IMG/VR virus record: IMGVR_UViG_3300045988_122545
Coordinates: 1 to 64,000 of that record
Length of the DNA: 64,000 nt
DNA from: a virus
Direction: 5' to 3' (one strand)
Shown here: piece by piece, positions 1 through 64,000 of the stretch
How positions within the stretch are numbered: position 1 is the first letter of the stretch
How the letters are laid out: the number at the start of each line of letters is the position of its first letter
Position numbers and translations under genes: made by a program
Notes under the pieces: generated by a model
The model's input: only the letters and a program-made list of their open reading frames with translations
Databases searched by the model: none
What the model was told of the DNA's origin: nothing

Positions 1-2782
1 ATTTTTTTTGAATTTCTAAAGTTTGAAGTTTATCTCTATCTTCATTATTCATTTTTGACTCATCGATATATCCAGAATTATCTCTGTATTTATCTTTTAA
101 TAATCTTATTTTAGAATCAATCTAATCTCTAGCAGCTTGAGCTTCAGCAGATAAAGAATCCATTATTTCATAAAACTCCGTAGTATATTTTCTTTCAGCT
201 CTATGAGATAAAAACTAATTTTTTAATTTTGCGAACTAAGCTCTTAATATAAGATCTTCTGGTAAATTTAAATCACTTGGTTTCATTCCAAATTTTATAC
301 GTAATTGCTGCATAAAATTTGCTACATCATTATTAAATAATCCGTATTTTCTATTTCTTATCAAATAACCAGTTGGTTTTCCATTCTTATCTGTTTCATA
401 AAATTGAAGTAATCCGCCTTTTATATTCTATGATAACCTATTTATAATTACAGATTTATTAAATACTCTTTGTCTACGTTTGTTCTGGCTATCCTGTAAA
501 AGTTTATATAACGTTTTCATAGCAGGGTCTTTTACTTTGTCAGGAGACATAAATAAACGTGTTAATTGAGTAATATCTCTATTTGTATTTAGCACATCAC
601 CGTTCACAAATTCATTTATCGTAGATAACCATATTTGATTAGAACTATCAATATTACTTTCAATCATTATTCTTTTAAAATTTTCTGTCTGCATCTATCT
701 AAGATGATTTCTTGAAAGTTGTAATACGTTCTATACGGTAATAGTTAAATCTCTTAAATTCTGAAATACATCTGTATTTTTAATAGTATCAAATTTACTA
801 AGATCGTCGATTATATCAGATATTTCCTGCATCATCGGGCTATAAAATCCAAAGAAATTTCTATCTAATGATAGAATTCTATCATCGTTTAATACTTTCT
901 AATTATTATATGCATCTAGTATTTCCTATGCTATTTTTGGTAAATCGTTATTTACTAATCTTGTAAATTGAAATATGGCATACAAATCATTTACATTTTC
1001 ATCATTTAATTGAGATATTAGATATTTAATATTTGCTTCTGCTTCAGCTTTATCATCTAAATCAACAATATCTAACGTATTCAATTTTATTTCCATACTG
1101 CTAGATAAAGACTTTCTTAATTTAGAAAGTTGTTCATCTATTTTCTCTTTAGTGTTTATTTGATATGATTGATTTAGCTATTCTAACTACTATTGTAAAA
1201 CATCTCTGGTACCGTCTAATTCTCTATTAAAACTCTCTCTATCTATCCTACTGTTATAGAATTCATCTACTGATTCGTATGTATCAATTTCCTTAGCGTT
1301 TACCTATAATATTAAATCTTCTATTGTATTATATAAATCATCTAATTGTTTTACGGATGAATCAAATTTCTATTTGGGCGAATCGATAATGTTGATTTTT
1401 CTTAATACATCTACAATAAATTCTATGAACTTCTACCAGACAGATTTGCTATCATTGTGAGAATTTTTTGTATCACTATCGATATTCTTGACCGCGTCGT
1501 AAATTATCTATCTAGTAACAGGATTAACCATGAATTCATTTATAAATTCATCTATGCTTTGATCTCCTAATCCATAAAATTTATATTCATCTGGAATATA
1601 TTTTACTAGTTTATCTTTTATTTCCTAAAATTCTTTTCTGTATTTAGAATTTTTAGGATTATCTAAAAATTTTAATAAATAATGATGTAATAATTCGTGT
1701 GCTACCGTTTCTGCAATACTTTCTAATGAACTATTATGGATCGTTTCTGCATATATATTTATATCACCATTGTATGTTGCTAATACATCTTTATTATCTT
1801 CTGGTTTTGACCAACGCAAGTTAACATTTGCTGGTACATTATATAATAATCTTAATAAGTTTAGTACATTTCTATCATAAATTATATCAGGAAATTCATC
1901 ATTCGCGTAATTTTTCTATGAATTCTCCTCATTTAACATAAATAATCGTTCAATCAAATCTTGACTGTTTGATATTTTACCAGAATCTATATCAATGTTT
2001 AAAGCTGATCTTTGTTGTGTTTCAGTAAGACTGAACTATATACGATTATTAGAGTCATATTTTCTATTATAGATATTATTATCTATGGTAGAGAAAGTAC
2101 CACGATTGTCTATTGATTTTATCTGATTTGGGTTTTTAACTACCCATTCTCTAGTAAAATCTTTCCAATTTTCTAAAGCGTCTGCAAAACTAGCTAATTC
2201 TTTGGCATCTTCTTCATTTACTTCTATTATGAGACCATCACCGCTTTTATAGTAATTACTATCTCTGTTATCAAAAGTAGTTAAATCAGGATTTCTTAAG
2301 TTGATAAACACATCAAGATATCTCGCATAAGGAACATATCCCTGTTCCATAAAATTTCTTGCAACAGCTTGATTCATTGTTCCAAAATAAAATCCTTTAT
2401 TTTTACCCTTGTTAAATTTAGAATCAAATGTATCAAAAGTTGCTGTAGCGAAATGATGAAGAATTAATGGTTCACCATTACTATCTACTACTTTAGATAC
2501 ATTTGTTTTATCGTCCTGTTGCCAATCTCCAAACCAATTCTTAAACGTTTTAGAATACACATTTGCTTTAGCTTTTATAGCTAAGTCTCTGTCTCCATTA
2601 TAATGCTATAATAAGTCTGAAAACAGCTTAGACTCAGCCCCGTTAGGGGCTTTATCTAAACTGTATCCATTATTCTAATCCCATAGATAATATGCTGCAT
2701 TTTCACCAACAGCATCAACTAATTCATCAAATTCCTATTTAACTTTAGGATCGCTAAAATTTGGACAAAAAGTATTTTTCAT
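1..2782 (-). CDS. Large virion/cargo-type protein with an HExxH zincin motif. Start is ATG 2780-2782 and the 3' end runs off the window. TAG-recoded.
   Basis: ORF-track pieces 2036..2560, 1625..1819 and 428..694 share one frame and every boundary is cta (TAG). Codon-by-codon reading of 2561-2782 and 2-80 shows no TAA or TGA. Motif AHELLHH lies at about 1685-1699. The ATG sits 2 nt after the TAA of the upstream giant gene. Confidence 0.7.
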
Positions 2783-2784
2783 AA

Positions 2785-5700
2785 TTATTTACCTTTACAT
2801 TTATTTTTAACTATTTCTCCTAAAGCGTTCATATCATTTAAGAATGAATCGTCTATAGGATTAGATATATTCAAATCCCCAGTATCTACAGTATTAACTT
2901 GTTTAACAGCACTTTCAATTAAAGCGGACATATCTGTAAATATATCAGCTTCATTTTGTAAAACTTCAGGTATGTTTTCTGTCATATTATTTGTTGCATC
3001 TCCAGTTGAAAAAATTTCTATACTTTCTGGAGACATATCCTATACATCAACAAAACCTGTGTAATCTGTAATCATAGAAGTATCTATACTAGAATATTCA
3101 TCGTATCCTGGATCTACATAAGTTTGACCTTGTTCTTTAGCTTCTACTGCATCGATTAATACGTCATCTATAATATTATAATTTAATATGTAGTTTTTAA
3201 CATCATCTTTTACATCATTTACTCTATTTTTACCCGATATATTCATGATTTTATCTACAATATTATCATTCTGTAATTTTATAGATTCTTGTATTTGTAA
3301 TCCGTCTATTAATGCTGCACTTGTTATATTGTTTTGTGGGAAAGCTGATATTTGTGTAGAACCGTTTACATACTCAAATATTCTAGTCCCATTATCTTCT
3401 ACTCCTAACTTAGGAGTAAGCAAATACACACTTCTAAGAGAACTTCTTATTTGAGATTCATCATCAGCTCTATTAAGCATTATTTCTCCAACCTTACGAT
3501 ATAATTCACCATTAACGTTTATATATCTGTCTTTGGTATTTTTAGTCATAAATAATACTCTCTTTCTAGATCCATCAGGAGCAATAAATAAGGTCATATC
3601 ACCGTTATTATCATATTTATAAGGCTTTACTATTTCTTTATTATACCACATATTTCTTGCTATTGTAGTAGAAATAGATGGATAATATCCAGATTTAGGA
3701 TCATCTATAGATTCAGCAACCATCTGACCAGCTACAGAATTAACATCACCAAAATCTTCTAAAGCTTTTCTGAATTCAGTAGTATACCCTTTCTTTATCT
3801 TCCAACTAACTGGTACCAAATTAAAGAAATTATTTACCGAATTATTATCGTATGTTGAAAAGTAAGCATACATAGCTAAATCTTCTGCAAAATCTCTGAT
3901 AAATTCATCTTCATGATTTAATAAATCGTCAAACGCAGATATTAATACGTTTTCTGTATATTTATCATTATTCATTGATGAATTAGATAATATTACTTTA
4001 TCTAACATTGTTTTAGTACCATCAGCTGAATATTCTTGTAAATAATTAAGTAACGCATTTTTAATAGTTCCTGTATTCTTATCAATAAGTGTAGGATAAT
4101 TATCTTTTTCCTCTAGAATATAACGTTTAATTGCAGTTAATCTTCTACACATTGTATCTGGACCAATAAACATATCATATAATTTATCTCCATCAATATT
4201 AAAATTAGGATTATTGGCAGCAATTCTTGCTCTAATTACAGATTCCAATGCTTTATTTATTTGAACAACATATTCCTAATCATTTGTATATTGATATTGA
4301 GAATCATCTTCAGATGGACCAACAAAAGTACGCATAACATTAGTATGTATATCCTCATATTCTTTTGTTGCAACAATAGATTGTTTTCTAAGAATGGTTC
4401 TAGGTAATGTTAAACCGTAATACAATTTCTTACCTAAGAATGTAACTTGCATATAATATTCTATTGGAGTTTGATTTTCTATTAATACAGCTTTACTATC
4501 ATTTATGTAGAATATATCTTCATTCTCTTTAGAGAAAGTAGAAACCATATTTTTAAAATTCATTTGAACAGCAAGATTGTTACCATATTTCTTAGTATCG
4601 ATCTAAGATATTTTTACAAGTTTTGCTAATCGTTTAGCATCTGAATTTAACTCTTTATATGCTTTCATTACAATCAACTGCTAATAAGCATATTCAGCGC
4701 TAGTCTTACTTGCTTTTAAAGCATTTTTCAGTTTTGATTCATCAAATACCCAATCATATTGAATATTAGTTATATTTGCGTCATTCATCTGACCAATAGG
4801 TTTCATCTTACTATATGGTCTTTCTCTTAACCAACCATTATACAATTTTATATATTTCTATTTTTCACTTCCATCAGGCATTATGTTAATAGCGTCATAC
4901 AATACTTTCTCATATCGCTGATAATATTTATTTATAACTTTTGCTTCGGTTATAGTAGGATCTACACCATATACACCCCTGTTTGCGATTTGCTCAGCTG
5001 CATACATTTTTAATATATCTTGGGCTAAGAAATAGAATGTTGACTATCCTTTACCGCCTCGCAATAATAAGTTAGTCATGTTATATGTAATCTAATTAAC
5101 ATTTAATGCGATGATATATGGATCTTTTGCAACGTCAACGTGAGCGTTAATCATTGCAGATAACCAGTCTAATATTCTAAATCCGTCTTGTCCTTTTATA
5201 GCATCAAGATTTCCAAGATTATATCTATTACCGTTAGCATAATTCATACACAAATGTGCAAATTGTGTTAATGCATGGTTTGTAGAATTCAATGCAAACG
5301 GAGCAATACCTGCTTTACCACTGGTATATTCTATTTTTCTAGATAATTGGAACGATGGTAATAAAGCGTAACCAGGTTTAGCTTCTGCTAATACGGAAGG
5401 CATAACTAATTTTAATACGTCTTTCTTTAAGAAAGAAGTAAGTGTATCGATTGATGCTTTAGTTTCAGCCATATTGTTTTCGTCAGAAATACACATCATC
5501 TAATATTCCAACATACGATTTGTTATAGCTTCCTTACTTTGCTTATAGAAATCTACATTCTCATCATATTCTACTTTTTTACCGTTTTCAAAATCATATA
5601 TAGCTATATACAATTTATCAACGTCAAAGTCAGAACCAGTCATAGCGGTAAATCCATCTGGAACAACTATTGTATCAGCATAAGTTTCTGGTAATACATC

Positions 5701-8700
5701 CATTACAGTAAAGGCAAAAGTTGATGATGAACCCTGGGTAGGAATACGATAACCAATACCTATTGGTTGAGAATTTTCACCAATTATGTTATTTTCAAAT
5801 AACCAATCTCTCATCATTTTAAAGTTTGCCTATTTTTCTTTTGGAACAATATGTCTAAAGAAGTTAGTAGATAACATTACTTCCATAGAACCATTATTTC
5901 TTAGGAATTTTAAAGAATTACCATTATTTAATGGAGACATATCATTAGGATTGTATTCAATGGTAGCAGTTTTCTTAAATCCAAAATTAGACATCTGAAT
6001 AGCAGCACCACCTTTTGTATTTATGTCTACAACTGTTTTATTAACTAACGATATTATTCTACTTTCAATCCAGTTTCTAGAACTCATAGCACTAACAGAA
6101 ATATTGAAATTTCCATTTTGATCTAACTATAAAGCGTTTATGACTTCTTCAGACATTCCTGATGATTTAGCTTCTTTTATCAATTCATTAGATAACTTCT
6201 GATTATCTATAATCCATTTACCATTTTCCTTTTTAAAGAACTATCTATGGATATCTTTAACACCAAATTCAGTTAATCTATCTATGCAAGACATTATAGT
6301 TTGCTTTATATCAGAACCTTTTACTTTCTTACCTTTGTTTAATCCATAAGTAAGATCATCGCGTAAATTTGATAAAAACATTTTTACAGCCTATGTACCC
6401 ATACTTCTATCCATATGTTCATGAGGATCTGTATTTAACTATAATCTTAAATGTTTTATATCTTGAACTAAAATAGGTAAATCACCGACTTTTCCAGTTT
6501 TTGCATAAGACGGTTTATTCAAAGCTTCAATGTTTAATTGTGTATTTTGTTCGTCTTTATACATTTTAAATGTATTACCTAACCCAACTTTAACAGCAGA
6601 TTCAAATACTAACATATCAATTACTCCAAGATTTTCATTGTTCATACGATCGTATATTAGTTTATTATCTGCTTTACACAAAGATTTAAACATCGGGAAG
6701 ATTGCCATTTTGTTAAATACTGGAATATCCAATCCTAACTGTTTATCAAATGTATCACCCATATAAACCATTTTCTATACATTAAGTATAAGAGGTTTAG
6801 CTAAATTATATAGAGTGGTATCATTCATCCAATTATCGTTGTTTTCAATTATTCTATACGCTTTTTCAATTTGATCATTCCATCTACCTTGAGCCATCAT
6901 TAAACGTCTCCACATTGCTGGACGCATGTATACAGCGGCATCAGATTGATTAATTTCTCCATCTTTGTACGGTGCTGCAGCTAATTTAGACATTTTATTT
7001 ATTCTCTGTTGTGTAGATTCGTCAAATTGTTTCATTATATCATTCATCGTATCCATATTTATAGTAGAATATATTTCATCTACTGATAATTCTGGATGTA
7101 ATGATTCATATTCATCTCGTATTAAAGATAATTTATTTATATTTAGTAATTGTTCATAAAATGGTATAGACACTTGATTATCTGAAAGGTTTAAAACAGT
7201 ATATTTAGTATCGTTACGTTCATCTCCGTCACCCCAGTTCAATCTCATATCTGAACCAGTAGATAATACTGAGGATAGACGTTTAATTTTATCCACATCC
7301 ATACCTATAATCGTACTAAATTCAGCATAATCTTCAGGATTTATACCAGGATTATTTTTAATATATTCACTCAATCCGTCTTTATATATAACTGGCTAGA
7401 AAGAATCATCATTTGGTTTATAAATGGTAGATACACTTAACCATTTATAATATGCTGGATCTCCAGTAAAACATCTTTCTACTTCCTATATTGATATAGC
7501 TGTATTAGCAACATGAGATCCTATAATAGAATATAATATATCATCTGTTTTATTTAATGATGAATAACCTGCAGCGTTTATAGGTTTAAATCTTGTATAA
7601 TATTCGGATACAATATTAGCTGGAATAAGTTTATTGTGTAATAATCCCATCCCGTCTCTGGTTATTATACCCATATTTACTAATTTTTCAACCTCTCTGT
7701 TTGTTAAATCTATAAGATAATTATTAACAAGTTCTTTTAAATTCTATTTGTTGTTCTTTAATAATTGTTCTCTCAAATTATCTAAATATAATTTTACTGC
7801 TAAATCATTGCTATTTGTTTCTAGTTTGGCCAAATCTTGATTTAGATTCTTAGTTTCACCATTAAATACGACATTAGTAAAATATCTAAATCTACCACCG
7901 TTACCACCTGGCAGCATCTTTCCATTTTTTATTTTACCGTGATAATTTTTTCTCCACAATTCAGGATGTGTTGCAACAAAATCTTTTTTATTGAAATAAT
8001 CTATAACAGCATTCAATTCAGATTCAAAGTAATCAGAGAATATATTTATTGCGTCTGAACTAAATCTACGCTCGCCAATAGTAGATACCTGCTATATAAC
8101 ACCATTTACACGTTGTTCAACAGTATTTACTCTAGATAATGTTTCGTGTAACAGATTATATCCTGATATACTATACCAAGTCTTTTTATCTGACATTGTA
8201 GGTAATGTCATCTAATCAGCATTAGTTAAACATAATTTTATTATATAATCTTCTATAGGAGATATTCCGAAATAATCTCTACTTGTCTGAGATTCTTTCT
8301 CTTCTACTGCTATTAATGTATGTAATTTGAATTTAATTTTACCAGCATTTCTAGCTAAAATAGAACTAGCACCATATTTTGAATTTAATATGTTTGATGC
8401 TTTATCGTACATATTCTTATTCAACCATCTTATCTAATCTGACATGTAGTTATTTTCACTAATAGGATATCTTAAACTACCATCAGCACCCGTAACACTA
8501 AACTCTTCAGGAGAAGGATGAACATTACCATATGATACAGCAACTAATCCTATAAAAGTATCTGTTGCATATGGAGGAACGGTAAATATTCTGTTCAAAG
8601 GAATATTTGCTTTTTTAGGATTTTCTTGATAATTTTTTATATTAGTTAATATACTTCCAATAGAATAACTTTTATTACTCTTCCATAAGTTTTTAAATTT

Positions 8701-11700
8701 CTATAAATCATTTATGAACTTTCCGTCTTTATCCGTTGATTTTATGCAATTTAACATATAATCGAAGGTAGGAGAATCCATAGGAATGTATAATAAATTC
8801 ATCAACTGTATGAAATTATCCTTTATGTTATCCAGTAAATCAGTCTGATCAACGTCTTTTTTAGATATTTCTTTTAATATATTATTTATATTATTTTCAT
8901 ACGTCTTTATCTGTTTTACTAACAACGGATTTACAGTTCTTCTATTTCCATCTAATTGTGTATTGTCAGAAGAGAAAAATGCTAACGACCATTGTCTAGG
9001 ATATCTTGCTATTTTAGTAAGATTACTACTATCTTCAATATCCCATATACTTCTTTTTTTGGCTTCTTCCTCTAATTGCATTCTTATTTGAGGATCTTTT
9101 TCACCTTTATAATCAGGTTTATCAGGATGTATCTTAATAGTAGTCATACTATTTTTACTAGATTTTATAGCAACTTCCAACTGTGTTTTCTCCCATTGAG
9201 TCAACTGATTATCCGTATCAGCCAATCTTTCTTTAAGAGCATAAAAGAATGGATCTACAGCACTAAGTCTGTCGCATCTTTCTACCATTTCATCAAACGT
9301 ATCAATATCCCATAAATTTTCCATTACTTTATTCCATGCGATAGAAAAAGGAACTGATTGGTTTAAATTAAATATAGGATCTGTTACAGGAGTAGGTATT
9401 CTTATAATTTTTCCGTCTTCGTATTCAACTGTTTCAAACTGATATTCTGGTATAGAGTAAAAGAATAGTCTTGCATTAAATGCTAATTTGTCTTTCTTAG
9501 AATGTTCTCCTTGTTCAGCATCCCAAGTATTATCTGGCATATCGCCTATTTCTCGTTTCTATTTCTATTTGTCGTCACTTTCTGCATTTTTGGTGTCACT
9601 TATTTCTTTATCTATACCCAAATCCCATAAATATTCTTTTATATATTTACTGAATAATTCACGATTACCCAATACGTCTAATGCTATATCCTAATAATCT
9701 GGATTAATAGAATCACTATTATATAATTGTTCTAAGTTATTAAAGACACTATCGATATTTAATCCTTTCTATAGTTCTCTCTATGTTCGTACTTGCATAT
9801 AAGATAAAGCTGAACCAACTAAAGATCTAACTATATCATAAAATATTTGTCCATCTGATATATTTGGTATTTTAGAATATTCTTCTTCAGACATACCTGG
9901 TATATAAAAATGTAAACCAGAATCATACGCCTGATTAAATTCATTCAATACACTTTGAGAAGGTTTGTATTTAGCAAAGTCACCTTTGTTAATTTTTGCA
10001 TACATCTGAGTATGTAAACCAGGTCTTAGAAAATCTAATTTTAATAATTTTCCAAGTCTATCAAAGAATTTAATTATATGATAAGATTTAAATATACTCT
10101 TCAAACCAACCATATAATCTTTAAATTCTTCAGCCATCGCTTCTTCTATCTATTCTTTAGTATAATCTTCTGCTTTTTTATGACGCTTTATATAGTCTTG
10201 ATATAAAGCAGATCTTTGATTCTCTGTAAGCAGTAATTGACTAACATAGTGCCATGCTTCATGGTATGTAACACCTTTTCCTCCGTGTTTAGAAATTACT
10301 ATTTGTGGATTAAATTCTTTCTTAAAGTAATCCCATACTACACGCATAACACCGTATGCTTTTTCATTAGAATGAGTACGAAGAACAGAATTAGTTATGA
10401 ATATATCTTCATCAGTTAATCCTAATTTATCATTCAACCATTTACGAGCTTTTTGTTCTTTTAATTTACCATTACTTTTTTCTGTAGAATACCATCCCTT
10501 CTGTTTGTATCTTTCCAATCCAAAATTCTTAAGATAGTCTTTTACATTCATTTGAATTATAGAAGGTTTTCCTGTTTTTGGACTAAAGAATATGACATAT
10601 CTAGATCCCAATTGTGGAGCTCTCGTTGGTTTTTGTAACTTATATTTACTTAAATTTTCATCTGTGACTAATTCAGGTTTCTTACCGATGTTTTGTTCCC
10701 ATTCAGGATTTATCTCTTCGGTAATCTCCTATTTAACACCGTTTACAACTACTGTTTTGGTTATTGTTTTCTTATTAGAAGACTTTTTCGGTGTATCTTC
10801 TACCTTCTGTACAGACTACACCTTCTCTTCTTTACTTTTCTGATCTTCTGTAGATACAGTATTTTCTGTTTCTGCAGACGATTTTTGTTCATATCCAGTA
10901 GATGTTGAAATATCACTTCTAGCTACGCCATCTGCAAATACAAAAGGAGCTTTGAATAAATGTTCACCTGTATCTATCTTAATTTTTCCGTGATTTATCA
11001 TCCACGCAATGACAGACGGTGCTTCTTTTTCTCCTTCTATTTTAACTATGTTGTTATTATCATCAATCGTGTAGCCTATATCCGATAGAGTAAAAGCAAC
11101 ATCTGGACCTAATATTTCAATATCAGTATCTTTTGTTAAGGTTTTACCAGCGTCAATATATTCAGATTTAGCTATTTTTAATACATATTGAACTACACTA
11201 TCTGGAATTCTAGACATCATTAAATCTTTATCTGTATTCCAGTGGATATTTCTAGATATATTAAAAATAACTCTTCTTCTCATTGATTCGCTAATGTTAT
11301 CCAATACTATATTACGTATTGCATAATTTTTCTACAATGAAACATCGTCTATATTAGCGGTACCTATCTAAAATACTGTTCTATTCTTCTTATCAACTGT
11401 TACATTTAAAGCTTTACGAACATAAAATTGAACATTAGCAGTTGGACTAGAAAAATGTGGTATAGTTCTCTCTCCAGTTCTAGCTAGTAAACTCAAAAAG
11501 AAATCATTTAATTCTTGATTACTAAACAAACCTTTAGTCATTAATTCGTATATTAATTCGGCTGTAGAAGGTTTGTTATTTAAATTTACTGCCTAATGCT
11601 TATTATCATATGTTAATTTAATATCTTCTGGTCTAGTTACTCCAGGTATCCAATGCTTTTCTTCAGTAAGCATTATAGGTACACTAACTCTTTGAGAAGG

Positions 11701-14700
11701 TGTTTGATTAACTTTTGGAATAACGTATAATTTACCAGCATATCCTATAGCTTGAGATGAAGTAAGTTCCTCTGTATTGGATAATTTAACAATTGCAAAA
11801 GGATCTTGTAAACAAAATGCTCCTTTACCATATCCAATTTCTAATTCACCTTCTTCAATCATGTTAGTTAAAGTATAAGGATCATTTGACAAATTCAGAT
11901 CACTTACTTCTGTTAACTTTCTGAATACAGGTTGTTCATTTTGTTTTATATTATTTATAGTTCCATTACTTATTCGCAAGTTAATCGGTTTACAATCTTT
12001 TCTAGGAGTAGAAGGTAGCGGTTCACCATTTATATAATTAGGTGCATAAGTTTGAATTATTTGCTTTCTGAATAAAGATAATGCTTCTAATTCATTATCT
12101 ATGTTCTGACGATTTACACCTAATTCTCTAAGTTCGTATTCTGCTCTTTGTGGAGTTCTTAAAGAAGTAGTATATACAACACCATCTTTTTCTATAACCA
12201 TATGGATGGCTGCATTATTAACAGCAGAATCAATTGTTTTGCTGTTACTTATTCTACGATCATCTTTCCATGCATCAGTAACAATATAATAAACATCATC
12301 AGCAGTTTGTAACCATCCTGGTTGTTCAAGTTTATCAGATAATTCTTTACCAGTACCTCTTTTTGCTATTTTTCCATCTTTTGTTATAAAAGATACTTCT
12401 TCTCCGTTTGCTTTTAATATGATAGGTGTTGTAGCAGATGGTTGAAAGAAGAATGTATTCTTGATTAAATTCTTCTTTTGTTTTTTATCATTACTCAAAC
12501 CTCTTGTTTTTTCAATATACTGATCCTATTGTTGTATATCAGTAGCGTGTATTAATCCGTTTTGATTAAATATATCTTCAAAAGTAGCATGGTGAGTAAT
12601 CATTTGTGGATCCAATGATACAAATTCTTCTTCTGTACCATTTGGACTTATACCAATCTAATCATTTATTACGATCACCTAATTTGCATCAGCTACAAAC
12701 ATATCAGGATTATCTCCTGGTTTATTTGCTAATGAACCAGTATCGACAACATCTATTGTTTTATTTTCAGTCTAAATAGGAACATCATCAGAATTAGTAT
12801 CCTGTGTAACAGGATTAGTCTATTCCTATGCAGTTGTTTCTTCTGGAATTTGATTAATATCCAGATTATTATTATCAGCGTCAATAGAAGAAATTAAATC
12901 TATTTTTTTACCATCGTCTATATCTTCTGCAGTATTTTTTACAGATTGATCCTGATCTATCTATTCGTTTATTTCAACTGGAGGATTCTACAAATCTTCA
13001 GTAGAGATATTGTATTGCTCTTCTACTTTATCATTTTGTAAATCTTCTATTCTAGATTCAGTAGAATCATCCTACTATGGTGTAGTTACTTCTTCTTTAT
13101 TATCCAAAGGTGGCATTTCTATAGAATCATCTGATTGTAATTCCTAACTATCCATAGGAGGAGTATAATTACCACCATTTAACTGATTCTACAATTTATC
13201 TATTTCTGACTATTCATCTACTTCATTATCTTGCGTAGGTGTAGATATTACCTTATCATTTTCTGATACAGATGTATCAGTAGGTTCTGTACTAGCTACT
13301 GTTTTTTCATTTCCTTCTGTTTGTGAAACGACTTCATCGATGTTTGGATTTTCAATAGAGTTTGAACCTTTTTCCTATAATTCTTGTTTAGCAATATTTT
13401 CTAATTGCTGTCTGCGTAACAAATCTCGTTGTATAATAGACAGTGCACGTTTATGGGCAATCTTTTCTTTATTTGGAGACTCGTCATCTTTATCCCACTA
13501 TTCGTTTATTTCGTTATTATAATCAGAAATTATCTGTTTTTTATTTGGTTGAGGTTTACCACTATTTACAGCTTCTTGTACTTTAGAATCTATAATTTCC
13601 TATTTTTGAGCTTCAGTAAGATTATTCCAAACAGGTTTAATTAAAGATATATCTCCATTATAAAAACCAGTTGTATAAGCAGATTTGTGTTGAACCAAAT
13701 CATTTAAAACTGCTGAATTTATTTGAGATGCTGCGATCGCTTCTCTAAGTTCACTGTAATTAGGTATAGCTTGTGCTACATCTTCTAATCCTTTATATAC
13801 CTTGTCTTTACTTAATTGTTTAAAGATGTTATCTATATAATTTTTTATAGCGGATATATTTTCAATATTTACATCTATTTTTTTATCAGATAATAATCTT
13901 TTTAAATCCTGCTCTCTACTACCTAACTGATTATTTAAATCATGTAACGTTTCAATAAGAATAAAACGGAGAGCTTCATTTAATATTTGTTCAGTAGATA
14001 TACTTTCTACTGTTTGAACGTCAGCAGTTTTTCCTTCTTTATAATTTTCAAAAGATTTTATTTGAGATTCCCGTATATAATCTTCCTTTATTTTATTTAT
14101 CGCTGCATCTAATACATCATTCTATCCTTCTTTATAATTAAGGACTTCCTATTGTAATGCTATTAATTCATCTAATGATTTTTCTGTTGCACTTCTCTAA
14201 TCATTTTCTTTATCTGACCACAATAAAGCATTATTAATATATCTACGATACGTATCTGATTTTTTATCTATTTTTAAATCAGTCGTATTGTTTTTTGTAA
14301 CATTTGCTCTATTCAAAGTCCATACTTTACTAGCTAATTCCTTATCAGCATCAATCATTTTATCTGTGACACCTTCTGGTTTATTAGCACGTAATTGTTC
14401 TAAAGTATTATGTATACGGGTTAATGAAGAACTATTATTGTTTGCAGCTCTTAAAAATGCAGATATTTTCTCATCATTTTCAGCATTAGCGTATCCATTT
14501 GCAGCTAATTCTTGTAATTTACGATCAGTATTAAGCTGTCTTATTCCAGAATATATATTTGGTGCGGTGTAAGCTGTACCTAATACAAATCCAGTAAATC
14601 CACCTACATCCATATTCTTTTTTAATTCCTGATCAGTATTTAAAGCATCATCTGTATGTAATCCGTAATATGCAGCTCTAGCCTCAAAACCTAATCTGAA

Positions 14701-16509
14701 ACTATTTACCAGTCCGTCCAATAAATCGTAATTTTCGATATTGTCGTATTTACCTTGACCATATTCTTTACCTACTAAATATTGTTGACCTTCTTCTCTA
14801 CTTTCCAAGTAAGTAGTAACCAATGATTTTTTTGTATAGTTACCAACGTTTTCTATTATACGTCTAGCAGAATTCTTTTTAATCTAATTTTTACTACCTA
14901 GAGTTGCAGCGTTAACTAATTTATTAGTTAACATCTATTTTGCTCTATTATAAAGAGAATGGTTTGATAATTGACCTAATGTTTCATCATTACGATTCAG
15001 AATAGAAGATGCCATTCTATCACCGGCTATAGTAGATTTAGATGCGTTTAATTTACTTATGTCTTTTACGTATCTACCACCATACATATACATACCAGCT
15101 TCTATTAAATCTGACAACATTAATGCATTATTAGTTTGTTCAACTACATCTAAACCTTTTCTAGATTCATCTATAATTTGGTCTATATTAGCATTACCAG
15201 TATTTATACCAGAGCTAAGCATTGCTCCAAACTTTTGCTGGTCGTCCATACTTTCTACGTCAAAACCTAGTGACTCTAAATTATTATCTATATAATTTTG
15301 TATGGAACTATAATCGATGTTTCCTCTTTGTATTTCTTCAATAACTCGTTGCTGATAATTATCAAACATTTCAGATGCGGTTTCTTTTTCTCTACCCATC
15401 TTTGTTAGTCCGTACTGTATACCAAATTCACTAGCACCAAGTAATAGTGGAGCTAACGTTCCACCACTTCCAACAGTTAATGCTGCACCGGCTAATCTAC
15501 TTATTGCTGCATTTGTTACAATTTGCGCAGCCATTGTTTCTAAATTTGCATAGCTTGATCCAAGTTCAGGTATAGCTTTCCACCAACTATTTGGATCTGA
15601 TATACTTATATCGTTATTTTGATATGCCTCTTGTGCTCTAGGATCTATTTTAGTCGGATCAAATAACCAACTACCTTTATTTACAATATTAGTTCTTTCT
15701 ATAACTTTCTATAATTTAGCATTATAACTAGTTTTAGCATCATCTAATGCGTCGGTTACATCTTGATAACGTTTTTGCAGTTTAGATAAATCGTTTAAAT
15801 CTATTTTTCTATTCCACATATTATCGAAATCTTGTTGACTAAGTGCATCTATACGATCAGATGGTCCTCTTTCAATAAGATGTTGGAAATTATTTAATGG
15901 ATTAACATCATCTATTAAACGTCTATTATCCAAATCTACTAAAGTTGAAGCTATACTAGCTCTTCCTGCATTAACGTCATTATTACGTATTGCATCTACC
16001 AAACTAGTTTCATAAAATATATTTTGTAAATAAGGATTAGTTCTAGCCTATTCTTTAACAATTGGTTCTAGCTAGTTTATTTTATTTAGCAGATTATATT
16101 TCAGTGTTTCTATTTCGGTAATCTAATTGTCATTTAATCTTGTTAGATCTTGTGAATTTAATTGTTTGTAATTCATTGCAGCCTATACGTAATCGAAAGC
16201 TGTCTATACCTGCGGAAGCCACGTTGCTTCAGTCTAACTCAAATTGTTTTGAGCTTCACTCAGTCTTACTTGTGCACGATTCTTATTTGCCTATCTCCAA
16301 TTATCTTCTACACTAGGAACATAATCATCATTATTAGATGATTCATTGCTAGTTGAAGATGAAATAGCATTGTCTACATATTGTTTAATTCTATAACCAG
16401 TAGCTGCAGGAATTTCATATTCTCCTGTATTTTCATTATATTTATACTAGTTAATAAGAGATCGCTTACTTTCTTCTAAGTATTGTTTAAATAAAGTATT
16501 GTCGTTCAT
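2785..16509 (-). CDS. Giant (about 4574-codon) TAG-recoded virion protein containing an RNA-polymerase beta-prime-like double-psi beta-barrel catalytic motif. Candidate virion-packaged RNAP / cargo polyprotein.
   Basis: 22 ORF-track pieces from 2785..3036 up to 15709..16002 are all in one frame (coordinate = 1 mod 3) and all are separated by cta (TAG). I read gaps 4564-5091, 6088-6438, 7375-7485, 12499-13680 and 16003-16509 codon by codon and found only TAG, no TAA or TGA. ATG at 16507-16509 lies 12 nt after the TAA (16521) of the upstream gene, and the true stop is TAA 2785-2787. Motifs: YRIPTQG...GSDFDVDKLY (5617-5631) and YHEAWHY (10249-10263). Not every gap was checked. Confidence 0.7.
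5617..5631 (-). other. DFDVD metal-binding loop (DxDxD) of a DPBB RNA polymerase domain
   Basis: The context IGYRIPTQGSSSTFAF...TIVVPDGFTAMTGSDFDVDKLYI parallels the beta-prime pattern R-x-P-T ... NADFDGD. Confidence 0.6.
12600..13400 (-). repeat. Acidic/polar low-complexity linker (D/E/N/T/P/Q-rich) inside the giant ORF, with the highest TAG density seen
   Basis: Direct translation gives, for example, TP(TAG)(TAG)DDSTESRIEDLQNDKVEEQ and A(TAG)E(TAG)TNPVTQDTNSDD. There are 16 in-frame TAG in about 394 codons (12499-13680). Confidence 0.7.
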
Positions 16510-16520
16510 AATTATATAAA

Positions 16521-18413
16521 TTACTGATAATATTCATCATCAAAATCAGCATTTTGCTGTTGTTTTTGTCTAACGTTATACATTTCTCCAGCTTGACTTC
16601 TACTGAGAATTAACTGATCGTGAAAATTATTAAAATCATCAGATCCGGATTGTCCAGTAGTAGGTATACTATTTACAAAATCAGTAGAGTAGTAAACATC
16701 TCCACCTTTATAAGTACGTGTTATAGTACCTTTATTTTTACCTTCTGGATTATCCTCATTAAAATCTTGTTTCTTATTTGTTCTTTCCAATTGTTGAGAT
16801 GTTACTTTATTAAATCCAGCGTTTCTCATCAACTTATCAAGATTATCATAATATTCTTTCAATTTTCTAGGAGACGTTTCATTTGGATCATAAGGATTAC
16901 CATCATTATCTTTTACCATTGGTAATAAATATTCTCTTTTTATAGCCTATTGTGTAGCATTCATATTTCCTGATGCTATCGAAATAGAACCTCTAAGACC
17001 TATTACTTCAGCCGGTATACGATTTCTTTTAATATAATCATTAACATATTTTGTAGGACTGTTTGCCGTATAATTGTTTCCACTCATGCGCAATATTAAA
17101 TCACTAAGTAAATCGTAATCACCAATGTTCGATACTGTAATTCCTAATCCGAAATTGTTATCGTTTTTAAAACTATTAGGCATAGCTTGTAATACCGTTT
17201 TAACCTCTCTATCACCAACATAAGGCATTATTAACGATTCTGCTGCGAAATTAATATTTTTACGTAACTATTTACCTGTAACATATCCATCTTTTGCTCC
17301 ATTAGTAATAATAGTGTTTAAATAATCTTTTAAACCATATTTTCTTGTTATATCTTTATATTGCTTTGCTATTTCCTTCATTTTAGCAGAGTCTTTGTTT
17401 TTCTCAGCAGATCTATACTATTCTTCTAATCGGTTAACCGTTTGTAAATCTTCTGGTTTAAGTATCATATTAAACAACATTCCTTGCATATTTGAATACA
17501 AGTCTCTACCACGTTCTTCTATTTTTTGAGTAAGAGATTTATTAGAATTAGGAGTTTGCTCAGGATGTTCTTGATTATATTTCCACATTTCAAAACCCAA
17601 TCTATCTTGAATGGGTTTAGAATGTATATATTGTCTAGAAGCATCTACTAATGCTCTTGAAAAAGCATTATCTATATCTACGGAAGTAGCATTTGGATTT
17701 ACGCTTAAAACATTATTAGCAATATCTCTAAACCACATTCTGCCTTGAGGTGTACTAATAATATCGTTATATCTACTATTAATTATATCACGAATATCCT
17801 TTTCTGTTACCGCCATCCAATTAGTATAAGATAAATGTTGTCCAGAATTTGGATCAACTCCTCTATAAAAAGTTTCTTCAATATTTTTTACATAAGGATC
17901 GATAATTGACTATAACGATTGATATTGAATAGGAGAGACTTCATCAAATACTTTTCCGCTTTCTAAGGTAGAATATTTATTAAAATCTATAAGATCCCAA
18001 TTTTTATTATATTGCCCTTTTTTAGCTAATTCTTTAGCAGCGTTAATATAGTTGTATGCATTTGTAGCAGAAGCTTTTAATTTATTCAAAGAACTGTAAT
18101 CTACCGAATTTATAGCATTCTATAACTAACGTTTAAAATCAAATGTTTTTAAATTATCTGGATTACTTACAGCAGAATCAATTAGACTTTTTATTTGCGG
18201 ATTCATAGCAATTCTATAGTAATCTTCAACATCTTTTTTAATAGGAGAATCAAAAGATTTCCATTCTTTATTATAATCTGCTATATCTTGTATCGCCTAG
18301 TCAACTCTATCGTTATACTCTTTACCTATTTTATACAATTGTTCAAAAGGTATTGGTACGTATTGACTTACGTACTAACTTTCTACAGGTTTATCAAATC
18401 TATTTACTGCCAT
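16521..18413 (-). CDS. Structural/cargo protein (about 630 aa), TAG-recoded
   Basis: Pieces 16521..16919, 16947..17228 and 17418..17816 are in one frame joined by TAG. ATG 18411-18413 overlaps the TGA (18415) of the upstream gene. Stop is TAA at 16521. Confidence 0.7.
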
Positions 18414-18414
18414 A

Positions 18415-20394
18415 TCATCTAAAATTTCTATATAATTTATTTACGGTATCTTGTGTAGAACCGTAATTGAAAAATTCTTTCATATACTCCAACATCGCTT
18501 GATCTCGATTATTTAAACGATTATCACGGGACATTGATTGCAAAGCTGTACCAAGTTGACTGAGACCAGTATTACGAATGGTTCTAGCCGCTGCTCTATT
18601 TTGAGCATCTTCTTCATATCCTCTATGGAATGCTTCAGTATTATATCTAGCCCAATCGTTATATATACCAATGTTTCTAGCTTTTCTTTCATTTTCAATA
18701 TTATTCTTCTGATTATATGCTTGAGCGATAGCTCTGTTTCTAGCAACTTGTGATTGTACGGCTTGTGCCAAATTAGCACTTCTACCAAACCCACCTGCCT
18801 AATTAGCATTATATCTTGCAATAGCGTTGGTCATATCTATTTCTCGCAATATTGGACTAATATCATAATCTACTGGAGCAAAATGTGGAGAATAAGTGAA
18901 TACTCTTGCTTTTTCAGGATCACTATTATAAATGTTAGCCATTGGTCCTATTAATGCAGCGCCATTAGTTAATATATCAAATAATGATCCATACGATCTA
19001 TCATTACCATTATTAGGATTAGTATTTCTCTTAGGAATATTTATTTTCCCAGGACCAGTATAAATATAATTATTTGTGAAATTATGGTCGCCTATTTTAT
19101 TCTATACACTGTAATTCTATCCACTAATAGGTACTTCAATATTATGTGAAAATGAACTTCTAGAACGTACTGGAGCAGCACTATTTGCTTCATCCGTAAA
19201 AGGAGTAGAAGATATGTCAAAGTAATCATGTACTTGTCCATACAGACCATCCTGAACATTCTTAACTACAGCATCTTCAAATGACATACCTGCTTTTAAA
19301 TTTTTCTAAATTTGTGGTAAACCACTTAATACTTTATAAGCATTATCATAATTATCTTTGTTCTTTAAGAATGTACGTACAGATTCGCCTGCTTGTTTAT
19401 ATGCGTTTTTATCAGCACTTTTGTACCAAGAAGTTGTAGCACGATTTCTGTCATGACGTATATTTGGATTATAATTAGGATTAACTCTAATAAATAATTC
19501 ATTCATTTCATCTCTATCATCGGCACTAGTAACAGGTTCTGGTAATCCTAGTGTACCCGTTGCATATTTACCAACTTTATTCTTTATTCCTCTTTTAGCT
19601 TTTACTTGTTCTTGTAAAGCAAGCAATTCATTATATTTTTTCTAATTATTACGATCATTTAGCATTTGTGTATTCTGCGCATAAATATCGTTTCCTTTTT
19701 TCTTACCTGTTTTCATATACTTTTTACCAGCTTGTGCAAAAGTTTCATTAGTTCCTGGAACTTTTAATTTATCACTTAATACCTAAGTTCCAACAGGAAC
19801 ATTAACTAAATTACTATCTGTAGGCTTTCCTTGTTCAGGAATTTGGCTTATTTCTCCATCTGGAGTTCTCAATAATTCTCCATCATCTAGATATGCAAGA
19901 GTAGTAGGTAATATACCTCCGTAAGCAGCTAAAGAATAATCATTGTCACCATATTCATTAGCCCATTCTTCTTGAGCTGCAGCAGTAGCGTTAGCGTCAG
20001 CAATACCTTGATTTACTCTTCTCCATTGAGCTCTAACTCTATTTCTACTACGTCTGCCTTTAATACCTTTACCTTCGATATATTCACCAGTATCAGTATT
20101 GACAGAATCAGATGTACCAACCATGGCACCTATACCTTTTGTTAACATACCTGCAGCTTTACCAACTACGCTACCAATTGGACCAAAGGCGCTACCTACT
20201 GTTTCTAATCCAGTAGCAATACCACCAGTAATAGCATCAGTTTTAGCATTACCACTAGAAGGAATTAATCCTGTACCTAAATCTAATCCTGCACCTACTG
20301 CATTTCCTAATTTATTTAATTGACCAGTAGCTTTATCAATTAATCCTCCTAAAAAATATGAATCTATATTTTTATTTTTTCTTATTCTTTTCAT
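18415..20394 (-). CDS. Structural/cargo protein (about 659 aa) with an N-terminal Gly-rich hydrophobic segment, TAG-recoded
   Basis: Pieces 19783..20394, 19306..19626 and 18415..18771 are in one frame. Gap 18772-19305 was read codon by codon (3 TAG, no TAA or TGA). Start is ATG 20392-20394 and stop is TGA 18415. Confidence 0.75.
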
Positions 20395-20534
20395 AACATG
20401 GACTATCTAAATGTTGTTTTTATTAAAGGTATTTCAATTTTTTTATCATCATTACAATCAAAAGTATATTCACACAGCATATATTTACCTCTCATTCTTG
20501 GTGAAAAAGATCTGTTTAATATATCTTGTTCTGA

Positions 20535-23500
20535 CTCATCGGAACTTCCTAAATCCCCTCTATCTTGTCTAGGTATAGGAAAACGATAAGTATCTTCTCT
20601 ACATTCTATATTATTATAATTTATTTCAAAACTGTCCTAAGTTTTAGTGTGACATTTTACAGAAGTAATAACTTGTGGATAAGAATTATTCGGATCTTCT
20701 ATATTACCAGACAACCATTGATTATCAAACACTTTTGTATATTCAGGATTAGGATTAACTGCAAATGTCACTTTAGCAATTAAATCTTCTACATCAGCTT
20801 CTTCACCAAATGAATCATTTTTATAAAAATTAGTACCTCGTATAGTTATTAATCTATCATAAAACCGTAATCCCCAATCAGGAATATGTGAATAAAATGA
20901 TGTAAAACAATCAGATTGTTCATTATATATCAATGAATTACCTTTTGCTTTTAACCATAATTCATTAGTTTTATCATTAAAAACAGAAGTAAGATTTATT
21001 TTACTAGTCTACGCTAATGAATTTAAGAACGTCTGTACCTTTTTCTCTTTTGAGAGTATATGGAATCCATTACTACCGTATGAGCATATAACGTTTTTAT
21101 TAGTATCATACCAATAAATACTTTGTGAACTAGATATAATACTTTTATCATTTACTATACCCGCACCATAATTCTAAACTATTGTATCAAAACGACTTAA
21201 TACTCCTCCGGTACCTAATACTAATTGAGCTCCACTCTAATCACTTATAAGTGATCTATCATCTACAGATAAAACATTAAACGCATTTTGTTGGAAAGCA
21301 TATAAATTATTATTAAATACATTTAAACTAGTAGTAATACCATACTTAGCATCCAAATCCAATGTATTAGCAAACTTAGCTTTAGACCAAGAATCTATTT
21401 CTTCTCCAAATGATTTTTGTTCTGAACAATTTATGCGGTAATAATTGGTTTCGTTTGTAGAAATATTTTCATTCGTAGAACCAGAACTATAATTTACACC
21501 ACCATCAGATACAGAATAAGCTGAATTATATGCATACATCTGATAAGAATAAGTAATACCATTCAACGTAGTAGGATTAGTAAACATAAACCATCTGTTT
21601 TTTGTTTCCCCTTCTATCGCTTCTGGTTCTGTGGAATGTTTTAAATAATAATCATCCCATCTAGCATAGCAATTTATAGTAGATTCTACAGGTAAGTATA
21701 CTTGTAAGTAGCGTCTATACCAGGTTGCTTCTTCCTACCAATCGTTTTTAGAAAACATAGATGCGTGCATATAATTAAATACTGTAAGATATACATCTCC
21801 ACCAAATATTACTTTACCTGTCGCAGCTTCATTTTCTTTTATGTATCCACCACAAGATATATAATTATTCGATGATCTGGATAAATAAGAGTTACCACCG
21901 TAAGGTGTAGCTCTTTTCTTAATATTACATAACAAAGTTACTACTTTTGGATCAGTATCTGTACTTAATGTTTTTGAAAAAGCATTATATAGTATATGAT
22001 CAGCATTAACATCTGCTGATTTCATATTTATTAATTGATTCACACCAGCTATGCCAAAAGAACCAGAAGCAACAATAGTGTTTGTATAATTACCAGCATC
22101 AATTGAATCAATATAACCGTCTTTAAAAGCTTGTATACCACTATTATTTTGATTTGGTAAATCAGTTCTTGCTGTTTTAGTATTACCTATATCTGCAATA
22201 AAATTATTAGACTGCTATGTTTTAGATACTCCTTTGTTACTCTTAAATAAATTATTTGCTGATTCGTGTAAGAAATATTTCATTACACCACCTATGATAC
22301 CAGTATTGTTATGGCTGCCTATTACCAGTATAGGTTTATCTTCAGTATTTATAGTACCCATGGTCGATAAACCAGCAATAACATCAGATACTTCACTATA
22401 ATATGACATATCCTAAGTCATGAATCTACGTAAACTTCCAGAATTAAAATCTGATGTTAACTGATAAACTGGACATATATAACAGCTTTTATCAATTACT
22501 TCAGATTTATGGTTCGTGCATATTTCAGGAGACGCAAATATTTTTAAATTTCTATTTACATTCCATCCATCTTTACCATGAAATATTACTGCGGTTATCT
22601 TATGTTCTCTACTAACTTGAGGATATTCTCTCATCGTCGGTATATAAGGAGATCTAATGTCATTGGTACCGTTTGATATATCTGCATTAACATCACTATT
22701 ATCAAAATCAACGTTTCTAAAATGTACTGTATTATTTAACATACCCTGCGCAACCACAGTTCTATCTGAATAAGTTCTATCACATCTTACTATTTCAGCA
22801 GCAACGGCTTCATCAGGAAAGTTTTTAATAGTGAATTTTACACCAAATGGTCTAGCTATCAATTCATATTTAGAATTAACATTAGTTATATCATTTGCAA
22901 ATGCAGCGCAACCATCAGTATCACCAGATGGAAATCGTATATCACATATCCAATGTACTGGGGTAGTAACATTATTTTTATTATAAAAAACAATACCAAA
23001 TCTATATACTTCATCACGTTGATATGATTGAAATTTAGCTGCGATGTATGGATTAGCATAGCTTAATAACTAATCACCATTTAACGATATAGATGTTACA
23101 CCTACGTTTGTTTTTAATTTTTTTATCGATATTGAAGACCCTGTAACGTTAGCTGCTCCATTATACGAATCGTATAATTTACCATCAGCAGTATAAGAGT
23201 CTGTGATATGTGGTGATTCATATATTTCCCCATATACAATTTCAAAATCAATGTTTGTACCACTACCTCCATAAGTAATACCATCTTGTTGAAAAGCATA
23301 TTCATTATCTTCTCCGGAAGGATATACATCTAATACGTTCATAGGATTTATAGCGTCATCATCATATGGAATACTATCTATCTAACTAAATGAATAAGTT
23401 GTTCCATTACCATTAGAATCCTATAATAAACACTATTGATTTTTATTAAATCTGAAACTTCTAGTATCCCAATCTTTAGGTATATCCCAATCAGATGATT

Positions 23501-24521
23501 CTATATTTGCAAAGAACAGTCTGTTTTTAAAAGAAGTCATTATCTATGCTTTAAATATATACGGTATGATATCATTGAATTCTTCTTGAGTAACAGTAGT
23601 TAAGCTTTGCATTAAAGCATCTGTTATAGTATAATTTAAATTACCTTTTGATATTCTATCTTGTAGTATTATAGAAATCTCTGGTTCATTTAAATTATCT
23701 TTCCAAAACACTCGATATATTTTTATCTTATCAAACTACGTATTATCAGCGATAAATCTTAATACTATACCATTTGATGTACTATAATCATCAGAGTATC
23801 CTTCTGCTTCAGCTGAATTGTATATATTATATTTGTAATTGTATATTATTTCAGAACCGGCAGATAATGCAGATTCTATACCAGTATCGTTATACAGTTT
23901 ATAAAAATACTAATATGCACCAGATTTTAGATTACCAGAAGTAAACGACTCTAAAGACAACGGCATCAATGTTGCTAAAGCATTACTATCGAAATATGAT
24001 GGATTTTGGATTGGTTCTTTATCACCCCATTCTTCTTTGTAATCTGCAAGATTTATTATTTTTAAACCAGAACTAGAATCGTTTACATATAACTTATATA
24101 CACTTTTTGTTTCATAATTGTATATCATACTAATATTCATATCCGCTGTTATATGCCATAATATCTTCATTACGCATCTACAAGATAATTGTGATTTATC
24201 AAAATCACTTACCAAATATATACTATTAATAGCATTACTATACTTATCCTAAGTAAGTAATATAGCAGTATTCTACAGAGTTTCATCATGATAAGGATAT
24301 TGAACAGCAATAGCATTTAAAATCTTTTGTGTTTTTAAAGCATCTATTTTTTCGTATTTCTTAATATAATCTATGTTTTGTAAAACACCGTTTGTACCAT
24401 TAGTATTAGTAACCAATCTAATATTTTGAGCATATCGATACGTATTATTTGCAGCATAAGATACATCTGTATCCATATCCATACCGCCTTCAAATGTATT
24501 TTTGTGTGAATTTATTTCCAT
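20535..24521 (-). CDS. Large tail/virion structural protein (about 1328 aa), TAG-recoded
   Basis: Eight ORF-track pieces (20637..20933 through 24273..24521) are in one frame and every boundary is cta. Gap 20934-21236 was checked. Reading continues through TAG at 20637, 20568 and 20559 to TGA 20535. Start is ATG 24519-24521. Confidence 0.65.
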
Positions 24522-25417
24522 ATCGAATTCTAATTTTTAATTACCTAACTATCTCCAGTAGTGCTTAAGAAAGTATCATAACTATCTATCTCCGGAACAA
24601 TAGTATGCCATGTTTTACTAATGTTTATTAAATCATTTTGGTCAGGCATCATTGCTTCAGCATATGCTTGTTTACGATAGAAATTCCATGAATTCTTTGC
24701 ATCGTAATATAATCCTTGAGATTTTCTACCAGTAAAATATTCTATGTATAATAATTTCATAGCTACATACCAATACAATGCTTCAAAGTATGATGGTTCA
24801 TCAGGTATCATAGGCATACCTTCATCATCAGTATATATACCATAATATGATATCTTTACATAACCATTTCGTACATTACTCATTAGATATCCTGGTTTAA
24901 TAATATACTATGGTGTTACACTGAAATTAGTTGTATTACTATCTGTAATATTACAAGTTGTATTTGTATTTAATAAAGCACTTAATGTACAACGTAAGTT
25001 ATCTTCTTTATTTAAAATCTCTAAAGCCTCAGCGTCAGTATTAATATTAAACATACTTTTTACCAAAGGAAATAATACTGTATCCTAAAATAGCATCTTA
25101 CATTCTTCACAATTGTCTATTTTATCGTGAACAGTAAAGAATCCTGTTGATTTTTTCATAGGTATCCAACCGTTACAATTGCAATTAGAGTAAGCTATAA
25201 AATCTATCTTTTCTAAATCACAAGGTAATGCTACCTAATAATCTTTTATTTTTAATATTTGTACTTTGTGATCTAATTGAGTAACAGCACCTATCTTTTG
25301 CATAGCTTCACCTATCCATTGTGATATATCGGTTATCTTTATATCATTTTCATCTAAATCTAAGTCTGCTATTACTTTTGCAATTACAGCCTTAGAGGAA
25401 ACAAATCTATTTATCAT
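24512..25417 (-). CDS. Structural protein (about 301 aa), TAG-recoded
   Basis: Pieces 25235..25417 and 24545..24883 are in one frame. Start is ATG 25415-25417. Reading passes TAG 24545 and 24530 to TAA 24512, overlapping the next start by 10 nt. Confidence 0.65.
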
Positions 25418-25419
25418 AA

Positions 25420-25890
25420 TTAATATTTTTCTTCGTAATCTGTAATCTTATTTTTAATTATAGTAGCTAATCTTCTTTTATTTGCTCTAGTTAGTACCAA
25501 CTAATGTTTTGTTTTATTTGGAACCAGCATATCCTACTTATTATAGTACATTCTATATTTGTAGAAATCACTATGTTCGTTTGTAAAAAATATTAATTTG
25601 TTATACTATTTTGTTGACTAATAATCTATTCTAAGACTACGTTTATCATAATACTTTGGTTTATTTTTAATAATCTATACAGAACCCATTCTGTATGGTA
25701 ATCTTACACATTTACCGCGTTCAATCAATTCATCTCTAAGATACTAAAAATAATCAGTTATTATCTTTCGATATAAAGAATAAGATATATCATATATAGT
25801 ATCCTATTCTATATCGTCTAAGTATGAATTGTAGAAAGCTGAAATAGTATAAGATTTTGTTTTATCAGCATTCTTTACTTTCTAATTCAT
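25420..25890 (-). CDS. Hypothetical protein (156 aa) containing 9 in-frame TAG. It is invisible in the standard-code ORF track.
   Basis: Read codon by codon from ATG 25888-25890 to TAA 25420-25422, with TAG the only internal stop. It fills an otherwise ORF-free gap. Confidence 0.6.
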
Positions 25891-26528
25891 TGTTTAGCGT
25901 TTATATTTTGATTATCATCATTACTATCATTTGTAGTATCTGAAGGAGATGTTCTCATTACATTCAAATCTCTATCAAATATTAATTGTTTTATTGTAGA
26001 CCACATTGCTGCAGGTATCGGATATTGATCTGTATCAGGATTGTAGCATTCTTCTAATTCAGTAGGATCTTCTGCTATTACTTGAACTTGTATTTTCTCT
26101 ATTAAATTTGGTCCTCCTTGTACATAAACATAATCATCTTTTATATATGCAATATAATGACTACATGTAAATTTACGATACCTCTAATATTTCATTTTAG
26201 TTTCACTACCAATCTGAATAAGATTCCCAAACACATCTTTAATGGATACTACTCCGGTACTATAATTAAAATCAATAAGAGCTGGTAACTTTTTATCACT
26301 TTTATAAACGCAGTTACCGTTCTCATTGATTTTATTAATATCCATTTCAATATACTAAGTATATAATGGATTTATAGTTCTGCCTTTATCTATATCCTAT
26401 TTAATAAGCATGGCTCTATAAGTGTTAATCCATAGAGCGATCTACAATCGGCTTAATTTTTCAGATTCCCCAATCTGATTATTTCTAGCTTCTAATAATA
26501 TATCATCTATACATTCATTCAGTGTCAT
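25887..26528 (-). CDS. Hypothetical structural protein (about 213 aa), TAG-recoded
   Basis: ATG 26526-26528 is in phase with TGA 25887-25889, which overlaps the next ATG (ATGA). It is the first gene after an intergenic region and terminator. The interior was translated by eye only. Confidence 0.5.
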
Positions 26529-26643
26529 ATCATTTGTGTGTTAATTTTAAATATAAACGTATTTTATAGTATTTCGTAACATTATAATATAATCGTAATA
26601 CACTAGAACAAATTATCAATAGCGTTTTATAATTGAACAGACA

Positions 26644-26676
26644 TAAAAAAAAGGATTAGCTTAGCTAACCCTTATT
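26644..26676 (-). terminator. Intrinsic terminator (hairpin plus T8 on the minus strand)
   Basis: Minus strand reads AAGGGTTAGC-TAA-GCTAATCCTT followed by TTTTTTTT, downstream of the gene ending at 26694. Confidence 0.7.
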
Positions 26677-26693
26677 AAATCAGTTTGAACTGA

Positions 26694-27116
26694 TTCATCT
26701 TTTATTATTTTATGTTCATCTTTTAGTTGATTAAGTATTGCTTTGCATTTATCCATCTCTTCTCTATATTTCTATATGGATTCAATCTTAGCCTGACATT
26801 CTTTATATTGCGTATCAACTAATGATATTAACTGTTGTTTATCAGTAGAAATAGTAAGACCAATAGTAGAATCAGTTATAATTGTTTTATCAGCACCAAC
26901 ACTTATCTTCTTCTATATACCTTCACAACTTATATTCACATCAACTAATTTCTTCTTTAGCATCTAGGATAAATACTAATTGTTCATAGTATTATCATCA
27001 TATGGAGCAGATACACTAATAACCTAACCTACGTTATAGGTTGTGGTCTTTCGGAATGTTCCAGTATTTTCAAGTATATAGACAGAATCTCCAATTTTTA
27101 AATCTTTAAATTCCAT
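26694..27116 (-). CDS. Hypothetical protein (140 aa), 5 in-frame TAG
   Basis: Read codon by codon from ATG 27114-27116 to TGA 26694-26696. Confidence 0.65.
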
Positions 27117-27135
27117 AATCATCATTATTAAAAAT

Positions 27136-27160
27136 AAAGGGGGCTTAACCCCCTTTTTTA
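27136..27160 (-). terminator. Intrinsic terminator (GGGGG/CCCCC hairpin plus T-run)
   Basis: The sequence aaagggggcttaacccccttttttat lies directly downstream of the TGA at 27168. Confidence 0.7.
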
Positions 27161-27167
27161 TATATTA

Positions 27168-27998
27168 TCAGGCAGCTGCACCACCTGTAGTCGTTGTAGT
27201 CTTCAATTGAGATATCAGATATTCATTTTGAGCTTTCTGTGATAATTCAAGACGTGCGTCATTATATTTCTGCTATAATTCAGCATTCCAATGACTATTC
27301 AAAGTATCTATAATTCTCTGAGTGTTATTGTTACTAGCATTCAGTAAATCACAAGTTTGCTGTGCATTAGCATAACCAACCTGAGAGAAACCAGTAGACA
27401 GTGCATAATTCAAACCACTAAATCCTCTTGTCATTTCATTAGTAAGAGTATTAGTTTGGTTACACGTAGCTAACTGCTGTTCATAACCCATCTTTAAAAT
27501 AGATTGCTGAGTATTGCAGCAACAGTCTTTTACAGCAGTAATAATACCACAATCACCAGTATTGATAGCATTAATAACTCTTTCAGCACTGAATCCAGTT
27601 TGAGCAGCTACATTCTATATGGCAGACTGAACATTGCATATAGCAGCATTTAAAGTATTAAAATCACAGTTAAGATTAGCTGCTAAAGTACTAACAGCGG
27701 AAGCATTACCTTTAATGCCATCCATAATCAAATTAGAATTCTGGTTATCTGACATTTGTGATGCCAATGCAGCGATTTGTGCATTCTCTGCACAATTTCC
27801 ATTATTTCCAAACCCAAATCCTCTTCCAAACAATGCTAAGAAGATAAGATATATAAACGGATTATTCATCCATTGGTTCATACCCATTCCACCATTCATC
27901 ATTGCCATAGCAGTAAGTGGGCTGTTCATGTTATTACTAAGTAATGCTGCGGTACCAGTATCAATACCACGGTCGATATAAATTCTATCGTCTATCAT
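27168..27998 (-). CDS. Membrane-associated protein (276 aa). One hydrophobic segment (NPFIYLIFLALFG), then a Gly-rich stretch, then a Cys/Asn/Gln-rich C-terminal part.
   Basis: Pieces 27615..27998 and 27273..27491 are in one frame joined by TAG. The tail was read through TAG 27273 to TGA 27168. Confidence 0.7.
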
Positions 27999-28026
27999 AA
28001 TTATTATTGATTAATTTATTTATTGA

Positions 28027-28578
28027 TTAATATTTTGAACCAAGTCTTTCACGCATAGGACTTTTACGATATTCATATTCTTTTTCATCATAATCATCGT
28101 CATATTCATATCTGCTATAACGAGGTCTATGATTCATAGAATATCTTTGTCTTGGAGAATATTCATATTCATTATAATATTCTTCATCATCCTCTTCGTC
28201 ATCACGATATAAATCGCACATAACGTACTTATAATAATACCACATCTTTCCTTCATCAATATCTTTATCTTCCAACCATGCTTTAGCTAAGTCAACAAAG
28301 TATTTAATGTTATTAGAATGTAAAGTATTTGTTATAAACTTATAGTAGTCTGAATAAACCATATTCATCGCTACATACCAGTCATATTTATTATATTTAC
28401 GAGGATTGAAAGATATACCATATTGATTTGCTACAGTAGTAGTATCATTAATAGTCCAATGCTGTCCTGTAGTACCATCCTCATTCTCCATCTTAGCTAC
28501 AACTTTCATTGCGCATTCTTCAGTAAAATGAGGACCGTACATACGTTCATGACGTTCAAACTTTCTTTTATCTTTCAT
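28027..28578 (-). CDS. Hypothetical protein with an acidic, Tyr-rich C-terminus (183 aa)
   Basis: Intact ORF with ATG start and TAA stop, and no TAG. Confidence 0.8.
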   Translation of the reverse strand: MKDKRKFERHERMYGPHFTEECAMKVVAKMENEDGTTGQHWTINDTTTVANQYGISFNPRKYNKYDWYVAMNMVYSDYYKFITNTLHSNNIKYFVDLAKAWLEDKDIDEGKMWYYYKYVMCDLYRDDEEDDEEYYNEYEYSPRQRYSMNHRPRYSRYEYDDDYDEKEYEYRKSPMRERLGSKY

Positions 28579-28592
28579 ATAATTGATTTATA

Positions 28593-29222
28593 TTATTTAT
28601 TGTCTATAGTTATCAATCTCGTTTCTTTTACTTCTATGAGAGGATTGCTATTATGTATTTGATATTTATATACGTCTCTTTTCTTAAAATCAAAGTGTAT
28701 CAAACGCCTAAACCAATTTTTATATTGATTCTTATATTCTCTTTTATTTGATATAAAAAGCGTTTGAGTATTTTGTATACTAATTTTTGCAGTAAGGATT
28801 GAATCCTTTTTAATAATGATTAAGGAGGTTAATTCATTAGGTTTAATTTCTTTTTCAAAATCTTTATCACCTACAACGATTGTTGTATCTATATTTATTT
28901 CTTGATTCTGCGATTGAGCTTGCTTTAGCTCTTTATCTTTGATTTTTAATTCTTCTTGAATATTTACAATATTCTAAATTATACTATCATTAGTATTCTT
29001 GAACTCATCTATTGTTAAGTTTAGAGTTCTAATTTCTTTATCTTTATCCGATAATTGTTCCTAATAGAATAGGGTATTATTTGTTATTCGGTCTATCTAA
29101 CGGTTCTTTTCTTTAATTTGTTTACCCTAATAAAAAATTATGGCAGCAAATATCGATATGATAATTACTGCCACAACTTTGATATTTTTCCAGAACCAAC
29201 CGAAAATAGTTGTCAAAATCAT
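28593..29222 (-). CDS. Spanin-like or lysis-accessory protein: N-terminal TM anchor plus coiled coil (209 aa), 4 in-frame TAG
   Basis: N-terminus MILTTIFGWFWKNIKVVAVIIISIFAAIIFY(TAG)GKQIKEKNR... ATG 29220-29222 is in phase with TAA 28593. It lies immediately downstream of the holin-like gene. Confidence 0.5.
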
Positions 29223-29228
29223 AATTTG

Positions 29229-29699
29229 TTATTTTATATCTACAACATCTGATAGGTCCACGTCTAAATATTTTTCAGCTTTAGACTTTATTATTTTTGC
29301 TAAGATTTTTGATAATAATGCATTTGGATGTAACGCTCTAAATGATTCCATTAATGATAATCCTTCAGCAGCACATATTGATCCTGCCGCTATTTTTACT
29401 GCCGTTAGGTTTTCATAAGTCAGTAAGATATATTTATCTAATAATAATCCTAACGATATTAATATAAAACAATCTCTTAGTTTATATATAGTTTTCCATA
29501 ATTTATTAGATTCTAACTTATGTCCATATTGTTTGGAAACCTTATAACCATAATACGTATCTGCAAATATAAAGCAGAACGCAGTTATCATTATAGGTAC
29601 AGCCGGAGTAAAGATAGCAGTAAAACCAGATATTAATCCTATTAATGCCTAATAACCGTCATTACCGAATCTTTTTAAAAACAACACAATCTATTCCAT
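29229..29699 (-). CDS. Holin-like multi-TM protein
   Basis: ORF 29229..29591 extends upstream through TAG 29649 (and TAG 29691) to ATG 29697-29699. It has several hydrophobic helices and a charged C-terminus. The start is uncertain; an alternative ATG is at 29711. Confidence 0.55.
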
Positions 29700-29828
29700 T
29701 GAGTTCTACATGGATTTATTTGATATAACCTGAAAAATATTAATGCTAATATACTGTTATAACGTACGCAGTATAATATGTTCTAATATCGATTGCAGCA
29801 TACTATATGTGTAATATCTGTTTTAAAA

Positions 29829-30476
29829 TCACGCAGCAGGTGTTTCCAAAGCTTCTACTCTAGCCGTTAAAGCATCAATCAAAGCTTTCAACTGTTTACC
29901 TTGAGCAGCAGATAAAGCTTCAGCAGTAGAGTCAGAAGTTAAGGTATTATTTACTGTTACTTTAGTATCTGACCAGTTAACATTTACAAAAGCTTTATCA
30001 TTACTATCCAACTGTACTGCGTAATTCTTACCCGATGTAGTATAACCAACTTTTATACCACCCAAAGCATCTGCTGTTGCTTTACTAACTGTTGCACTTG
30101 GAGCATTAGACCATTGTGCTTCGCCGTTTGCTTTCCAAATCAAAATTTGATTTGCACTACCGCCAGCAGGTATATGTTTATTACCAGCACTAGTTGGATG
30201 AGAATAGTTATTAGCATTGTTTGCGATACCTGCTAATTTCTGTTTTTCAGTAGTAGTGTAATCATTTGTTGACAACTGCTTACCACTTACTTTATCTACT
30301 TTGTTATTGAGAGAATTCTTAATAGCTGTCAAATCACCACTCTCATCACTTACTTTTACCCAAGAAGAACCATTAAAATATTTAATAGAACCACCATAAT
30401 GATTCTCTGTTAAATCAACCCAATATTTATATTGTGTTGGATTTGGAGCTGTTTTACTTTCTATAAAATTTACCAT
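29829..30476 (-). CDS. Tail fibre / receptor-binding protein (215 aa)
   Basis: It carries the phage fibre repeat motif GKQLSTNDYTTTEKQKLAGI and a C-terminal coiled coil. Intact ORF with no TAG. Confidence 0.7.
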   Translation of the reverse strand: MVNFIESKTAPNPTQYKYWVDLTENHYGGSIKYFNGSSWVKVSDESGDLTAIKNSLNNKVDKVSGKQLSTNDYTTTEKQKLAGIANNANNYSHPTSAGNKHIPAGGSANQILIWKANGEAQWSNAPSATVSKATADALGGIKVGYTTSGKNYAVQLDSNDKAFVNVNWSDTKVTVNNTLTSDSTAEALSAAQGKQLKALIDALTARVEALETPAA

Positions 30477-30486
30477 ATCAATATTT

Positions 30487-30720
30487 TTATAAACATCCTA
30501 AACTAATACCAATTAAATTAGAAATAATATCTTTTTTATCACAAGTACCTTTTTTCATCAACTTATCGTATATAAGTTCTTTACCGATTCCGATAACTAC
30601 TGTTATAATTATTGCTATCCACAAAGGTAATATTAATTGCAATAAAGATACTAACAGATTGGAACAAATAATATGTTTTAATCCATCAAAGCCAAAATAA
30701 TTAAAAATCTTATTTATCAT
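30487..30720 (-). CDS. Small two-TM membrane protein (77 aa)
   Basis: Intact ORF with hydrophobic segments LLVSLLQLILPLWIAIIITVVIGIG and NLIGISLGCL. It is wedged between two fibre genes. Confidence 0.7.
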   Translation of the reverse strand: MINKIFNYFGFDGLKHIICSNLLVSLLQLILPLWIAIIITVVIGIGKELIYDKLMKKGTCDKKDIISNLIGISLGCL

Positions 30721-30722
30721 AC

Positions 30723-32363
30723 TTATACCGTTTCAACATATGTTCCAACTAATGCACTTAAATCATGCGATAAAGGAATACCACTGTTTCTTGTACATTT
30801 ATACATTACTTTATTATGTGTGTAATACTTACCTTCAAATATCTCCATAGGGGGATTATAAGGAATTGGGTCTTCTTGTGTTCCAGTATGTTCTTCATCA
30901 ACTACTTTCCAAAGACTTGCTGTTTCAAGACTTGGTTTCCATAACTTTTGAGTAGTATGATTTTGAACTACTTCCCATAACAGATTATCGTATTGGTATC
31001 TTTCTCCTTGTTTTACTTCTACTGAATCAGCTGACCATTCTGGATAGAATTCTTTAACTTCCAATGCTTCATTGTTACTTAAAGTCATTGCATTAATATT
31101 AGCTTTAGTTTCAGCAGTAAGAATCTGCATAGCTTTAACTTTAGCATAATCTTCATTAGGCTGAACATAATCTTCTCCATGAGTCCATTCTTCACTATTC
31201 ATTAATTCTGTAAATTCTGGACTATCAAACTCATATCTCGTAAGAACATTAAATTCATCAATATTCTTTACGTATTCTTCATCATTACCATTACCACTAT
31301 AATCTTTTATAGTATCTCTTGTTTCATCATCATTAGAACCTTTACTGAAATCATAATAACAATCAGGAGTAGGAATCTCAGACGGAAGAAGATATTCAGG
31401 GTCAATGTATTTACGGATAAATGATTTTATCTCTTGTTCGTCTAAGCTGCGGTCGAAGAGGTAGGCGGAGTAGAAAGCTCCTTTCCAATATTTCCCCCCA
31501 TACATGGAAATACTAAACCCATGTGTTGTAACAATTTTCCCTACTGATATAGTTTTCCCATTATAAGAATTTTTAGTTTGATAACTGATGTTATCTACCC
31601 ATTTAACCGAAGTTTCACAAGAAAAACTATTAGCAAAAACCATTCCATTGTCCCTATTAAATTTATCGCTAATAACAAATGCAACTTCACCGAAATTACC
31701 AATGGTTGCACAAACTACTCCGTTATTATTAAGTGCTTTCTTTTTTACTATAATAGTATAATCGGATAAAGAAGGGGCACTACGATTAACACCATAATCA
31801 TCAACTCCGTCAAATACAAGAGCATCTGGATAATTGGGTATCATTTCTAATACAATATTACAAGGGGCATCAGTAGTATCAGTTCCTGCTGAACGCATGC
31901 TTATTCCCACAGAAGTAGTTGATGTTGTGGGGTCTATATCATAGAACCCATCTTCCTTGATTTCTATGTATTGCTTTATACCCCCATCTTTTCTATGGTA
32001 TCTAATTTGAACATAATTACCTGTTTTTGTGTAAAAGTCAGTTATCCCAGATATATTAAAGGTCAAATTACCATTTATTGGAGTCGTATTAAAAAAATAG
32101 ACTTCATAAGCATTCATTGTTCTTAATTCCCATTTGCCTTTCCCATAATTATATCCACCATATCCGCTCATTTCTGAAAAAGAAAAACCATTAAGTGTTA
32201 TATCATGTCCATTACCAGTCAAATCTTTAAGTATTGCTTTATCTTTATCATCATTAGTCTTGCCTTTTGCTGACCAAGCGGCAATAAGCCCTGGGTAATT
32301 TATATTTCCGTCACTCCTTTTTAGAGCATTGGCTATCATAAGCCTTCGTCTGTACATACTCAT
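30723..32363 (-). CDS. Tail fibre / receptor-binding protein with a lectin-like N-terminal part and a C-terminal CBM5/12-like carbohydrate-binding repeat (546 aa)
   Basis: Intact ORF with no TAG. The C-terminus reads YQYDNLLWEVVQNHTTQKLWKPSLETASLWKVV ... GKYYTHNKVMYKCTRNSG, an aromatic pattern like chitin-binding CBM5/12. GC content is visibly higher in 31380-32360. Confidence 0.6.
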   Translation of the reverse strand: MSMYRRRLMIANALKRSDGNINYPGLIAAWSAKGKTNDDKDKAILKDLTGNGHDITLNGFSFSEMSGYGGYNYGKGKWELRTMNAYEVYFFNTTPINGNLTFNISGITDFYTKTGNYVQIRYHRKDGGIKQYIEIKEDGFYDIDPTTSTTSVGISMRSAGTDTTDAPCNIVLEMIPNYPDALVFDGVDDYGVNRSAPSLSDYTIIVKKKALNNNGVVCATIGNFGEVAFVISDKFNRDNGMVFANSFSCETSVKWVDNISYQTKNSYNGKTISVGKIVTTHGFSISMYGGKYWKGAFYSAYLFDRSLDEQEIKSFIRKYIDPEYLLPSEIPTPDCYYDFSKGSNDDETRDTIKDYSGNGNDEEYVKNIDEFNVLTRYEFDSPEFTELMNSEEWTHGEDYVQPNEDYAKVKAMQILTAETKANINAMTLSNNEALEVKEFYPEWSADSVEVKQGERYQYDNLLWEVVQNHTTQKLWKPSLETASLWKVVDEEHTGTQEDPIPYNPPMEIFEGKYYTHNKVMYKCTRNSGIPLSHDLSALVGTYVETV

Positions 32364-32364
32364 A

Positions 32365-32814
32365 TCAAGCCCCTCCCAATACAGCTATATTGTTTACGAT
32401 AGATACTTGATAGGTCTTGCTTGCTTCAATGGTATTGCTACCTATCCACTTTACGCTTTCAGGTAGTGTCAAAGTAGTAGGAGTTGTTCCAGAAGTAAAT
32501 TCAAACATATATTCATACAATTTATTTTCTTCTCCTGCTGCTAAAGTCAAAGTGAGTGTTTCCATCTCACCGAAGATGTAATATTCATTCGGTTGTAATT
32601 CCTTTGTATTCTCTGATACATTTTCTACAGATACTTTATCAGCTTTTGAAGATAATTCTGTTTTAGTTGCTAACTATCCTACATCGGGAATATTATCTGC
32701 ATTTGTGTTAACCCCATCGACTAGTTCGTCAATCTTCTGACTTATCTGATTCATTTCAGTAGCTTGTAATACTTGTTCTGAAATGAAAGTTTTATTTAAT
32801 TTATTTATTGCCAT
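32365..32814 (-). CDS. Tail-fibre-associated protein (149 aa), 1 in-frame TAG
   Basis: ORF 32365..32565 extends upstream through one TAG to ATG 32812-32814 (phase checked). Its TGA overlaps the downstream ATG (ATGA). Confidence 0.6.
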
Positions 32815-32815
32815 A

Positions 32816-33193
32816 TTATCTTATTTTATCAATGTTTAGTTTACCTATATCTAATTTTAAATACTATTCGATTGGAGAAGTTTCAAATAATATTGTAACT
32901 TTATCTCCTGACTGATTTAATTCAAATGTATCAGGATTAATATTATTGTCTGAATTTAGATAAAATTCTCCTAATACACAGTTACCATCTATAGAATACA
33001 AATCAAGATGTAATATATAATCATTACTAGTTTTTAATAATTTACCTTCTATTCTACCAGTAGTATTAACTTTAAAACTATATGAATCTTCAGTAAAATC
33101 AAATGGTGTAGCCATTTGTATATATGATAATTCAGGTATAGTTAAGTATGCTTGTGGATTTACGAATAAAGGTCTTGTAAATATTGATTTCAT
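32816..33193 (-). CDS. Hypothetical protein (about 125 aa)
   Basis: ORF 32864..33193 ends in TAG. Reading continues 15 codons to TAA 32816-32818. Confidence 0.65.
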
Positions 33194-36057
33194 TTCTATA
33201 TTAATTTTTCAAGTTCTACAATTCGATTCTATAGTTCTGCTATTTTTGCACATATTGCTTCATTGTAATTAAGCATTTTGTGCTATCCATTATCAGATAC
33301 CATTTCAGGATATATCTATTCCACTTCTTGTGCAATAAAACCATAAGAATGTCTTCCTGTATTTTTCCAATCAAATTCTACTAACCTTAATTCTCCTTTT
33401 GGTTTTAAATCAATTATATTATCTTTTAAATTAATATCAGATGAATTTTGTACCCCATCTCTAGTTACTACAAACGCATTGCTTCTTGAAGTATGACTTG
33501 TTCCATTACCAACAACAAACAAATTATTAGTATCCGATGAATAATCATTAAATGAACCTACTACAAATTCCTAATCATTTTTAGCAACGTTACCTTGTCC
33601 ATTAGACATGCTCTATAAACCTAAAGCAAGGTTGTTTTTACCAGTTACCATAGATTGTTTTGCAAAAGCAACATGTATTGAATCGTTCTACTAATTATAA
33701 GTAGATTCATATAATTGTAATAATGATTTGGAACTATTAGGATAATCTATACTTAAAATTATTCCGCCGCCACCAAATGCTACTGTAGCATTACCGTAAG
33801 ATGTACAATTATAGCCTACTGCAATAGATTGACTTTCGTGTATAGTATTATATAAACCAACACAAATTGAATTATTACTATAATTTTCATTTAGATTGTT
33901 ATAGTCACCAACGGTTATAGAATTTTTACCAGAAACATTATTGAATTCACCAATAATTAAATAATTAACTGTTCCAGATTGATGGTTATTAGTAATTTTA
34001 TTATGACCACGAGAAGTAATAATTAATCCTTCGGACGCATTATCTATACTATTTGTAGTATAAATACCAATAGTAATATTATTACCCGATATTAACTTAT
34101 CAGAAACTGTAATACTATATGTCTTAATATGATTAGCGGTTGTTACTCCATCATTGCTCACTGATAAAGCATTCATTCTTCCTTTATACCAATCACTACC
34201 GTAACCTATTTGAAATAAAGCATCTTCTTCATATAAATTATATTTTCCAAATACTGTTTGCCCATCACCAGCAATTAGATTTTCTCCGTGAACAAACGAA
34301 TTATTACCTGTAGCCTAACATCCATTACCACCTGTATGAGAATTCACACCATAAGCACAGTTATTTGTACCTTCGTGATGAGATGCAATACCAATAGCTG
34401 CTCCAAGTTTTGTTACAGGTTCTATTGTTATTTCTGTTGGAGTGATATGACTATCAGATATTTCTATATTATCTGCAATATTTGGAGAAGTAGAAAAAAG
34501 TCTATCAACATGATCTACCTTTGTTACTTTGTATATAACGTCGTTACATTTAAATAACTCTCCTGCTGATAATACAAATTGAGATTCCGTAGAATCAAAT
34601 ATATATTGAACACAATAACTATTATAACTACATATTTTTAACTTGCGAGTTCTTAAAAAAAATGGAGCTTCTACTTTTAAATCAACTTTACCTTCTGCGT
34701 GTGAACATTCACCTATTGCTTGGGTCAAATAACCTTCTACGTGTGATCTAGCCCCACTTGCTACCGTACTATCACCTTCTGCGTGAGATTTATTACCTGA
34801 TGCAGAAGTATGATAATTTTCAGCATGTGAATAGATTCCTGTAGCATAATTGTTATCATAATTATTAAATATTTCTCCTGTTCCGTTAGAATTTGGGTCT
34901 ACTTCACCAACATTACTACTACCAGATATGGTTAAATCTCCTTCACCTAAAATCGACTAACCATTTATGGTCTTAATATTAGTACCACTTACAAGTGTAT
35001 TTTGTTTATTATCTAAAGCAATTTGTACCACATTAGATATTGGTTTATTGATATCTGATGTATTATCAACATTTTCTAAACCTATCTAAGCTTTAGTTAC
35101 ATTATGTGGATTTAAAGTATTTCCAATATGAGAATCAGTTTTATTTTCCAAAGCTTTACCTCTAGCACCATCAAAGGCAGTACCTGTTACTTCTCCAATA
35201 ACTGTAGGAGCTCCTACAACAGTAAATTGTGTACCAGTCCATCTAAATTGATACGCACTATCACTACCAGTAATATCAACATAAATCTTTCCAGATTCTC
35301 CAGTTATCGCATTTTGATGTTCCGCATCAGAATATAATTTGATATTAGATAAAGTACCATCTTCTTCTTTAGAATACGTAGCATAACAATCTATTACATC
35401 ATCTACATACGATGGTAATTGATTAGAAGGTATTAATCCTTGTTCATTCAGCGTGGCTATACCGTTTGCAGTACCCATTTCTGAACGTTTTACTTGAGCG
35501 TCATTTGTTACATTAGAAAGACCTACTTGTTGTTTTGTAACATTATGAGGATTGTTTTTATTATTTATATGCGATGTTAAATTACTTTCTATTTCAGTTA
35601 TATTCTAACTTATCTTATTTTTTAAATCAGATAGAATAGATTGTAATGTATCAGTATCCTCATAACCAGTTAAGAAATTTAAAATTTCATTATATTTGTC
35701 AATAAATTCTGAAGCACTTTCACCAAGTAATGTCTCTAGACTAGCATTAATATTTTCTATCTATTCGTTTATTGTATTTAAACTAGAATTTGTTTCATTC
35801 TTGTATTCTTCAAAATCTTCTTTATGTTGTAATAAATCATTTTCACATTCTTGTATTTCTATAAGTAGTTCATCTAACTTATGCTTAAAACTAATGATTT
35901 CGTCATAAGTACGCTAATCGATTCTTTCCCATTCAACGCCATTATAGCATTTTATTACACAACCGTATCTGTCTTCACTTAAATCAATCCAATATTCTAT
36001 TTCTTCTGGTTTTGGAGCGATTGTTGAAGCTAAAAATCTAATTCTACCTATTACCAT
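33190..36057 (-). CDS. Long tail fibre with a C-terminal peptidase-S74-type intramolecular chaperone domain (about 955 codons), TAG-recoded
   Basis: Pieces 35086..35478, 34315..34728, 33691..34176 and 33316..33522 are in one frame. ATG 36055-36057 is in phase. NPHNVTK...GL.NV.N fibre repeats occur twice. The C-terminus DINLKDNIIDL...FDWKNTGRHSYGFIAQEVE(TAG)IYPEMV...NYNEAICAKIAEL(TAG)NRIVELEKLI matches the S74 autoproteolytic chaperone pattern. Stop is TGA 33190. Confidence 0.75.
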
Positions 36058-36061
36058 ATTA

Positions 36062-36520
36062 TTAACCGTTAAATTCTACTAATTTTGTTTTATTATCCGT
36101 AGTATAAGCATCAACGTGAACCCAAGTTACATCTCGTTCCAATCTTATCGGATATTCAAATTTATCAATATTAGAACGTATAAGATTTTTCACTTCTTCT
36201 GCAGACATATCATTAACAGTAAAGTCAATAGCTTTTCCTAATGAGTGCGAGCTTACATATACCTTATTAGAATTAGTTTTATCTTTGCATAACTAACATA
36301 TATTACATCTTAATCCTCTTTGTGTTAGATTATTATCATAAGAATTAATAATCATTGGTTTTTTGATTATTTGAGTACGTAATGTATAAATAATGCTCAG
36401 TAGTTCAGTTGAAATGAACTACCAAGCATTATCTCCAAAAGTATTAACACAATGAGGACAAACTAATTCTTTCAACTAAAAATACTTTTTAACTTCTTTA
36501 ATTAATTCGTCTCTTTCCAT
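36062..36520 (-). CDS. Peptidase M15 (LAS-type zinc D,D- or L,D-peptidase) endolysin, 3 in-frame TAG
   Basis: ATG 36518-36520 to TAA 36062-36064 (459 nt, in phase). Motifs: LVCPHC, RGLRCNIC, SSHSLGKAIDF and WVHVD, consistent with His/Asp/His zinc ligands. It is invisible in the standard-code ORF track. Confidence 0.7.
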
Positions 36521-36524
36521 AATA

Positions 36525-36809
36525 TTATTCTTTTATTTCTTCTGCTGTTGGTTTATTTTCATTAACAGTATCTTCAAATGCCTTTTGAACAAATGCTTTA
36601 AAACCTTTCTTAAGAATATCTTTTATTCTTTCAATCTGTTCATCTGTTAATTCAACTTCACCGTTTTTATAAATATCTTGAGCTAAAATTAAATCTTCAA
36701 GATTTTGTGTTTCGCTATAAATAAAATTAGCTACTTGCTTAGAACAATCTAAAGGTAATTTATTACCTTCAAGATCTGTCATCATTAACTGTTTAAAATT
36801 TATTTTCAT
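36525..36809 (-). CDS. Hypothetical protein (94 aa)
   Basis: Intact ORF with ATG start and TAA stop. Confidence 0.75.
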   Translation of the reverse strand: MKINFKQLMMTDLEGNKLPLDCSKQVANFIYSETQNLEDLILAQDIYKNGEVELTDEQIERIKDILKKGFKAFVQKAFEDTVNENKPTAEEIKE

Positions 36810-36822
36810 CGTTTCTTAATTT

Positions 36823-38943
36823 TTAACCAAAGTAATTAAAATACCATATTCCTTTTTTACCAGAACCTTGCGTTAATACTTCACTATAAACAAAAAATCC
36901 AGCCTCTCTACCACCAAATTGTACCTATGTAGCAAAATCACCGTCGCTAGCTCCTTCATTAATACATATTGTAGTATTTCCTTTTGCTCTGACATATATC
37001 ACACCGTGATAATTACCTTTTCTCACAATATACATTTGTCCTTCTTGAGGATTAGTTGGAAGATTTACACCAGTTATTGAATTACTTGTTACGTATACAA
37101 AAGTATCAGCATCGGTCATATTATAATATCCTTCACTATCTTTTTCACCACTTTGTAAATTATATGTTGTCTTTACGTTAAATCGTAATCCTCGTATAAA
37201 ACCAGATTCTATGTTTATAGCTATATTACCACTATAAGCAACATTGCTATATTTACGTCCTCCATTACAAGATATAAACAATCCAACGTTTTCATTCCAA
37301 GTAGCTGAAGAGTTAGATATATTTCTATATATACCTATAGGCATAGACATTCCTAAACTACCTGGTAATACTCCTGAGCCGTCTGCTCCAAAACTAGCAC
37401 GTATATCTCTATTACCTATATTTGATCTAAAATATAAACTGGATGATGATAATCGCATATAATTACCAGATCCATTTGAACCAGAACTTAAACTACCAGA
37501 TATATTAAACGCTCCTATATTACCAGAATTAATTGTTACATTATAAAATGTACCAGATGTTGCATTAACAACTCCTGTTATATTTGCATTCTTTGCAGTC
37601 ATTGTTCCATCTGAAGTTACTGTAAAATTGTTACCCACCTATATCTGATTTGTCCATATACCAATATCAGCTATAACTTTATCTACGTCAATCAGATTAG
37701 TTTTTATTTTACCACCTTCTATCAAAGTAACATCACCATCATCTGATTCTACTATAAGTTTAGCTTTTACTGTTAATAATCCTTTACCGCCATCTTCAGT
37801 AGGATCATATTTTACATATGATGTTGATTTATCTTTAGTACCTACATACATTCTACCATACACATTCATATATGCTTGTTGCTATGATTGAGTAGTATCG
37901 TAAGCCATTTCTATAATTGCTTTTCCGTCGGTACTATAATTATTTATTCCTTGATACATTTGTATTGCAGGAGCATTATCAGCGTAAGTAGTTAAAGATA
38001 TAATATTCTATCTTTTTACATCATTCTTATTACCATACTATATTAATGTATCTCCCTCTACAGGTTGTGTATTTGTACTAGGATCTACATCAGTTTTTGA
38101 TAAATCTATATAATCTTCTCCAACGCCTAATACTTTACCCCAATAATATCTATTTTTAGCCCCTTCGTTTACTCCTTCAGCAACATTGAATTGTTGTATT
38201 TTAGCTAAGTCTCCAGCTTGAAAATCAGTTTTAATCTATTCTGTATTACCACCATCTTTTTCATCTTTATTTTTAAAATAACAACGATATACAGATTGAT
38301 ATTCATCTTCATATAACTGTGTAGTCTCTTCTACACGAATTATGTTATTACTTGCTGGGGAGATAACTAAATTTCCACCAATAGATGTAATTTTTTTGAT
38401 TTCTAGAGTATTAAACATGGCTGCACCTCTAACAGCCAAATCATCCACCTCTATGTAAGATTTACCGCTAGATTTTATTTTACATATAAAACCGCTACCT
38501 AAATCAGTACCTTCAGATGCATTTCTAGATTGAATATTATCGATGTATATAGTTTTCCCTTTATTGAATGTCAAACTTCCTTCAACAACATCATCATTTT
38601 TGGATGATACCCAATCTTCAATTGTTCTAGCTGCAGAATATACATTTTCATTAGTAGGACTAGTATCGTCGCCTATACCTATCACATATACATTAGATTC
38701 ACCGCCTTCACCTGGCTAAAGTCCAATTTCATCATATTGGGCATTTTTCCATTTACCTGTTTTATCATAAACTAGTACGTCGTTTTCGGCAGGATACTAT
38801 ACACTAACATCTAATAAACGTGTAAGATATTTTGTGTTTTCAACTTTTGTATCTACACGAGCAATAGAGTCGGCAAGAGTATCCGTTTTTTCAGTAAGTT
38901 GCTAAACGGTATTTACTAAATCATTATATTCATCTTGTGTCAT
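36823..38943 (-). CDS. Tail spike/fibre protein (about 706 aa), TAG-recoded
   Basis: Pieces 38236..38685, 37639..37869 and 36925..37638 are in one frame. ATG 38941-38943 and TAA 36823 were both phase-checked. The sequence is beta-rich and repetitive Gly/Asn/Ser, typical of fibres. Confidence 0.65.
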
Positions 38944-39173
38944 TTGTTTATATTTTTTATAAGTTTTTGAACTATATGCTGTTGTTCTTTAGTAAGTGAT
39001 GCGTATTCCATAAACCACTGACAAAACGATGTACAGACATAATTTAAAATCTCTTCCGAATTATAATTAATATTGTATTTTACAATTTGATTTAATTTCT
39101 TACCATAATTGTATAATTGCTCATCTTTTGTTGTATACACATGTCCCATTTTTGCAAGTATTACATTCAACAT
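38940..39173 (-). CDS. Hypothetical small protein (start uncertain; possibly the internal ATG near 39149)
   Basis: ORF-track entry. Its TGA overlaps the downstream ATG (ATGA). Its 5' part overlaps the upstream gene by about 50 nt. Confidence 0.5.
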   Translation of the reverse strand: MLNVILAKMGHVYTTKDEQLYNYGKKLNQIVKYNINYNSEEILNYVCTSFCQWFMEYASLTKEQQHIVQKLIKNINK

Positions 39174-39645
39174 TTTGATTGTTTATATGACACGGACCAT
39201 CCAATAATCTCATCAAATCTACATAACTACTTACTATTTCTTCTATACTATTATAGAACGATAAAGCGTTATAAAATAAACTTAATCTAAATGAACACAT
39301 CATAATTCGTTCTTTCTGAAGTTTATCTAAACATGTATTACAATAAAATTTTAATAATTTATAAACATCTTCATCTAATTTTTTAGAATCATATGCGAAA
39401 TGATGATTATTGTTTTCAGTAAAAATTATAGCACTTATCTCTAAATCAGATATATCTATACTATATCCGTATTCTTCCTTCTAAAAGTCTTCGAATGTTA
39501 TTACTTTAGTATGATTGGATGCTTCTTCAGAATGTACATTATCGATATTGCATACTTTATCTAAGAACATTGTCTATGCAATTTCTTCACTAGAAGTAAT
39601 TATAATCAACTTTTGATTTTCTATATAAATATATTTAATTTCCAT
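39121..39645 (-). CDS. Hypothetical Cys-rich protein (174 aa), 2 in-frame TAG
   Basis: ORF 39121..39303 extends upstream through TAG codons to ATG 39643-39645 (phase checked). Stop is TGA. Confidence 0.55.
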
Positions 39646-39656
39646 AATTAATAAAT

Positions 39657-39693
39657 TAAAAAAGGCGAAGCCGAGGATTACCCTCAACCTCGC
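39657..39693 (-). terminator. Strong intrinsic terminator (long GC-rich hairpin plus T6)
   Basis: Minus strand reads GGCGAGGTTGAGGGTAATCCTCGGCTTCGCC followed by TTTTTT, 25 nt downstream of the TAA at 39719. Confidence 0.8.
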
Positions 39694-39718
39694 CAGAGTT
39701 ATAAAGAAACTTTGAAAA

Positions 39719-40705
39719 TTATTTTTCTGCAGTACCTGAAATAAAGCTCTTTAAGTTCTTATAGAATCGTGAACTTGACAAAGAACCTGATTTAACGTAT
39801 ACTTCAGTAGTAAGAGGAGTAGACTTAACATACTGATTATCACAGCTCAAGTAAGCATTATCATTTTCAATAGTAAGATAATCATATGTAGTACCTTCCT
39901 GTACATTACGTTTCTGTTCAATTACTGGATAAGCATCAGTAAATACATGACCTTTATAACCCATGCAACGCATTTCACGGTCACGCACTTGCTTCCAATA
40001 ACCTTTACCAGGATTACCATCAGTCTTAGTCATCGTCATACCAGGAACAGTTGCAGGAACGTTAGATAACAATGCACCAGGAATAGTTACATAGATAGAA
40101 GCTTCCATGCATACTACTGTATATTCATTAATAGAATATAATCCTTCATTATCATCTTTTTCCAAAGCTGTCAAAGTTAATTTCTTACTTAAACTAGTAA
40201 CAGATACACGACGATTCTTATGAGCATTGATCTGTTTAGCAAAAGCATCACACAAATCCTGAGGAGTTTCTGTCTGAGCAATTACTTCATAAGTATGAGT
40301 AAACTGACCCGGAGCTTCATACAAATCTTTATAAACAATGCGTAATACATATCTATGACCAATAACAATTTCTGCACTAGCCATATTGAACTCAATCTTT
40401 TCCTGAACAGGAGCAGAATAAGCCTGCATTACACTATTCAAATTTTTACCTTTTTGGATTTCATTAGAAAATTCGATTTCTTTCTTATCTTCCAATGCAC
40501 CAGTTTGAGGGTTAACTACTTTCATAGTACCTTTGCAAACACCTACATAAACAGAGTTTGCAGCTGCTGATTTTGCACCATCAGTAAGGATATTTTTATT
40601 TTCATCAAACAATGCTACTTCACCTACATTCAAAGCATCTGCTGTAGAATAACTAGCTGGGCAAGCAGCATTTGCGATCATTACACTATCAACTCTTGTA
40701 ATCAT
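39719..40705 (-). CDS. Abundant virion structural protein candidate (328 aa; capsid-auxiliary or other major structural component)
   Basis: Intact ORF with no TAG and elevated GC/codon bias like the capsid gene. It has its own 108-nt upstream intergenic region and a strong terminator. The function is inferred from context only. Confidence 0.5.
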   Translation of the reverse strand: MITRVDSVMIANAACPASYSTADALNVGEVALFDENKNILTDGAKSAAANSVYVGVCKGTMKVVNPQTGALEDKKEIEFSNEIQKGKNLNSVMQAYSAPVQEKIEFNMASAEIVIGHRYVLRIVYKDLYEAPGQFTHTYEVIAQTETPQDLCDAFAKQINAHKNRRVSVTSLSKKLTLTALEKDDNEGLYSINEYTVVCMEASIYVTIPGALLSNVPATVPGMTMTKTDGNPGKGYWKQVRDREMRCMGYKGHVFTDAYPVIEQKRNVQEGTTYDYLTIENDNAYLSCDNQYVKSTPLTTEVYVKSGSLSSSRFYKNLKSFISGTAEK

Positions 40706-40813
40706 TTTTTAATTTATTAATTTGTTAGACTTCGCGCCAGTCTTCGCTCTATTCTTCTACTTTCCTATTTACTAAGTAAATTAATTTCCACGTCGAATAA
40801 GCGCATTAATTTA

Positions 40814-41542
40814 TTATTCCATTACTTGCGTTTCCTAAGCAAGTAAATTATAATTCTGTGTTGGTTTATTTGCCGCATATAATCTGACTGCTAATTTAAC
40901 AATCTCCATATGCGTATGTGATGGCAATTCTGTATATTCCTAAGATAAATCATCATTAGTAAATATACCTTTAGGTTTGCTTAAATATACTAAATTATAT
41001 TCTGCAACTTTATAATTACCATCTGTATATAAAACAATGTTGTTACCTTGAATCAATTTTAAAGGTCTTGCATAACAATGTTTTAATTTGTGTTCAGATA
41101 AAGAATTAGATAATTGTCTATCTATGGTTTCAATAGTTGATTCTAAAGTATCTACATTTTTCACTATATAATTGTTGTCAGAATCTTTCTTCCAGCAATC
41201 ATTAATAATACCATCTGCAGGACTTATTCCAGCTGTATCTCCAAGTAAAAGAGTGTAATCTTCTGGAAGTTCTACAATATATTTAGGATTATTATTAATT
41301 ATTTCTGTAGTATACTTTTTATTTCTAACTAAAGTACGTAAATCATCTATTCTCTTCTGTGATTGTTCAAATCCTTCTTGTTTAGTATTTAAACCAGAAT
41401 ATCTTGTTTTCCAAAAAAGATCAATAGCTTCATTTAATATAGAAAACAACTAATCAGATGTTAACTTATTTTCAGCTACTAATTTAGCGTCATTCAATTG
41501 GAGTCTACGTTCCAATTCAATCTACATTTCACGTTTTGTCAT
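40814..41542 (-). CDS. Head-tail connector-region protein (about 242 aa), 4 in-frame TAG
   Basis: ORF 40940..41449 extends both ways through TAG. TAA 40814 was read codon by codon and ATG 41540-41542 is in phase. Confidence 0.55.
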
Positions 41543-41543
41543 A

Positions 41544-42251
41544 TCATTCCTCCATTTGAATTAATTGACTCTTTGTTGAAAATCTTTGTGATTCTATATT
41601 TTCTAAAGCTAATTGTACTGCTCTATTAACAACTTCGTACCATGTTTGATCTGGTAATTCACTTAAACCTAAATCAGATGGTAGATTGTTAATCAAACAC
41701 GGATGTTTAACGTACGTTAAATCTAATCGATATTCATCCGCATTCATTGATATCGGATCATAATATATTTTTAAAGTATTATTTTCAATAACACCAACTG
41801 GATTATCTATCCAAGGGATATTATTATTGGTCTTTATAAAATTCTTTATCTATGTATGATCCAATAATTTTACAGTAGCACAATTATCTTTTCCATCTTT
41901 AATCCAGTGAAATACAGAAGATACATAAAACATTCTTCCTCTATTGTTAGTCTATCTGTTTAAAAGATTTACTAATGACGCACAGTTCGTATTTTCACTA
42001 GCATTTAGTTTTAAAGACTCATCTGTTCTAATAAGTCTATCAAAATCAGAGATACGTTTTACATCACCTTCAAATTTTACTTCGTTTTCAGTACCACCTG
42101 TAAACTTTGTCATAAGTAATGCATAGTATCCTTTATTTATCCAATAATCTATTTCAGCGTCAATAAATGCAGGTACACCACCGTATGCTACACTATTAGA
42201 ATTTTTGTCTAATTCTACTTTAAAGGCTATATGTAATTCGTCTCTATTCAT
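41544..42251 (-). CDS. Head-completion/connector-region protein (about 235 aa), 2 in-frame TAG
   Basis: Pieces 41952..42251 and 41544..41747 are in the same frame (708 nt) and joined through TAG. Stop is TGA. Confidence 0.6.
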
Positions 42252-42253
42252 TA

Positions 42254-43006
42254 TTACTTAGATTTAATTTCTTTAAGTATCGCTAAATAAATATCTTGGT
42301 TCTTCTTATCTTTAAGATAAGCAATAACGTCATCAACACCATTACCGATAACATCTGTACCAAAATAATAAGTAGCTCTATTCTTTCTAATAATATTTTT
42401 ACTCAAAGCTTCTTCAATTACAAAACTGTATTCTTTATCAGGATTTTCAATCCAAATACTGATAAATTTGGCAGGATTCTTTTCTACGTTTTCTGTAAGT
42501 TTAGCTTCTACTACTTCATTAGACAAAGTATCTGATTTAACACCGAACAGACGTAAACATTTACGCATATCATCCAATGTCATCTTATCCAAAGCACGAT
42601 AAGCTTCACGTTTAGTTTTATTATATTTATTCTGTTCTGTAGCTTCAAGATCTTTATCTACGATTACATAATCTGTTTTAGGACTAATCTTACTTACTCC
42701 ATCTGCAACGTGTTTATGATTCTTTAGAAACAAATATTGTAATTCACCTTCAGGAGTATCGGTGTTTATAATAAGTTCTTTTCTACCAATTTTAACAGCA
42801 AAAGTATCCCAGAAAGAACTATCTGGATCTAAATGACCCAACGGTAATCTCATTTTTTCTTCTAATTCTCTTGCTTTCTACGTAGTTAAACCTGTATATC
42901 TACTACCTGATCTAGTCCAATATGAACTAATAAAATCGAAGCATTTATCCCATTTAATCAATCCTGTCCAAGGATTTGTTTTTGTCATTCTAACGATTAC
43001 TTCCAT
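42254..43006 (-). CDS. Hypothetical structural-module protein (250 aa), 1 in-frame TAG
   Basis: ORF 42254..42853 extends through one TAG to ATG 43004-43006 (phase checked). Confidence 0.6.
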
Positions 43007-43031
43007 AATTATATTTAATTAGATTATCTAG

Positions 43032-44114
43032 TTAGTTATTAATAATTTCTTTTACCCAGTAACCAGTAGGCATTTCTCCGCCTAAGTATTTTTTAATGGT
43101 TCTGAAGTCAGATCTTAAATATTTTTCTAAAGCCCTAATACCTTCTATTCTGATAGGAGTATCAGAAAGTGTAGTATTGTGAACTTCAAATATTCTGATT
43201 CTTTTTGTTGCAATAATATCTCTTAATTCTTTATAGTCTATTACTTTTCTATCTTCTTCTTTACCGTACTTCCAATTAAATCTTCTACGGATTGCCGGAA
43301 CTTTATTTATATACTCTGGGTCATTAATATATTTTCGTATAGTACAACCAGAAATACCTGATGCTTTGGATGCGTCTGAAATACTACCATATTTTGCAAT
43401 TAAATTACCTTTTAAATCATATTGTTCTACGGGAGTAGATAAACCATTCATGTCACCATTTTCGACTATTCTTAAAGCTCGTTTGCGTTTGAATTCTTCA
43501 GATTGTTTGGGAACATAATTTAAATTCATGTAATAGTCTTTTATATTTATTTGTAATTTGATATCTTCTCTGTTATCTGGAGATAATATCCAAACATAAG
43601 GATTCTTTTTAGATGGTTTCATCGCTTGTTTACGAAGTATTCTGTAAATAGACGTTTTAGATATGCCAGTATCTTCGGATGCTGCTTCTATACTAGGATA
43701 TTCTTTAACAAATATACCATTTACGTCATATTGAAGTATAGGCTTTCTGTTTTCTGAAATTTTTCCTCTATGAAGAATACCTATTTTTTCTTTAGTTTCA
43801 TCTGATTGAAATCTAACTCCTCCGCCTAGCTTGTTGTTATATCCTATTTCAGGATTGGTTGCACCAAGTAAAACTATCCAATAATTCTCACGCTCGTTCA
43901 TATGAGCTAAATCTTTGCATAGTTCAATAGTTTCTATTTTAAAATTATTTTCGCCATACTCTCGTATTGCATTGCAGATAGCCGTTGTGCCACCACCATT
44001 TGCTTTAATTACGTGTCTTCTAAATCTGTATGACGCGCCTTCAGTAGTGGCACCAACGTATATCTTGTTATTAACCAAATTAGTCAATTTATAAATTTCG
44101 TAGATCTTTTCCAT
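43032..44114 (-). CDS. Free-standing GIY-YIG homing endonuclease with tandem NUMOD/IENR-type DNA-binding repeats
   Basis: The N-terminus IYKLTNLVNNKIYVGAT...RFRRH...NERENYW matches the GIY-YIG motifs. Two HTH-like repeats are present (YDVNGIFVKEYPSIEAASEDTGISKTSIYRIL and YDLKGNLIAKYGSISDASKASGISGCTIRKYI). No TAG. Confidence 0.85.
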   Translation of the reverse strand: MEKIYEIYKLTNLVNNKIYVGATTEGASYRFRRHVIKANGGGTTAICNAIREYGENNFKIETIELCKDLAHMNERENYWIVLLGATNPEIGYNNKLGGGVRFQSDETKEKIGILHRGKISENRKPILQYDVNGIFVKEYPSIEAASEDTGISKTSIYRILRKQAMKPSKKNPYVWILSPDNREDIKLQINIKDYYMNLNYVPKQSEEFKRKRALRIVENGDMNGLSTPVEQYDLKGNLIAKYGSISDASKASGISGCTIRKYINDPEYINKVPAIRRRFNWKYGKEEDRKVIDYKELRDIIATKRIRIFEVHNTTLSDTPIRIEGIRALEKYLRSDFRTIKKYLGGEMPTGYWVKEIINN

Positions 44115-44185
44115 AATTAATATTTTAGTTATACTTTATATAACGTCAAAATATTAATTATGTTGATATTTTACCTAGAAAAAAT

Positions 44186-45652
44186 TTACTCGCTTAGCAT
44201 GATAAGTTCTCCGCAAGCTCTAGGATCTCTAAGCATTATACCCATTTCACCTAAGAAATGAACAGAATAGCCATCCTTAGCATTACTACGAACTTCAGTA
44301 TTAGAATGAGCGTAACCTGCAGGAGTTACAGAACCAGCCGTACACCAGTTAACGAATTCACGGTCTTTACGAACAACCTTAACAATGTTAGCTTCACCAT
44401 CACGACGACCAAGGTCAAGGAATGTCATACGATATGATTCCAACGGTTTCAAAGTAATCGGATGCAACTGACGGTTGTAAGTAGTATTGTCATACAACGG
44501 GAAATACTTCAAAGTAAGTTCAATACCGTTAGACATCTTATAAGTCTTGAACTGACCACCAAATGTCAAATTGTCACCAGAACCAGTTACGAATACAGTA
44601 TCGATAAGATTCATGTTAGCCATCTTTTCTTTCAATACTCTATCGAACTCACGCATACCCATTTCACCAGTCAATGCAACAAACTTACGTTCGTTAGTAC
44701 CAAGTACATTGTATGACAAGTCTGACAAGAAATCTTCGAGCAATTCAGCAGTCAAACGAGTATAGAAACGTCTGTTAGACGGAGCAATCTGTTCGAGCAA
44801 ACCAGCACCGATAAATACCGGACGACCGTTAGCACCTTTCAGATTACAAGAACCATCACGGTTAACATTACTTACATTATAAACTAAAGCACGTTCAATA
44901 CGCTTATACCATTCACGCATAGCAACCCATTCCTGGAATGTAGACCACAAATAAGAAGTCTTACCTGATTTAGGATCTTTCAAAGCAACTGCCATTACAG
45001 TAGAATAAGCTGAACCAGTAATATCATAAGAAAGACGTACTGTCGTAAGATAGTTACGCATCTTGAAATGAGTATTATAGTTCAGGATATCAGCCTGTTC
45101 ACTATATTCTTCGTATGCAGAAGCAAGACGAGATACCTGACAACCTGGTTTTAAAACAGACGGATCAATATAAGATGCAGGATTACCATTAGAAACAAAT
45201 ACAGTATAAACATACAAGCTACCATCCTGATACGGAGCATCTGATACACGTACCTGGCTCTTGTCATCAAGTTCCAAAGTAGCACCCGGACCAAACCAGT
45301 TATCTTCCAACCACAACTGAATCGGAGTGTTGTTCAAACCAGCAGTAGTAGTATCTGAAATGGTTGCGCCATTCCATTTTGCATCACGGATTGTAACTGC
45401 ACGATCCTGATCAATCATTACACCCCATTCGAAAGAAGGCTGATCGATAACCATTACGTTACCAAGACCACCAGTAAGCATATCCAAAGATGTTGTGTAA
45501 CCATTATCTTTTGTACCAAATACGTATGATAAAATAGTTGATACTTCATACGGTCTCTACTGTGAAGCGATTGAAATTTTATTAGTATCAATCAAATCAC
45601 TAAACCATTTTCCTTTATAGAGGACTAAATTATTTAGAATATTGTTATCCAT
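44186..45652 (-). CDS. Major capsid protein candidate (488 aa), 1 in-frame TAG at 45557-45559
   Basis: ORF 44186..45487 extends through a single TAG to ATG 45650-45652 (phase checked, 1467 nt). It lies directly downstream of the acidic scaffold-like gene. Its size is typical of crAss-like MCPs, and GC and codon bias are elevated. Confidence 0.6.
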
Positions 45653-45697
45653 AATATTTTATTAATATTTCAATATTGAATTTTTAATTATTTTAAA

Positions 45698-46855
45698 TTA
45701 AGATATACGCAATCTTCTTGTAAAACTATCCCATATAGTATCACTATTTGAATCTCTTCCGGAGGTGTTTCTAGATTTTGAATTAACCGTAGTATTTTTT
45801 AAGCTATCTTTAAACTTATTAATTGCGGTATTATTTCCTTCTCTTTTAGCAGCATTTATTAATTTATCAGCATTCATTGTGAAATATGCAGATTCGATTA
45901 AGTTCTTTACGCCACCTTTAGCATAATCCTTCTGATATTTTGTTTTACCATCAGAATCAGGTTTAAGGATATAATCCATCAAAACCTTCTTATCCTTTTC
46001 TGGGATTGCGATTCCGCGTATATTTTTTAAGTTCTTTATTTCCGTGACAACGTTATCACAGAAATCCTGTTGTCTTTGACGATACTGCTCATAAGCTCTT
46101 TTCTGTTCTGCCAATAGCTGTTCTTTCTTCTGTTCTTTAATCTCTTTTAAATCTTCTATGGCATCTTGGGCTTCATCTTCGAGAAGTCCGGCGTCGATAT
46201 ACTTAGATATCTTCTTGTCGATTTGTTTTTCATTAAAACCTTTTTCTCTAAGTAATGACTTAACTACAAGCTTCTGGTTAGTTTCATCGTCTAAATCTAT
46301 TTCATCTAAATCTAATTCTGCATCAATCTGTAAATATTTAGCTAAATCTCCACCCTGTTTAACATAATTATCAAGAGCTTCAATTTCTTCACTAGCGTAC
46401 TGAGGTTTACTGTCTTCTTCGATTACTTTACTAAAATAGTTAATCAGATCTTCTACATTCTTTGGCTTTTCTTCATCAGTTACATCTGCCCATTCTAACT
46501 TTTCAGCAATAGCATCGAAGAAGTTAGTCACCATCTCTGTTTCGTTGCTATCAAAATTGATTTGATTTTTAGGTTCATCAACATCTTTATCTGGTTCATC
46601 TTGCTTCGGATCAACAACATTATCATTGTCATCATCCTTATCAGGATCTTGTTCTTCAGAAGTTGTTTTGATTTTACCTTCTTTCTTCATCTTAGCGACA
46701 ATAGGATCTTCTACTTTCTTGTTTTCGTCATCATCGTCGTCATCATTAACTTTATTTTCAAAGTTCTCTAACTCAAGTTCTTGTTCTGTTTTAGGGATAA
46801 AGCTATCAATAATTGTTTCAAATCCACCTAAAACATTTGTTTCTTTTTTTTCCAT
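45698..46855 (-). CDS. Scaffolding-like protein (acidic, coiled-coil, about 385 aa)
   Basis: The ORF-track entry 45698..46891 uses an alternative start; the first ATG gives MEKKETN at 46855. It has poly-D/E tracts and a KEQKKEQLLAEQKRAYEQYRQRQ coiled coil, and sits before the capsid gene. No TAG. Confidence 0.55.
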   Translation of the reverse strand: MEKKETNVLGGFETIIDSFIPKTEQELELENFENKVNDDDDDDENKKVEDPIVAKMKKEGKIKTTSEEQDPDKDDDNDNVVDPKQDEPDKDVDEPKNQINFDSNETEMVTNFFDAIAEKLEWADVTDEEKPKNVEDLINYFSKVIEEDSKPQYASEEIEALDNYVKQGGDLAKYLQIDAELDLDEIDLDDETNQKLVVKSLLREKGFNEKQIDKKISKYIDAGLLEDEAQDAIEDLKEIKEQKKEQLLAEQKRAYEQYRQRQQDFCDNVVTEIKNLKNIRGIAIPEKDKKVLMDYILKPDSDGKTKYQKDYAKGGVKNLIESAYFTMNADKLINAAKREGNNTAINKFKDSLKNTTVNSKSRNTSGRDSNSDTIWDSFTRRLRIS

Positions 46856-46865
46856 AATTAACATA

Positions 46866-48299
46866 TTAATTAGATTCGTTATTATTCTCAAAATACATTG
46901 CAGCTCCAGGTATACTCAACAAAGGTATCTTATTAAACCATTTGGTGTATTCTCCAGGACTATTAAATTGTAAGTATGCTGCTCGAACAGCATTCATTTC
47001 TGACGGTAAAGAGTTTATTGCTCTTTTAATAGTTTTAGTTGTTACTTTCTATCCTGGTCTATCCATTAATCCTATTGACTACACATAACTACGTAATGTA
47101 TTCATATAAGATTTCTATTCAGTTCCTTGTCTAAAGTAATCTGTTTTATCAGGATATAAAGGATTACTATCTGTAGATAAATCTCTACGTAATGCACTAA
47201 ACATATTATTGTTATAATCAGCATTAGCGTTTTGAGACAGATTAAAATCTACATAATGACCTAATTCATGCTATGCAGTAGGTCTATCAATCCTATCCAA
47301 ATGAGGAGATATATTATACTCAAAATCAGTATATCCTGCAGGTATCTTATTCATTCTAAATCTTTCCATAGCATCTTTTCTAGCTGCCATTTCAGCTTTA
47401 GCATCACCAAAGAACTATTTAGCTTTCGGTTCAGGTAAACCTGTATATTTATTTTCATAAGTATCCAGAACGCCTTTATATATTTTAGTGTAATCGTCTC
47501 CGTATTGTTCATTTATTGCTCTAGCACGATCCCAATAATCCTGATCAGTATATAAATCTTCTATTACTCTATTTCTCTGATTTATTGCATCAGTATAAAC
47601 ATCTCTGCTTAACCCATTTGGTCTTACTTCTCTTCCTAATACTTTATTTATTTTATCACTAAAATATTTAGGATTAACAGAAGGTATTTCCCTAACAATC
47701 TTTTTTAATGGCTTCGATATTGCACCAGGTAATAATGCTGCTGCACCAATCAAACCAGCTGTAATATAATCTCCTTGACTAGCACTCTGATATACATCAT
47801 TTGCTGTTATAGCATTTCCAACAGGAGTAAGATTAGCAGCATCTTGAATAGATACTACTGGTTTTAAGAATCCTGCTCCAGGATTATATCCGTAATTCCA
47901 TTTACCATTTGAATATGTTACTGGTATTTCTGATGTATTTGATTGAATACCGTCTGTACCATTTGCGTATCCACTTATATCTCCAGTAGGACTATATGTT
48001 TTAGTATAAGTTACCCCATTCTTTTCATACGGAAAATATCCTGCAGCTGCATCATTCTATATAGCTTTATTATAAGTAGAATGAGATTTCGGTTTTAGAA
48101 TTTCACCTGTATATGGGTTTCTGCTACCTAAATGATAATATCCATCTTCATTCAATTCTGGTTTCAATCCTCCAGTATAAGCTCCAAAATTATTGTATTG
48201 CCAATCTGGAGTATGAGCTAAATTATCTGGAAGAGAATTCTTCCATTCCCAGTAACTCAGCTAGGGATTAGATTCCCTAGCTTGTTTGAACTGGTCCAT
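46866..48299 (-). CDS. HExxH (HELGHY) metallopeptidase-motif protein (about 477 aa), about 7 in-frame TAG
   Basis: ORF 47415..47753 extends both ways through TAG. ATG 48297-48299 and TAA 46866-46868 were phase-checked. The motif at 47256-47270 is immediately preceded by an in-frame TAG (47271-47273). Confidence 0.6.
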
Positions 48300-48312
48300 T
48301 CTCTATCTAAAT

Positions 48313-48498
48313 TCACTTCTTTCCATAACCACCATTTAATAATCTATCTGCTAAAATATTTGCGACAATGTTCATAGTAAAATCATTAGCGTTTTCTTCT
48401 GGTGAATTTAAACGTCTTGATATTTGAGTAAGAATTATATATATTTGTTCTAATAATTCTCTATCACTTAATTGGCTTAGGTTTACCATAACTTCCAA
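48313..48498 (-). CDS. Hypothetical small protein (61 aa; start uncertain)
   Basis: ORF-track entry with a TGA stop. It overlaps the 3' end of the upstream gene. Confidence 0.45.
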   Translation of the reverse strand: MEVMVNLSQLSDRELLEQIYIILTQISRRLNSPEENANDFTMNIVANILADRLLNGGYGKK

Positions 48499-48814
48499 TC
48501 TTTATATATTTTAGCCATGAATAATGCTTTCGTTCTTTGATATAGTTTAGATTGTCATCATTATCGTAAGCTTCACGTTCAAATGATATATTACGATAAG
48601 CATTACCTTTCATAAATAATCTTATGACCCATTCTATTATATACCATATATAAAATAATATATAAAGCATTTCTTTCATCTATGCGGTATGAATAGATTC
48701 ATGATTAATTGTTTTATCATCTATTTTACTACCTTTTCTAGCAAACAATACACCAAATAGATTTATTGCTTTAAAACCTGGGAATGGTATTATACTGTTA
48801 AATATTACTTTCAT
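48464..48814 (-). CDS. Small HExxH-motif (NHESIH) membrane-associated protein (116 aa), 1 in-frame TAG
   Basis: ATG 48812-48814 (MKVIFNSIIPFPGF...) was phase-checked. Pieces 48680..48901 (partly) and 48464..48679 are joined by TAG 48680. The motif is at 48689-48703. Stop is TGA. Confidence 0.6.
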
Positions 48815-48815
48815 A

Positions 48816-48875
48816 TTATTTACCTCCTTTACCTTTTCCGCCTTTTCCTTTTTTAGAACCACCTTTACATGCCAT
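48816..48875 (-). CDS. Micro-ORF encoding a 19-aa Lys/Gly-rich peptide MACKGGSKKGKGGKGKGGK
   Basis: Read base by base from ATG 48873-48875 to TAA 48816-48818. It is preceded by AAGGAGGTG 7 nt upstream. Its own 3' end recreates AAGGAGGT upstream of the next ATG. Confidence 0.35.
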   Translation of the reverse strand: MACKGGSKKGKGGKGKGGK

Positions 48876-48890
48876 ATTATTACACCTCCT

Positions 48891-51347
48891 TTACTTCTCA
48901 CCTGCGACCTTATTCTTGATTGCGGTACGAGCTTTTAATTTTTCACGTTCCATTGCAGCATCATTATTCATCTTTTGAAGTTGAGTTTCATGCTTCATAC
49001 GGTCACGTTCCAACTACATCTTTTTATTTTCAATTTGTTTCTTATTCTCTGAATCTCTTAATTTAGCATTAAGCTCCATTTGTTTTGCAGATTCGTCTGC
49101 AATTTGTTTTCTTTCAGCCAATGCTTGTTGTGCAATTTCCATTACATCAGGAATACCATTATCATTCTGATCTAAGTCTTGTAAACCTTTATATGCATTT
49201 AATTGTGCAACAGTAATCTTAGTTTGAGAATCTGTATCAATCTTATACTTTTCTAATTCGAGTTCTGCTTCTTTAAGCATAAGTTCTTCTTCTTTAACTC
49301 TATTCTGTTCAGCAATCAATTGTTGTTGAGCTTCCTGCTCAGCTTGTTGTTGCTGTTGCATTTGTTCCATACGTTTCTGTTCAATATCTTCAAGTCTATC
49401 TTTAATCATATTAATGTTATCCATTGTAATAATTTCTGCGATATCTAACAGGCTTGCTCCATTTTGCATAGCAGGTTGTAACAACTGTTTTAACTGATCT
49501 AAGTCTTGTCTATTCTTTGTACTATCTTCTACAAACACATCCATATCTGAATAGAAGAAATCATCTGATAAAGTAATGAAAGCTCTAGTAGCATCATCTA
49601 AGATATAGTTAAGACATGTTTTATTATCTTTCCATGCTACCTTAGCGGTATCCAATAACATTGTTAAAACTTCTTTTTTGACCTGATTGTGTGTCCAAAA
49701 CCACGGTTCGGTAATATGATACGACTGAGTAATAGCTTGTGTGGTATTACCTACCAATTCGCTTGCCGCAATGGATCCTTGTCTCTGTGGAGTAATACCA
49801 GTCAATTTGGCTACCATATCTTCAATCTTAGCCATAAGATTAACATACTGATCAATTATATTAGCCATACTTAAATCCCATGACTGGAACTGATTAAATG
49901 CTGCTGGTCTACCACCTTCTCTACCCGGAACATCCCATCCTTCTTCATAAGGATTGATAAATGCTACACCTAATGCTCCTAAGTAATGCATCCATTTGTT
50001 TACATCAATACCCATAGATTTCGGTATCTGAGTAACATCTACTACAGGTACTTTACCTTTATCTCTGGACATAGCCAATTCTAATCGATACCAAACTACA
50101 ATATACATATACTGTAACGGTTTCATCATACTGACCAAAGATCTAGGTTTACTATTAGTATTATTATAAAGTACACCAGTATACGGTAATTTTGATGAAT
50201 TAGGATTATCTGCAGATATGTGTTGATATTCCAAAGGTTGAATTCCGATATATAAATCATCACCAATTCTATAACCTTCCCATACTTCTATAATCCATTT
50301 CCAATCAACAGATTCTTCTTCACCAGTTACTTTGTAATCTTCATCTACTTGATATTCTTCTACTTCTCCAGTTTCTTCATTTATCAAAGTAACAAATCCA
50401 ATCTTCTTAAAAGATTTCCAACAACAATGATAAACTGTAATTTGATCGGTATCAAATGGATTATCAGTAAAACTATTCAATTTATGAAGTTTTACGTGAT
50501 TATAATCCAATTCGGATTTACCTACTTGAGGAGTCATACCTGAACCTGGTTTTTCATCGATTAATTCAAGTAACTCGTTTAATTGTTTTTCTGACATCTT
50601 ATCATAGAAGCGATCATATATTTCTGTTGCAGACATAATCATCTTTCTACAACACCATGCTGCATCGTGAATATATTCCAAATCTACAGATTTTTCATAG
50701 TCGAAATACATCGGATTAACTCTTTCTACATAAGGTTGTCCGTTACGAATACCAACATAATATATTTCCTCGCCACCGATTAAAGCATCTTTCCATCCTT
50801 TATAAAATTCGTGAGGAAGATTCAATTTACGTTTCAAATACTATAATGTATGATAAGCTGTTCGTTCTGCGATATCTTTGTAATCTTTAGTTAAATACTT
50901 CTGTATTGCTTCTGGTTGCATTACTTCACCAGTTTGTAAAGCGTCTTGATATCTTTGAGCATTCTCTGGACTCAATTTAGCCATTATACTAGACTGTATA
51001 TAGTCCATTAACATTTGTTTAGCTTTCTCTTGCAATTCACTAGTAGCTTCATCACTAGTTCTACATACTTGAAAATTAAATGAACGTTTTGTTTCTTCAC
51101 CTAATAATTGGTCGATATAAGGTTTAATTATATTATAATCTTGAGCTGTTGCTGGAAATCCATCTTGTTGTTTAAACGGATTAGTAACATATTTCAAATC
51201 TCTTTCATCATATATACTATTATAAAGATCATAATATGTTTGCATTTCCGAAGCTCTCTCGCTATTAAAACCACTATGACCAGTATTACCAGATCCTGCT
51301 ATATAATCAACACAAGCTTCTTTCCAATCCTAATTCTTCTTAGACAT
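48891..51347 (-). CDS. Portal protein (about 818 aa), 3 in-frame TAG
   Basis: Pieces 50841..51245 and 49014..50837 are in one frame joined by TAG 50838. The N-terminus extends through one TAG to ATG 51345-51347. The C-terminus extends through TAG 49014 to TAA 48891 (all phase-checked). It is immediately downstream of TerL and has a long Q/E-rich C-terminal coiled coil. Confidence 0.7.
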
Positions 51348-51412
51348 TGGTAATTTTTGTGGTGGAAATGATTTTAAATCTTTCATAATTAATTAGTAAA
51401 TGTATATACATT

Positions 51413-54400
51413 ATCATCGTCAAACTTTACTGGACTTTCGTCATCAAACCAATTTTGCGCAAATATTGGTCCATCAAAAAGTAAACGACTCTTATTTTCT
51501 TTTTCTTTTTCTTTTACTACTACATTAAATAATTGTTCACGATAAATCATTACCTACATCAGAGCCATGACTCTATCGGTATTTATTATATCGTTGTATG
51601 CAATTAATTCCTCTAGTAATGGTTCAGATAATATGTTGTATAAGTTCTTTTTGCCATCAGCATTTATATCATTCAACCAGTCTTTTATTAATCCTTCACC
51701 CCAAGCTTTAATTGATTTATTCATATGGCAACCTTTCTTTCTCTGTACTTTAGAATTACCAACAATATCATTGATTATATCTGGTTGATCTGCTAGTAAA
51801 TAATCACAATGTTTGTTAGCAAAGTAAACGAATAAGCCTTTATTCTGATTTTCATACATTGCTCTGGCATTATAGTATATCAACAACTTACGAACATTTT
51901 CGTAGAAATCATCTGCTGCTTGAGGTCTACCAGTATATTCTGCAACAATTATATCTGAATAAGATTCTATATTCTATATTCTTTTATATATGATACACGA
52001 ACCTAATGAATTTGTTCCTGACTAATCATGGTCATATGGGTCAATTCCTGCAATATATAAACCAAATGGTGCATCTTTCATAGGATGTTCCCATATAACT
52101 ATAGAACCAGTAGGATCATCATCTTTATTTAGAGGATAATGTGTAATATCTCCTGTCTTTTTAATTACCCAACTAATATTTCCATCAGGTGTTTGTACTA
52201 AATCACCTATTTGTTTATGATTCTATAGCTGTTTATTTGTACGTATTCTAGCCAACTATTCCTATAGCTCTTTCTTAGGAAATATGTTTCCTCCAAATTC
52301 CAAACAAGCTTCTGCTGGAGTAATACATCTTTCACAAACATACCTATCTACTGCTACTGAATTAGTAGCATTTTGTATCATTTCTTTACGTTGCTCCAAT
52401 ATAAAATCTAGAGAAGGTTTACGTAATGTATTACCATCATTATCCATATAAATACGATTACATTTATCATCTCTAATATCCATATTAGCGTACTATGGTA
52501 TAAAGAATCCACACGTACTAGTTACTGCATTTTCATCCCATATATTCTATAATTCTACACAGTTATATCCTTTTGGTTTATAGAACATATCTTTCAATGT
52601 AGCAAAGTTTGATTCTTCATCTCCACCAGTATTATGTGTTACAATACCATTTACAATATAATTATGCTGTTCTTTAGCAGTAATGTTATATATATCTTGT
52701 ATACCGATATCTGTTATATTTGTGATTTTATCTGCAACTATTCCACAAAGATATTTATTATATTTTGGTAACTCGGACTGAATAAATAAATAAATTAAAT
52801 CCAGTGCTGCTGATTTTCTAGAAACTGTTAATTTTATATGTTGAGAAAATCTACCTAGACTTACCACATCAGCAATTTCTAATCGATATTCGCCGTTTTT
52901 ATCAGAAATAAAATGATCCTTGTATTTCCTAATTCTATTAGTAGGTTTAATATAACGAATAATCCCATGTATACCAAAATGCAACAACGCTTCTTGTACC
53001 TAAAGTAATATGTCTTTCTAACACTACGTTAATACTATTCTGGCTCGTTTTTTACTAAAGTGTATGTACCCATCAGTATCGTATAATCCGCCAATTAATT
53101 CACTTATTGTATATTCATCATAACTATTGAAATCTATAGGCAGACGTTTATTACCTTTAGTTTGTCCATATATACCTAATTTTCTTAGCTATTTGCATAT
53201 TCCTTTTATACGGATTTCTTGATAATTCTTATTATCTTTAGTAGTATATTGTTTTTCAATAACTGTATCGAAATGAGAATGAACATAATCTAATATTTCC
53301 TATTCGCAATTACTTAGTATGGGCGTTTTATTATTTCCATAGCTTCCGTCGCCTATTAACCATCCTATAAATCTAGGTTCCCACATTACGTTTTTGCCAA
53401 ATATAGGGATCTAATCTATCAAACCTACTTGGTCTCCTATTTTACATTTTTGTGCTTCGTGCCATAACCAAGACTTCATACGTTCGTTTTCAAATCTTTT
53501 TCCAGAAACACGTTTTGTCCTACCAGGAGTAGACCATAATAAAGGATGGTCTTTACTACATCTTATTGTTCTACCCGATTGTAATTCTATTTGAACACAT
53601 TCTTTCTATGATATCGGATTAATGTTTTCTATGTTTTGTATAGACGCCTGATAGGTATCCCATCCAATTATACCATCTTCTTGTTTTAAATTCTCTATAT
53701 TAATACAATTACCGTCTGATGTCCATACTCTAGATCCTTTGCACACACATCCAAATGCTATCATGGTACCAAATGCTACACCATCAACTTCAACAGACGG
53801 TCTAGCAATTTGCCATGCTGCACCTAATTCTTTAAATGAACCAGCTTCTTCGAATAAGATTAGTTTTGCTTTCTTACCACGGACTATATCAGGATTATCC
53901 TTAAGAGTAACACCAATTATTTCTGATTTATAACCTAATTCTACTTCATTACCAAATTCATCTTTAGTAAAGAATCCAGCTCTTTTACGCATTGCTGTAT
54001 TAACAGATCTTTTCTTACCCCATGCAGTATTCTTATCGATAAAGTCCATGTAATCCCACGCTTTAGTAAGAATACCATCATCTGTTAAGTATTGTTTATT
54101 TGAAGCATATACATAGGATTTAGAATTAGGAATAAGGTAGTAATTACGACATAACATAGAACCACCTTTATAACTATTATGAGTGGGTATAAAATCTTTT
54201 GTTATATATAAATGATTTTCGTTATCGATGCATAAGCATCGTTGTTTTTCAAATTTGCCAGTTCTACGAATTGCTTTTATTCCGATACCATTATAATTAT
54301 ACTTTCTATCTTTACGAATTTTCTCCAATTTTCTAGGAAGTTTAAAGATATCTTCTTGTGTAGTAATACACAATTCCCAATGAGGTAAAGTATTAGATTT

Positions 54401-55609
54401 GCAACCGTTATTAAATTCTACTCCAAATCTACCTTCTATTTCTTTAGATTTGTGACATCTTATACCGAGACTTCTTAATACAAATTGTAAATCATCAATT
54501 AATTGTTCTGAAGTTGATACGAACGTAGAAGCGCCATTTGTAATGCTACCGTCAGTATCCATTAAACCTCGTACCAATTCAAATCGATTTTCAACAGAAG
54601 TGTATTTGTAATTTTCAGGAATAAATTTTTTATTTGCTTTTACTTTTATTCCTAATTTTTTTAATTCTCTATTTAAATTATTATGTTTTTTATCTTTTGA
54701 TATTATTACGTAAGCATATTTATCGGATTCTATTTTTTTAATAATATAATCTGGTAATCTACGTGATAACTCTTCTACGATAAATTGATCGGCTGTAGAA
54801 AATCTAACTTGTGATCCACATATGTATCCATCTCCTAGTAATACACCTAATACATAAGGATCAATGTGTATTGGTTTTTCATCAAATCGTAAAGGATTTA
54901 TAGCAGGTACTTTATAAGGATAATGCTCTTTTCCTTTTGAACCTTGTGTTAATTTGCGTTTAGCATATTCTTTAGTAGGCATTATATAAAATTTCTTACC
55001 GTTTCTGCACGTAGCCCATAAATGATTAGCTCCGCATCTAACAACACGACCATCTTGAAATTCAACTTCGTATACTTCTTGAATACCTTGTTCTACAATA
55101 TCTCCAATTTTAACAGGACTACCGTTAGGATTCATTACCATATCACCAACTTTTAAAGATCCCATTTGAACAAAACCGTTCGGCGTTAATACTTCTTCAG
55201 AATAAGGTTGTTCATATCCTTTACGTCTACTTTTAAGTACGCATAAATGCTTACCTGATTCCTCAGCATCCTAGATGGTTTGAAAATAAAAATAGTCGTA
55301 ATCCCAGAAATCAGGGAATGCGACTTCCTAGACAGTCACGATTTTATCTTTACCATGTCTGTCTTTTATCTTCTTATTTACAGATCTATTAATAGGACAA
55401 AAGTTTAAATAGAAATAATTATAACCACTAATCCAATCTCCATCTTCTGCTGTATATCCTTCCAAACATCTACGTTTCTATTCATCCCAGTAAGAGAAAT
55501 ATTCTGAAGTATTAGATGCATAATTACAGTATTTACCTGTCTATTCAAACGTAATAGCTGGTTCTCTGAATTTATTACTATTTGCTATTTTTTTATTAAA
55601 GTCTACCAT
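51413..55609 (-). CDS. terL: Terminase large subunit interrupted by two inteins, about 17 in-frame TAG
   Basis: Pieces 53606..55165, 52547..52987, 52262..52483 and 51554..51886 are all in one frame. ATG 55607-55609 and TGA 51413-51415 were phase-checked. The exteins carry CVLKSRRKG (P-loop-like), KLILFEEAGSF (Walker-B-like), IAFG|TGGDEES across intein 2, and AGIDPYDHD (nuclease-like). Confidence 0.8.
52631..53749 (-). mobile_element. TerL intein 2 (canonical class 1) with a LAGLIDADG homing endonuclease, containing in-frame TAG codons
   Basis: It starts FG|CVCKGSRVWTSDG (Cys at 53747-53749). Block B is GRTIRCSKDHPLL. LAGLIDADG motifs are IGWLIGDGSYG and LIGGLYDTDGY. It ends NGIVTHN|TGG (52631). 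The length is 1119 nt, in phase. Confidence 0.75.
54176..55213 (-). mobile_element. TerL intein 1 with a LAGLIDADG homing endonuclease. Candidate class 3 intein (no Cys/Ser at position 1).
   Basis: Hint block A-like EQPYSEEVLTPNGF. Block B GRVVRCGANHLW has Trp two residues after His. LAGLIDADG motifs LGVLLGDGY and LVRGLMDTDGS. Block F QRCLCIDNENHLYI. The C-terminus is IPTHN|S (54176). The N-terminal boundary is approximate. Confidence 0.65.
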
Positions 55610-55624
55610 TACTGCGCGCTTATT

Positions 55625-55660
55625 AAAAAACTCCCTACCGATAAAGGAAGGGAGTTTTTG
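55625..55660 (-). terminator. Intrinsic terminator-like hairpin (A-run / stem / T-run, bidirectional) ending about 15 nt upstream of the TerL ATG
   Basis: Minus strand reads CACAAAAACTCCCTTCCTTTATCGGTAGGGAGTTTTTTAATAAGCGCGCAGTAATG. Confidence 0.65.
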
Positions 55661-55738
55661 TGAGTATTTATTTTCTTATCTAAAAATTTACACTATGAAA
55701 GTTTTGATAACTTTTTAAATTTTTCATTTAACTTGTAG

Positions 55739-55806
55739 TTCCACAGGTTGGGCTTGAACCAACATCACCGTTCCCTATGGACGTGACTTACTTAGTCGAC
55801 TGTGGA
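55739..55806 (-). ncRNA. tRNA-like element (68 nt) with normal acceptor, D and T arms but an aberrant anticodon arm
   Basis: Acceptor TCCACAG/CTGTGGA is perfect. D arm is GACT-AAGTA-AGTC. T arm is GTTGG-TTCAAGC-CCAAC, followed by discriminator A. The anticodon arm CGTCC-AUAGG-GAACG has a C.A mismatch and only a 5-nt loop (or a 3-bp stem with the 9-nt loop CCAUAGGGA). No canonical U33/anticodon register exists. Confidence 0.5.
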
Positions 55807-55876
55807 TAATAGAATATGTTGATTAATTTTTATTTTTTATGACAAAAACTTTTTTCAAAAAATTTTATATTTTTTG

Positions 55877-55964
55877 TCGCGGTGGTAGGAGTCAAACCCA
55901 CCCGGTCGGCTTCAGAAGCCACACTGTTTTAGAGACAGTCCATGCAATCGTACATCACACCGCG
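55877..55964 (-). tRNA. Amber-suppressor tRNA (anticodon CUA) with class II architecture (21-nt variable region)
   Basis: Acceptor CGCGGTG/CACCGCG. D arm ATGT-ACGATT-GCAT. Anticodon stem ACTGT/ACAGT with loop C-U-C-U-A-A-A (U33, CUA, A37). Variable arm GGCTT-CTG-AAGCC. T arm GTGGG-TTTGACT-CCTAC. Discriminator A. No encoded CCA. Confidence 0.85.
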
Positions 55965-56090
55965 TAACCGGAGTTCTTTAAAGTCTACTCCGAAAAGACT
56001 ATTTTAACCCATAACCAAAAAATACCTAGTTTATGAAAACTATTTCATTTATAACGTTAAAAAAGTGTATCGACAATCGTCGAAAATTAA

Positions 56091-56237
56091 TTAAAGACCT
56101 AACATGCGTTTAAACCAGTTCTTCTTAGGTAAACCAAGTTGTTTACGCGCATTCAAATCTGCTTCAATAGCAGCATTAATTTCCCAAACTGTAACGCAAT
56201 TTGTCAAATCCAAAATATAAGTATCATTCTTTTTCAT
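56091..56237 (-). CDS. Hypothetical small protein (48 aa)
   Basis: Read base by base from ATG 56235-56237 to TAA 56091-56093: MKKNDTYILDLTNCVTVWEINAAIEADLNARKQLGLPKKNWFKRMLGL. It is the last standard-code gene before the tRNA junction. Confidence 0.55.
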   Translation of the reverse strand: MKKNDTYILDLTNCVTVWEINAAIEADLNARKQLGLPKKNWFKRMLGL

Positions 56238-56299
56238 AGTTTCTTTATTATTTTTTATTTTAAAAACGTTTTGTTAAAAGTATGTTTCAGTATGTTGTA

Positions 56300-56827
56300 T
56301 TATCTATCCAACTCGTATGCATTTATCTGAGCATTACCTCTAACTTTAGTATTCTCTAACTCTTCAGCTTTAACAGCTTTCTCAAGAAAATCTACTGTTT
56401 GAAATACAGCTTTAACCTTTTCCATACCAGCTAGCAATACTTGAATCTTCTTTTCATCCAACTCTTCACTAAGAGATTCTTCATAATATGTACTGATTGT
56501 ATCAATCTTATTACGCATTGCTTCCAGCATCTTCAAATTACGAGTATTAGATAATTCTTTATATTCGTCTCTACAAGCTTGTTCTTCTGGAGTAAGAGTA
56601 TAATTAGAATCACCAAATATCTTAATCTTTAAAGTGTTCTCTCTTATTTCTTTAACCATACTTTTAACATATGGACTATTCCAGTAATCACAAAGTATAA
56701 TAAAAGAAAGTACGTTATTCGCATGATTTTTATCTTTAGTAGATTCCCAATATTTTTTAAAAGGAGGTAAAGCAAGCATATCTGCATGTATAGTTACTTT
56801 ACCACCAAGTATATCAAACAGCTTCAT
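56300..56827 (-). CDS. Hypothetical protein (175 aa)
   Basis: Intact ORF with a TAA stop and no TAG. Its start overlaps the upstream stop. Confidence 0.8.
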   Translation of the reverse strand: MKLFDILGGKVTIHADMLALPPFKKYWESTKDKNHANNVLSFIILCDYWNSPYVKSMVKEIRENTLKIKIFGDSNYTLTPEEQACRDEYKELSNTRNLKMLEAMRNKIDTISTYYEESLSEELDEKKIQVLLAGMEKVKAVFQTVDFLEKAVKAEELENTKVRGNAQINAYELDR

Positions 56828-57174
56828 TATTTACAAGCTTTTATACATGAATCTGAACAGCAGTTACAATCACAACATTTTTCATGCTTTTCTTTTTCCT
56901 TATCAATGTTTTCTTTTAGAGCTTTATAGTAATTCTTCAATTGTTCATCTTTAATTACCAGTATTTCTCTATTGCTAATATCACCATTATTACCATACAT
57001 TCTGATGATGATATCTCCAGCATTAACATGAATGTCATTCAACGTACCTTCTTCATCAGCTATCCACATATAGTCAATGTTAGTACCAAAGTTATCTAAC
57101 ATTTTAATTTCATCATTTTCTTTATCAAACTTAATAAGATTGTATCCAGTTTTTGCATCAATATATGTTATCAT
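56827..57174 (-). CDS. Hypothetical protein with a Cys-cluster C-terminus (HEKCCDCNCCSDSCIKACK)
   Basis: Intact ORF of 115 aa. Confidence 0.8.
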   Translation of the reverse strand: MITYIDAKTGYNLIKFDKENDEIKMLDNFGTNIDYMWIADEEGTLNDIHVNAGDIIIRMYGNNGDISNREILVIKDEQLKNYYKALKENIDKEKEKHEKCCDCNCCSDSCIKACK

Positions 57175-57341
57175 AGTTTCTTTATTTTAATGTTTCACAA
57201 TACTTTTCATTATAATATTTCAATCTTTCTTCAGCTTCTTCCCAACTAACTTCTTGATCTCTGTAATTAGGATACTGTCTATAATTGTATAAAATCCCTT
57301 GATAATATTTTATCAATTCGATTAGTTCTTGCTTATAATCT

Positions 57342-57668
57342 TCATTTGTCATTGTCTATATCTTTTTCTTCTATAGTAACACCTTTACCGTTATGGTAAC
57401 CCCAACTTAAAAACATCGCATTACACAATACGTGATCGATATGTGGAAGACCAGATTCTGGATCATTCATTTCACCTTTACTTATTGCTGTTAAATGTCT
57501 CAATAATGCCCCTTTATAACGATTCCAGAAATTAGGTAACTCTTGCCAACTGTTATCAGAATATTTTTTTGCTCCAAAAGTAAGAATTTTAGCAACTGAT
57601 TCAATGGTTGACATCGGTACCAATTCCATTCTAACTTTATCATTATCGTATTTCTTTGCTTCGTTCAT
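57342..57668 (-). CDS. DUF5664-like dATP/dGTP pyrophosphohydrolase-domain protein
   Basis: Pattern YDNDKVRMELVP...FGAKKY...W....RYKGALLRHL...GE.NDPESGLPHIDHVLCNAMFL, matched to that family from memory. Confidence 0.55.
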   Translation of the reverse strand: MNEAKKYDNDKVRMELVPMSTIESVAKILTFGAKKYSDNSWQELPNFWNRYKGALLRHLTAISKGEMNDPESGLPHIDHVLCNAMFLSWGYHNGKGVTIEEKDIDNDK

Positions 57669-57948
57669 CTTTAATCTTTTTAAAATGTTCTAATACTGTA
57701 GAATACATGTCCTGTATTTGCTGTTTACGTTCATCGATATCATCTGTTTCAGACATATTATACATCTGCTCCATAATTATATCGATGAAGTCTTGATATA
57801 ATATCGTATCAGAGTTAATTAGTTCATCTACTAATTTAAACAATTCTTCAGCTACTTCTGTTTTAGCTACTTTATCAAAACCGTCTTTCTCTAATTTCCA
57901 TAGTGTTTTAGATTCTTCGTATGTCATATCAAAATAATCTTTTATCAA
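57643..57948 (-). CDS. Hypothetical protein (start uncertain: TTG at 57948 or ATG at about 57927)
   Basis: ORF-track entry. The first codon is TTG. Confidence 0.6.
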   Translation of the reverse strand: MIKDYFDMTYEESKTLWKLEKDGFDKVAKTEVAEELFKLVDELINSDTILYQDFIDIIMEQMYNMSETDDIDERKQQIQDMYSTVLEHFKKIKDERSKEIR

Positions 57949-58061
57949 AGTAAGCTACCGTGAACATTATATTCTGTTGTAATTGAAAATCGATTGGTAT
58001 CGTCTTTAACCATTGAAACTGATATAAAGGCGCTAAACATTCTTCTATAAACTGTTGCATA

Positions 58062-59963
58062 TTATTTTATTTTATCTTTAATTTTATCATATAATTTATC
58101 AGCTAAGTAAGCAGCATCAGGATGTACTCCAGTGGCACCATATTTAGGACTACGTAACTTAAAGAATCCTTTCCAATCTGATTCAAATCCTGTCATTACT
58201 AATTCCGTTTTTAAAGCATTTGGTAATACTTGTCTAGCTTGTTGAGGCTTCCAACTTTCACTAAGTAATGTAAAATACATAGATTCAGCAAATTCTAAAG
58301 ATTGTTTGAAATAGTAGAAACACTCATTATCATCGGCTACTATTTCTCCAAACTTATTTACTTCTGCCCAACTTGGTATAATAAATGTAATTTCATTATT
58401 AAACTTACTCTTACTATAATTACAGTATCTAGTAGATTCCATAGCAAAACTAAATACACGATGTCTTACAAATTCATGTGATACACCTCTATCGCAAGTC
58501 CATTTAACGGTAATACGTTTTTCATGATATTCAGTTGGTTCACAGATATATTGTAAATCATCTAACCAATTGTTTTCAACAAGTACACGTAGATTGGTTG
58601 TTACATAGTTATGAAACATTCCGTTTTCTTCAATCACTGCTAGTCTCGAATACTTATTCATAGCATAGTCTTCTACAGCACAAAAATCTCTAGCGGAATT
58701 TGGTAAATCCAAGTAAACAGTACCATGTTCAAGCATAGCTCCATGACCAGATTTAATCATTCTATCAACAAATGCCTTAGCACTATCTTCAGTAATCTTA
58801 TCTTCGGATTTATAACAATTACCAATCCAGCATGTCTTGCCGTTAAACCGTATACATATTATACCATTATTTGTTTGTGTGCAATAAACGGTTGTAACAA
58901 GATGTGTTGTGCGAATATGTTTTCTAGAATCTATTATCCAAGAATCTCGCATATGTTCTTGTATATAACATTTTTGTGATATTTCTGGATCATAACTTAT
59001 TGTCGCATTTCTTCCTTTTAAGATGAATAGTTCCTGTATTTCGTTTAGTAAACGTATACTTACAGATAAATATCTATTAATTCTAGTTTTATTATGAGAT
59101 CCATCACCTAAATATAGTATACGCAGAAAATGATCGATTTGTCTAACAGATAAATTTCGAAACCATTCTGGTAAATGTTTGTTCTGTGAATATCTTCCAC
59201 ACATTTCTTCGAACCATTCTACATAACATTGATTTCCAAACTTTATCCATTTTATATTTGGTTTCCGTCTATCGAAATCAATATAATAATGTATATGTTC
59301 GTTTTTCAATGCGTTTATTACTAATTCGTATAACTCATTATTTTCATCTTGAGTTATACATATATAACTACCGGAATTATATTTTTCTCCATGAAATGTA
59401 TGTCCTTCAGTTATATAAGCCGCAAGTATAGTTAATATATCGTCGTTTACATTAAAACTTTCTGTGGTATTATATTCTCTATTTCCACCATTCATTTTCT
59501 TAGTATACACGATATGTTCTTCAAAATCATTAATTTTGTATACTGCTCCATTAAAATATTTAGGTATTCTAAATCTATTTCTTTTTCCTGGATTATGTCC
59601 ATATACTAATTGTTTAGCGTTTAGAAAAGTATATTGTCTTGCATTAACTGGAGATTGATAAATACGATGATCTTCTGTTACAAGAAAATTTATATTTGCG
59701 TGAGTACATTCTACTCCGTCATTATCATAAGGTTTACTAAATATATTTGGTGCTTCATATTCCAATATATTTTTATCAGGATTATAAGTTAATACTCTAT
59801 CTTTATTATTATCTATTTCATCAATATATATAAAACCTCTATCAGTTAATACTTCAGTATCTTCTGTAAAGCATGTTCGACCAGCTAATTCTATTTGTTT
59901 ATACATACCTTCTAATCCAGGTTGCTGTTCAATTATTTCTACGTTTGGTTTTATCAATTTCAT
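58062..59963 (-). CDS. thyX: FAD-dependent thymidylate synthase ThyX, interrupted by an intein
   Basis: Exteins: ...IELAGRT|CYKSEDKITEDSAKAFVDRMIKSGHGAMLEHG... and the ThyX signature EFVRHRVFSFAMESTRY (RHRxxSxxxxSxRY). Confidence 0.9.
   Translation of the reverse strand: MKLIKPNVEIIEQQPGLEGMYKQIELAGRTCFTEDTEVLTDRGFIYIDEIDNNKDRVLTYNPDKNILEYEAPNIFSKPYDNDGVECTHANINFLVTEDHRIYQSPVNARQYTFLNAKQLVYGHNPGKRNRFRIPKYFNGAVYKINDFEEHIVYTKKMNGGNREYNTTESFNVNDDILTILAAYITEGHTFHGEKYNSGSYICITQDENNELYELVINALKNEHIHYYIDFDRRKPNIKWIKFGNQCYVEWFEEMCGRYSQNKHLPEWFRNLSVRQIDHFLRILYLGDGSHNKTRINRYLSVSIRLLNEIQELFILKGRNATISYDPEISQKCYIQEHMRDSWIIDSRKHIRTTHLVTTVYCTQTNNGIICIRFNGKTCWIGNCYKSEDKITEDSAKAFVDRMIKSGHGAMLEHGTVYLDLPNSARDFCAVEDYAMNKYSRLAVIEENGMFHNYVTTNLRVLVENNWLDDLQYICEPTEYHEKRITVKWTCDRGVSHEFVRHRVFSFAMESTRYCNYSKSKFNNEITFIIPSWAEVNKFGEIVADDNECFYYFKQSLEFAESMYFTLLSESWKPQQARQVLPNALKTELVMTGFESDWKGFFKLRSPKYGATGVHPDAAYLADKLYDKIKDKIK
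58818..59873 (-). mobile_element. ThyX intein (352 aa) with a LAGLIDADG homing endonuclease. C-terminal junction is ...CWIGN|C (no penultimate His).
   Basis: It starts CFTEDTEVLTDRGF (Cys31). Block B is TEDH. LAGLIDADG motifs are LAAYITEGHT and LRILYLGDGSH. It ends WIGN followed by the +1 Cys of the conserved RTCYKS extein motif. Confidence 0.8.
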
Positions 59964-59964
59964 C

Positions 59965-60246
59965 TTAATTATTTTTAATTTTGTTAGTTTTATCTTTTTC
60001 TAATTTTAAGTGTTCTATAAAATCTGAAATTACATTTTCCAAACGTTGTAATTTATCTATAAAATCTTCTATTGTATCGTAATTTGCGATATGCAATTTT
60101 ACTGTCTTACTACAATCACTTATTTTTAAAAACGTACTTCGATAAGTATCACCTACAATATAATCTTTAACCATTCCATCAAATGCTACAACATTACTAG
60201 TAGATGGATTATTTTCTTTATTTAACCATATTTGTTTTTTATACAT
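59965..60246 (-). CDS. Hypothetical protein (93 aa)
   Basis: Intact ORF with a TAA stop. Confidence 0.8.
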   Translation of the reverse strand: MYKKQIWLNKENNPSTSNVVAFDGMVKDYIVGDTYRSTFLKISDCSKTVKLHIANYDTIEDFIDKLQRLENVISDFIEHLKLEKDKTNKIKNN

Positions 60247-60257
60247 AATAATATAAT

Positions 60258-60638
60258 TTAATTATTGTTTTCAACACCATCAGGTTGAGGCATTTCTTGA
60301 ATTCTTATTGCTTTTATTGTACTTTTACCATAAACTAAAGCTTTTACTATTCTATGCCAACCATCTGCAATATAACCGTGATCATCTAGTATAACAGGAT
60401 AATCCAAATTAGCTGATTGTACTCTTTTAAAATGATTAGCTATCTGTTTTACGTTACTCAAGCTAGTCCATGGAGAATAACTTAAATCTATACCAGCTAA
60501 AGGTAAATCGAATGTAGGATATTCTTTTTCTTTACACCATTGAATCAGATTAGATGCTGACCATATATTATTATCAGAGCGATATGTATTTTCAGCAAGA
60601 CCCTGTGTCTGTAGTTCTACTATCGGTGGATTGTTCAT
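60258..60638 (-). CDS. ParB-like nuclease-domain protein
   Basis: ParB N-terminal-domain motif YPVILDDHGYIADGWHRIVKAL (DGxHR). Confidence 0.65.
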   Translation of the reverse strand: MNNPPIVELQTQGLAENTYRSDNNIWSASNLIQWCKEKEYPTFDLPLAGIDLSYSPWTSLSNVKQIANHFKRVQSANLDYPVILDDHGYIADGWHRIVKALVYGKSTIKAIRIQEMPQPDGVENNN

Positions 60639-61077
60639 TTTCTTCTTTATTGTTTTTAAAGATTACTATCATACTTGGAAAAGGAGCTGGATAAAAAGCT
60701 TCACCATTTAAAGAAAATTTTAGTCTTCCTTTTATAAATCTTATTTCAGCTTTACCGTATATAAATTTATGAAAATATCTTGTATCGGTTCTAGCCGGAA
60801 TTAACATTACTACAGTAGCTCCGTTTTTTGCTTCATTACTGCATTTTTCAACCCATTGACTTATTTCCTTACCATAAGGAGGATTACAAAATACTATTTC
60901 ATTTTCCCACGACTTACTTAAACCGTCATCTTCTTTAGTATAGAATTTTTCACATTTTGCAGTCTCTTTGGTACAGCATGGATCTAAAGTAAAATGAAAT
61001 TCTGCATTTAATTTATCAAATAGTTTTTGTGGAGTTTCCCACTCCATCTTTTGCGATGATAGAAGAGCTTTGTTCAT
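60592..61077 (-). CDS. Phage Dam-type DNA N6-adenine methyltransferase
   Basis: WETPQKLF...FTLDPC...IVFCNPPYGKEISQWVEKC...VVMLIPARTDTRYFH. Catalytic NPPY motif plus the typical phage Dam-family order. Confidence 0.8.
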   Translation of the reverse strand: MNKALLSSQKMEWETPQKLFDKLNAEFHFTLDPCCTKETAKCEKFYTKEDDGLSKSWENEIVFCNPPYGKEISQWVEKCSNEAKNGATVVMLIPARTDTRYFHKFIYGKAEIRFIKGRLKFSLNGEAFYPAPFPSMIVIFKNNKEENEQSTDSRTTDTGSC

Positions 61078-61264
61078 ACTTTTTCTTTAATTTAAACTTA
61101 AATAAGTAAGCAAACATGATAGATTTCATATTATCATCGTCTGCTATTTTTTCTTTTGCAAATTTAAATGGACTATTACAAATAACCTCTATTACTGGTA
61201 TTGGTAAATTATATTTCTTAGCAAGAACTGAATATATGTTATTTTGCTTTTGTAACATCGTCAC
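61016..61264 (-). CDS. Hypothetical protein (probable ATG start at about 61258)
   Basis: The ORF-track entry begins with GTG. It overlaps the methyltransferase start by about 60 nt. Confidence 0.55.
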   Translation of the reverse strand: MTMLQKQNNIYSVLAKKYNLPIPVIEVICNSPFKFAKEKIADDDNMKSIMFAYLFKFKLKKKYEQSSSIIAKDGVGNSTKTI

Positions 61265-61667
61265 TTATATTTATATCTTGAAAAGGTTCTTGTTCTAAAT
61301 ATACTTTCTTATAATTAGTATTATTTCTAAGATTATCTAGATTTGTAGCATCTACTGAATCAGGTCTAACAATATTAATTGCTATTAGATAATCTTCTAT
61401 ACTTTCACAAGACTTTATCAAGCTTCTTAATAATACTATTTCTTTTCTAGTATAAGGTTTGATAGGTATGAATAAATGATAATCATATTTGAACTTATTC
61501 ATTTTAGTTATTCCTATGCAACTCTCCTTAGTAAGGATAAATAAGGAATTATAAGGTTTCCTCCCTTTCTTAAATAACCATAAGAATCTTTTCCACAAAC
61601 TGTATTTCTTTACTACAATCAAAGATCCTGCTGGGTATTTTTTATATGATTTTAAATATCTTCCCAT
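61239..61667 (-). CDS. Hypothetical protein (142 aa)
   Basis: Intact ORF with an overlapping stop/start with the upstream gene. Confidence 0.75.
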   Translation of the reverse strand: MGRYLKSYKKYPAGSLIVVKKYSLWKRFLWLFKKGRKPYNSLFILTKESCIGITKMNKFKYDYHLFIPIKPYTRKEIVLLRSLIKSCESIEDYLIAINIVRPDSVDATNLDNLRNNTNYKKVYLEQEPFQDINISDDVTKAK

Positions 61668-62029
61668 TATATCTTGAATATTAAAGTAAGTTGTACTCTA
61701 TCTTTTATTATCTCTGGTATCAAAGCTTTATTTACAAAAAGCTCATCATCTGCTTTTCCTTTTACTAAGATACCTTTTTCTTTAAATTTTGTTATATATC
61801 GGCTTAAATTATCAGGTGTTATACCTAATTCTTGCTTGATAATCTTTCTATTCTTAGTAGAACATACATTCTTACTTTCTCCGGAAGTTGGATCATATTT
61901 CATATCCAACTCCACTAGTTTAGAAAGTAATTCTAGTTCTCTATCTGTTATATCAAGTATGCCGTTTAGAGATTTTAAAAATTCATAGATTAAAGTATCT
62001 TTAGTAACAGTCTTTACTAATTTATTCAT
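61667..62029 (-). CDS. Winged-helix/HTH DNA-binding protein (putative transcriptional regulator)
   Basis: KIIKQELGITPDNLSRYITKFKEKGILVK is a helix-turn-helix-plus-wing pattern. Confidence 0.5.
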   Translation of the reverse strand: MNKLVKTVTKDTLIYEFLKSLNGILDITDRELELLSKLVELDMKYDPTSGESKNVCSTKNRKIIKQELGITPDNLSRYITKFKEKGILVKGKADDELFVNKALIPEIIKDRVQLTLIFKI

Positions 62030-62429
62030 TAATCTTGTTTTTAATACTGTTTAAAACTTTAATCATGTTATAGTATACTGTTTCAGCTTCAACTTTTACA
62101 CATGGCTGTACATCACCATTATGGAAGCTTTCAATCATATCTCTATAACTATTTTCGTATGTATCAATCAGTTCATCTACGTAATCTGCGATATCGTTTA
62201 CCTTCTGTTCATAGATATCAGATGCTTCTTCTTCAACTTCTATCATGAATTCTTTTTCTACGAATTCGTCAATTACGTCTTGTGACATTTCCATTTGTAC
62301 TTTTGATATTGATGCACCATTCTTGTGTTCATCAGTACGATCCATAGAGTATATACCATCTTCGTTTAATTCAAAGATATCACCCTTTTTTGCTATACCA
62401 AATGATTTAATTACTTTATAAGTTCTCAT
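62022..62429 (-). CDS. Hypothetical acidic protein (135 aa)
   Basis: Intact ORF. Confidence 0.8.
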   Translation of the reverse strand: MRTYKVIKSFGIAKKGDIFELNEDGIYSMDRTDEHKNGASISKVQMEMSQDVIDEFVEKEFMIEVEEEASDIYEQKVNDIADYVDELIDTYENSYRDMIESFHNGDVQPCVKVEAETVYYNMIKVLNSIKNKINE

Positions 62430-62592
62430 CTTTATATCTATTTTTAAAATTGTTTTTCTTTTTATTATTACCGTAATTATTGCATTTATATGCTATATAT
62501 AAAACAATAAACGCTATTATTAACATTTCCATGTATAATAAAACGCATATTTTGCGTGTTGTTAATATTTTTAACACTTTTTAATATCTAAT

Positions 62593-62618
62593 AAAAAAGC
62601 CCCGCTAAAAGCGAGGCT
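62593..62618 (-). terminator. Intrinsic terminator
   Basis: Minus strand reads AGCCTCGC-TTTTA-GCGGGGCT followed by TTTTTT, 28 nt downstream of the TAA at 62646. Confidence 0.75.
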
Positions 62619-62645
62619 CAATTATATTGTAATATGATTATTAAA

Positions 62646-62999
62646 TTATTTCTTTTCGATAGCAACGATATCGTATGACTTTACTAATTTCGAGTCTTTG
62701 AACAAGTCAAATTCTTTCGCAAACTTTTTAGGGTACACCACGGTATCACCACAAGTAATGCTACCATCATATACAGTAGGAATAGCAATAACAATACCCT
62801 TTTCAAAATCGGATTCTTCTTCCTTAACAACTTCTTTTGTATCGTATAGATTATTTCCTTCTTCATCTTTCTTACCATTAGGTATTTGTTCAGTATACTT
62901 TCTCTTAATCATTGTAGGTTCTAATGGCTTAACTAAGAAGTCTTTCTCAAAAGTAAACTTGACACTACTTACTACTGTTTCTAATACTTTATCTTCCAT
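62646..62999 (-). CDS. GroES/Cpn10-like co-chaperonin
   Basis: FLVKPLEPTMIKRK ... EKGIVIAIPTVYDGSITCGDTVVYPKKFAKEF...SYDIVAIEK follows the Cpn10 pattern (V.PL..R.L.....G.V.A.G...........GD.V.Y..........DI.A). An expanded acidic loop sits at the mobile-loop position. Confidence 0.55.
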   Translation of the reverse strand: MEDKVLETVVSSVKFTFEKDFLVKPLEPTMIKRKYTEQIPNGKKDEEGNNLYDTKEVVKEEESDFEKGIVIAIPTVYDGSITCGDTVVYPKKFAKEFDLFKDSKLVKSYDIVAIEKK

Positions 63000-63007
63000 A
63001 TTCTAAA

Positions 63008-63202
63008 TTATTTTTCGTGAGGGAAACGACGCATGAATATTTTATGTTCTTTTGTACAAATTTGGGTTTTTCCTAAAGCTGCACAATCCATTCTATCATA
63101 GAATGCACATCCTTGACAACCGCCTCTATTTATTTCATCTTCTAAAGTATATTCTTTACCGTGAAATTTATATATCTTCTTACCATTTTCATTCTTATTC
63201 AT
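63008..63202 (-). CDS. Hypothetical small Cys-containing protein (64 aa)
   Basis: Intact ORF. GGCQGCAFYDRMDCAALGKTQIC. Confidence 0.7.
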   Translation of the reverse strand: MNKNENGKKIYKFHGKEYTLEDEINRGGCQGCAFYDRMDCAALGKTQICTKEHKIFMRRFPHEK

Positions 63203-63221
63203 AATTATAAAATTTTGAGGG

Positions 63222-63237
63222 TTAACAATATTGTTAA
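63222..63237. promoter_or_regulatory. Perfect 16-bp palindrome TTAACAATATTGTTAA in a 168-nt intergenic region (candidate operator)
   Basis: Read directly. It lies about 20 nt upstream (minus-strand sense) of the ATG at 63202. Confidence 0.4.
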
Positions 63238-63370
63238 TAACTACTTTTTATAATACCCCCAGAAGTAGTTGAAACTGTGCTAGCCTACGATCTAGACCAT
63301 CATTAGCTGTATTAATCAGTACATATCGTATCTTAAAAGATCTCAGTTTGTATTTTATCTGATTAGTGAC

Positions 63371-63595
63371 TTAGGCGTCTTCGTTCCGCGGATCCTTACG
63401 GCTTGTATCTCCATTAATATTTTTATTTGCGTCATTGTATCCTCGTTTGTATCCAACGTATCCAACAAGTAAACCAGTAACTATGAATAATAATACATAC
63501 AATTTTTCAGTTGTGCTCATGTTATCAAACATTAAGCCGTATATAAATCCTAATAGTAGGATTATTCTACAAACCCAGTCAATTATTTTTTCCAT
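63371..63595 (-). CDS. Small membrane protein (74 aa, two hydrophobic helices)
   Basis: Intact ORF. IILLLGFIYGLMF and LYVLLFIVTGLLVGYVGY. Confidence 0.75.
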   Translation of the reverse strand: MEKIIDWVCRIILLLGFIYGLMFDNMSTTEKLYVLLFIVTGLLVGYVGYKRGYNDANKNINGDTSRKDPRNEDA

Positions 63596-63828
63596 AACTC
63601 TTCTTGTCTATACTTAAGTAAGTCATCATATAGTTGTAAATATAATTCATCAGATAATCTGTATTCTATTTCATCTCTTACTATTACTCTGGAATTACAA
63701 TCATCTAAGATTATTTTACTATTTCTATCAGGTCCTTTTTCAAAGAAGTCTTTTTCGTATTGTTTAGCTATCCATAAACAATTACCATATTGTTGATCTT
63801 CTTTGCTTTTTATTTTATAATAATTCAT
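63583..63828 (-). CDS. Hypothetical protein (81 aa)
   Basis: Intact ORF whose stop overlaps the downstream start. Confidence 0.75.
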   Translation of the reverse strand: MNYYKIKSKEDQQYGNCLWIAKQYEKDFFEKGPDRNSKIILDDCNSRVIVRDEIEYRLSDELYLQLYDDLLKYRQEELWKK

Positions 63829-64000
63829 ATTATTGCTTTTTAATAAATTCTGTTATCTTAAGTATAGCCATCTACATAGCAATTAATATAATTATTATTA
63901 ATAGTAATTCTTTCATAGTATTTATTATTGTATTAGTATCAATACTAACGTATAATAGTATTATTTTGTTTCTATCTATGTTAATTATTTAACAAATATT

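Follow-up and report, generated by a model that had tools for sequence, protein, structure and literature searches.

The window analysed here is a 64-kb stretch out of a viral genome of roughly 97 kb, and all features located in it are encoded on the minus strand (Table 1). Read along that strand, a block of putative early genes is followed by a phage-encoded suppressor tRNA with anticodon CUA and then by a module of packaging, head, tail and lysis genes that opens with the gene for the terminase large subunit (TerL). The tRNA sits exactly at the early/late junction, between the last TAG-free and the first TAG-containing gene.

Table 1. Genes and other features located in the 64-kb window.
Feature	Position	Strand	Remarks
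Late module (packaging, head, tail, lysis)	1..55609	-	36 genes, 216 in-frame TAG; TerL is the first gene, start at 55609; last gene truncated by the window edge at position 1
Giant virion protein	2785..16509	-	4574 aa, 62 TAG
Tail ring protein 1 (CrAss_Ring_1)	24512..25417	-	E = 2e-106; 5 TAG, all in domain
Tail ring protein 2 (CrAss_Ring_2)	25887..26528	-	E = 3.5e-70; 4 TAG, all in domain
Holin (Phage_holin_4_1)	29229..29711	-	TAG at codons 2, 7, 21, preceding domain
Tail fibre protein, C-terminal Peptidase_S74 chaperone domain	33190..36111	-	973 aa, 16 TAG, 1 in S74 envelope
M15-like peptidase	36062..36520	-	weak Pfam match; TAG at codons 15, 34, 76
Major capsid protein	44186..45652	-	488 aa, 1 TAG; 90% identical to cr6_1 protein
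Portal protein	48891..51386	-	831 aa, 3 TAG
TerL	51389..55609	-	1406 aa, 19 TAG; exteins 12 TAG
TerL intein 2 with LAGLIDADG	about 52632-53750	-	7 TAG
TerL intein 1	about 54174-55213	-	0 TAG
Terminator-like hairpin + T-run	55631..55650	-	between tRNA unit and TerL start codon
tRNA-like remnant	55739..55806	-	acceptor, D and T arms intact; anticodon arm collapsed
Decoder cassette, swapped	55811..56089	-	no homology to 97-98% identical relatives
tRNA with anticodon CUA (amber suppressor), 89 nt	55876..55964	-	ARAGORN
Leader motif AGTCTTTTCGGAGTAGACTTTAAAGAACTCCG	55969..56000	-	directly 5' of tRNA; inverted repeat CGGAGT/ACTCCG
Second terminator-like hairpin	56070-56083	-	after last early ORF
Upstream early block	56091..63852	-	about 20 genes incl. 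ThyX, Dam, dATP/dGTP diphosphohydrolase

Genes were called greedily from ATG to stop on the minus strand, using code 11, a table with TAG as a sense codon and, as a control, a table with TGA as a sense codon. Code 11 returned 90 genes covering 60.3% of the window (56.8% of the late part), the longest of 634 aa. Re-calling with the TAG-sense table, as the initial annotation had suggested, raised coverage to 96.3% (98.6% of the late part) with 52 genes and a longest frame of 4575 codons, and the TGA-sense control reached 61.3%, that is, no real gain over code 11. Only a sense reading of TAG restores the open reading frames, which bears out the view that TAG is an abundant sense codon across the late module. 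Of the 36 late genes, 25 contain TAG, which makes up 1.18% of the codons in the module and supplies 26% of its Gln codons. The TAG-sense gene lengths, giant ORF included, agree with those of the standard-code relative cr1_1, in which the orthologue of the giant virion protein is an unbroken ORF of 4551 aa. Under the standard code, more than 100 fragments had been reported; in agreement with this, we counted 252 TAG-delimited pieces in the late genes, of which 148 reach 30 aa or more. Similarly, the pieces from position 2785 onward, said to share one phase, form the single frame of the giant virion protein. Local TAG density, previously put at 2.5-4%, reaches 4-6.7% in windows of 150 codons. 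TAG never terminates a gene: all genes in the window stop at TAA or TGA (23 and 12, respectively, among the late genes), and the next start is usually close, as had been noted, with 21 of 35 late junctions spaced by -10 to +15 nt and the remainder by up to 132 nt.

Eight inter-fragment gaps had been described as containing TAG and neither TAA nor TGA; no internal TAA or TGA was found in any of them, but their TAG counts (4, 3, 1, 16, 8, 3, 2 and 8, as against 5, 4, 1, 16, 10, 3, 2 and 9) matched exactly in only four. The four mismatches, by 1-2, probably arose because the earlier count took in TAGs at gap edges. Recognisable domains were also said to run straight through TAG. This holds for S74 and intein 2, and the TerL exteins carry 12 TAG, but the TAGs of portal, M15 peptidase and holin lie within the ORF yet outside the Pfam envelope, between start codon and domain for all those in M15 and holin and for 2 of 3 in portal. 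The Pfam envelopes that do hold TAG are Peptidase_S74 (1), intein 2 with LAGLIDADG (7), CrAss_Ring_1 (5) and CrAss_Ring_2 (4).

The early block is different. None of its genes carries an in-frame TAG or ends in one (13 stop at TAA and 3 at TGA), and the one TAG among 2321 called codons, compared with some 27 predicted from the late-gene rate (P about 4e-11), is located upstream of the likely true start. Among ORFs of 40 aa or more in this block, a single one ends in TAG (62684-62878), and it is nested out of frame in a real gene. Since there is no in-frame or terminal TAG, the early block is identical under code 11 and code 15. Recoding is confined to the presumed late genes, structural and lysis, and the presumed early genes are compatible with the standard code.

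TerL, portal, major capsid protein, ring proteins and the giant virion protein are homologous to and syntenic with those of the family Suoliviridae, and the major capsid protein orthologue matches PF23898 Crass_capsid. At the amino acid level, TerL is 74% identical to that of cr115_1 and cr113_1. The code-15 relatives cr6_1 (Afonbuvirus faecalis, NC_055894) and cr113_1 (Buchavirus coli, NC_055896), both of the former Delta group, follow the same gene order, and their TerL, portal and major capsid protein genes are 73-78% identical to those of the window at the nucleotide level. As in the window, this group uses TAG as sense only in late genes, stops at TAA or TGA, shows Gln opposite TAG and carries a tRNA(CUA) immediately upstream of TerL. 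The window differs from code-15 crAss-like relatives in having two inteins in TerL. A search of the phage collection returned no record at 85% identity or above, and the window is a new lineage relative to that collection. Metagenome assemblies hold genomes 97-98% identical to it, and near-identical genomes turn up in many independent metagenomes. Overall, judging from sequence comparison, we put at roughly 0.9 the probability that the window comprises about two thirds of a Crassvirales (Suoliviridae) genome that uses code 15 in its late genes, with UAG as glutamine.

Such recoding had been described as known in gut phages including crAss-like lineages, and the literature agrees for Suoliviridae. 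TAG-to-Gln recoding was reported in late genes of Delta/Suoliviridae crAss-like phages (Yutin 2021, Borges 2021; PMC7886860; 10.1101/2021.08.26.457843), and peptides prove decoding of TAG as Gln in two other crAss-like phages (Peters 2022; PMC9523058). TAG recoding itself is thus already well documented for the family, and the unusual detail is the shape of the phage's own TAG-reading tRNA. The amino acid (Gln), the decoder tRNA at 55876-55964 and the TAG-free early block are additions to the initial annotation.

The columns holding TAG lie inside conserved blocks, opposite Gln or TAG in relatives, and not at alignment ends or gaps; the fragments are neither separate short genes nor pseudogenes. 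Against standard-code relatives (cr1_1, ProJPt-Bp1 and crAss001; 153 cells), TAG columns show Q in 38 cells (25%), somewhat below the 32% at which true CAA/CAG codons match themselves in the same comparison. In log-likelihood Q is ahead of the next best residue by 66 nats, with Y, L and S behind by 179, 170 and 88 nats. No Ser or Sec signal was found at TAG columns. Among recoded relatives, Q occupies 42 of 77 amino-acid cells in conserved context, in addition to 33 TAG-TAG cells, and in the 97-98% identical relatives window-specific TAGs face CAG (2-4) or CAA (0-1) only. Where all lineages compared have the long tRNA type found in the window, CAA/CAG accounts for 48 of 70 differences between TAG and another codon (Tyr 0, Leu 4, Ser 1); for lineages with class-I tRNA the figure is 45 of 58, and the two do not differ significantly (chi-square about 1.3). 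By these substitution patterns, TAG positions evolve as Gln codons. Because the tRNA swap in this strain is recent, TAG positions in the window are for the most part a record of the ancestral decoder, and insertion of Gln by the long tRNA therefore rests mainly on the other lineages carrying it.

The 89-nt tRNA combines an acceptor stem of 7 bp, a D-stem of 5 bp closed by the 4-nt D-loop CGAU, a variable region of 21 nt that includes a 5-bp stem, and a 5-bp T-stem with the loop UUUGACU. The discriminator is A73, the first pair C1:G72 and position 10 an A; G18G19 is absent and CCA is not encoded. The GA of the D-loop may pair with U56 in the T-loop, a plausible substitute for G19:C56. Rfam gave no match above threshold, the best being tRNA-Sec at 33 bits against a gathering score of 47. 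With tRNA-Sec and allo-tRNAs it shares a D-stem of 5-6 bp, the 4-nt D-loop and a long variable arm, but its acceptor/T arms are 7/5 and not 8/5, 8/4 or 9/3, its anticodon is CUA and not UCA, and it has A73 and not G73; tRNA-Sec (RF01852) was rejected on these grounds. Nor is it a canonical bacterial tRNA-Gln, a class-I molecule with a variable loop of 4-5 nt, a normal D-loop carrying G18G19 and a weak 1:72 pair, given its variable region, D-loop and C1:G72, together with A73 and A10. Most code-15 relatives have a class-I tRNA of 74-80 nt instead, and the class-I tRNA(CUA)s of relatives start with U1. On the other hand, bacterial amber suppressors (supE tRNA-Gln(CUA) and GlnRS-mischarged CUA tRNAs) resemble it in the CUA anticodon and the apparent insertion of Gln, and it probably works as a Gln suppressor despite its non-canonical body.

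At the place of the decoder cassette, the 97-98% identical relatives have 580 nt with an 88-aa ORF and a 75-nt class-I tRNA(CUA), which lies at the matching syntenic position behind a shared leader motif. From this comparison, the 89-nt tRNA has recently replaced a class-I tRNA(CUA) still kept by the nearest relatives. The 89-nt tRNA recurs unchanged in a phage with just 74-80% identity in the flanking sequence, and the long type is common to cr113_1 and about 20 IMG/VR contigs. Its six variants have an invariant body and a hypervariable acceptor stem, in which 7 of 7 pairs have changed in a compensatory manner while pairing stays at 100%, a sign of selection on pairing. One anticodon-stem pair covaries as well, and the 1:72 pair is C1:G72 in four variants and U1:A72 in two.

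The order of the genes hints at the timing of the switch. Early genes would be translated by unmodified host machinery; tRNA(CUA) would then build up until it outcompetes host RF1 at UAG codons, and only from that point would the structural and lysis proteins be made at full length. E. coli amber suppressors are commonly glutaminylated. Host GlnRS probably charges the 89-nt tRNA with Gln mainly via the CUA anticodon, which was offered as a hypothesis for the main Gln identity element (10.1101/2021.08.26.457843). The model of a code switch as late/lysis gate is that of Borges et al. (10.1101/2021.08.26.457843), and it fits the early first TAGs, which fall at or before codon 50 in 17 of the 25 TAG-bearing late genes that could be scored, including codons 2, 7 and 21 of the holin. 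Lak megaphages and other clades of Borges et al. share with the window an early region compatible with the standard code, recoding of structural and lysis genes, a phage suppressor tRNA and a lysis gene with TAG near its 5' end. In contrast to other TAG-recoded gut phages, neither a release factor nor an aminoacyl-tRNA synthetase was seen within the 64-kb window, and the switch point is marked by one tRNA unit with terminator-like hairpins at its borders.

The body of this tRNA invites the idea that TAG is now Tyr, Leu or Ser in the window's strain, the Gln signal being a trace of a replaced tRNA-Gln(CUA). By E. coli identity rules, a class-II-like variable arm, A73, C1:G72 and the lack of G18G19 would point to Leu or Tyr. 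LeuRS and SerRS recognise their tRNAs without reading the anticodon, and the swap is very recent relative to the 97-98% identical genomes, so that the window's TAGs are inherited. We nevertheless regard this as very improbable: older lineages with the long tRNA keep up the exchange of TAG with CAA/CAG as class-I lineages do, close relatives show only CAG or CAA opposite window-specific TAGs, the likelihoods of Y, L and S fall far below that of Q, and altering about 216 Gln sites, many in conserved motifs of TerL and ring proteins, would probably be harmful. We also see only a slim chance that the 89-nt tRNA is not a functional decoder and that TAG is read by a host suppressor or by a phage tRNA outside the window; with 64 kb of roughly 97 kb in view, the rest could hold a further tRNA(CUA), a synthetase or a release factor. 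It does score below the Rfam thresholds, and recoded phages with no detectable suppressor have been reported (PMC7886860; 10.1101/2021.08.26.457843). However, it forms a perfect cloverleaf with all seven acceptor pairs compensated across variants and with a plausible D-loop/T-loop pairing, it fills the exact slot of the only tRNA(CUA) detected in close relatives, behind the same leader motif, and it is found unchanged between flanks of only 74-80% identity.

A degraded late module, with pseudogenes or a defective phage in which TAG is a genuine premature stop, would account for the shattered code-11 view (252 pieces, 57% coverage). Yet the frames are broken by TAG only, never by TAA or TGA, and continue past every TAG; conservation of TAG positions extends across genera (26-33 TAG-TAG cells); differences from close relatives are mostly synonymous (e.g. 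251/387); and near-identical genomes recur in independent metagenomes. Together these observations refute degradation, to which we allow a negligible probability. Pyrrolysine, finally, was suggested by the ARAGORN label 'tRNA-Pyl', a label that the tool gives to any CUA anticodon. The variable region is 21 nt in the window tRNA as against 3 nt in tRNA-Pyl, TAG aligns with Gln with no Pyl-like substitution signal, and a scan of window proteins that took in part of the proteome turned up no pyl genes, so that a tRNA-Pyl identity is effectively refuted and practically without weight.

Annotation of 1-55609 needs a TAG-sense table; code 11 loses about 40% of the coding sequence and shatters every large structural gene of the window. 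The window offers one more clean two-code layout, with a TAG-free early block, a decoder tRNA and TAG-rich late genes, and this layout underlies the idea of a phage code switch gating late and lysis translation. The decoder locus itself is evolutionarily fluid, with near-identical phages carrying structurally unrelated tRNA(CUA)s, all apparently for Gln. Intron-split and extended-anticodon-arm tRNAs also occur among relatives, and several tRNA(CUA) forms of near-identical phages are labelled only 'tRNA-Pyl' by ARAGORN. Acceptance of such diverse bodies by a single host synthetase calls for an explanation. In published surveys, a TAG suppressor was detected for only about 40% of phages with TAG recoding (10.1101/2021.08.26.457843). 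Atypical tRNA(CUA) forms are a plausible reason for this low detection. Tentatively, and with rather more doubt than confidence, the long tRNA may represent an undescribed family of non-canonical amber suppressors that moves as a precise in-place cassette among Suoliviridae. If so, the compensated acceptor variation could mean re-tuning to different host synthetases or, instead, escape from host factors that target tRNA, and this family, taken together with the intron-split and extended-anticodon-arm forms, would explain why many recoded phages seem to have no suppressor tRNA. Taken to its extreme, this reading would allow the long tRNA to be charged with an amino acid different from Gln.

Terminator-like hairpins numbered four, against 0.4 expected in shuffles. 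The leader motif, a candidate promoter or processing element, is kept by close relatives ahead of their different 75-nt tRNA(CUA), and in L113 its inverted repeat is compensated to GGGG/CCCC. The tRNA-like remnant is homologous to an intact tRNA-Gln(CUG) of L113, which stands there behind an identical long tRNA.

The window, which has a GC content of 30% and carries all of its coding on the minus strand, is a case of code-15 recoding (TAG read as Gln) in a crAss-like phage of the Suoliviridae, a group in which TAG recoding is already known. Reading TAG as sense raised the total of minus-strand stop-to-stop open reading frames (ORFs) of at least 100 aa from a standard-code value of 14,057 aa to 20,556 aa, with practically no gain (14,391 aa) in a control where TGA was read as sense. 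Greedy ATG-to-stop calling returned 90 genes covering 60.3% under the bacterial code 11 and 52 genes covering 96.3% with TAG as sense; coverage of the late part rose from 56.8% to 98.6%, and that of the early part was the same under both. The 36 genes of the late module (positions 1-55609) contain 216 in-frame TAGs among 18,332 codons (1.18%) next to 467 CAA and 151 CAG, so that TAG makes up 26% of presumed Gln codons, and it splits these genes into 252 pieces, of which 148 reach 30 aa or more. All genes in the window terminate at TAA or TGA, and the sole TAG-terminated ORF of the early block is out of frame and nested within a real gene. The initial annotation had claimed that TAG is an abundant sense codon, and never a terminator, throughout the late module; as written this is correct, and every defining feature that sequence can test was found. 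Its eight translated gaps between fragments do hold TAG only, but its TAG counts were reproduced in four of them and were off by 1-2 in the other four.

The nearest annotated records (cr6_1, cr60_1, cr52_1, cr113_1 and cr115_1) are Crassvirales of the Suoliviridae with identical gene order and 73-78% nucleotide identity across MCP, portal and TerL. Logan and ENA assemblies contain many genomes 97-98% identical to the window, and the annotated phage collection contains none. Pfam matches in the late module comprise portal, a GIY-YIG homing endonuclease, Peptidase_S74, holin, CrAss_Ring_1, CrAss_Ring_2 and a TerL intein with LAGLIDADG; early matches are ThyX, Dam and dATP/dGTP diphosphohydrolase. 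TAG falls within the Pfam envelopes of S74, intein 2, Ring_1 (5/5 TAGs) and Ring_2 (4/4). In portal, M15 and holin the TAGs lie inside the ORF and outside the envelope, between start codon and domain in every case for M15 and holin and in 2/3 for portal. Gene lengths with TAG as sense agree with those of cr1_1, a Suoliviridae phage without in-frame TAG: for example, the giant protein has 4574 aa (4551 aa in cr1_1) and the next one 1376 aa (1374 aa).

The amino acid at TAG was approached by translating the DNA of relatives with TAG marked and tabulating the residues opposite the window's TAGs. Protein database matches to the TerL exteins were close relatives only, their proteins already translated through TAG, and Q in these was left out because it is not independent evidence. 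Among recoded relatives, at a local identity of at least 0.6, Q occupied 42 of 77 amino-acid cells, a further 33 cells being TAG-TAG, and led all other residues by more than 130 nats in an empirical likelihood. The standard-code relatives (cr1_1, ProJPt-Bp1 and crAss001), whose aligned regions are free of in-frame TAG, gave Q in 38 of 153 cells (25%), not far from the rate of 32% at which true CAA/CAG codons match themselves. Q was best here by 66 nats; Tyr, Leu and Ser lay 179, 170 and 88 nats behind, and decoding as any of these was rejected. In TerL, many TAGs belong to conserved motifs and recur in cr6_1. Opposite TAGs private to the window, the 97-98% identical genomes have CAG or CAA only; opposite TAGs private to those relatives, the window has CAG (4-5), CAA (1) and a single GAA, TTG, TGG and TCG. 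Alignment, likelihood and codon swaps thus indicate that TAG behaves as a synonymous Gln codon. The same assignment has been published for this phage group (PMC7886860; 10.1101/2021.08.26.457843), with peptide evidence for Gln at TAG from two other crAss-like phages (PMC9523058). Pyrrolysine at TAG, selenocysteine-type decoding and pseudogenisation of the late module were also considered and rejected.

A modest addition to this picture is the decoder, a non-canonical, recently swapped tRNA. The window's tRNA(CUA), 89 nt long, is not a canonical tRNA-Gln. Its acceptor stem has 7 bp and its D-stem 5 bp, the D-loop spans 4 nt and lacks G18G19, a stem of 5 bp forms within the 21-nt variable region, the T-loop reads UUUGACU, and the discriminator is A73. 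Rfam gave no match anywhere in the window at gathering thresholds, and under permissive settings this tRNA matched tRNA-Sec alone (33 bits vs a gathering score of 47). At the same position most Suoliviridae relatives carry a class-I tRNA(CUA) with a short variable loop, 74-80 nt long and starting with U1. Among 80 IMG/VR loci around TerL, 51 had a short CUA tRNA, 6 a long one and 23 none called by ARAGORN; cr113_1, additional IMG/VR contigs and two MAG contigs have the long form as well. Across six long variants the body is invariant, the acceptor stems vary at 7/7 pairs while remaining 100% paired, and one anticodon-stem pair covaries, which argues for a functional tRNA. A search of 185,579 bacterial and archaeal genomes for a cellular progenitor used the body pattern and left the anticodon open. 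It found no copy with a non-CUA anticodon and matched only two short MAG contigs of phage-like DNA, both CUA. In our literature search, no long-variable-arm suppressor was found described for crAss-like phages, though this does not prove that the form is new.

In 8/8 close relatives (97-98% nucleotide identity in the flanks) the locus holds a 75-nt class-I tRNA(CUA) and an 88-aa ORF, and the window has the long tRNA only; the leader motif that precedes the tRNA at its 5' side was kept across the swap. A more distant relative, L113, carries a long tRNA 100% identical to the window's between flanks just 74-80% identical, reflecting either transfer or extreme conservation. Near-identical relatives with another tRNA, together with the L113 identity, indicate that the decoder is swapped at its locus over very short evolutionary distances. 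The portal gene has 3 TAGs in the window and 4-5 extra in L106-L111, opposite window CAG, CAA or TTG, numbers too small to judge TAG loss since the swap.

Because the swap is recent, the window's TAGs mostly report the ancestral decoder, and the comparison was hence made among genomes that all carry the long tRNA. There, differences between TAG and another codon involved CAA/CAG in 48 of 70 cases (Tyr 0, Leu 4, Ser 1), against 45 of 58 in class-I lineages, with no significant difference (chi-square about 1.3). These codon exchanges are best read as a sign that Gln is inserted by the long tRNA, too; insertion of some other amino acid by this non-canonical molecule appears very improbable. Host GlnRS would presumably recognise the long tRNA through its anticodon, a step we infer from what is established in E. 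coli suppressor genetics and from the hypothesis put forward in 10.1101/2021.08.26.457843.

The last early gene and TerL are separated by a gap of 690 nt, which holds the tRNA, a conserved 48-aa ORF, two terminator-like hairpins and a tRNA-like remnant; terminator-like hairpins in the region number 4 against 0.4 expected. In-frame TAG is absent from the roughly 20 genes upstream of the gap, where the late-gene rate predicts about 27 (P about 4e-11), and downstream of the tRNA the first TAG of TerL is codon 23. These observations define a layout of code-neutral early block, decoder and TAG-dependent late block. Completion of late and lysis proteins would then have to await effective competition of the phage tRNA with RF1, as inferred after Borges et al. 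The first TAG falls in codons 1-50 in 17 of 25 TAG-bearing genes scorable for position, and holin has TAGs at codons 2, 7 and 21; the shift of TAG towards the 5' end of genes is weak (KS p = 0.004 including the giant gene, p = 0.13 excluding it) and serves as a qualitative remark only. A sigma-70 promoter scan near the tRNA found 3 sites vs 4.4 expected, under a model unsuited to Bacteroidota or phage RNA polymerase promoters. The leader motif is conserved in relatives with a different tRNA and compensated in L113 (GGGG/CCCC); it may be a promoter or processing signal. The remnant, also present in decayed form in the window's close relatives, has its intact homologue in L113, a tRNA-Gln(CUG) placed after the identical long tRNA(CUA).

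Coordinates of features in the window and in related genomes
Feature	Genome	Position	Strand	Remarks
tRNA(CUA)	window	55876-55964	-	ARAGORN; only tRNA called in window
Leader motif	window	55969-56000	-	inverted repeat CGGAGT/ACTCCG
tRNA-like remnant	window	55739-55806	-	acceptor, D and T arms good; anticodon arm collapsed
Homology break	window	55811-56089		vs L106-L112 and L026; e.g. L106 9217-9796
TerL	window	51389-55609		two inteins
Intein 1	window	about 54174-55213		346 aa; 0 TAG
Intein 2	window	about 52632-53750		373 aa; LAGLIDADG; 7 TAG
Portal	window	48891-51386		
TAG-free late genes	window	43032-44114, 45698-46864, 39719-40705, 30723-32363, 29829-30476, 28027-28578	-	
ThyX-like gene	window	58062-59963	-	633 aa
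Divergent ThyX-like stretch	window	58367-58822		about 80% identical to relatives
Split tRNA(CUA)	cr115_1 (L007, NC_055898)	16095-16395	-	
Split tRNA(CUA)	L048, L061	9433-9733		
tRNA-Gln(CUG)	L113	1557-1627		
104-105-nt tRNA-like gene	L034	8372-8476		
104-105-nt tRNA-like gene	L095	9036-9139		
104-105-nt tRNA-like gene	L043, L045, L046, L054, L057, L067			
87-nt tRNA	crAss001 (L022, MH675552)	5721-5807		anticodon CAU

Other unusual tRNAs were found among the relatives. No suppressor tRNA is annotated in cr115_1, yet a tRNA(CUA) is present, its anticodon loop split by an intron of about 228 nt resembling group I (a sub-threshold match to Rfam Intron_gpI, with 21 bits and E = 0.004). The last base of the 5' exon is U and that of the intron is G, and the spliced product (71 nt) folds as a cloverleaf with the loop CUCUAAC. 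In eight recoded relatives where no CUA tRNA was called, a tRNA-like gene lies upstream of TerL. Its acceptor stem is GGGAGAG, its anticodon arm is extended and its variable arm long; the loop carries CUG in 7/8 and CUA in L095, and the gene may represent a further non-canonical decoder, for Gln or amber. The standard-code crAss001 tRNA has a long variable arm, so class-II-like arms on tRNAs with class-I-type anticodons occur elsewhere in Crassvirales.

Some genes of the window differ in TAG content or length. The TerL of the closest relatives (687 aa) lacks both inteins, and the TAG contrast between these suggests that they differ in residence time in a recoded genome, or in source. Among the TAG-free late genes are those for the GIY-YIG/NUMOD1 homing endonuclease of 360 aa, a DUF7841 protein and a protein of 546 aa without a match in Pfam; these genes may be recent arrivals, or their translation could precede the code switch. 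Finally, the ThyX-like protein has 441-446 aa in 97% identical relatives, and its Pfam Thy1 match in the window covers residues 484-629 only, which suggests an inserted segment or a replaced N-terminal part.

Follow-up and report, generated by a model that had tools for sequence, protein, structure and literature searches.

The minus strand of the window analysed here (64,000 nt; positions 1 to 64,000 of IMG/VR virus record IMGVR_UViG_3300045988_122545) carries a 13.7-kb reading frame that is crossed by many TAG codons, and this raises the question of whether the region encodes one protein and, if so, what kind of protein this is. As described below, the gene is real and encodes a giant virion RNA polymerase protein typical of the Suoliviridae, a crAss-like family of gut phages, with TAG read as glutamine. 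All the features discussed are on the minus strand.

Integrity of the reading frame and the reading of TAG

When the reverse complement is read, positions 2785..16509 form a single ORF of 13725 nt (4574 sense codons and the stop), whose start codon is ATG and whose stop is TAA; between them, 62 TAG codons but no TAA or TGA codons are in frame. For the base composition of the window, the probability of finding 4574 codons without TAA or TGA by chance is ~1e-141. The initial annotation had followed this frame through TAG from the ATG at 16509 to the TAA at 2785, leaving several gaps unread; the full codon scan, all these gaps included, finds no in-frame TAA or TGA and bears out the frame. Within the window no ORF ends in TAG, and the ORF map, which lies entirely on the minus strand, covers 59.5 kb when TAG is recoded versus 30.7 kb in the standard code. 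In three standard-code relatives (cr10_1, cr118_1 and cr50_1) the corresponding ORF is uninterrupted (4460-4946 aa), and the single long ORF is therefore independent of the recoding assumption.

The identity of the residue inserted at TAG is addressed by the alignments. In the comparison with a 62%-identical relative, TAG is found opposite glutamine in 21/49 and 23/50 informative columns (43-46%, with a background of ~4%), and nine TAGs are common to the two genes. Across nine family members glutamine is 3.4-fold enriched at the TAG positions, although a few of the TAGs of the window fall in conserved tyrosine or leucine columns. Among the candidate residues listed in the initial annotation (Gln, Ser, Leu and Tyr), the alignment clearly favours glutamine. 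An amber-suppressor tRNA with the anticodon CUA, needed for reading the 62 TAGs, is encoded at 55876..55964. Conserved counterparts of this tRNA, with compensatory changes, are present in 19 other contigs. The occurrence of TAG codons within the frames of conserved late genes, the lack of TAG as terminator, the correspondence with glutamine and the CUA tRNA are the features of genetic code 15. This reading is also in agreement with mass spectrometry data on another Suoliviridae phage, which according to a review back TAG as glutamine.

The suppressor tRNA is non-canonical, having a long variable arm and a shape unlike that of a normal tRNA-Gln, and a standard tRNA model does not detect it; this may be part of the reason that a suppressor is reported to be absent from many crAss-like genomes with TAG recoding. 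The long variable arm hints at serine, leucine or tyrosine as the inserted residue, and these three are ruled out by the alignments.

It is very improbable that the long ORF was created artificially by stitching, with TAG terminating translation fully or partly and yielding shorter proteins or nested read-through products instead of a 4574-aa chain. The host presumably uses the standard code, in which the region falls into pieces of at most 412 aa, as would be expected of such an artefact. However, these fragments have no independent starts and the conserved domains and motifs are spread over them, and the uninterrupted protein of the standard-code relatives, the correspondence of the non-terminating TAGs with glutamine, the presence and conservation of the suppressor tRNA and the reported mass spectrometry support all argue against it.

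Gene order and relatives

The encoded protein, with a mass of about 520 kDa, is collinear with that of its closest relative, P0003 (4599 aa; 62% identity over residues 6-4574), and with that of cr125_1 (YP_010113174, 4502 aa). A single CDS of 4400-5443 aa occupies the position of the giant gene in all eight Suoliviridae records examined, three of which use the standard code and five of which are TAG-recoded like the window, and similar metagenomic proteins reach 6581 aa. The protein had been described as exceptionally large, but its size is normal for the lineage. The Suoliviridae giants, among them those of cr125_1, cr6_1 (YP_010112711, 4400 aa) and cr7_1 (5443 aa), share the gene position, the end-to-end domain order and the motifs with the window protein; identity is only 35-40% over the whole protein and reaches about 50% in the polymerase core. 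At the DNA level, no match of the gene to annotated phages is found. The GenBank names of the Suoliviridae giants are misleading ('nuclear pore complex protein-like', 'DNA helicase', 'exonuclease V').

Upstream of the giant gene are two genes of 630 and 659 aa (16521..20394), which occupy the place of crAss001 gp45 and gp46, both cargo proteins, and for which no family match was found, followed by the crassvirus muzzle protein of 1376 aa (20391..24521; PF25731, E=2.4e-217). The sizes given in the initial annotation are correct for the first two genes, whereas the third has 1376 codons from the first Met, not 1328, and it had been counted as virion cargo but is a tail structure protein. The order muzzle, two mid-size genes, giant gene and gp49-like gene is the same in cr125_1, cr6_1 and the P0003 contig. 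The top full-coverage tblastn matches are all Suoliviridae, and the gene order is common to classified members. By these sequence comparisons, the phage belongs to the Suoliviridae (Crassvirales), and the suggested crAss-like origin is confirmed both by these matches and by the homology to the crAss-like RNA polymerase.

The downstream gene (1..2782), cut by the end of the window, encodes a protein like the RNA polymerase-associated gp49 of crAss001. It has an ADP-ribosyltransferase domain (the curated ART-PolyVal family) and an HELLH motif, and HExxH inserts occur sporadically in gp49-like proteins. The polyvalent proteins of phages and conjugative elements, reportedly described by Iyer et al. 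in 2017, are multidomain proteins of very large size that are injected and bring together enzymatic effector domains. The likeness to these proteins lies in the ART-PolyVal domain of the downstream ORF; the Pfam search finds no PolyVal family in the giant ORF.

The RNA polymerase module

The C-terminal half of the protein is, as judged from its sequence, homologous to gp66, the virion RNA polymerase of solved structure of the crAss-like phage phi14:2. The module (aa ~2343-4400; 3310..9483) matches 6VR4_A, which is gp66, in a phmmer search of the PDB at E=1.1e-32, the alignment including YRIPTQG and GSDFDVDK, and the family profile spans gp66 residues 175-1840 (89 + 206 bits). Both the double-psi β-barrel (DPBB) motif proposed in the initial annotation at 5617-5817 (R-x-P-T followed by a DFDGD-like element) and the DPBB similarity that a profile search was expected to find are thus recovered at the sequence level. 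Clearly, a single sequence does not reach the N-terminal half of gp66, as phmmer of aa 1-3200 against the PDB sequences gives no match.

The landmarks of gp66 were placed by local alignments; the global hmmalign of gp66 misplaced DFDID. The catalytic motif DFDVD (aa 3627-3631; 5617..5631) pairs with 1361-DFDID-1365 of gp66; DFD[VI]D is invariant in nine family members, and the valine at position 4 is as in all crAss-like RNA polymerases. The YRIPTQG motif (aa 3587-3593; 5731..5751), 40 aa upstream of DFDVD, is invariant in the family and pairs with YRIPNQG of gp66. The equivalents of the connector between the two DPBB domains of gp66 (aa 3349-3503; 6001..6465), of the bridge helix (aa 3717-3742; 5284..5361) and of the trigger loop (aa 3778-3816; 5062..5178, within the most conserved part of the protein) all map consistently by alignment to gp66. 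At its N-terminal side the module is preceded by a segment (aa 2298-2342; 9484..9618) that aligns with the cleft-blocking domain of gp66 (residues 196-233). This segment contains a conserved DNxWD...SKKD motif, which by simple pattern is absent from crAss001 gp47 and gp50 and from phi14:2 gp66 and gp67. The acidic C-terminal tail (aa 4401-4574; 2788..3309) is poorly conserved.

The HExxH module

Directly N-terminal to the cleft-blocking-equivalent segment is an HExxH ('ZN') module of about 290 aa (aa ~2005-2297; 9619..10497), which is homologous to residues 2098-2292, at the C-terminus, of crAss001 gp47 (hhalign probability 98.5). The HEAWH motif (aa 2083-2087) is located exactly at 10249-10263, as had been annotated, and is conserved in the family, its H, E and H being invariant in 28 diverse homologues. 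An invariant glutamate, the candidate third metal ligand, is found ~40 aa past HExxH in an EExxAExF pattern, here the IEEAMAEEF helix (aa 2121-2129; 10123..10149). The structure model, built from the TAG-free P0003 segment (67% identical) and not from the window sequence, predicts the succession of a sheet, the HExxH helix (model helix 91-104) and the Glu helix (model helix 129-150), with a core pLDDT of 88-97.

Foldseek of this model against the PDB gives nothing significant (best E=1.8), and the matches in BFVD to IrrE- and SprT-like proteins have E values of only 0.9-2.7, which are not significant. No peptidase family of Pfam is matched by the window segments or by the 28 module sequences, and the profile of the region gives only chance matches to FF domains among the PDB sequences. 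The designation as a zincin therefore agrees with the invariant HExxH, the distal glutamate and the zincin-like predicted topology, but not with the searches of peptidase profiles and solved structures, and motif and predicted topology are its only support. Searches for homologous proteins find none with the single region and two fragments with the alignment, probably because standard-code gene calls fragment the recoded genes, the word index also being limiting; a search for related loci in IMG/VR with a single sequence found nothing. The module occurs in three contexts (C-terminal, N-terminal and internal), some relatives have two copies of it, and in related lineages, crAss001 among them, the gene is split just before or just after it.

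The N-terminal half and the linkers

The N-terminal domain (aa 1-1000; 13510..16509) is conserved within the family and includes a Gly/Ala-rich hydrophobic segment, LAGAALTVGSGGTLAPLLL (aa 339-357; 15439..15495), which is the most hydrophobic 19-mer of the whole protein (KD 1.52) and whose character is kept in the family. A second conserved Gly-rich hydrophobic segment, GGFTGFVLG..., is found at aa ~634-652 (14554..14610). As membrane helices, these segments are borderline. The acidic low-complexity linker (aa ~1040-1300; 12610..13392), with a net charge of about -51 over aa 1001-1300, has a poorly alignable equivalent of 221-366 aa in 9/9 family members. The hydrophobic segment noted at about 15400-15530 and the 800-nt acidic linker of the initial annotation are hence both genuine family features. 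The linker is followed by a conserved middle domain (aa ~1300-1860; 10930..12612) and by a second variable linker (aa ~1861-1975; 10585..10929), which measures 39-116 aa in relatives. The model of the middle domain, built from the window's own TAG-free stretch (aa 1329-1638), is confident, and Foldseek finds no significant neighbour of it in the PDB.

No homologue of known function was detected for the first ~1950 aa with PHROGs, Pfam, phmmer against the PDB, hhalign or Foldseek, and the role of this part is thus suggested by position and composition only. In PHROGs, five overlapping segments of the giant protein give weak, irrelevant matches, and in Pfam the whole protein gives nothing above noise. 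As hhalign of the N-terminal and middle domains against crAss001 gp45, gp46 and gp47 and phi14:2 gp66, gp67 and gp68 finds no similarity, the N-terminal half is not called a gp47/gp67 orthologue beyond its position and the HExxH module.

Comparison with other virion RNA polymerases

By alignment, the homology to gp66 of Cellulophaga phage phi14:2 extends over the two barrel regions with their connector, DFD[IV]D, the bridge helix and trigger loop, and the cleft-blocking segment. However, gp66 (2180 aa) is encoded as a protein of its own that lacks both the HExxH module and the N-terminal part of ~2000 aa, and phi14:2 gp67, encoded upstream of gp66, has no detectable similarity to the N-terminal half of the window protein. 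In Bacteroides phage crAss001, the C-terminus of gp47 (with HEAFH) corresponds to the HExxH module, gp50 to the polymerase and gp49 to the downstream ORF, whereas these are three separate genes, gp47 being on the opposite strand from gp49 and gp50, and the first ~2000 aa of gp47 have no detectable similarity to the window protein. In Steigviridae phages the counterparts of the giant gene are two separate genes, one gp47-like and one gp50/gp66-like, which in the window meet at the HExxH module; both the fusion and a possible cleavage of its product have been discussed by Drobysheva et al. As an analogy only, the giant polymerase gp50 of coliphage N4 is likewise ejected and combines an N-terminal part for ejection, a linker, the polymerase and, next to the latter, an HExxH domain, but it has the unrelated T7-like single-subunit polymerase fold and its HExxH domain is C-terminal to the polymerase. 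The structural match of the HExxH-module model to an N4-like vRNAP is not significant (E=1.3).

Discussion

The locus is very probably one late gene of a Suoliviridae phage with TAG-to-Gln recoding, which encodes a multidomain virion cargo protein with a gp66-type polymerase. Seven parts succeed one another from the N- to the C-terminus. The N-terminal domain, which contains the two Gly-rich hydrophobic segments, is separated by the acidic disordered linker from the conserved middle domain; the second linker then leads to the HExxH module, the counterpart of the autoinhibitory cleft-blocking element of gp66 and, last, the RNA polymerase, which is predicted to be two-barrelled like gp66. By comparison with phi14:2 gp66 and crAss001 gp47, gp49 and gp50, synthesis of the protein would take place late and be aided by the suppressor tRNA of the phage, and the product would be packed into the capsid. 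As further suggested by the homologues, it would be extruded via the tail into a Bacteroidota host, ahead of or with the DNA, and its polymerase part would transcribe the early genes inside the host. Virion location and early transcription are known only for the phi14:2 and crAss001 homologues. By analogy, the N-terminal hydrophobic part and the linker plausibly serve ejection or membrane anchoring.

The role of the HExxH module within this cargo protein can be viewed in two ways. The first, which is rather unlikely, is that of a self-processing polyprotein: the module may have metalloprotease activity and cleave the giant precursor, either in the course of assembly or once it has been ejected. 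Cleavage would separate the polymerase from the ~2300 aa on its N-terminal side and would also loosen the adjacent cleft-blocking element or remove it, giving the active enzyme; this view refines the explanation given above. The HExxH and distal glutamate invariant in 28 diverse homologues, the predicted topology, the location adjoining the N-terminal side of the cleft-blocking-equivalent segment, the gene splits on either side of the module and the variable linkers on its N-terminal side are consistent with self-processing, and Drobysheva et al. have proposed that the fused polyprotein is cleaved and that activation may be proteolytic. Against it, no peptidase family or solved zincin matches the module significantly (IrrE/SprT-like E about 1-3), phi14:2 gp67 has no HExxH, gp66 lacks the module and is yet active in vitro on single-stranded DNA, and a cleavage site cannot be defined. 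It is also possible, if somewhat unlikely, that the module does not cut the phage protein but binds metal in a structural or regulatory role, or is an effector enzyme that acts after ejection on host targets (the cell wall or host proteins). Three contexts are what is expected of an autonomous effector or adaptor domain, and the two copies in some relatives, the effector-type domains of the neighbouring gp49-like protein (ART-PolyVal and the sporadic HExxH insert) and the HExxH domain of N4 vRNAP, which adjoins the polymerase and binds and dampens it, point in the same direction, as does the peptidoglycan digestion named by Drobysheva et al. as a possible role of such a domain; against it, the strictly conserved H, E, H and Glu favour catalysis over a purely structural role.

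The main confirmation is that a recoded 13.7-kb gene is recoverable by careful reading. The protein is a divergent addition to a known class: its nearest representative is 62% identical, and annotated phages include no relative at the DNA level. Its domain map is supplied where public annotation has none because the GenBank names of these proteins are wrong. The confident models of the middle domain and of the HExxH module, both without solved neighbours, could be useful. The location of the HExxH module just upstream of the cleft-blocking element, together with the gene splits on either side, provides a concrete hypothesis for polymerase activation. Unlikely and speculative as it is, the module may be a built-in maturation protease placed before the cleft-blocking segment, whose cut in cis would detach the polymerase from the membrane- or ejection-associated N-terminal half and switch it on. 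If this is true, the activation of crAss-like virion polymerases, a step that the gp66 structure does not settle, could be tested directly, and the gene splits before and after the module would be evolutionary variants of one processing site.

The giant ORF and the reading of TAG

The reverse complement of 2785–16509 reads from an ATG start to a TAA end over 4574 sense codons; 62 of these are in-frame TAG, and TAA and TGA do not occur in frame. This holds also for the four stretches that the initial annotation had left unread codon by codon, and the uninterrupted ORF that it proposed is thereby confirmed; it also placed the HEAWH motif, the DFDVD region, the hydrophobic segment and the acidic stretch correctly. 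At the composition of the window (30% G+C), the chance of a run of 4574 codons without TAA or TGA is ~1e-141. When TAG is counted as a sense codon, the ORF cover of the whole window increases from 30.7 kb to 59.5 kb; the long ORFs are essentially all on the minus strand, and none in the window is terminated by TAG.

Across the alignment of nine family members, the strongest enrichment opposite TAG is that of Gln (3.4-fold), which also gives the best BLOSUM sum, and invariant-Gln columns face TAG at, for example, aa 3357 and aa 3373. The closest relative, a metagenomic protein (P0003) that is 62% identical to the window protein, itself has 64 TAGs. When the two are compared, Gln of P0003 stands opposite a window TAG in 21 of the 49 informative columns, TAG being common to both in nine more; counted the other way round, it is 23 of 50. 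Tyr, Leu and Ser combined make up 2–3 columns in either direction. From these comparisons, Gln is the predicted reading of TAG in the window phage among the four residues that had been considered as candidates. Published studies of crAss-like phages agree with this, as does mass spectrometry of another Suoliviridae phage as reported in a review. Unlike the bulk of the TAGs, which face Gln, those at aa 154 and 3670 (nt ~16050 and 5502) are found where the relatives have a conserved Tyr (Tyr also in gp66 of Cellulophaga phage phi14:2), and the TAG at aa 3245 (nt ~6777) is found where the relatives have a conserved Leu.

The polymerase half

The region of aa 3180–3835 matches the virion RNA polymerase gp66 of phi14:2 (PDB entry: 6VR4, chain A) with E=1.1e-32, such that GYRIPTQG and GSDFDVDKLY of the window protein are paired with GYRIPNQG and GSDFDIDKMY of gp66, respectively. 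The profile of the nine-member family spans gp66 residues 175–1840 with 89 and 206 bits, the bit scores being the usable figures, since the E-values relate to a tiny local database. When the published gp66 landmarks are transferred by local profile alignment, the cleft-blocking segment maps to aa 2298–2342, the connector joining the two barrels to aa 3349–3503, the DFDVD motif to aa 3627–3631, the bridge helix to aa 3717–3742 and the trigger loop to aa 3778–3816; the family conservation is highest at aa 3200–3800. The corresponding motifs of beta-prime are NRAPTLHR ... NADFDGD. The likening of the window motifs to those of beta-prime, made initially from the sequence, is therefore sound, as its YRIPTQG and DFDVD align with gp66 and the gp66 landmarks map onto it. 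The Val of DFDVD also obeys the rule for position 4 of the catalytic motif that has been stated for all crAss-like polymerases.

The HExxH module

The HEAWH motif is located inside a conserved module of about 290 residues (aa ~2005–2297). Among the nine Suoliviridae proteins two elements are invariant, HE[AG][WFY]H and, downstream of it, a helix with EE(A/L)(L/M)AE(E/D)F, and across 28 diverse homologues of the module the invariant residues are two His, the Glu, one Tyr, one distal Glu and one Ala. The C-terminal 200 residues of the crAss001 cargo/RNAP-associated protein gp47 (HEAFH) are homologous to this module (blastp 8e-9, profile 4e-18, hhalign probability 98.5%). An AlphaFold2 model, built from the 67%-identical segment of P0003, has a mean pLDDT of 79.7 (88–97 in the core), and its order is a helix, a 4–5-stranded sheet, the HExxH helix and two further helices, the second of which carries the invariant Glu; this predicted layout is as expected of a gluzincin. 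A Foldseek search with the model finds no significant solved structural neighbor (best E=1.8), and the significant matches in BFVD are the same crAss-like proteins only, IrrE- and SprT-like minimal zincins being found at E about 1–3. Profile searches against Pfam, PHROGs and PDB sequences find no match. The zincin initially proposed here is thus retained in part: the HExxH motif, the distal Glu and the predicted layout agree with it, but because there is no significant structure or family match we refer to a HExxH module with zincin-like features, not to a demonstrated zincin. The zincin-like domain described in the literature is that of phi14:2 gp65 (HEIMH), which corresponds by position to the ORF downstream of the giant gene in the window (HELLH), not to the HExxH module. 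In two metagenomic relatives, P0075 (6581 aa) and P0090 (6320 aa), two copies of the module are present in a single protein, with HExxH at ~750 and ~2500.

The N-terminal 2000 residues

The N-terminal 2000 residues are conserved within the Suoliviridae; no match is found for them in any library searched, and they have no detectable similarity to crAss001 gp47, to gp67 of phi14:2 or to the smaller cargo proteins. The Gly/Ala-rich segment of aa 339–357 is the most hydrophobic of the giant protein, and a second, Gly-rich hydrophobic segment is found at aa ~634–652, the character of both being conserved in the family. The acidic linker that follows is present in all nine family members (221–366 aa). 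A middle domain (aa ~1300–1860; nt 10930–12612, minus strand) is modeled confidently by AlphaFold2 (pLDDT 79.6, pTM 0.72); the model has no significant neighbor in the PDB (best E=0.79), and the domain may have an undescribed fold. A second, variable linker is directly N-terminal of the HExxH module.

Occurrence of the giant protein

In all eight annotated Suoliviridae records opened, from five subfamilies, a single CDS of 4400–5443 aa is found at the same position with the same neighbors. Five of these have TAGs inside the giant CDS (37–148), and in cr10_1, cr118_1 and cr50_1 it has none and is intact under the standard code. With metagenomic relatives reaching 6581 aa, the window protein is not, as the initial annotation had offered as one of two alternatives, exceptionally large for its lineage. 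Searched exhaustively with HMMER, the module profile matches 1562 representative clusters, the best matches being mostly proteins of 3000–6581 aa that carry the module at a central position. Of the 106 representatives that are 1500 aa or longer, 60 have the full architecture of the window protein, 15 have the N-terminal domain, module and polymerase with no recognizable middle domain, 18 have module and polymerase (with the module at the extreme N terminus in a few) and 13 have the module alone, mostly C-terminal as in crAss001 gp47. Fusion and fission have thus taken place to either side of the module.

The literature already describes crAss-like RNAP genes of up to about 6000 aa, and some phages in which a single huge polyprotein, probably subject to cleavage, combines the RNAP with its neighbors, and the window gene is therefore a fairly divergent new addition to a known class, its nearest representative being 62% identical. 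No relative at the DNA level is found among annotated phages. In GenBank, homologous giant genes are named "nuclear pore complex protein-like protein," "DNA helicase," "exonuclease V" or "DprA-like" (NC_055900, NC_055894, NC_055891, NC_055872, NC_055868 and others); the domain content found supports none of these names.

Neighboring genes and proposed function

The upstream gene at 20391–24521 (minus strand, 1376 aa), initially counted as cargo, encodes the crassvirus muzzle protein (PF25731, E=2.4e-217; also with crAss_MUZ_C), which is a tail gatekeeper/structural protein and not cargo. The downstream partial ORF (1–2782, minus strand) is homologous to crAss001 gp49 and contains an ART-PolyVal ADP-ribosyltransferase domain (PF18760, aa 100–227, 44.2 bits versus a Pfam cutoff of 31.2). 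Its HELLH is within an insert found in only some relatives: cr125_1 (HELVH) and cr7_1 (HEIMH, the sequence also of phi14:2 gp65) have the insert, and cr6_1, cr60_1 and cr52_1 lack it.

Because of the homology to phi14:2 gp66 and crAss001 gp50, and of the synteny with the muzzle and cargo genes, the best-supported reading is that the giant protein would be expressed late, in dependence on the suppressor tRNA, and packed into the capsid as cargo, and that after ejection its polymerase part would transcribe the early genes. For crAss-like RNAPs, it has been suggested in the literature that proteolysis might activate the enzyme. The HExxH module directly precedes the cleft-blocking segment in the local profile alignment, and cleavage in cis by the module beside this segment is conceivable, if rather improbable. 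The N4 vRNAP, with its hydrophobic N-terminal part, long linker, polymerase and adjacent HExxH domain, is similar by analogy only; its polymerase is unrelated to that of the window, and a structural match is not found.

The suppressor tRNA

The sole tRNA found by ARAGORN in the window (55876–55964, minus strand) has the anticodon CUA; its fold is a cloverleaf whose acceptor stem has 7 bp, with A73 as the discriminator. The D-stem has 5 bp, the D-loop has 4 nt without GG, the T-loop lacks C56 and the variable arm is long. At the gathering threshold it escapes the tRNA model of Rfam, the best family being tRNA-Sec, also below threshold. A 91%-identical copy, annotated as tRNA-Gln, is at the same place in cr113_1, upstream of the terminase gene, and the tRNA is also found in 18 IMG/VR contigs. 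The six variants have four different acceptor stems, each perfectly complementary, and one compensated anticodon-stem change. Because of the cr113_1 copy, the 18 contigs and the compensated stem changes, this tRNA is, as judged by comparative sequence analysis, a real gene. Its shape suggests a type-II tRNA, which is at odds with the alignment of TAG pointing to Gln.

The ORFs upstream of the tRNA (56300–62516) have 0–2 in-frame TAGs each and most of those downstream have many, a distribution that fits the published early/late recoding split, the boundary being at the tRNA; TAG is absent from a few late ORFs (e.g. 28027–28587, 39719–40708, 43032–44135 and 45698–46915). Just downstream of the tRNA, a 1429-codon ORF with 19 TAGs (51389–55675, minus strand) is, by position, the putative counterpart of the intein-containing large terminase annotated beside the homologous tRNA in cr113_1. 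A second tRNA-like element, called by neither ARAGORN nor Rfam, follows the suppressor on its downstream side after about 70 nt (~55744–55806, minus strand); its acceptor-like stem has 7 bp (UCCACAG/CUGUGGA), its T-arm is good (GUUGG-UUCAAGC-CCAAC) and its anticodon arm is aberrant.

According to several papers, there are TAG-recoded crAss-like genomes in which no suppressor can be detected. Noncanonical tRNAs like the CUA tRNA described here may partly account for such "suppressor-less" recoded genomes.

Follow-up and report, generated by a model that had tools for sequence, protein, structure and literature searches.

How is a large terminase (TerL) produced from a gene that is interrupted twice in frame, the first time by an element that begins with Glu? 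We addressed this question in a window of 64,000 nucleotides, positions 1 to 64,000 of the IMG/VR virus record IMGVR_UViG_3300045988_122545. The gene is the TerL of a TAG-recoded gut crAss-like phage of the family Suoliviridae. It very probably encodes a 1406-aa precursor with two mobile inteins, intein 1 belonging to class 3 and intein 2 to class 1. This reading is built on the boundaries and residue identities, on homology, and on selection and polymorphism, and from these we infer the chemical steps and the endonuclease activity.

With TAG read as Gln, the locus is a single TerL ORF that runs on the minus strand from the ATG at 55609 to the TAA at 51389, with no internal TAA or TGA and with 19 in-frame TAG codons (Table 1). 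The original prediction of one TerL with two inteins was correct, but its low coordinate, 51413, was not, the true stop lying 24 nt further. The identical 1406-aa product is recorded on 4 contigs. The spliced 687-aa TerL matches phrog_6681 (terminase large subunit, 2e-154) and is 74% identical to Suoliviridae TerLs. The TAG columns mostly hold Gln in homologues, which indicates that TAG is decoded as Gln. A suppressor tRNA was found by ARAGORN just upstream of TerL; its Rfam match was below the threshold and its fold has a long variable arm. TAG accounts for none of the 12 Gln codons of intein 1 versus 19 of 48 elsewhere in the gene (Fisher p = 0.012). Codon counts of zero agree with the predicted absence of TAG from intein 1 and the middle extein, and intein 2, for which at least five had been expected, has seven. 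The absence from intein 1 is true of the species of the window and not of the whole intein lineage, the copy on contig L009 having 8 TAG.

Table 1. Features of the TerL locus in the window (the slash marks a splice junction)
Feature	Position	Strand	Description
TerL (large terminase) precursor gene	51389..55609	-	1406 codons and TAA stop; 19 TAG = Gln
N-extein, aa 1-132	55214..55609	-	ends in first part of Walker A-like motif, …HLCVLKSRRKGY; 4 TAG
Intein 1, 346 aa	54176..55213	-	class 3 (WCT-type) Hint with inserted LAGLIDADG; precursor residues 133-478, EQPYSEEVLTPNG… …FIPTHN/S; Glu1…Asn346, +1 Ser; 0 TAG
Intein 1 block A, EQPYSEEVLTPNG	55175..55213	-	residue 1 Glu, codon GAA
Intein 1 block B, GRVVRCGANHLW	55016..55051	-	His64 = B:10; Trp66 = B:12, codon 55016..55018
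Intein 1 LAGLIDADG homing-endonuclease domain	54314..54898	-	Pfam LAGLIDADG_3 5.9e-10
Intein 1 LAGLIDADG motif 1, PYVLGVLLGDGY	54824..54859	-	
Intein 1 LAGLIDADG motif 2, RFELVRGLMDTDGS	54545..54586	-	
Intein 1 block F, QRCLCIDNENHLYIT	54200..54244	-	Cys326 = F:4, codon 54236..54238, predicted initiating nucleophile
Intein 1 block G and +1, FIPTHN/S	54173..54193	-	Thr344 = G:5, His345 = G:6, Asn346 = G:7
Middle extein, aa 479-620	53750..54175	-	SYKGG…, putative Walker B-like KLILFEEAG, to …MIAFG; 0 TAG
Intein 2, 373 aa	52631..53749	-	class 1 LAGLIDADG; precursor residues 621-993, CVCKGSRV… …GIVTHN/T; Cys1…Asn373, +1 Thr; block B S-K-D-H, Asn F:4; 7 TAG
C-extein, aa 994-1406 and stop	51389..52630	-	starts TGGDEES…; nuclease domain; 8 TAG
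Suppressor tRNA, anticodon CUA	55876..55964	-	ARAGORN

Both intein junctions could be fixed exactly, since intein-free alleles, of which those from the window's phage species are 97-99% identical, read KSRRKGY/SYKGG and AFG/TGGDE. Such alleles are cr115_1 and cr60_1 (74% identity; KSRRKGY/SYKG and AFG/TGGDE) as well as P0114 and P0116, which belong to the window's own species (99% identity) and in which both empty sites are seen. They place the N-terminal junction of intein 1 exactly at Tyr132/Glu133, so that residue 1 is indeed Glu, and they bear out the proposal that the insertion splits a P-loop-like KSRRKGY/SYKGG; the relatives of intein 1 insert at P-loops as well. Moreover, single-intein alleles of 1033 aa (687 + 346) and 1060 aa (687 + 373) are present in the same species, P0237 being an allele with intein 2 only. 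Hence four states (none, intein 1 only, intein 2 only, both), with lengths of 687, 1033, 1060 and 1406 aa, are found at 97-100% extein identity. Ser+1 is encoded by AGT where intein 1 is present and by TCT in the same-species empty sites. The site of intein 2 is also occupied in Dulem virus 42, L008. The two inteins are independent mobile elements, each with a LAGLIDADG endonuclease. Each endonuclease would cut empty alleles, into which the intein would be copied, and such homing would explain the coexistence of all four allele states within one phage species.

The splice junction might differ from the boundary of the DNA insertion. Intein 1 could start, for example, at Ser5 (EQPY/SEEV…), the first possible nucleophile and close to the N-terminus, splice by the class 1 route, with four residues left behind in the P-loop. 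We consider this very improbable, since EQPY is absent from the intein-free alleles and GYEQPYSYKGG would carry a four-residue insertion in a nucleotide-binding loop. The block A register proposed earlier also holds: Gly13 and the V-L-T-P pattern match relatives in which residue 1, mostly Ala, comes immediately after the P-loop Lys. Most relatives have Asp or some other non-nucleophile at position 5 (AQPLD…), and WCT varies together with a non-nucleophilic residue 1 (PMC2807308). It is hardly conceivable that the 1038-nt insertion leaves the transcript as an intron with a LAGLIDADG endonuclease gene instead of leaving the protein by splicing. Delta-group crAss-like phages do harbour numerous group I introns that carry homing endonucleases (PMC7886860), and related TerL genes show a probable intron beside another intein. 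However, the insertion continues the frame of the two exteins without TAA or TGA, its endonuclease is enclosed by a full set of Hint blocks (A, B, F and G), and it closes with His-Asn before a Ser. Rfam gave no intron match in 51000..56500, and purifying selection acts on the Hint parts.

Intein 1, with its first residue at Glu133, is confirmed as class 3 by all sequence criteria, with a predicted class 3 chemistry. It combines a non-nucleophilic residue 1 with W66, C326, T344, His-Asn and Ser+1, the features of the class 3 definition of Tori et al. 2010 (PMC2807308). All motifs quoted in the original prediction are present (GRVVRCGANHLW, QRCLCIDNENH, IPTHN/S). The best PDB sequence matches are Msm DnaBi1 (6BS8/6OWN, E = 4.6e-10) and MchDnaB1 (6RIX/6RIY, 1e-9), for which class 3 status and a catalytic C118 have been reported (PMC6195587, PMC7664689). 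H64, W66, C326, T344, H345 and N346 occupy the columns of H65, W67, C118, T137, H138 and N139 of 6BS8. The predicted block F Cys does lie at F:4 and can be specified further: QRCLCIDNENH has a second Cys, C328, two residues after C326, and the catalytic one would be the first Cys of RCLC, C326. An AF2 model (pLDDT 92.9) has its best mini-intein structural matches in 6RIY (TMt 0.79) and 6BS8 (TMt 0.77); the model also matches PI-SceI and I-DmoI.

A profile alignment of ~100 relatives places the Trp, Cys and Thr columns at B:12, F:4 and G:5. The class 3 reading is thus supported at both points on which it had been said to stand or fall, the N-terminal junction and the positions of these three residues. 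Of 93 relatives, 66 have Ala as residue 1, 9 have Glu, 6 Gly and 4 Cys/Ser. Trp B:12 is found in 100/100, His B:10 in 98/102 and Cys F:4 in 95/98; block G has Thr in 92/96, His in 94 and Asn in 93, and 92/93 have Ser, Thr or Cys at +1. Block A of the relatives reads AQPL(S/D)xx(I/V)LTPxG. They are inserted in canonical P-loops, GxxGxGK/[ST] or RQxGK/[ST], directly behind the Lys, the −1 residue being the P-loop Lys in 79 of the 90 resolved junctions and Tyr in the window. The GDG and DTDG endonuclease columns are invariant in the family alignment A1, and the acidic residues of both LAGLIDADG motifs are intact in intein 1. GenBank phage records contained no intein 1 relative with more than 37% identity.

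Glu1 makes the usual N-terminal (thio)ester impossible. On the model of the steps established for MP-Be DnaB and Msm DnaBi1, Cys326 would attack the Tyr132-Glu133 bond, assisted by His64, Trp66 and Thr344, and give a thioester-linked block F branched intermediate. The N-extein would then move to the Ser+1 side chain, forming the block G branched intermediate, cyclisation of Asn346 would free intein 1, and an O-to-N shift would restore the P-loop, KSRRKGYSYKGG. By analogy, intein 1 is expected to depend on C326 and to pass through the block F branched intermediate. We know of no test of Glu1 in any class 3 intein. In the class 3 prototype, the splicing efficiency fell when Pro1 was substituted (PMC2807308).

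Intein 1 is unlikely to splice without the block F Cys, by direct attack of Ser+1 as in class 2 or by another starter, with W, C and T serving a structural role. A non-nucleophilic residue 1 is also found in class 2 inteins, and grafting WCT onto a class 1 intein gave no splicing, so the triplet alone is not decisive (PMC7664689). However, the known class 2 inteins are all KlbA orthologues with Ala1, Cys+1, Ser at G:6 and no WCT, whereas intein 1 has Ser at +1, His at G:6 and the WCT triplet. The alignment of C326 with the demonstrated nucleophile C118 of its homologue Msm DnaBi1 and the near-constant F:4 Cys of the relatives also argue for a Cys-initiated, class 3 route.

Strong purifying selection acts on intein 1: comparison of its copies gave a pS of 0.6-0.8 and a pN of 0.09-0.22, in the Hint and endonuclease parts alike. 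Glu1 together with W/C/T is retained in at least nine diverged TerL lineages, and the divergent inteins of P0176 and P0186 at the same site have kept these residues. At least 23 protein clusters contain intein 1, and the contigs that carry it reach near-genome length (93-99 kb).

Some metagenomic copies carry lesions, namely a frameshift in L009, a TAG at a conserved Trp in L011 and an in-frame TGA in L010; those in L009 and L011 could be decay or assembly error. Together with the atypical Glu1 and a Pfam Intein_splicing score below the threshold (E = 0.12), these single contigs would fit a decaying, non-splicing insertion, whose carriers have a dead TerL, are defective or are assembly artefacts. 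For the window we regard this as highly unlikely, since pN is far below pS over a saturated synonymous divergence and every catalytic and LAGLIDADG residue is intact. The same 346-aa intein is also intact across these clusters, long contigs and diverged lineages, TerL is essential and has its P-loop split by the insertion, and the AF2 model is confident.

Intein 2 had been described as canonical. This applies to Cys1, SKDH and THN/T, to the Pfam matches (Intein_splicing 1.2e-10, LAGLIDADG_3 1.3e-11) and to the alignment with the class 1 Ssp DnaB intein (1MI8), but not to F:4, where Asn replaces Asp. It would follow the standard class 1 route at AFG/TGG, using Cys1 and Thr+1.

KSRRKGYS appears to be the P-loop, judging from its resemblance to λ gpA and from the insertion sites of the relatives. 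The site of intein 1 is the equivalent G-Y/S of the λ-gpA-type KSxRxGYS motif, and the Ser+1 that follows the intein (codon AGT) is the P-loop Ser. AFG/TGG is probably the ATPase coupling (C) motif, and KLILFEEAG may be Walker B-like. An hhalign comparison of TerL with T4-type terminases gave no significant match, including the pairing of RGKKAKLILFEE with the T4-type RGRTFNCVMLDE, and the structure model of TerL was poor (pLDDT 50.5) and could not confirm the P-loop or the C-motif.

The closest solved relatives of intein 1 in sequence and, among mini-inteins, in fold (TMt 0.77-0.79) are the DnaB inteins of Msm (DnaBi1) and M. chimaera (DnaB1), which share its His B:10, Trp B:12, Cys F:4, Thr G:5 and His-Asn, as well as the P-loop Ser+1 and the kind of insertion point in a Walker A loop. 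They lack an endonuclease, reside in a cellular DnaB and have Ala1 after the P-loop Lys, whereas intein 1 has an intact LAGLIDADG, Glu1 after Tyr and a phage terminase as host gene. No residue of intein 1 clearly corresponds to the regulatory Cys48 of DnaBi1; it has C328 instead, two residues after C326. The class 3 prototype, MP-Be DnaB of mycobacteriophage Bethlehem, is like intein 1 phage-borne, ~340 aa long and equipped with LAGLIDADG. Both MP-Be DnaB and the actinophage TerL class 3 inteins have a non-nucleophilic residue 1 (Pro1 in MP-Be), WCT and Thr/Ser at +1. The window phage differs in its order (Crassvirales, with Bacteroidota hosts) and in its TAG-recoded translation.

Most class 3 inteins are stated to occupy the ATPase P-loops of helicases or of large terminases from phages (PMC2807308). 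In actinophages, 287 have been reported, mostly in TerL and Cas4 (bioRxiv 10.1101/2025.01.02.630785), and in mycobacteriophage TerL1 they occupy sites c, d and e and not the P-loop sites a and b (PMC5050341). A family of P-loop inteins in phage and cellular PhoH-like ATPases, SF1/SF2 helicases, T4-type terminases and dCTP deaminases (25-40% full-length identity) has xQPLxxx(I/V)LTPxGW, HLW, C-I-x-V…HLY, (V/P)THN/(S/T) and a LAGLIDADG module in common with intein 1. Its members mostly carry Ala1 after GK, whereas the crAss TerL clade has EQPY after GY; P0022, a T4-type terminase relative, has EQPY like this clade, but after RQLGK.

Delta-group TerLs typically contain inteins (PMC7886860). The TerL of the Delta-group cMAG OBYQ01000140, from the phage group to which the window also belongs, resembles that of the window, with three in-frame fragments, two Hint-type inteins and multiple TAG. 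It was described by Yutin et al. 2021 (Fig. 7b, PMC7886860) with TAG in extein and intein parts, whereas in the window TAG is confined to intein 2 and the outer exteins; splicing classes and exact junctions were not assigned in that paper.

Overall, intein 1 is a well-conserved, ordinary example of the known class 3 type. Phage terminase P-loops have been a known site of class 3 inteins since 2010 (PMC2807308), a Delta-group crAss TerL with two inteins and TAG recoding followed in 2021 (PMC7886860), and such elements in such genes have already been described (PMC2807308, PMC5050341, PMC7886860). Apparent novelty is confined to minor points, namely Glu1, Tyr at −1 of a P-loop that lacks Lys, and the assignment of the class in Crassvirales. 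For the phage, the CUA suppressor tRNA is required to decode the 19 TAG codons of TerL. Since both inteins interrupt apparent ATPase catalytic motifs, an active packaging motor would be obtained only after both have been spliced.

The frame of the terminase large subunit (TerL) opens on the minus strand with an ATG at 55609 and ends with a TAA at 51389; TAA and TGA are absent from its interior, and TAG occurs in frame 19 times. The original prediction had given the gene as 51413-55609, of which the upper end holds and the lower end lies 24 nt short of the stop codon. With TAG read as Gln, the frame encodes a 1406-aa precursor, and taking out residues 133-478 and 621-993 yields a spliced TerL of 687 aa. 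This product matches PHROG 6681 'terminase large subunit' (2e-154) and aligns end to end with TerLs of the Suoliviridae (Crassvirales, 'Delta' crAss-like group) at identities of at most 74%. A Pfam search with the spliced protein returned no family at E ≤ 1, so that its ATPase motifs are not nameable from Pfam, and a sequence search of the PDB returned nothing at E ≤ 10. Yutin et al. 2021 reported that the TerL of Delta-group crAss-like phages 'typically contains an intein', and described a cMAG with TerL in three in-frame fragments, two Hint inteins between them and TAG codons (PMC7886860).

That this TerL carries two inteins, as had been proposed, is confirmed by allele comparison: both in-frame insertions are missing from near-identical alleles, in a series of 687, 1033, 1060 and 1406 aa. 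Empty alleles spell LKSRRKGY↓SYKGG at site 1 and MIAFG↓TGGDEES at site 2 (arrows mark insertion points). They were found in the related crAss-like phages cr115_1 and cr60_1 (74% identity) and, at 97-99% identity, in 687-aa proteins of the same species (P0114, P0116 and about 20 more metagenomic clusters). As DNA, empty site 1 reads CGTAAAGGATAT before and TCTTATAAAGGT after the insertion point. Intein 1 alone is present in 1033-aa alleles (687 + 346; P0136, P0139, P0143 and others, at least 23 clusters with contigs of up to 93-99 kb) and intein 2 alone in a 1060-aa allele (687 + 373; P0237), while the exact 1406-aa product of the window is recorded on four contigs (P0234). Comparison with the intein-free alleles fixes the junctions exactly, at KSRRKGY↓SYKGG and AFG↓TGGDE, and no shift of either boundary gives back the empty-site sequence.

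Positions of the two TerL inteins and of the neighbouring suppressor tRNA
Feature	Precursor residues	Coordinates	Strand	Remarks
Intein 1	Glu133…Asn478	55213..54176	−	Ser at +1; empty and single-intein alleles
Intein 2	Cys621…Asn993	53749..52631	−	Thr at +1; empty and single-intein alleles
Suppressor tRNA, anticodon CUA		55876..55964	−	89 nt; just upstream of TerL

Class 3 inteins are defined by a non-nucleophilic residue 1, the WCT triplet (Trp at B:12, Cys at F:4 and Thr at G:5) and Thr or Ser at +1 (PMC2807308). The proposal that intein 1 belongs to this class is supported by each sequence criterion: residue 1 is Glu (codon GAA), W66 stands at B:12, C326 at F:4 and T344 at G:5, and the intein ends in THN↓S, with Ser at +1. 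Its top sequence matches in the PDB are 6BS8/6OWN (E = 4.6e-10), followed by 6RIX/6RIY, all of them inteins; these entries are crystal structures of the class 3 inteins DnaBi1 of M. smegmatis (Msm) and DnaB1 of M. chimaera (PMC6195587, PMC7664689). In the alignment, H64-L-W66 of intein 1 falls on H65-Q-W67 of 6BS8, R-C326 on R-C118, and P-T344-H345-N346 on P-T137-H138-N139. C118 of Msm DnaBi1 has been demonstrated to be the initiating nucleophile (PMC6195587, PMC7664689). By homology to Msm DnaBi1 and to the class 3 prototype MP-Be DnaB, the block F Cys of intein 1 would act as nucleophile, and the intermediate would be a branched thioester at block F. The second Cys of the RCLC motif was considered as F:4 and rejected, the first being favoured by its spacing to the HLY motif and by the 6BS8 alignment. 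A class 2 intein of the KlbA type, with Ala1, direct attack by Cys+1, Ser at G:6 and no WCT, was rejected as well, since intein 1 has Glu1, Ser+1, His at G:6 and the complete triplet.

An AF2 model of intein 1, built from a 57-sequence family alignment, reached a pLDDT of 92.9 and a pTM of 0.92. The whole model matches full-length LAGLIDADG inteins (PI-SceI, E = 7e-17, TM 0.69), and its best matches among mini-intein folds are both class 3 (6RIY, TMt 0.79; 6BS8, TMt 0.77). In Pfam only LAGLIDADG lies above threshold and Intein_splicing falls below it (E = 0.12). The endonuclease part matches Pfam LAGLIDADG_3 and has a fold like I-DmoI and PI-SceI; its acidic motifs LLGDG and MDTDG are intact and family-invariant in the alignment. 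By both motifs and by its presence/absence polymorphism, intein 1 is of the mobile LAGLIDADG homing-endonuclease type, with predicted cleavage activity.

Searches with intein 1 recovered relatives from GenBank (866 phage records) and from metagenomes (113 protein clusters), hosted by PhoH-like ATPases, helicases, terminases, DnaB and dCTP deaminases; no relative in the GenBank phage records exceeds 37% identity. Counts per column were taken from a jackhmmer alignment. The Trp, Cys and Thr of intein 1 all fall on the expected columns of these relatives and of 6BS8, where the original prediction had put them. As judged from the aligned residues, WCT, a non-nucleophilic residue 1 and Ser or Thr at +1 occur together among the relatives, which is the covarying pattern by which class 3 is defined.

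Residues at the signature positions among relatives of intein 1 (jackhmmer alignment)
Position	Residues
Residue 1 (93 relatives)	Ala 66, Glu 9, Gly 6, Asp 2, Gln 2, Phe 2, Met 1, Arg 1; Ser/Cys 4
B:10	His 98/102
B:12	Trp 100/100
F:4	Cys 95/98; column holds the first RCLC Cys of the window
G:5	Thr 92/96
G:6	His in 94
G:7	Asn in 93
+1	Ser 46, Thr 42, Cys 4

Residue 1 is known to vary in class 3, since the prototype MP-Be DnaB begins with Pro1 (PMC2807308) and Msm DnaBi1 with Ala1 (PMC6195587), and Glu1 is one further non-nucleophilic choice. It aligns with the Ala1 of the relatives directly after the P-loop Lys. GY↓EQPYSE opens all copies at this TerL site: that of the window, those of six metagenomic fragments whose exteins have diverged, of the related loci L009-L012 and of the same-species alleles, and also the two clearly divergent inteins that P0176 and P0186 carry there. 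A relative in a T4-type terminase (P0022) reads RQLGK↓EQPYSAKV. In a comparison of four full copies of intein 1, pS was 0.6-0.8 (saturated) and pN 0.09-0.22, with a dN/dS of about 0.15 or less for the Hint and endonuclease parts alike. Read from these comparisons, Glu1 is kept by selection and is not a lesion. Conservation, the essential nature of TerL and an insertion that splits the putative nucleotide-binding loop all argue that intein 1 would splice. Overall, the original observation is confirmed and its class 3 interpretation supported, with the splicing chemistry of intein 1 being a prediction from sequence.

Single lesions were seen in three related loci. L009 has a frameshift in intein 1 after KEYMKR (an 11-nt deletion-like gap, ~3660..3680), in L011 a TAG replaces a conserved Trp codon of the intein 1 endonuclease, and in L010 an in-frame TGA (~2940) stands in the extein in place of a conserved Leu. 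Errors of assembly, recoding or an early stage of decay may account for them.

Beside the catalytic Cys of intein 1 there is a further one (C326-L-C328, window 54230..54238), an arrangement C(F:4)-x-C that belongs to the crAss clade; among 95 relatives, 19 show C-x-C(F:4). The catalytic Cys of Msm DnaBi1 takes part in a regulatory disulfide (Cys48-Cys118), so that a redox switch is conceivable at C326-L-C328. The strictly conserved E-Q-P-Y, the Tyr at −1 replacing the P-loop Lys and the second Cys may be taken as the basis for a bolder reading, which we consider improbable: the crAss TerL inteins would be a class 3 subtype fitted to a Lys-less (λ-type) Walker A, with the Glu1 carboxylate and/or the C326-x-C328 redox pair tuning or gating step one. 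If true, splicing-dependent activation of the terminase would hinge on conditions such as redox state or pH, as in the disulfide-gated DnaBi1.

Helicases and phage large terminases host most class 3 inteins, in their ATPase P-loops, and the link to phages was described in 2010 (PMC2807308). Among the relatives studied here, the intein directly follows the Lys of GxxGxGK↓[ST] or RQxGK↓[ST], with Lys at −1 in 79 of 90 resolved junctions. The corresponding site in crAss TerL is G-Y↓S within K-S-R-R-K-G-Y-S. We found the pattern K-S-x-R-x-G-Y-S also in the sequence of λ gpA (76-KSARVGYS-83), which we take to be its Lys-first Walker A; a literature search for 'KSARVGYS' retrieved no paper. From the insertion point of the relatives and the λ gpA pattern, intein 1 lies inside a putative Walker A loop, with G-Y↓S standing for GK↓[ST]. 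An AF2 model of the empty allele P0114 (25 close homologues) was poor (pLDDT 50.5), showing a strand-loop-helix at 121-145 at low confidence, and an hhalign comparison of the crAss TerL alignment with spliced T4-type terminase exteins was not significant (probability 0.4) and paired the Walker B-like regions alone. Intein 2 sits at AFG↓TGG, about 33 residues past the Walker B-like LILFEE, where the ATPase coupling (C) motif would be expected.

The TerL of the Suoliviridae is an intein hotspot. At least seven insertion sites were found (L003, L004, L005-L007, L008, L010; P0160, P0166, P0178, P0180): the putative P-loop GY↓S, the Walker B-like FEEGG↓, AFG↓TGG, GDEG↓, AEH↓C, YIAG↓(I/C)DPYDHD and the C-terminal FDR↓. 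In L010 (~4989..5242), L006 and L007 the TerL frame is broken for about 250 nt straight after the THN↓CDP of the downstream intein and is back at DHDKSGT. A small intron, inserted no more than a few codons from the intein, is the probable cause of this break; an Rfam scan of it in the three loci gave no match. The TerL flanks in L001, L004 and L020-L022 adjoin free-standing HNH, GIY-YIG or other homing-endonuclease genes, which makes mobile elements denser around TerL.

Within one species we found four TerL states, with no intein (P0114), intein 1 (P0139), intein 2 (P0237) or both (P0234), with exteins 97-100% identical and near-genome-length contigs for each. Coexistence of the four states at this extein identity is a sequence signature of ongoing homing and loss. 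Intein 1 combines freely with other inteins: L009 and the 1033-aa alleles have it without companion, in L010 its downstream partner is a different intein, and in the window it is intein 2. The Ser codon at +1 is AGT or AGC in occupied alleles (window 54173..54175, L009, L011, L020-22) and TCN in all eight empty sites, those of the same-species L017-19 included, whereas the flanks around it are otherwise near-identical between occupied and empty alleles; the exception is L010, which is occupied yet has TCT. This two-base switch suggests that the codon is co-converted with intein 1 or shields the occupied site.

The original prediction had pointed out that intein 1 and the extein between the inteins lack TAG and that intein 2 has at least five, and these counts proved correct. 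TAG accounts for none of the 12 Gln codons of intein 1, compared with 19 of 48 in the rest of the gene (p = 0.012). Same-species alleles with intein 1 only, which differ by 5% at the nucleotide level, carry the same TAG-free intein 1. The simplest reading, modestly supported, is that intein 1 would be a later arrival in the species, from a donor with little or no TAG. That the intein 1 lineage as such is TAG-free was rejected on the copy in L009, where 8 of 12 Gln codons are TAG, codon 2 among them. A regulatory role of the TAG-free stretch was rejected because the upstream N-extein, with four TAG codons, already needs the suppressor. In TerL homologues the TAG columns are mostly Gln, including the conserved sites FIPQY, ELQEQL and ALMQVM. 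The CUA suppressor is the sole tRNA in the 64-kb window. It has a long variable arm and discriminator A73, a class II (Leu/Ser/Tyr-like) shape that is not tRNA-Gln-like, although the TAG columns are dominated by Gln.

Intein 2 had been described as canonical, and it is so apart from one residue. Pfam recognizes Intein_splicing (1.2e-10) and LAGLIDADG_3 (1.3e-11), and the intein has Cys1, S-K-D-H with Ser at B:7 and His at B:10, the terminal His-Asn and THN↓T with Thr at +1. Aligned to the class 1 Ssp DnaB mini-intein 1MI8, its block B places GRTIRCSKDH on GRTIKATANH, and in a further stretch QDIYNITAKEQHNYIVNGIVTH falls on EEVFDLTVPGPHNFVANDIIVH; this block match makes intein 2 a standard class 1 intein. 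The sole deviation is Asn for the usual Asp at F:4 (IYNITA, window 52670..52690). Relatives of intein 2 in the crAss-like phage cr53_1 and in Dulem virus 42 have the same Asn, and the related intein of Dulem virus 42 occupies the same site.

Class 3 inteins are common in actinophage terminases (PMC5050341), and 287 have been counted in actinophages (bioRxiv 10.1101/2025.01.02.630785). As far as we have checked, the class assignment with exact junctions, Glu1 and Tyr at −1, and the four-state polymorphism are new. They leave the current understanding of inteins and terminases unchanged. For annotation, our data provide exact junctions for splicing and a mature TerL of 687 aa for a very abundant group of human-gut phages, in whose crAss-like genomes recoding, inteins and introns routinely break gene calls. 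Tolerance at residue 1 and −1 is relevant to engineered class 3 inteins, for which the accepted junction residues set a practical limit. The range of class 3 reaches the Crassvirales, where Glu at residue 1 and Tyr at −1 are tolerated, and with four states in one species and at least seven TerL sites in the family, these phages lend themselves well to studying how intein homing proceeds in nature.

Follow-up and report, generated by a model that had tools for sequence, protein, structure and literature searches.

A long-arm tRNA(CUA) in a gut crAss-like phage: a probable glutamine-inserting amber suppressor and one allele of an exchangeable cassette

Introduction

Which amino acid does TAG specify in a phage whose amber suppressor tRNA carries a long variable arm, and how would such a tRNA be charged? 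In two other crAss-like phages, mass spectrometry has proven that TAG is read as Gln (PMC9523058), and the canonical tRNA-Gln has a class I body with a weak U1-A72 pair, G10 and, in E. coli, G73 (PMC9976931). The DNA analysed here (the window, 64,000 nucleotides of IMG/VR record IMGVR_UViG_3300045988_122545) belongs, by homology, to a gut Suoliviridae crAss-like phage. An initial annotation had recognised a long-arm tRNA(CUA) in this stretch and had left the meaning of TAG unsettled.

Results

[quoted passage not shown]

ARAGORN made a single call in the window, a minus-strand tRNA with anticodon CTA at 55876-55964, at the site where the initial annotation had placed one. The program's 'Pyl' label arises because the anticodon alone drives it. 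The proposed ends are exact, with acceptor base 1 at 55964 and the discriminator A73 at 55877, provided that the gene is read on the minus strand. Its parts are as follows.

55877-55964, minus strand: amber suppressor tRNA(CUA), 88 nt (ARAGORN, minimum-free-energy cloverleaf, covariation, copies in relatives)
55942-55955, minus strand: D arm, stem AUGU/GCAU plus A14-U21 in the window variant, short loop with G18 and A19 (sequence, conservation)
55930-55932, minus strand: anticodon CUA (TAG on the plus strand) in the loop CUCUAAA (sequence; invariant in all long-arm copies)
55902-55922, minus strand: variable region, 21 nt, with the extra arm GGCUU-CUG-AAGCC (sequence and fold)
55885-55901, minus strand: T arm GUGGG-UUUGACU-CCUAC, with U56 in place of C56 (fold and covariation alignment)

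In the minus-strand parse, the acceptor stem CGCGGUG/CACCGCG consists of seven Watson-Crick pairs and is followed by U8 and G9. The D arm parses as AUGU(A)/(U)GCAU around the loop CGAU, and a GG linker precedes the anticodon stem ACUGU/ACAGU, whose loop holds U33, CUA and A37. Pairs G43-C60 and U44-A59, placed around a bulged G, can lengthen the extra arm to 7 bp (columns 43-49/53-60), and its helix spans 4-7 bp in every fold examined. All cloverleaf features described beforehand (7-bp acceptor, CUCUAAA, 21-nt variable region, T arm, A73) are present in this parse. The molecule has the generic make-up of a tRNA, with four arms, U33, a purine at position 37, a U54-A58 T loop and a 12-bp acceptor/T stack, and its variable region, which exceeds 10 nt and folds into a stem-loop, puts it in class II. 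ARAGORN call, fold and conservation agree on a phage amber suppressor with a long variable arm and, as had been noticed, an odd D loop and T loop. CCA is not encoded in the window copy, where the base after A73 is C; it is encoded in several variants of relatives.

Long-arm variants conserve the cloverleaf

Long-arm copies in relatives are 86-96% identical to the window tRNA and fall into seven distinct variants on at least 22 contigs, of which 5-6 distinct variants supplied the structural covariation support for 55877-55964. Conservation of the cloverleaf exceeds chance: 97.3% of helix cells are paired in the variant alignment, against 32-46% with the partners slid, ten pairs are altered on both sides, and the covariation score was reached by none of 500 shuffles. 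Compensatory change occurs at all seven acceptor pairs. The suspected covariation between D-loop position 19 and T-loop position 56 is real, with A:U in most variants and G:C in the L021 type. The D stem AUGU/GCAU is invariant, and the fifth pair, A14-U21, is absent in an L349-type variant (seven contigs), which leaves 4 bp of stem and a 6-nt loop, with A14 and G18 kept, as the conserved D arm. The extra arm is conserved without compensatory change, and its extended 7-bp form contains a C.A mismatch in most variants. RNAalifold favours a 6/6 acceptor/T split, and the switch of the 7:66 pair from G-C to A-U favours a 7/5 split.

The CUA anticodon, U33, A37 and A73 are invariant among the long-arm variants, and this, together with the compensated helices, points to a working tRNA under purifying selection. 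Six of the seven variants begin with a C1-G72 pair; the 27 short tRNA(CUA) alleles of related genomes all have a weak first pair (U1.G72, U1-A72 or U1.U72). The T stem GUGGG/CCUAC is also found in short alleles of the L002, L008, L027 and L018 types, and the T arm and acceptor start of the L021-type long-arm tRNA are identical over 20 nt to the short allele L027, which is suggestive as to where the long-arm tRNA came from. With the extra arm removed, global alignment gave an identity to short alleles of 51/72, which does not exceed that to unrelated tRNAs (47-50) or to a random bacterial tRNA-Sec (55). Two scans, of metagenome and of genome contigs, with the 16-mer ATGTACGNTTGCATGG were too unspecific, with L209 and L211 the only true copies among the 240 loci listed.

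TAG codons align with glutamine

The tRNA gene lies at the boundary between two gene blocks that differ in their use of TAG.

1-55609, minus strand: late block with TerL (two inteins), portal, MCP, tail genes, a giant RNAP and others (ORFs, homology)
56300-63000, minus strand: upstream block, essentially TAG-free, with a dNTP diphosphohydrolase domain, ThyX with an intein, Dam methylase and DUF7399

By codon counts, the late block contains 216 in-frame TAG codons. All our conclusions on the columns that align with them rest on DNA-level tblastn. A column profile of the M15 peptidase from a homologous-protein database was discarded as primary evidence because database proteins are translated with TAG as Q; one of them (P0005) has TAG in its own DNA at three positions given as 'Q'. 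Related loci were sought with two further queries, an RNAP fragment, which gave no match, and a 1376-aa tail protein, which gave three loci only.

Across the whole family, Q made up 39.9% of TAG columns, and E, K, T and N came next, ranked as in control Gln columns; S, L and Y accounted for 4.2%, 1.4% and 0%. The reverse comparison agrees: 25.4% of the window's Gln columns have TAG in some relative, against 0.2-3.7% of its Leu, Tyr, Ser, Lys and Glu columns (Leu 0.2%, Tyr 0.4%, Ser 2.7%). In near-identical genomes (four loci, at least 94% identity), every TAG/sense difference is Gln; L003, L096 and L339 have 37 + 54 TAG codons in common with the window, and 19 of 19 TAG/sense differences are CAG or CAA. 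The meaning of TAG, previously held to be open, is thus Gln-like in these alignments. The M15 peptidase motif YF-TAG-LKEL, which had been suspected to mark a Ser or Thr column, is a variable position at the DNA level (Q 2, H 3, K 2, S 1, TAG 4).

The most direct comparisons involve carriers of the long-arm tRNA. The genome of cr113_1 is complete (98,557 bp), the long-arm tRNA is its sole tRNA according to ARAGORN, and RefSeq annotates this gene as tRNA-Gln; its 14 late CDS hold 239 in-frame TAG codons, so that the genome has at least 239. Between the window and cr113_1, 102 cells pair TAG with a sense codon (Q 35, K 15, A 9, E 8), and Q has the best ln-likelihood, ahead of K (-83) and S (-108), with Tyr and Leu below the eight best residues. 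When the TAG codons of long-arm carriers are set against the window residue, 29 of 60 are Q, two S, and none L or Y, and carriers at least 90% identical yield 32 TAG<->Gln sites (CAA 21, CAG 14), with at most four for any other residue. The sizeable share of K, E and A in TAG columns matches that of ordinary Gln columns at equal divergence.

Many TAG positions were inherited from ancestors that possibly had short alleles, and the TAG profile is therefore partly historical; the cr113_1 and long-arm-carrier comparisons lessen this worry and do not abolish it. At the level of aligned codons, TAG is shown to be equivalent to Gln in genomes whose sole tRNA is the long-arm tRNA.

The tRNA body departs from known isotypes

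No Rfam family matched the tRNA at its gathering score, the 29-bit threshold of RF00005 not being reached, and the top permissive match was tRNA-Sec (RF01852). What the two have in common is a lengthened D stem (6 bp in tRNA-Sec) closed by the 4-nt loop CGRU, together with the long extra arm and the T loop UUYGACU. We nevertheless rejected tRNA-Sec, as the score of 33-34 bits lies under the cut-off of 47, the helices are 7/5 (12 bp) or 6/6 instead of 8/5, the anticodon is CUA and not UCA, and position 73 is A and not G. Moreover, the window tRNA serves ~216 ordinary sense-like codons, whereas tRNA-Sec serves SECIS-dependent sites.

With class II tRNAs (supD, supP, supF) the phage tRNA shares the long extra arm, as well as A73 (as in Leu and Tyr) and U35 (as in supF). 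Bacterial class II tRNAs have a D arm with a 3-bp stem and a large loop; here the stem has 4-5 bp and the loop 4-6 nt. Bacterial tRNA-Ser was rejected on the invariant A73, where G73 is required, and on the low Ser content of TAG columns. Bacterial tRNA-Leu is marked by A73, a G18G19/A20a D loop and A15-U48; A73 is present here, but the D loop CGAU/ACGAUU lacks GG and Leu is rare at TAG columns. A supF-like tRNA-Tyr would account for A73, U35 and the arm, but the first pair of bacterial tRNATyr is G1-C72, here C1-G72, and Tyr is absent from TAG columns. A tRNA-Pyl combines the CUA anticodon with a variable loop of 3 nt and an anticodon stem of 6 bp, and a single base separates its acceptor and D stems; here the variable region has 21 nt, the anticodon stem 5 bp and the spacer two bases (U8 G9), and we rejected this isotype too. 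Also rejected was a canonical bacterial tRNA-Gln body (long arm, A10, A73, and C1-G72 in six of seven variants), which upholds the earlier view that this is no ordinary class I tRNA-Gln. The long extra arm, short D loop, A73 and mostly C1-G72 together fit no bacterial Ser, Leu, Tyr or Sec tRNA. In the literature, we did not find an extra arm, short D loop, C1-G72 and A73 described together for any tRNA-Gln. The allo-tRNAs that Mukai and colleagues are said to have described in 2017 are reportedly metagenomic, long-arm tRNAs with 8/4 or 9/3 cloverleaves, unexpected anticodons and serine identity; they resemble the window tRNA in their non-canonical long-arm body and differ from it in that the latter is 7/5 (or 6/6) and reads a Gln-equivalent codon.

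The tRNA lies in an exchangeable cassette behind a conserved pseudoknot

The surroundings of the gene contain the following elements.

55637-56137, minus strand: replaced cassette, 500 bp (blastn of the window against L003)
55738-55803, minus strand: degenerate tRNA-Met(CAU)-like remnant downstream of the suppressor (cloverleaf-like fold; without an ARAGORN call)
55968-56000, minus strand: leader H-type pseudoknot AGUCU-uu-UCGGAGU-AGACU-uuaaaga-ACUCCGG (topology and covariation)
55631-55650, minus strand: terminator-like hairpin with T-run, closing the tRNA unit before the TerL start codon at 55609 (homologous hairpin in L003)
56070-56083, minus strand: terminator-like hairpin between the last early ORF and the tRNA unit

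Near the tRNA, the window aligns to L003, a contig 96-98% identical to it, everywhere except in the replaced cassette; in place of the latter, L003 has 255 bp with a 73-nt class I tRNA(CUA), which L096 and L339 carry too. Within the cassette, only the tRNA part matches other long-arm carriers. In L083-L091 the long-arm tRNA is followed by a tRNA-Met, to which the tRNA-Met-like remnant can be aligned. Even where portal genes are at least 97% identical, the tRNA(CUA) is less than 80% identical in about half of genome pairs. Alleles at this locus include ordinary cloverleaves and long-arm, T-loop-aberrant and intron-split forms, and in relatives many 'missing' suppressors proved to be alleles of this locus that are non-canonical or split by an intron. 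At the gathering score, Rfam recognised no group I intron in the insertion of the split alleles. The slot of the window tRNA is that of the annotated tRNA-Gln of cr6_1 and cr113_1, and the gene has what marks a code-15 suppressor, namely a phage tRNA(CUA) beside TAG-rich late genes whose TAG positions are Gln in homologues.

The leader pseudoknot ends 3 nt ahead of the tRNA 5' end. Its topology is present in 42 of 44 distinct sequences upstream of tRNA(CUA) alleles, with both stems covarying, and a pseudoknot score of at least 10 was attained by 93% of upstream sequences as opposed to 22% of shuffles. No Rfam family matches the pseudoknot, and a preQ1-type riboswitch was rejected by the Rfam search, which also found no theta or HDV-like ribozyme flanking the tRNA.

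The gene, structure, conservation and position of the long-arm tRNA(CUA) thus place it beside the class I tRNA(CUA) of code-15 crAss-like phages (Yutin 2021, PMC7886860; Borges 2021; Peters 2022, PMC9523058). Like these, it is phage-encoded, with CUA and A73, and lies just upstream of TAG-rich late genes with TAG as Gln, behind the same leader pseudoknot. Unlike these, which have a 4-6-nt variable loop and a weak U1 pair, it has a 21-nt arm and C1-G72, a short D loop without GG and, in most long-arm variants, U56.

Discussion

We consider it likely that the long-arm RNA is a functional amber suppressor tRNA that inserts Gln at UAG in late genes, and one allele of an exchangeable suppressor cassette. 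Such a cassette would comprise the leader pseudoknot, a tRNA(CUA) and sometimes a tRNA-Met, placed between TAG-free upstream genes and TerL in Suoliviridae, and the long-arm tRNA, presumably expressed, would do the same job as the short alleles with a weak U1 pair at the same spot in sister genomes.

Since TAG stands for Gln, the question becomes how an oddly shaped tRNA is loaded with glutamine. The unusual body (a 7/5 cloverleaf, a short D loop with R19:Y56, a 21-nt arm, A73 and mostly C1-G72) is probably charged by host GlnRS, which would recognise it mainly through the anticodon region, at C34, U35 and A37. The extra arm may be tolerated because a class I synthetase would come from the minor-groove side, so that the variable region stays exposed to solvent. 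The anticodon base U35 is read by E. coli GlnRS, which also charges amber suppressors made from tRNAfMet and tRNATrp and, once pairs 1-72 and 3-70 have been changed, an amber tRNASer with its long-arm body (PMC9976931), so that an extra arm is no bar to GlnRS. The phage tRNA shares its long-arm body and CUA anticodon with this engineered tRNASer; the latter, however, is an E. coli laboratory construct that needed a weakened first pair, whereas the phage tRNA is natural and mostly C1-G72. The strong first pair in six of seven variants speaks against GlnRS charging, as GlnRS-type recognition expects a weak one, and so does A10 in place of G10, a GlnRS contact in E. coli. The GlnRS of the host may follow identity rules of its own.

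By a different route, charging would be ambiguous or Gln would be acquired indirectly, for example by amidation of Glu-tRNA or through a phage factor that redirects a host synthetase and for which the extra arm is the handle. The acceptor stem is free to vary, in contrast to the invariant D arm, extra arm, T arm and A73, a pattern that suggests recognition in the body; K and E are among the commonest residues after Q in TAG columns, and one crAss-like genome is reported to have a Gat amidotransferase subunit (bioRxiv 10.64898/2026.08.21.746148). We think this route unlikely, given that the K/E share equals that of ordinary Gln columns, that a Pfam scan of ten upstream proteins found no synthetase, amidotransferase or tRNA enzyme and the cr113_1 annotation lists none, and that nothing calls for more than GlnRS.

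It is very unlikely that the tRNA has instead kept a class II identity, with Tyr, Ser or Leu charging and TAG meaning that residue or a mixture. The long extra arm, the invariant A73 and a C1-G72 pair unlike the weak first pair of short alleles would suit this, given that TyrRS relies on A73 and U35, SerRS mainly on the extra arm and LeuRS on A73 (PMC9976931). The codon evidence is opposed at every level, from the family-wide TAG columns and their reverse comparison to the long-arm carriers and the likelihoods, and a 97%-identical genome with a short allele retains the same TAG codons. The tRNA itself also lacks G73, the strongest bacterial SerRS element, the G18G19/A20a D-loop elements that LeuRS needs, and the first pair of bacterial tRNATyr.

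Least probable of all, to our minds, is that the RNA does no decoding and comes from a tRNA-like gene in decay or put to another use (as a processing signal, a recombination scar, or a decoy that binds a host synthetase or nuclease), TAG being read by a tRNA of the host or by some phage tRNA that escaped detection: sub-threshold Rfam scores, the decayed tRNA next door and the roughly half of code-15 phages without a detectable Sup-CTA tRNA (PMC11210395; Borges preprint) would allow it, but it is contradicted by the invariant CUA, U33, A37 and A73 and compensated helices, by CCA encoded in several variants, by the exact slot of a conventional suppressor behind the same pseudoknot, by the standing of this tRNA as sole tRNA beside at least 239 in-frame TAGs in cr113_1, and by the split or non-canonical alleles that account for many 'missing' suppressors at this locus.

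Building on the functional suppressor, a wider reading can be sketched, which we offer tentatively and with some doubt: a natural Gln-accepting tRNA of class II/Sec-like shape, divergent cassette alleles in fast turnover, and a pseudoknot that gates maturation. The cassette would then turn over much faster than the surrounding genome, which could reflect escape from host tRNA-targeting defences or fit to the synthetases of different hosts, and the leader pseudoknot would gate suppressor maturation and, through it, the changeover from early to late genetic code.

Odd as its tRNA is, this phage should be translated with TAG as Gln (code 15), and the tRNA architecture behind one codon meaning is remarkably plastic at this locus. 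A suppressor tRNA has been detected in only 40-52% of recoded phages (PMC11210395; Borges preprint), and the intron-split, long-arm and T-loop-aberrant alleles explain part of this 'missing suppressor tRNA' problem. If the long-arm form accepts Gln, it would be a natural test case for recognition of a class II-shaped body by GlnRS or by another route, and possibly a new orthogonal-like scaffold. Control over when the code switches is, in turn, a candidate role for the conserved leader pseudoknot.

Genome setting of the suppressor tRNA

The window comes from a crAss-like phage of the family Suoliviridae, with an MCP-portal-TerL region 73–78% identical to those of cr6_1, cr60_1 and others, and all of its genes lie on the minus strand. 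When TAG is read as sense, ORFs of 100 aa or more take in 71.4 kb of DNA, up from 45.8 kb, and a 4,574-aa RNAP-like ORF appears. In-frame TAG codons number 216 downstream of the tRNA (1-55609), versus 149 CAG and 459 CAA, and the upstream genes (56300-63000) contain one. The only tRNA called by ARAGORN in the 64-kb window has the anticodon CTA and lies at 55876-55964 on the minus strand, in a unit bordered by two hairpins:

56083-56070, minus strand: terminator-like hairpin, upstream border
55650-55631, minus strand: terminator-like hairpin, other border, directly before the TerL start at 55609

A dATP/dGTP diphosphohydrolase domain, an intein-bearing ThyX, a Dam methylase and DUF7399 were identified among the ten upstream proteins scanned, but no synthetase or tRNA enzyme. 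The diphosphohydrolase N-terminal domain (57342-57743, minus strand; PF18909, 109 bits) adjoins ThyX and Dam, which may hint at modified-nucleotide metabolism; the true start codon of this protein is probably downstream of its sole in-frame TAG (aa 18). ThyX (58062-59963) is apparently interrupted by a LAGLIDADG-type intein, and TerL (51389-55609) contains two inteins, at about aa 133-479 and 643-1000, the first of which is absent from the 97%-identical contig L003.

TAG corresponds to glutamine

Some entries in the large protein database had been translated with TAG as Q, so that Q counts drawn from it are partly circular; in one such protein, P0005, three 'Q' residues are TAG in its own DNA (locus L337, 3001-3459). 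For this reason, TAG columns were profiled at the DNA level, by searching related loci with tblastn, the queries being window proteins with TAG written as X. In the 85 TAG columns for which some relative has a sense residue, the profile was Q 39.9%, E 12.3%, K 10.0%, T 7.1%, N 6.0%, S 4.2%, L 1.4% and Y 0, the same rank order as in the window's own Gln columns, and summed BLOSUM scores were 178 for Q, 111 for E, 61 for K and 14 for S. Conversely, 25.4% of window Gln columns have TAG in some relative, compared with 3.7% for Glu, 3.1% for Lys, 2.7% for Ser, 0.4% for Tyr and 0.2% for Leu. At conserved columns, such as TerL 1039, 1212 and 1352 and MCP 32, Q is the sole sense alternative to TAG, and at the second TAG of the M15 peptidase (motif W-TAG-F) Q or TAG occurs in 10 of 12 loci. 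The M15 column that the initial annotation described as commonly Ser or Thr is variable at the DNA level (Q 2, H 3, K 2, S 1, TAG 4).

For the long-arm tRNA itself, three comparisons likewise point to Gln. The contig IMGVR_UViG_3300045988_097163 (loci L003, L339 and L096) is 96–98% identical to the window on either side of the tRNA, with the 500 bp at 56137-55637 swapped for 255 bp holding an ordinary 73-nt tRNA(CUA). The two share 91 TAG positions, and all 19 differences are TAG versus CAG or CAA, in both directions; two more close relatives likewise differ from the window at TAG by Gln only. The complete cr113_1 genome (Buchavirus coli, RefSeq), of a different subfamily, has a long-arm tRNA 92% identical to that of the window and annotated 'tRNA-Gln' as its sole ARAGORN tRNA, together with 239 in-frame TAG codons across fourteen late CDS. 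Aligned with the window, it gives 102 cells in which TAG faces a sense codon (Q 35, K 15, A 9, E 8, others); a likelihood derived from these alignments puts Gln ahead of Lys by 83 ln units and of Ser by 108. Among long-arm carriers, TAGs opposite window residues face Q in 29 of 60 cases, S in 2, and L and Y in none, just as the TAGs of short-allele carriers do. Long-arm carriers that are at least 90% identical have 32 sites switching between TAG and Gln, 21 of them involving CAA, two mutations from TAG; for any other residue there are at most four such sites. These three lines of comparison therefore rule out Ser, Leu and Tyr, and the earlier view that the meaning of TAG is unsettled finds no support.

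Structure and covariation of the long-arm tRNA

All tRNA features named in the initial annotation are present, its only formal correction being the strand. The parse, on the minus strand throughout, is:

Acceptor stem: CGCGGUG/CACCGCG, seven Watson-Crick pairs, then U8 G9
D arm: stem AUGUA/UGCAU, loop CGAU
Linker: two bases, GG, between D arm and anticodon arm
Anticodon arm: stem ACUGU/ACAGU, loop CUCUAAA
Variable region: 21 nt, including GGCUU-CUG-AAGCC
T arm: stem GUGGG/CCUAC, loop UUUGACU
55877: discriminator A73

At the gathering score, Rfam gave no matches in the whole window. Under permissive settings the top model, tRNA-Sec, scored 33 bits (cut-off 47), and other long-arm variants scored 33.4–34.4 bits.

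IMG/VR pattern scans and two metagenome matches placed the long-arm tRNA in at least 22 contigs, as seven distinct sequence variants, several of which encode CCA 3' of A73. With five variants aligned, 97.3% of cells were paired versus 32–46% with slid partners, ten pairs were altered on both sides, and none of 500 shuffles reached the covariation score. Compensatory change affects every one of the seven acceptor pairs and two pairs of the anticodon stem. The D arm, extra arm, T arm, GG linker, anticodon and A73 are invariant; the extra arm showed no compensatory change in this alignment and has a C.A mismatch in most variants. The guessed 19:56 covariation, joining the third D-loop base with the third T-loop base, was borne out as A:U in most variants and G:C in the type of locus L021. 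One variant (seven contigs) lacks the A14-U21 pair, which leaves a conserved D arm made of a 4-bp stem and a 6-nt loop keeping A14 and G18. RNAalifold offered a 6/6 acceptor/T split instead of 7/5; the change from G7-C66 to A7-U66 favours 7/5.

A conserved leader pseudoknot in a rapidly exchanged cassette

A compact H-type pseudoknot ends 3–8 nt before the tRNA(CUA), whatever the tRNA body:

55968-56000, minus strand: H-type pseudoknot, AGUCU-uu-UCGGAGU-AGACU-uuaaaga-ACUCCGG

Across loci L001-L093 and L349-L358, 42 of the 44 distinct upstream sequences contained it, with both stems covarying and loops of 0–3 nt (L1), 0 nt (L2) and 5–10 nt (L3, A/U-rich). Scores of at least 10 were reached by 93% of upstream sequences versus 22% of shuffles, and no Rfam family matched. 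The pseudoknot could be a leader that governs suppressor processing or timing.

In this phage family, the slot occupied by the suppressor is a quickly turning-over cassette. Among 72 loci with both portal and tRNA(CUA) genes, 52% of pairs with portals at least 97% identical have tRNA(CUA) less than 80% identical. At least six unrelated tRNA bodies, a long-arm one in locus L083 among them, follow near-identical upstream sequences, and the window's cassette matches those of other long-arm carriers in the tRNA portion alone. In L003-L082, the rapid-turnover region lies between the homologue of window 56300-56827 and TerL. Downstream of the suppressor, at 55803-55738 (minus strand), a degenerate tRNA-Met(CAU)-like remnant aligns with an intact tRNA-Met 3' of the long-arm tRNA in L083-L091, which suggests that a two-tRNA module was imported.

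ARAGORN-negative loci hold other tRNA(CUA) forms in the same position:

L011 5262-6816; L035/L036; L070; L073: split class I tRNA(CUA)
L005, L018, L020, L067, L075: aberrant-T-loop tRNA(CUA), 74–80 nt

In the split alleles, the anticodon loop is broken after ...GGCTCT by an insertion of ~1.1–1.2 kb with an HNH-type endonuclease gene and, at its end, a group-I-like core; Rfam made no Intron_gpI call at gathering score. The aberrant alleles have T loops AGCAGAA, GGCAGAA, GGCCGAT or GGAGGCA and D loops without GG; their acceptor and anticodon arms are normal. Directly upstream of the CUA tRNA, L067 also has a 105-nt tRNA-like gene (4018-4121; 35.8 bits for the Rfam tRNA model) whose extra arm is long and whose anticodon arm is oversized and abnormal.

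Decoding and charging

The long-arm tRNA is probably a Gln-inserting suppressor and would decode UAG as Gln for late genes, a role established for the short suppressors of crAss-like phages by genomics (PMC7886860) and mass spectrometry (PMC9523058). SerRS favours G73, LeuRS favours A73 with a G18G19/A20a loop, and TyrRS favours A73 and U35 (PMC9976931). Neither G73 nor a Leu-type D loop is present in the phage tRNA. A73, U35 and the arm are shared with supF-like Tyr suppressors, but Tyr is excluded by the codon data. When tested for membership, the phage tRNA fell outside the Ser, Leu, Tyr, Sec, Pyl and canonical Gln tRNA identities.

Whether the host GlnRS charges it directly is, in our estimate, close to evenly balanced. 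In E. coli, GlnRS recognises U35 and aminoacylates amber suppressors derived from tRNAfMet and tRNATrp, and two acceptor-pair changes convert amber tRNASer, a long-arm body, to glutamine (PMC9976931). The first pair is weak in all 27 distinct short alleles (U.G 17, U-A 6, U.U 4); C1-G72, found in six of seven long-arm variants, speaks against simple GlnRS recognition. The long-arm tRNA also has A10 in place of G10. Its acceptor stem varies freely while its body is frozen, a hint that a synthetase, or something else, recognises body and anticodon.

The element belongs to a known kind, the suppressor tRNAs of code-15 (TAG as Gln) crAss-like phages. No long-arm or Sec-like suppressor in crAss-like phages is described in the literature searched, the nearest remark being a predicted Tyr isotype for 1.1% of theta-ribozyme-associated tRNA-Sup genes. 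The long-arm tRNA is taken as a new structural form with a familiar function. The aberrant-T-loop alleles may explain part of the 'suppressor-less' recoded phages. The concern over TAG resolves to the ordinary answer; what is unusual is a natural class II-shaped tRNA for a Gln codon, in a hypervariable cassette with a conserved leader pseudoknot.
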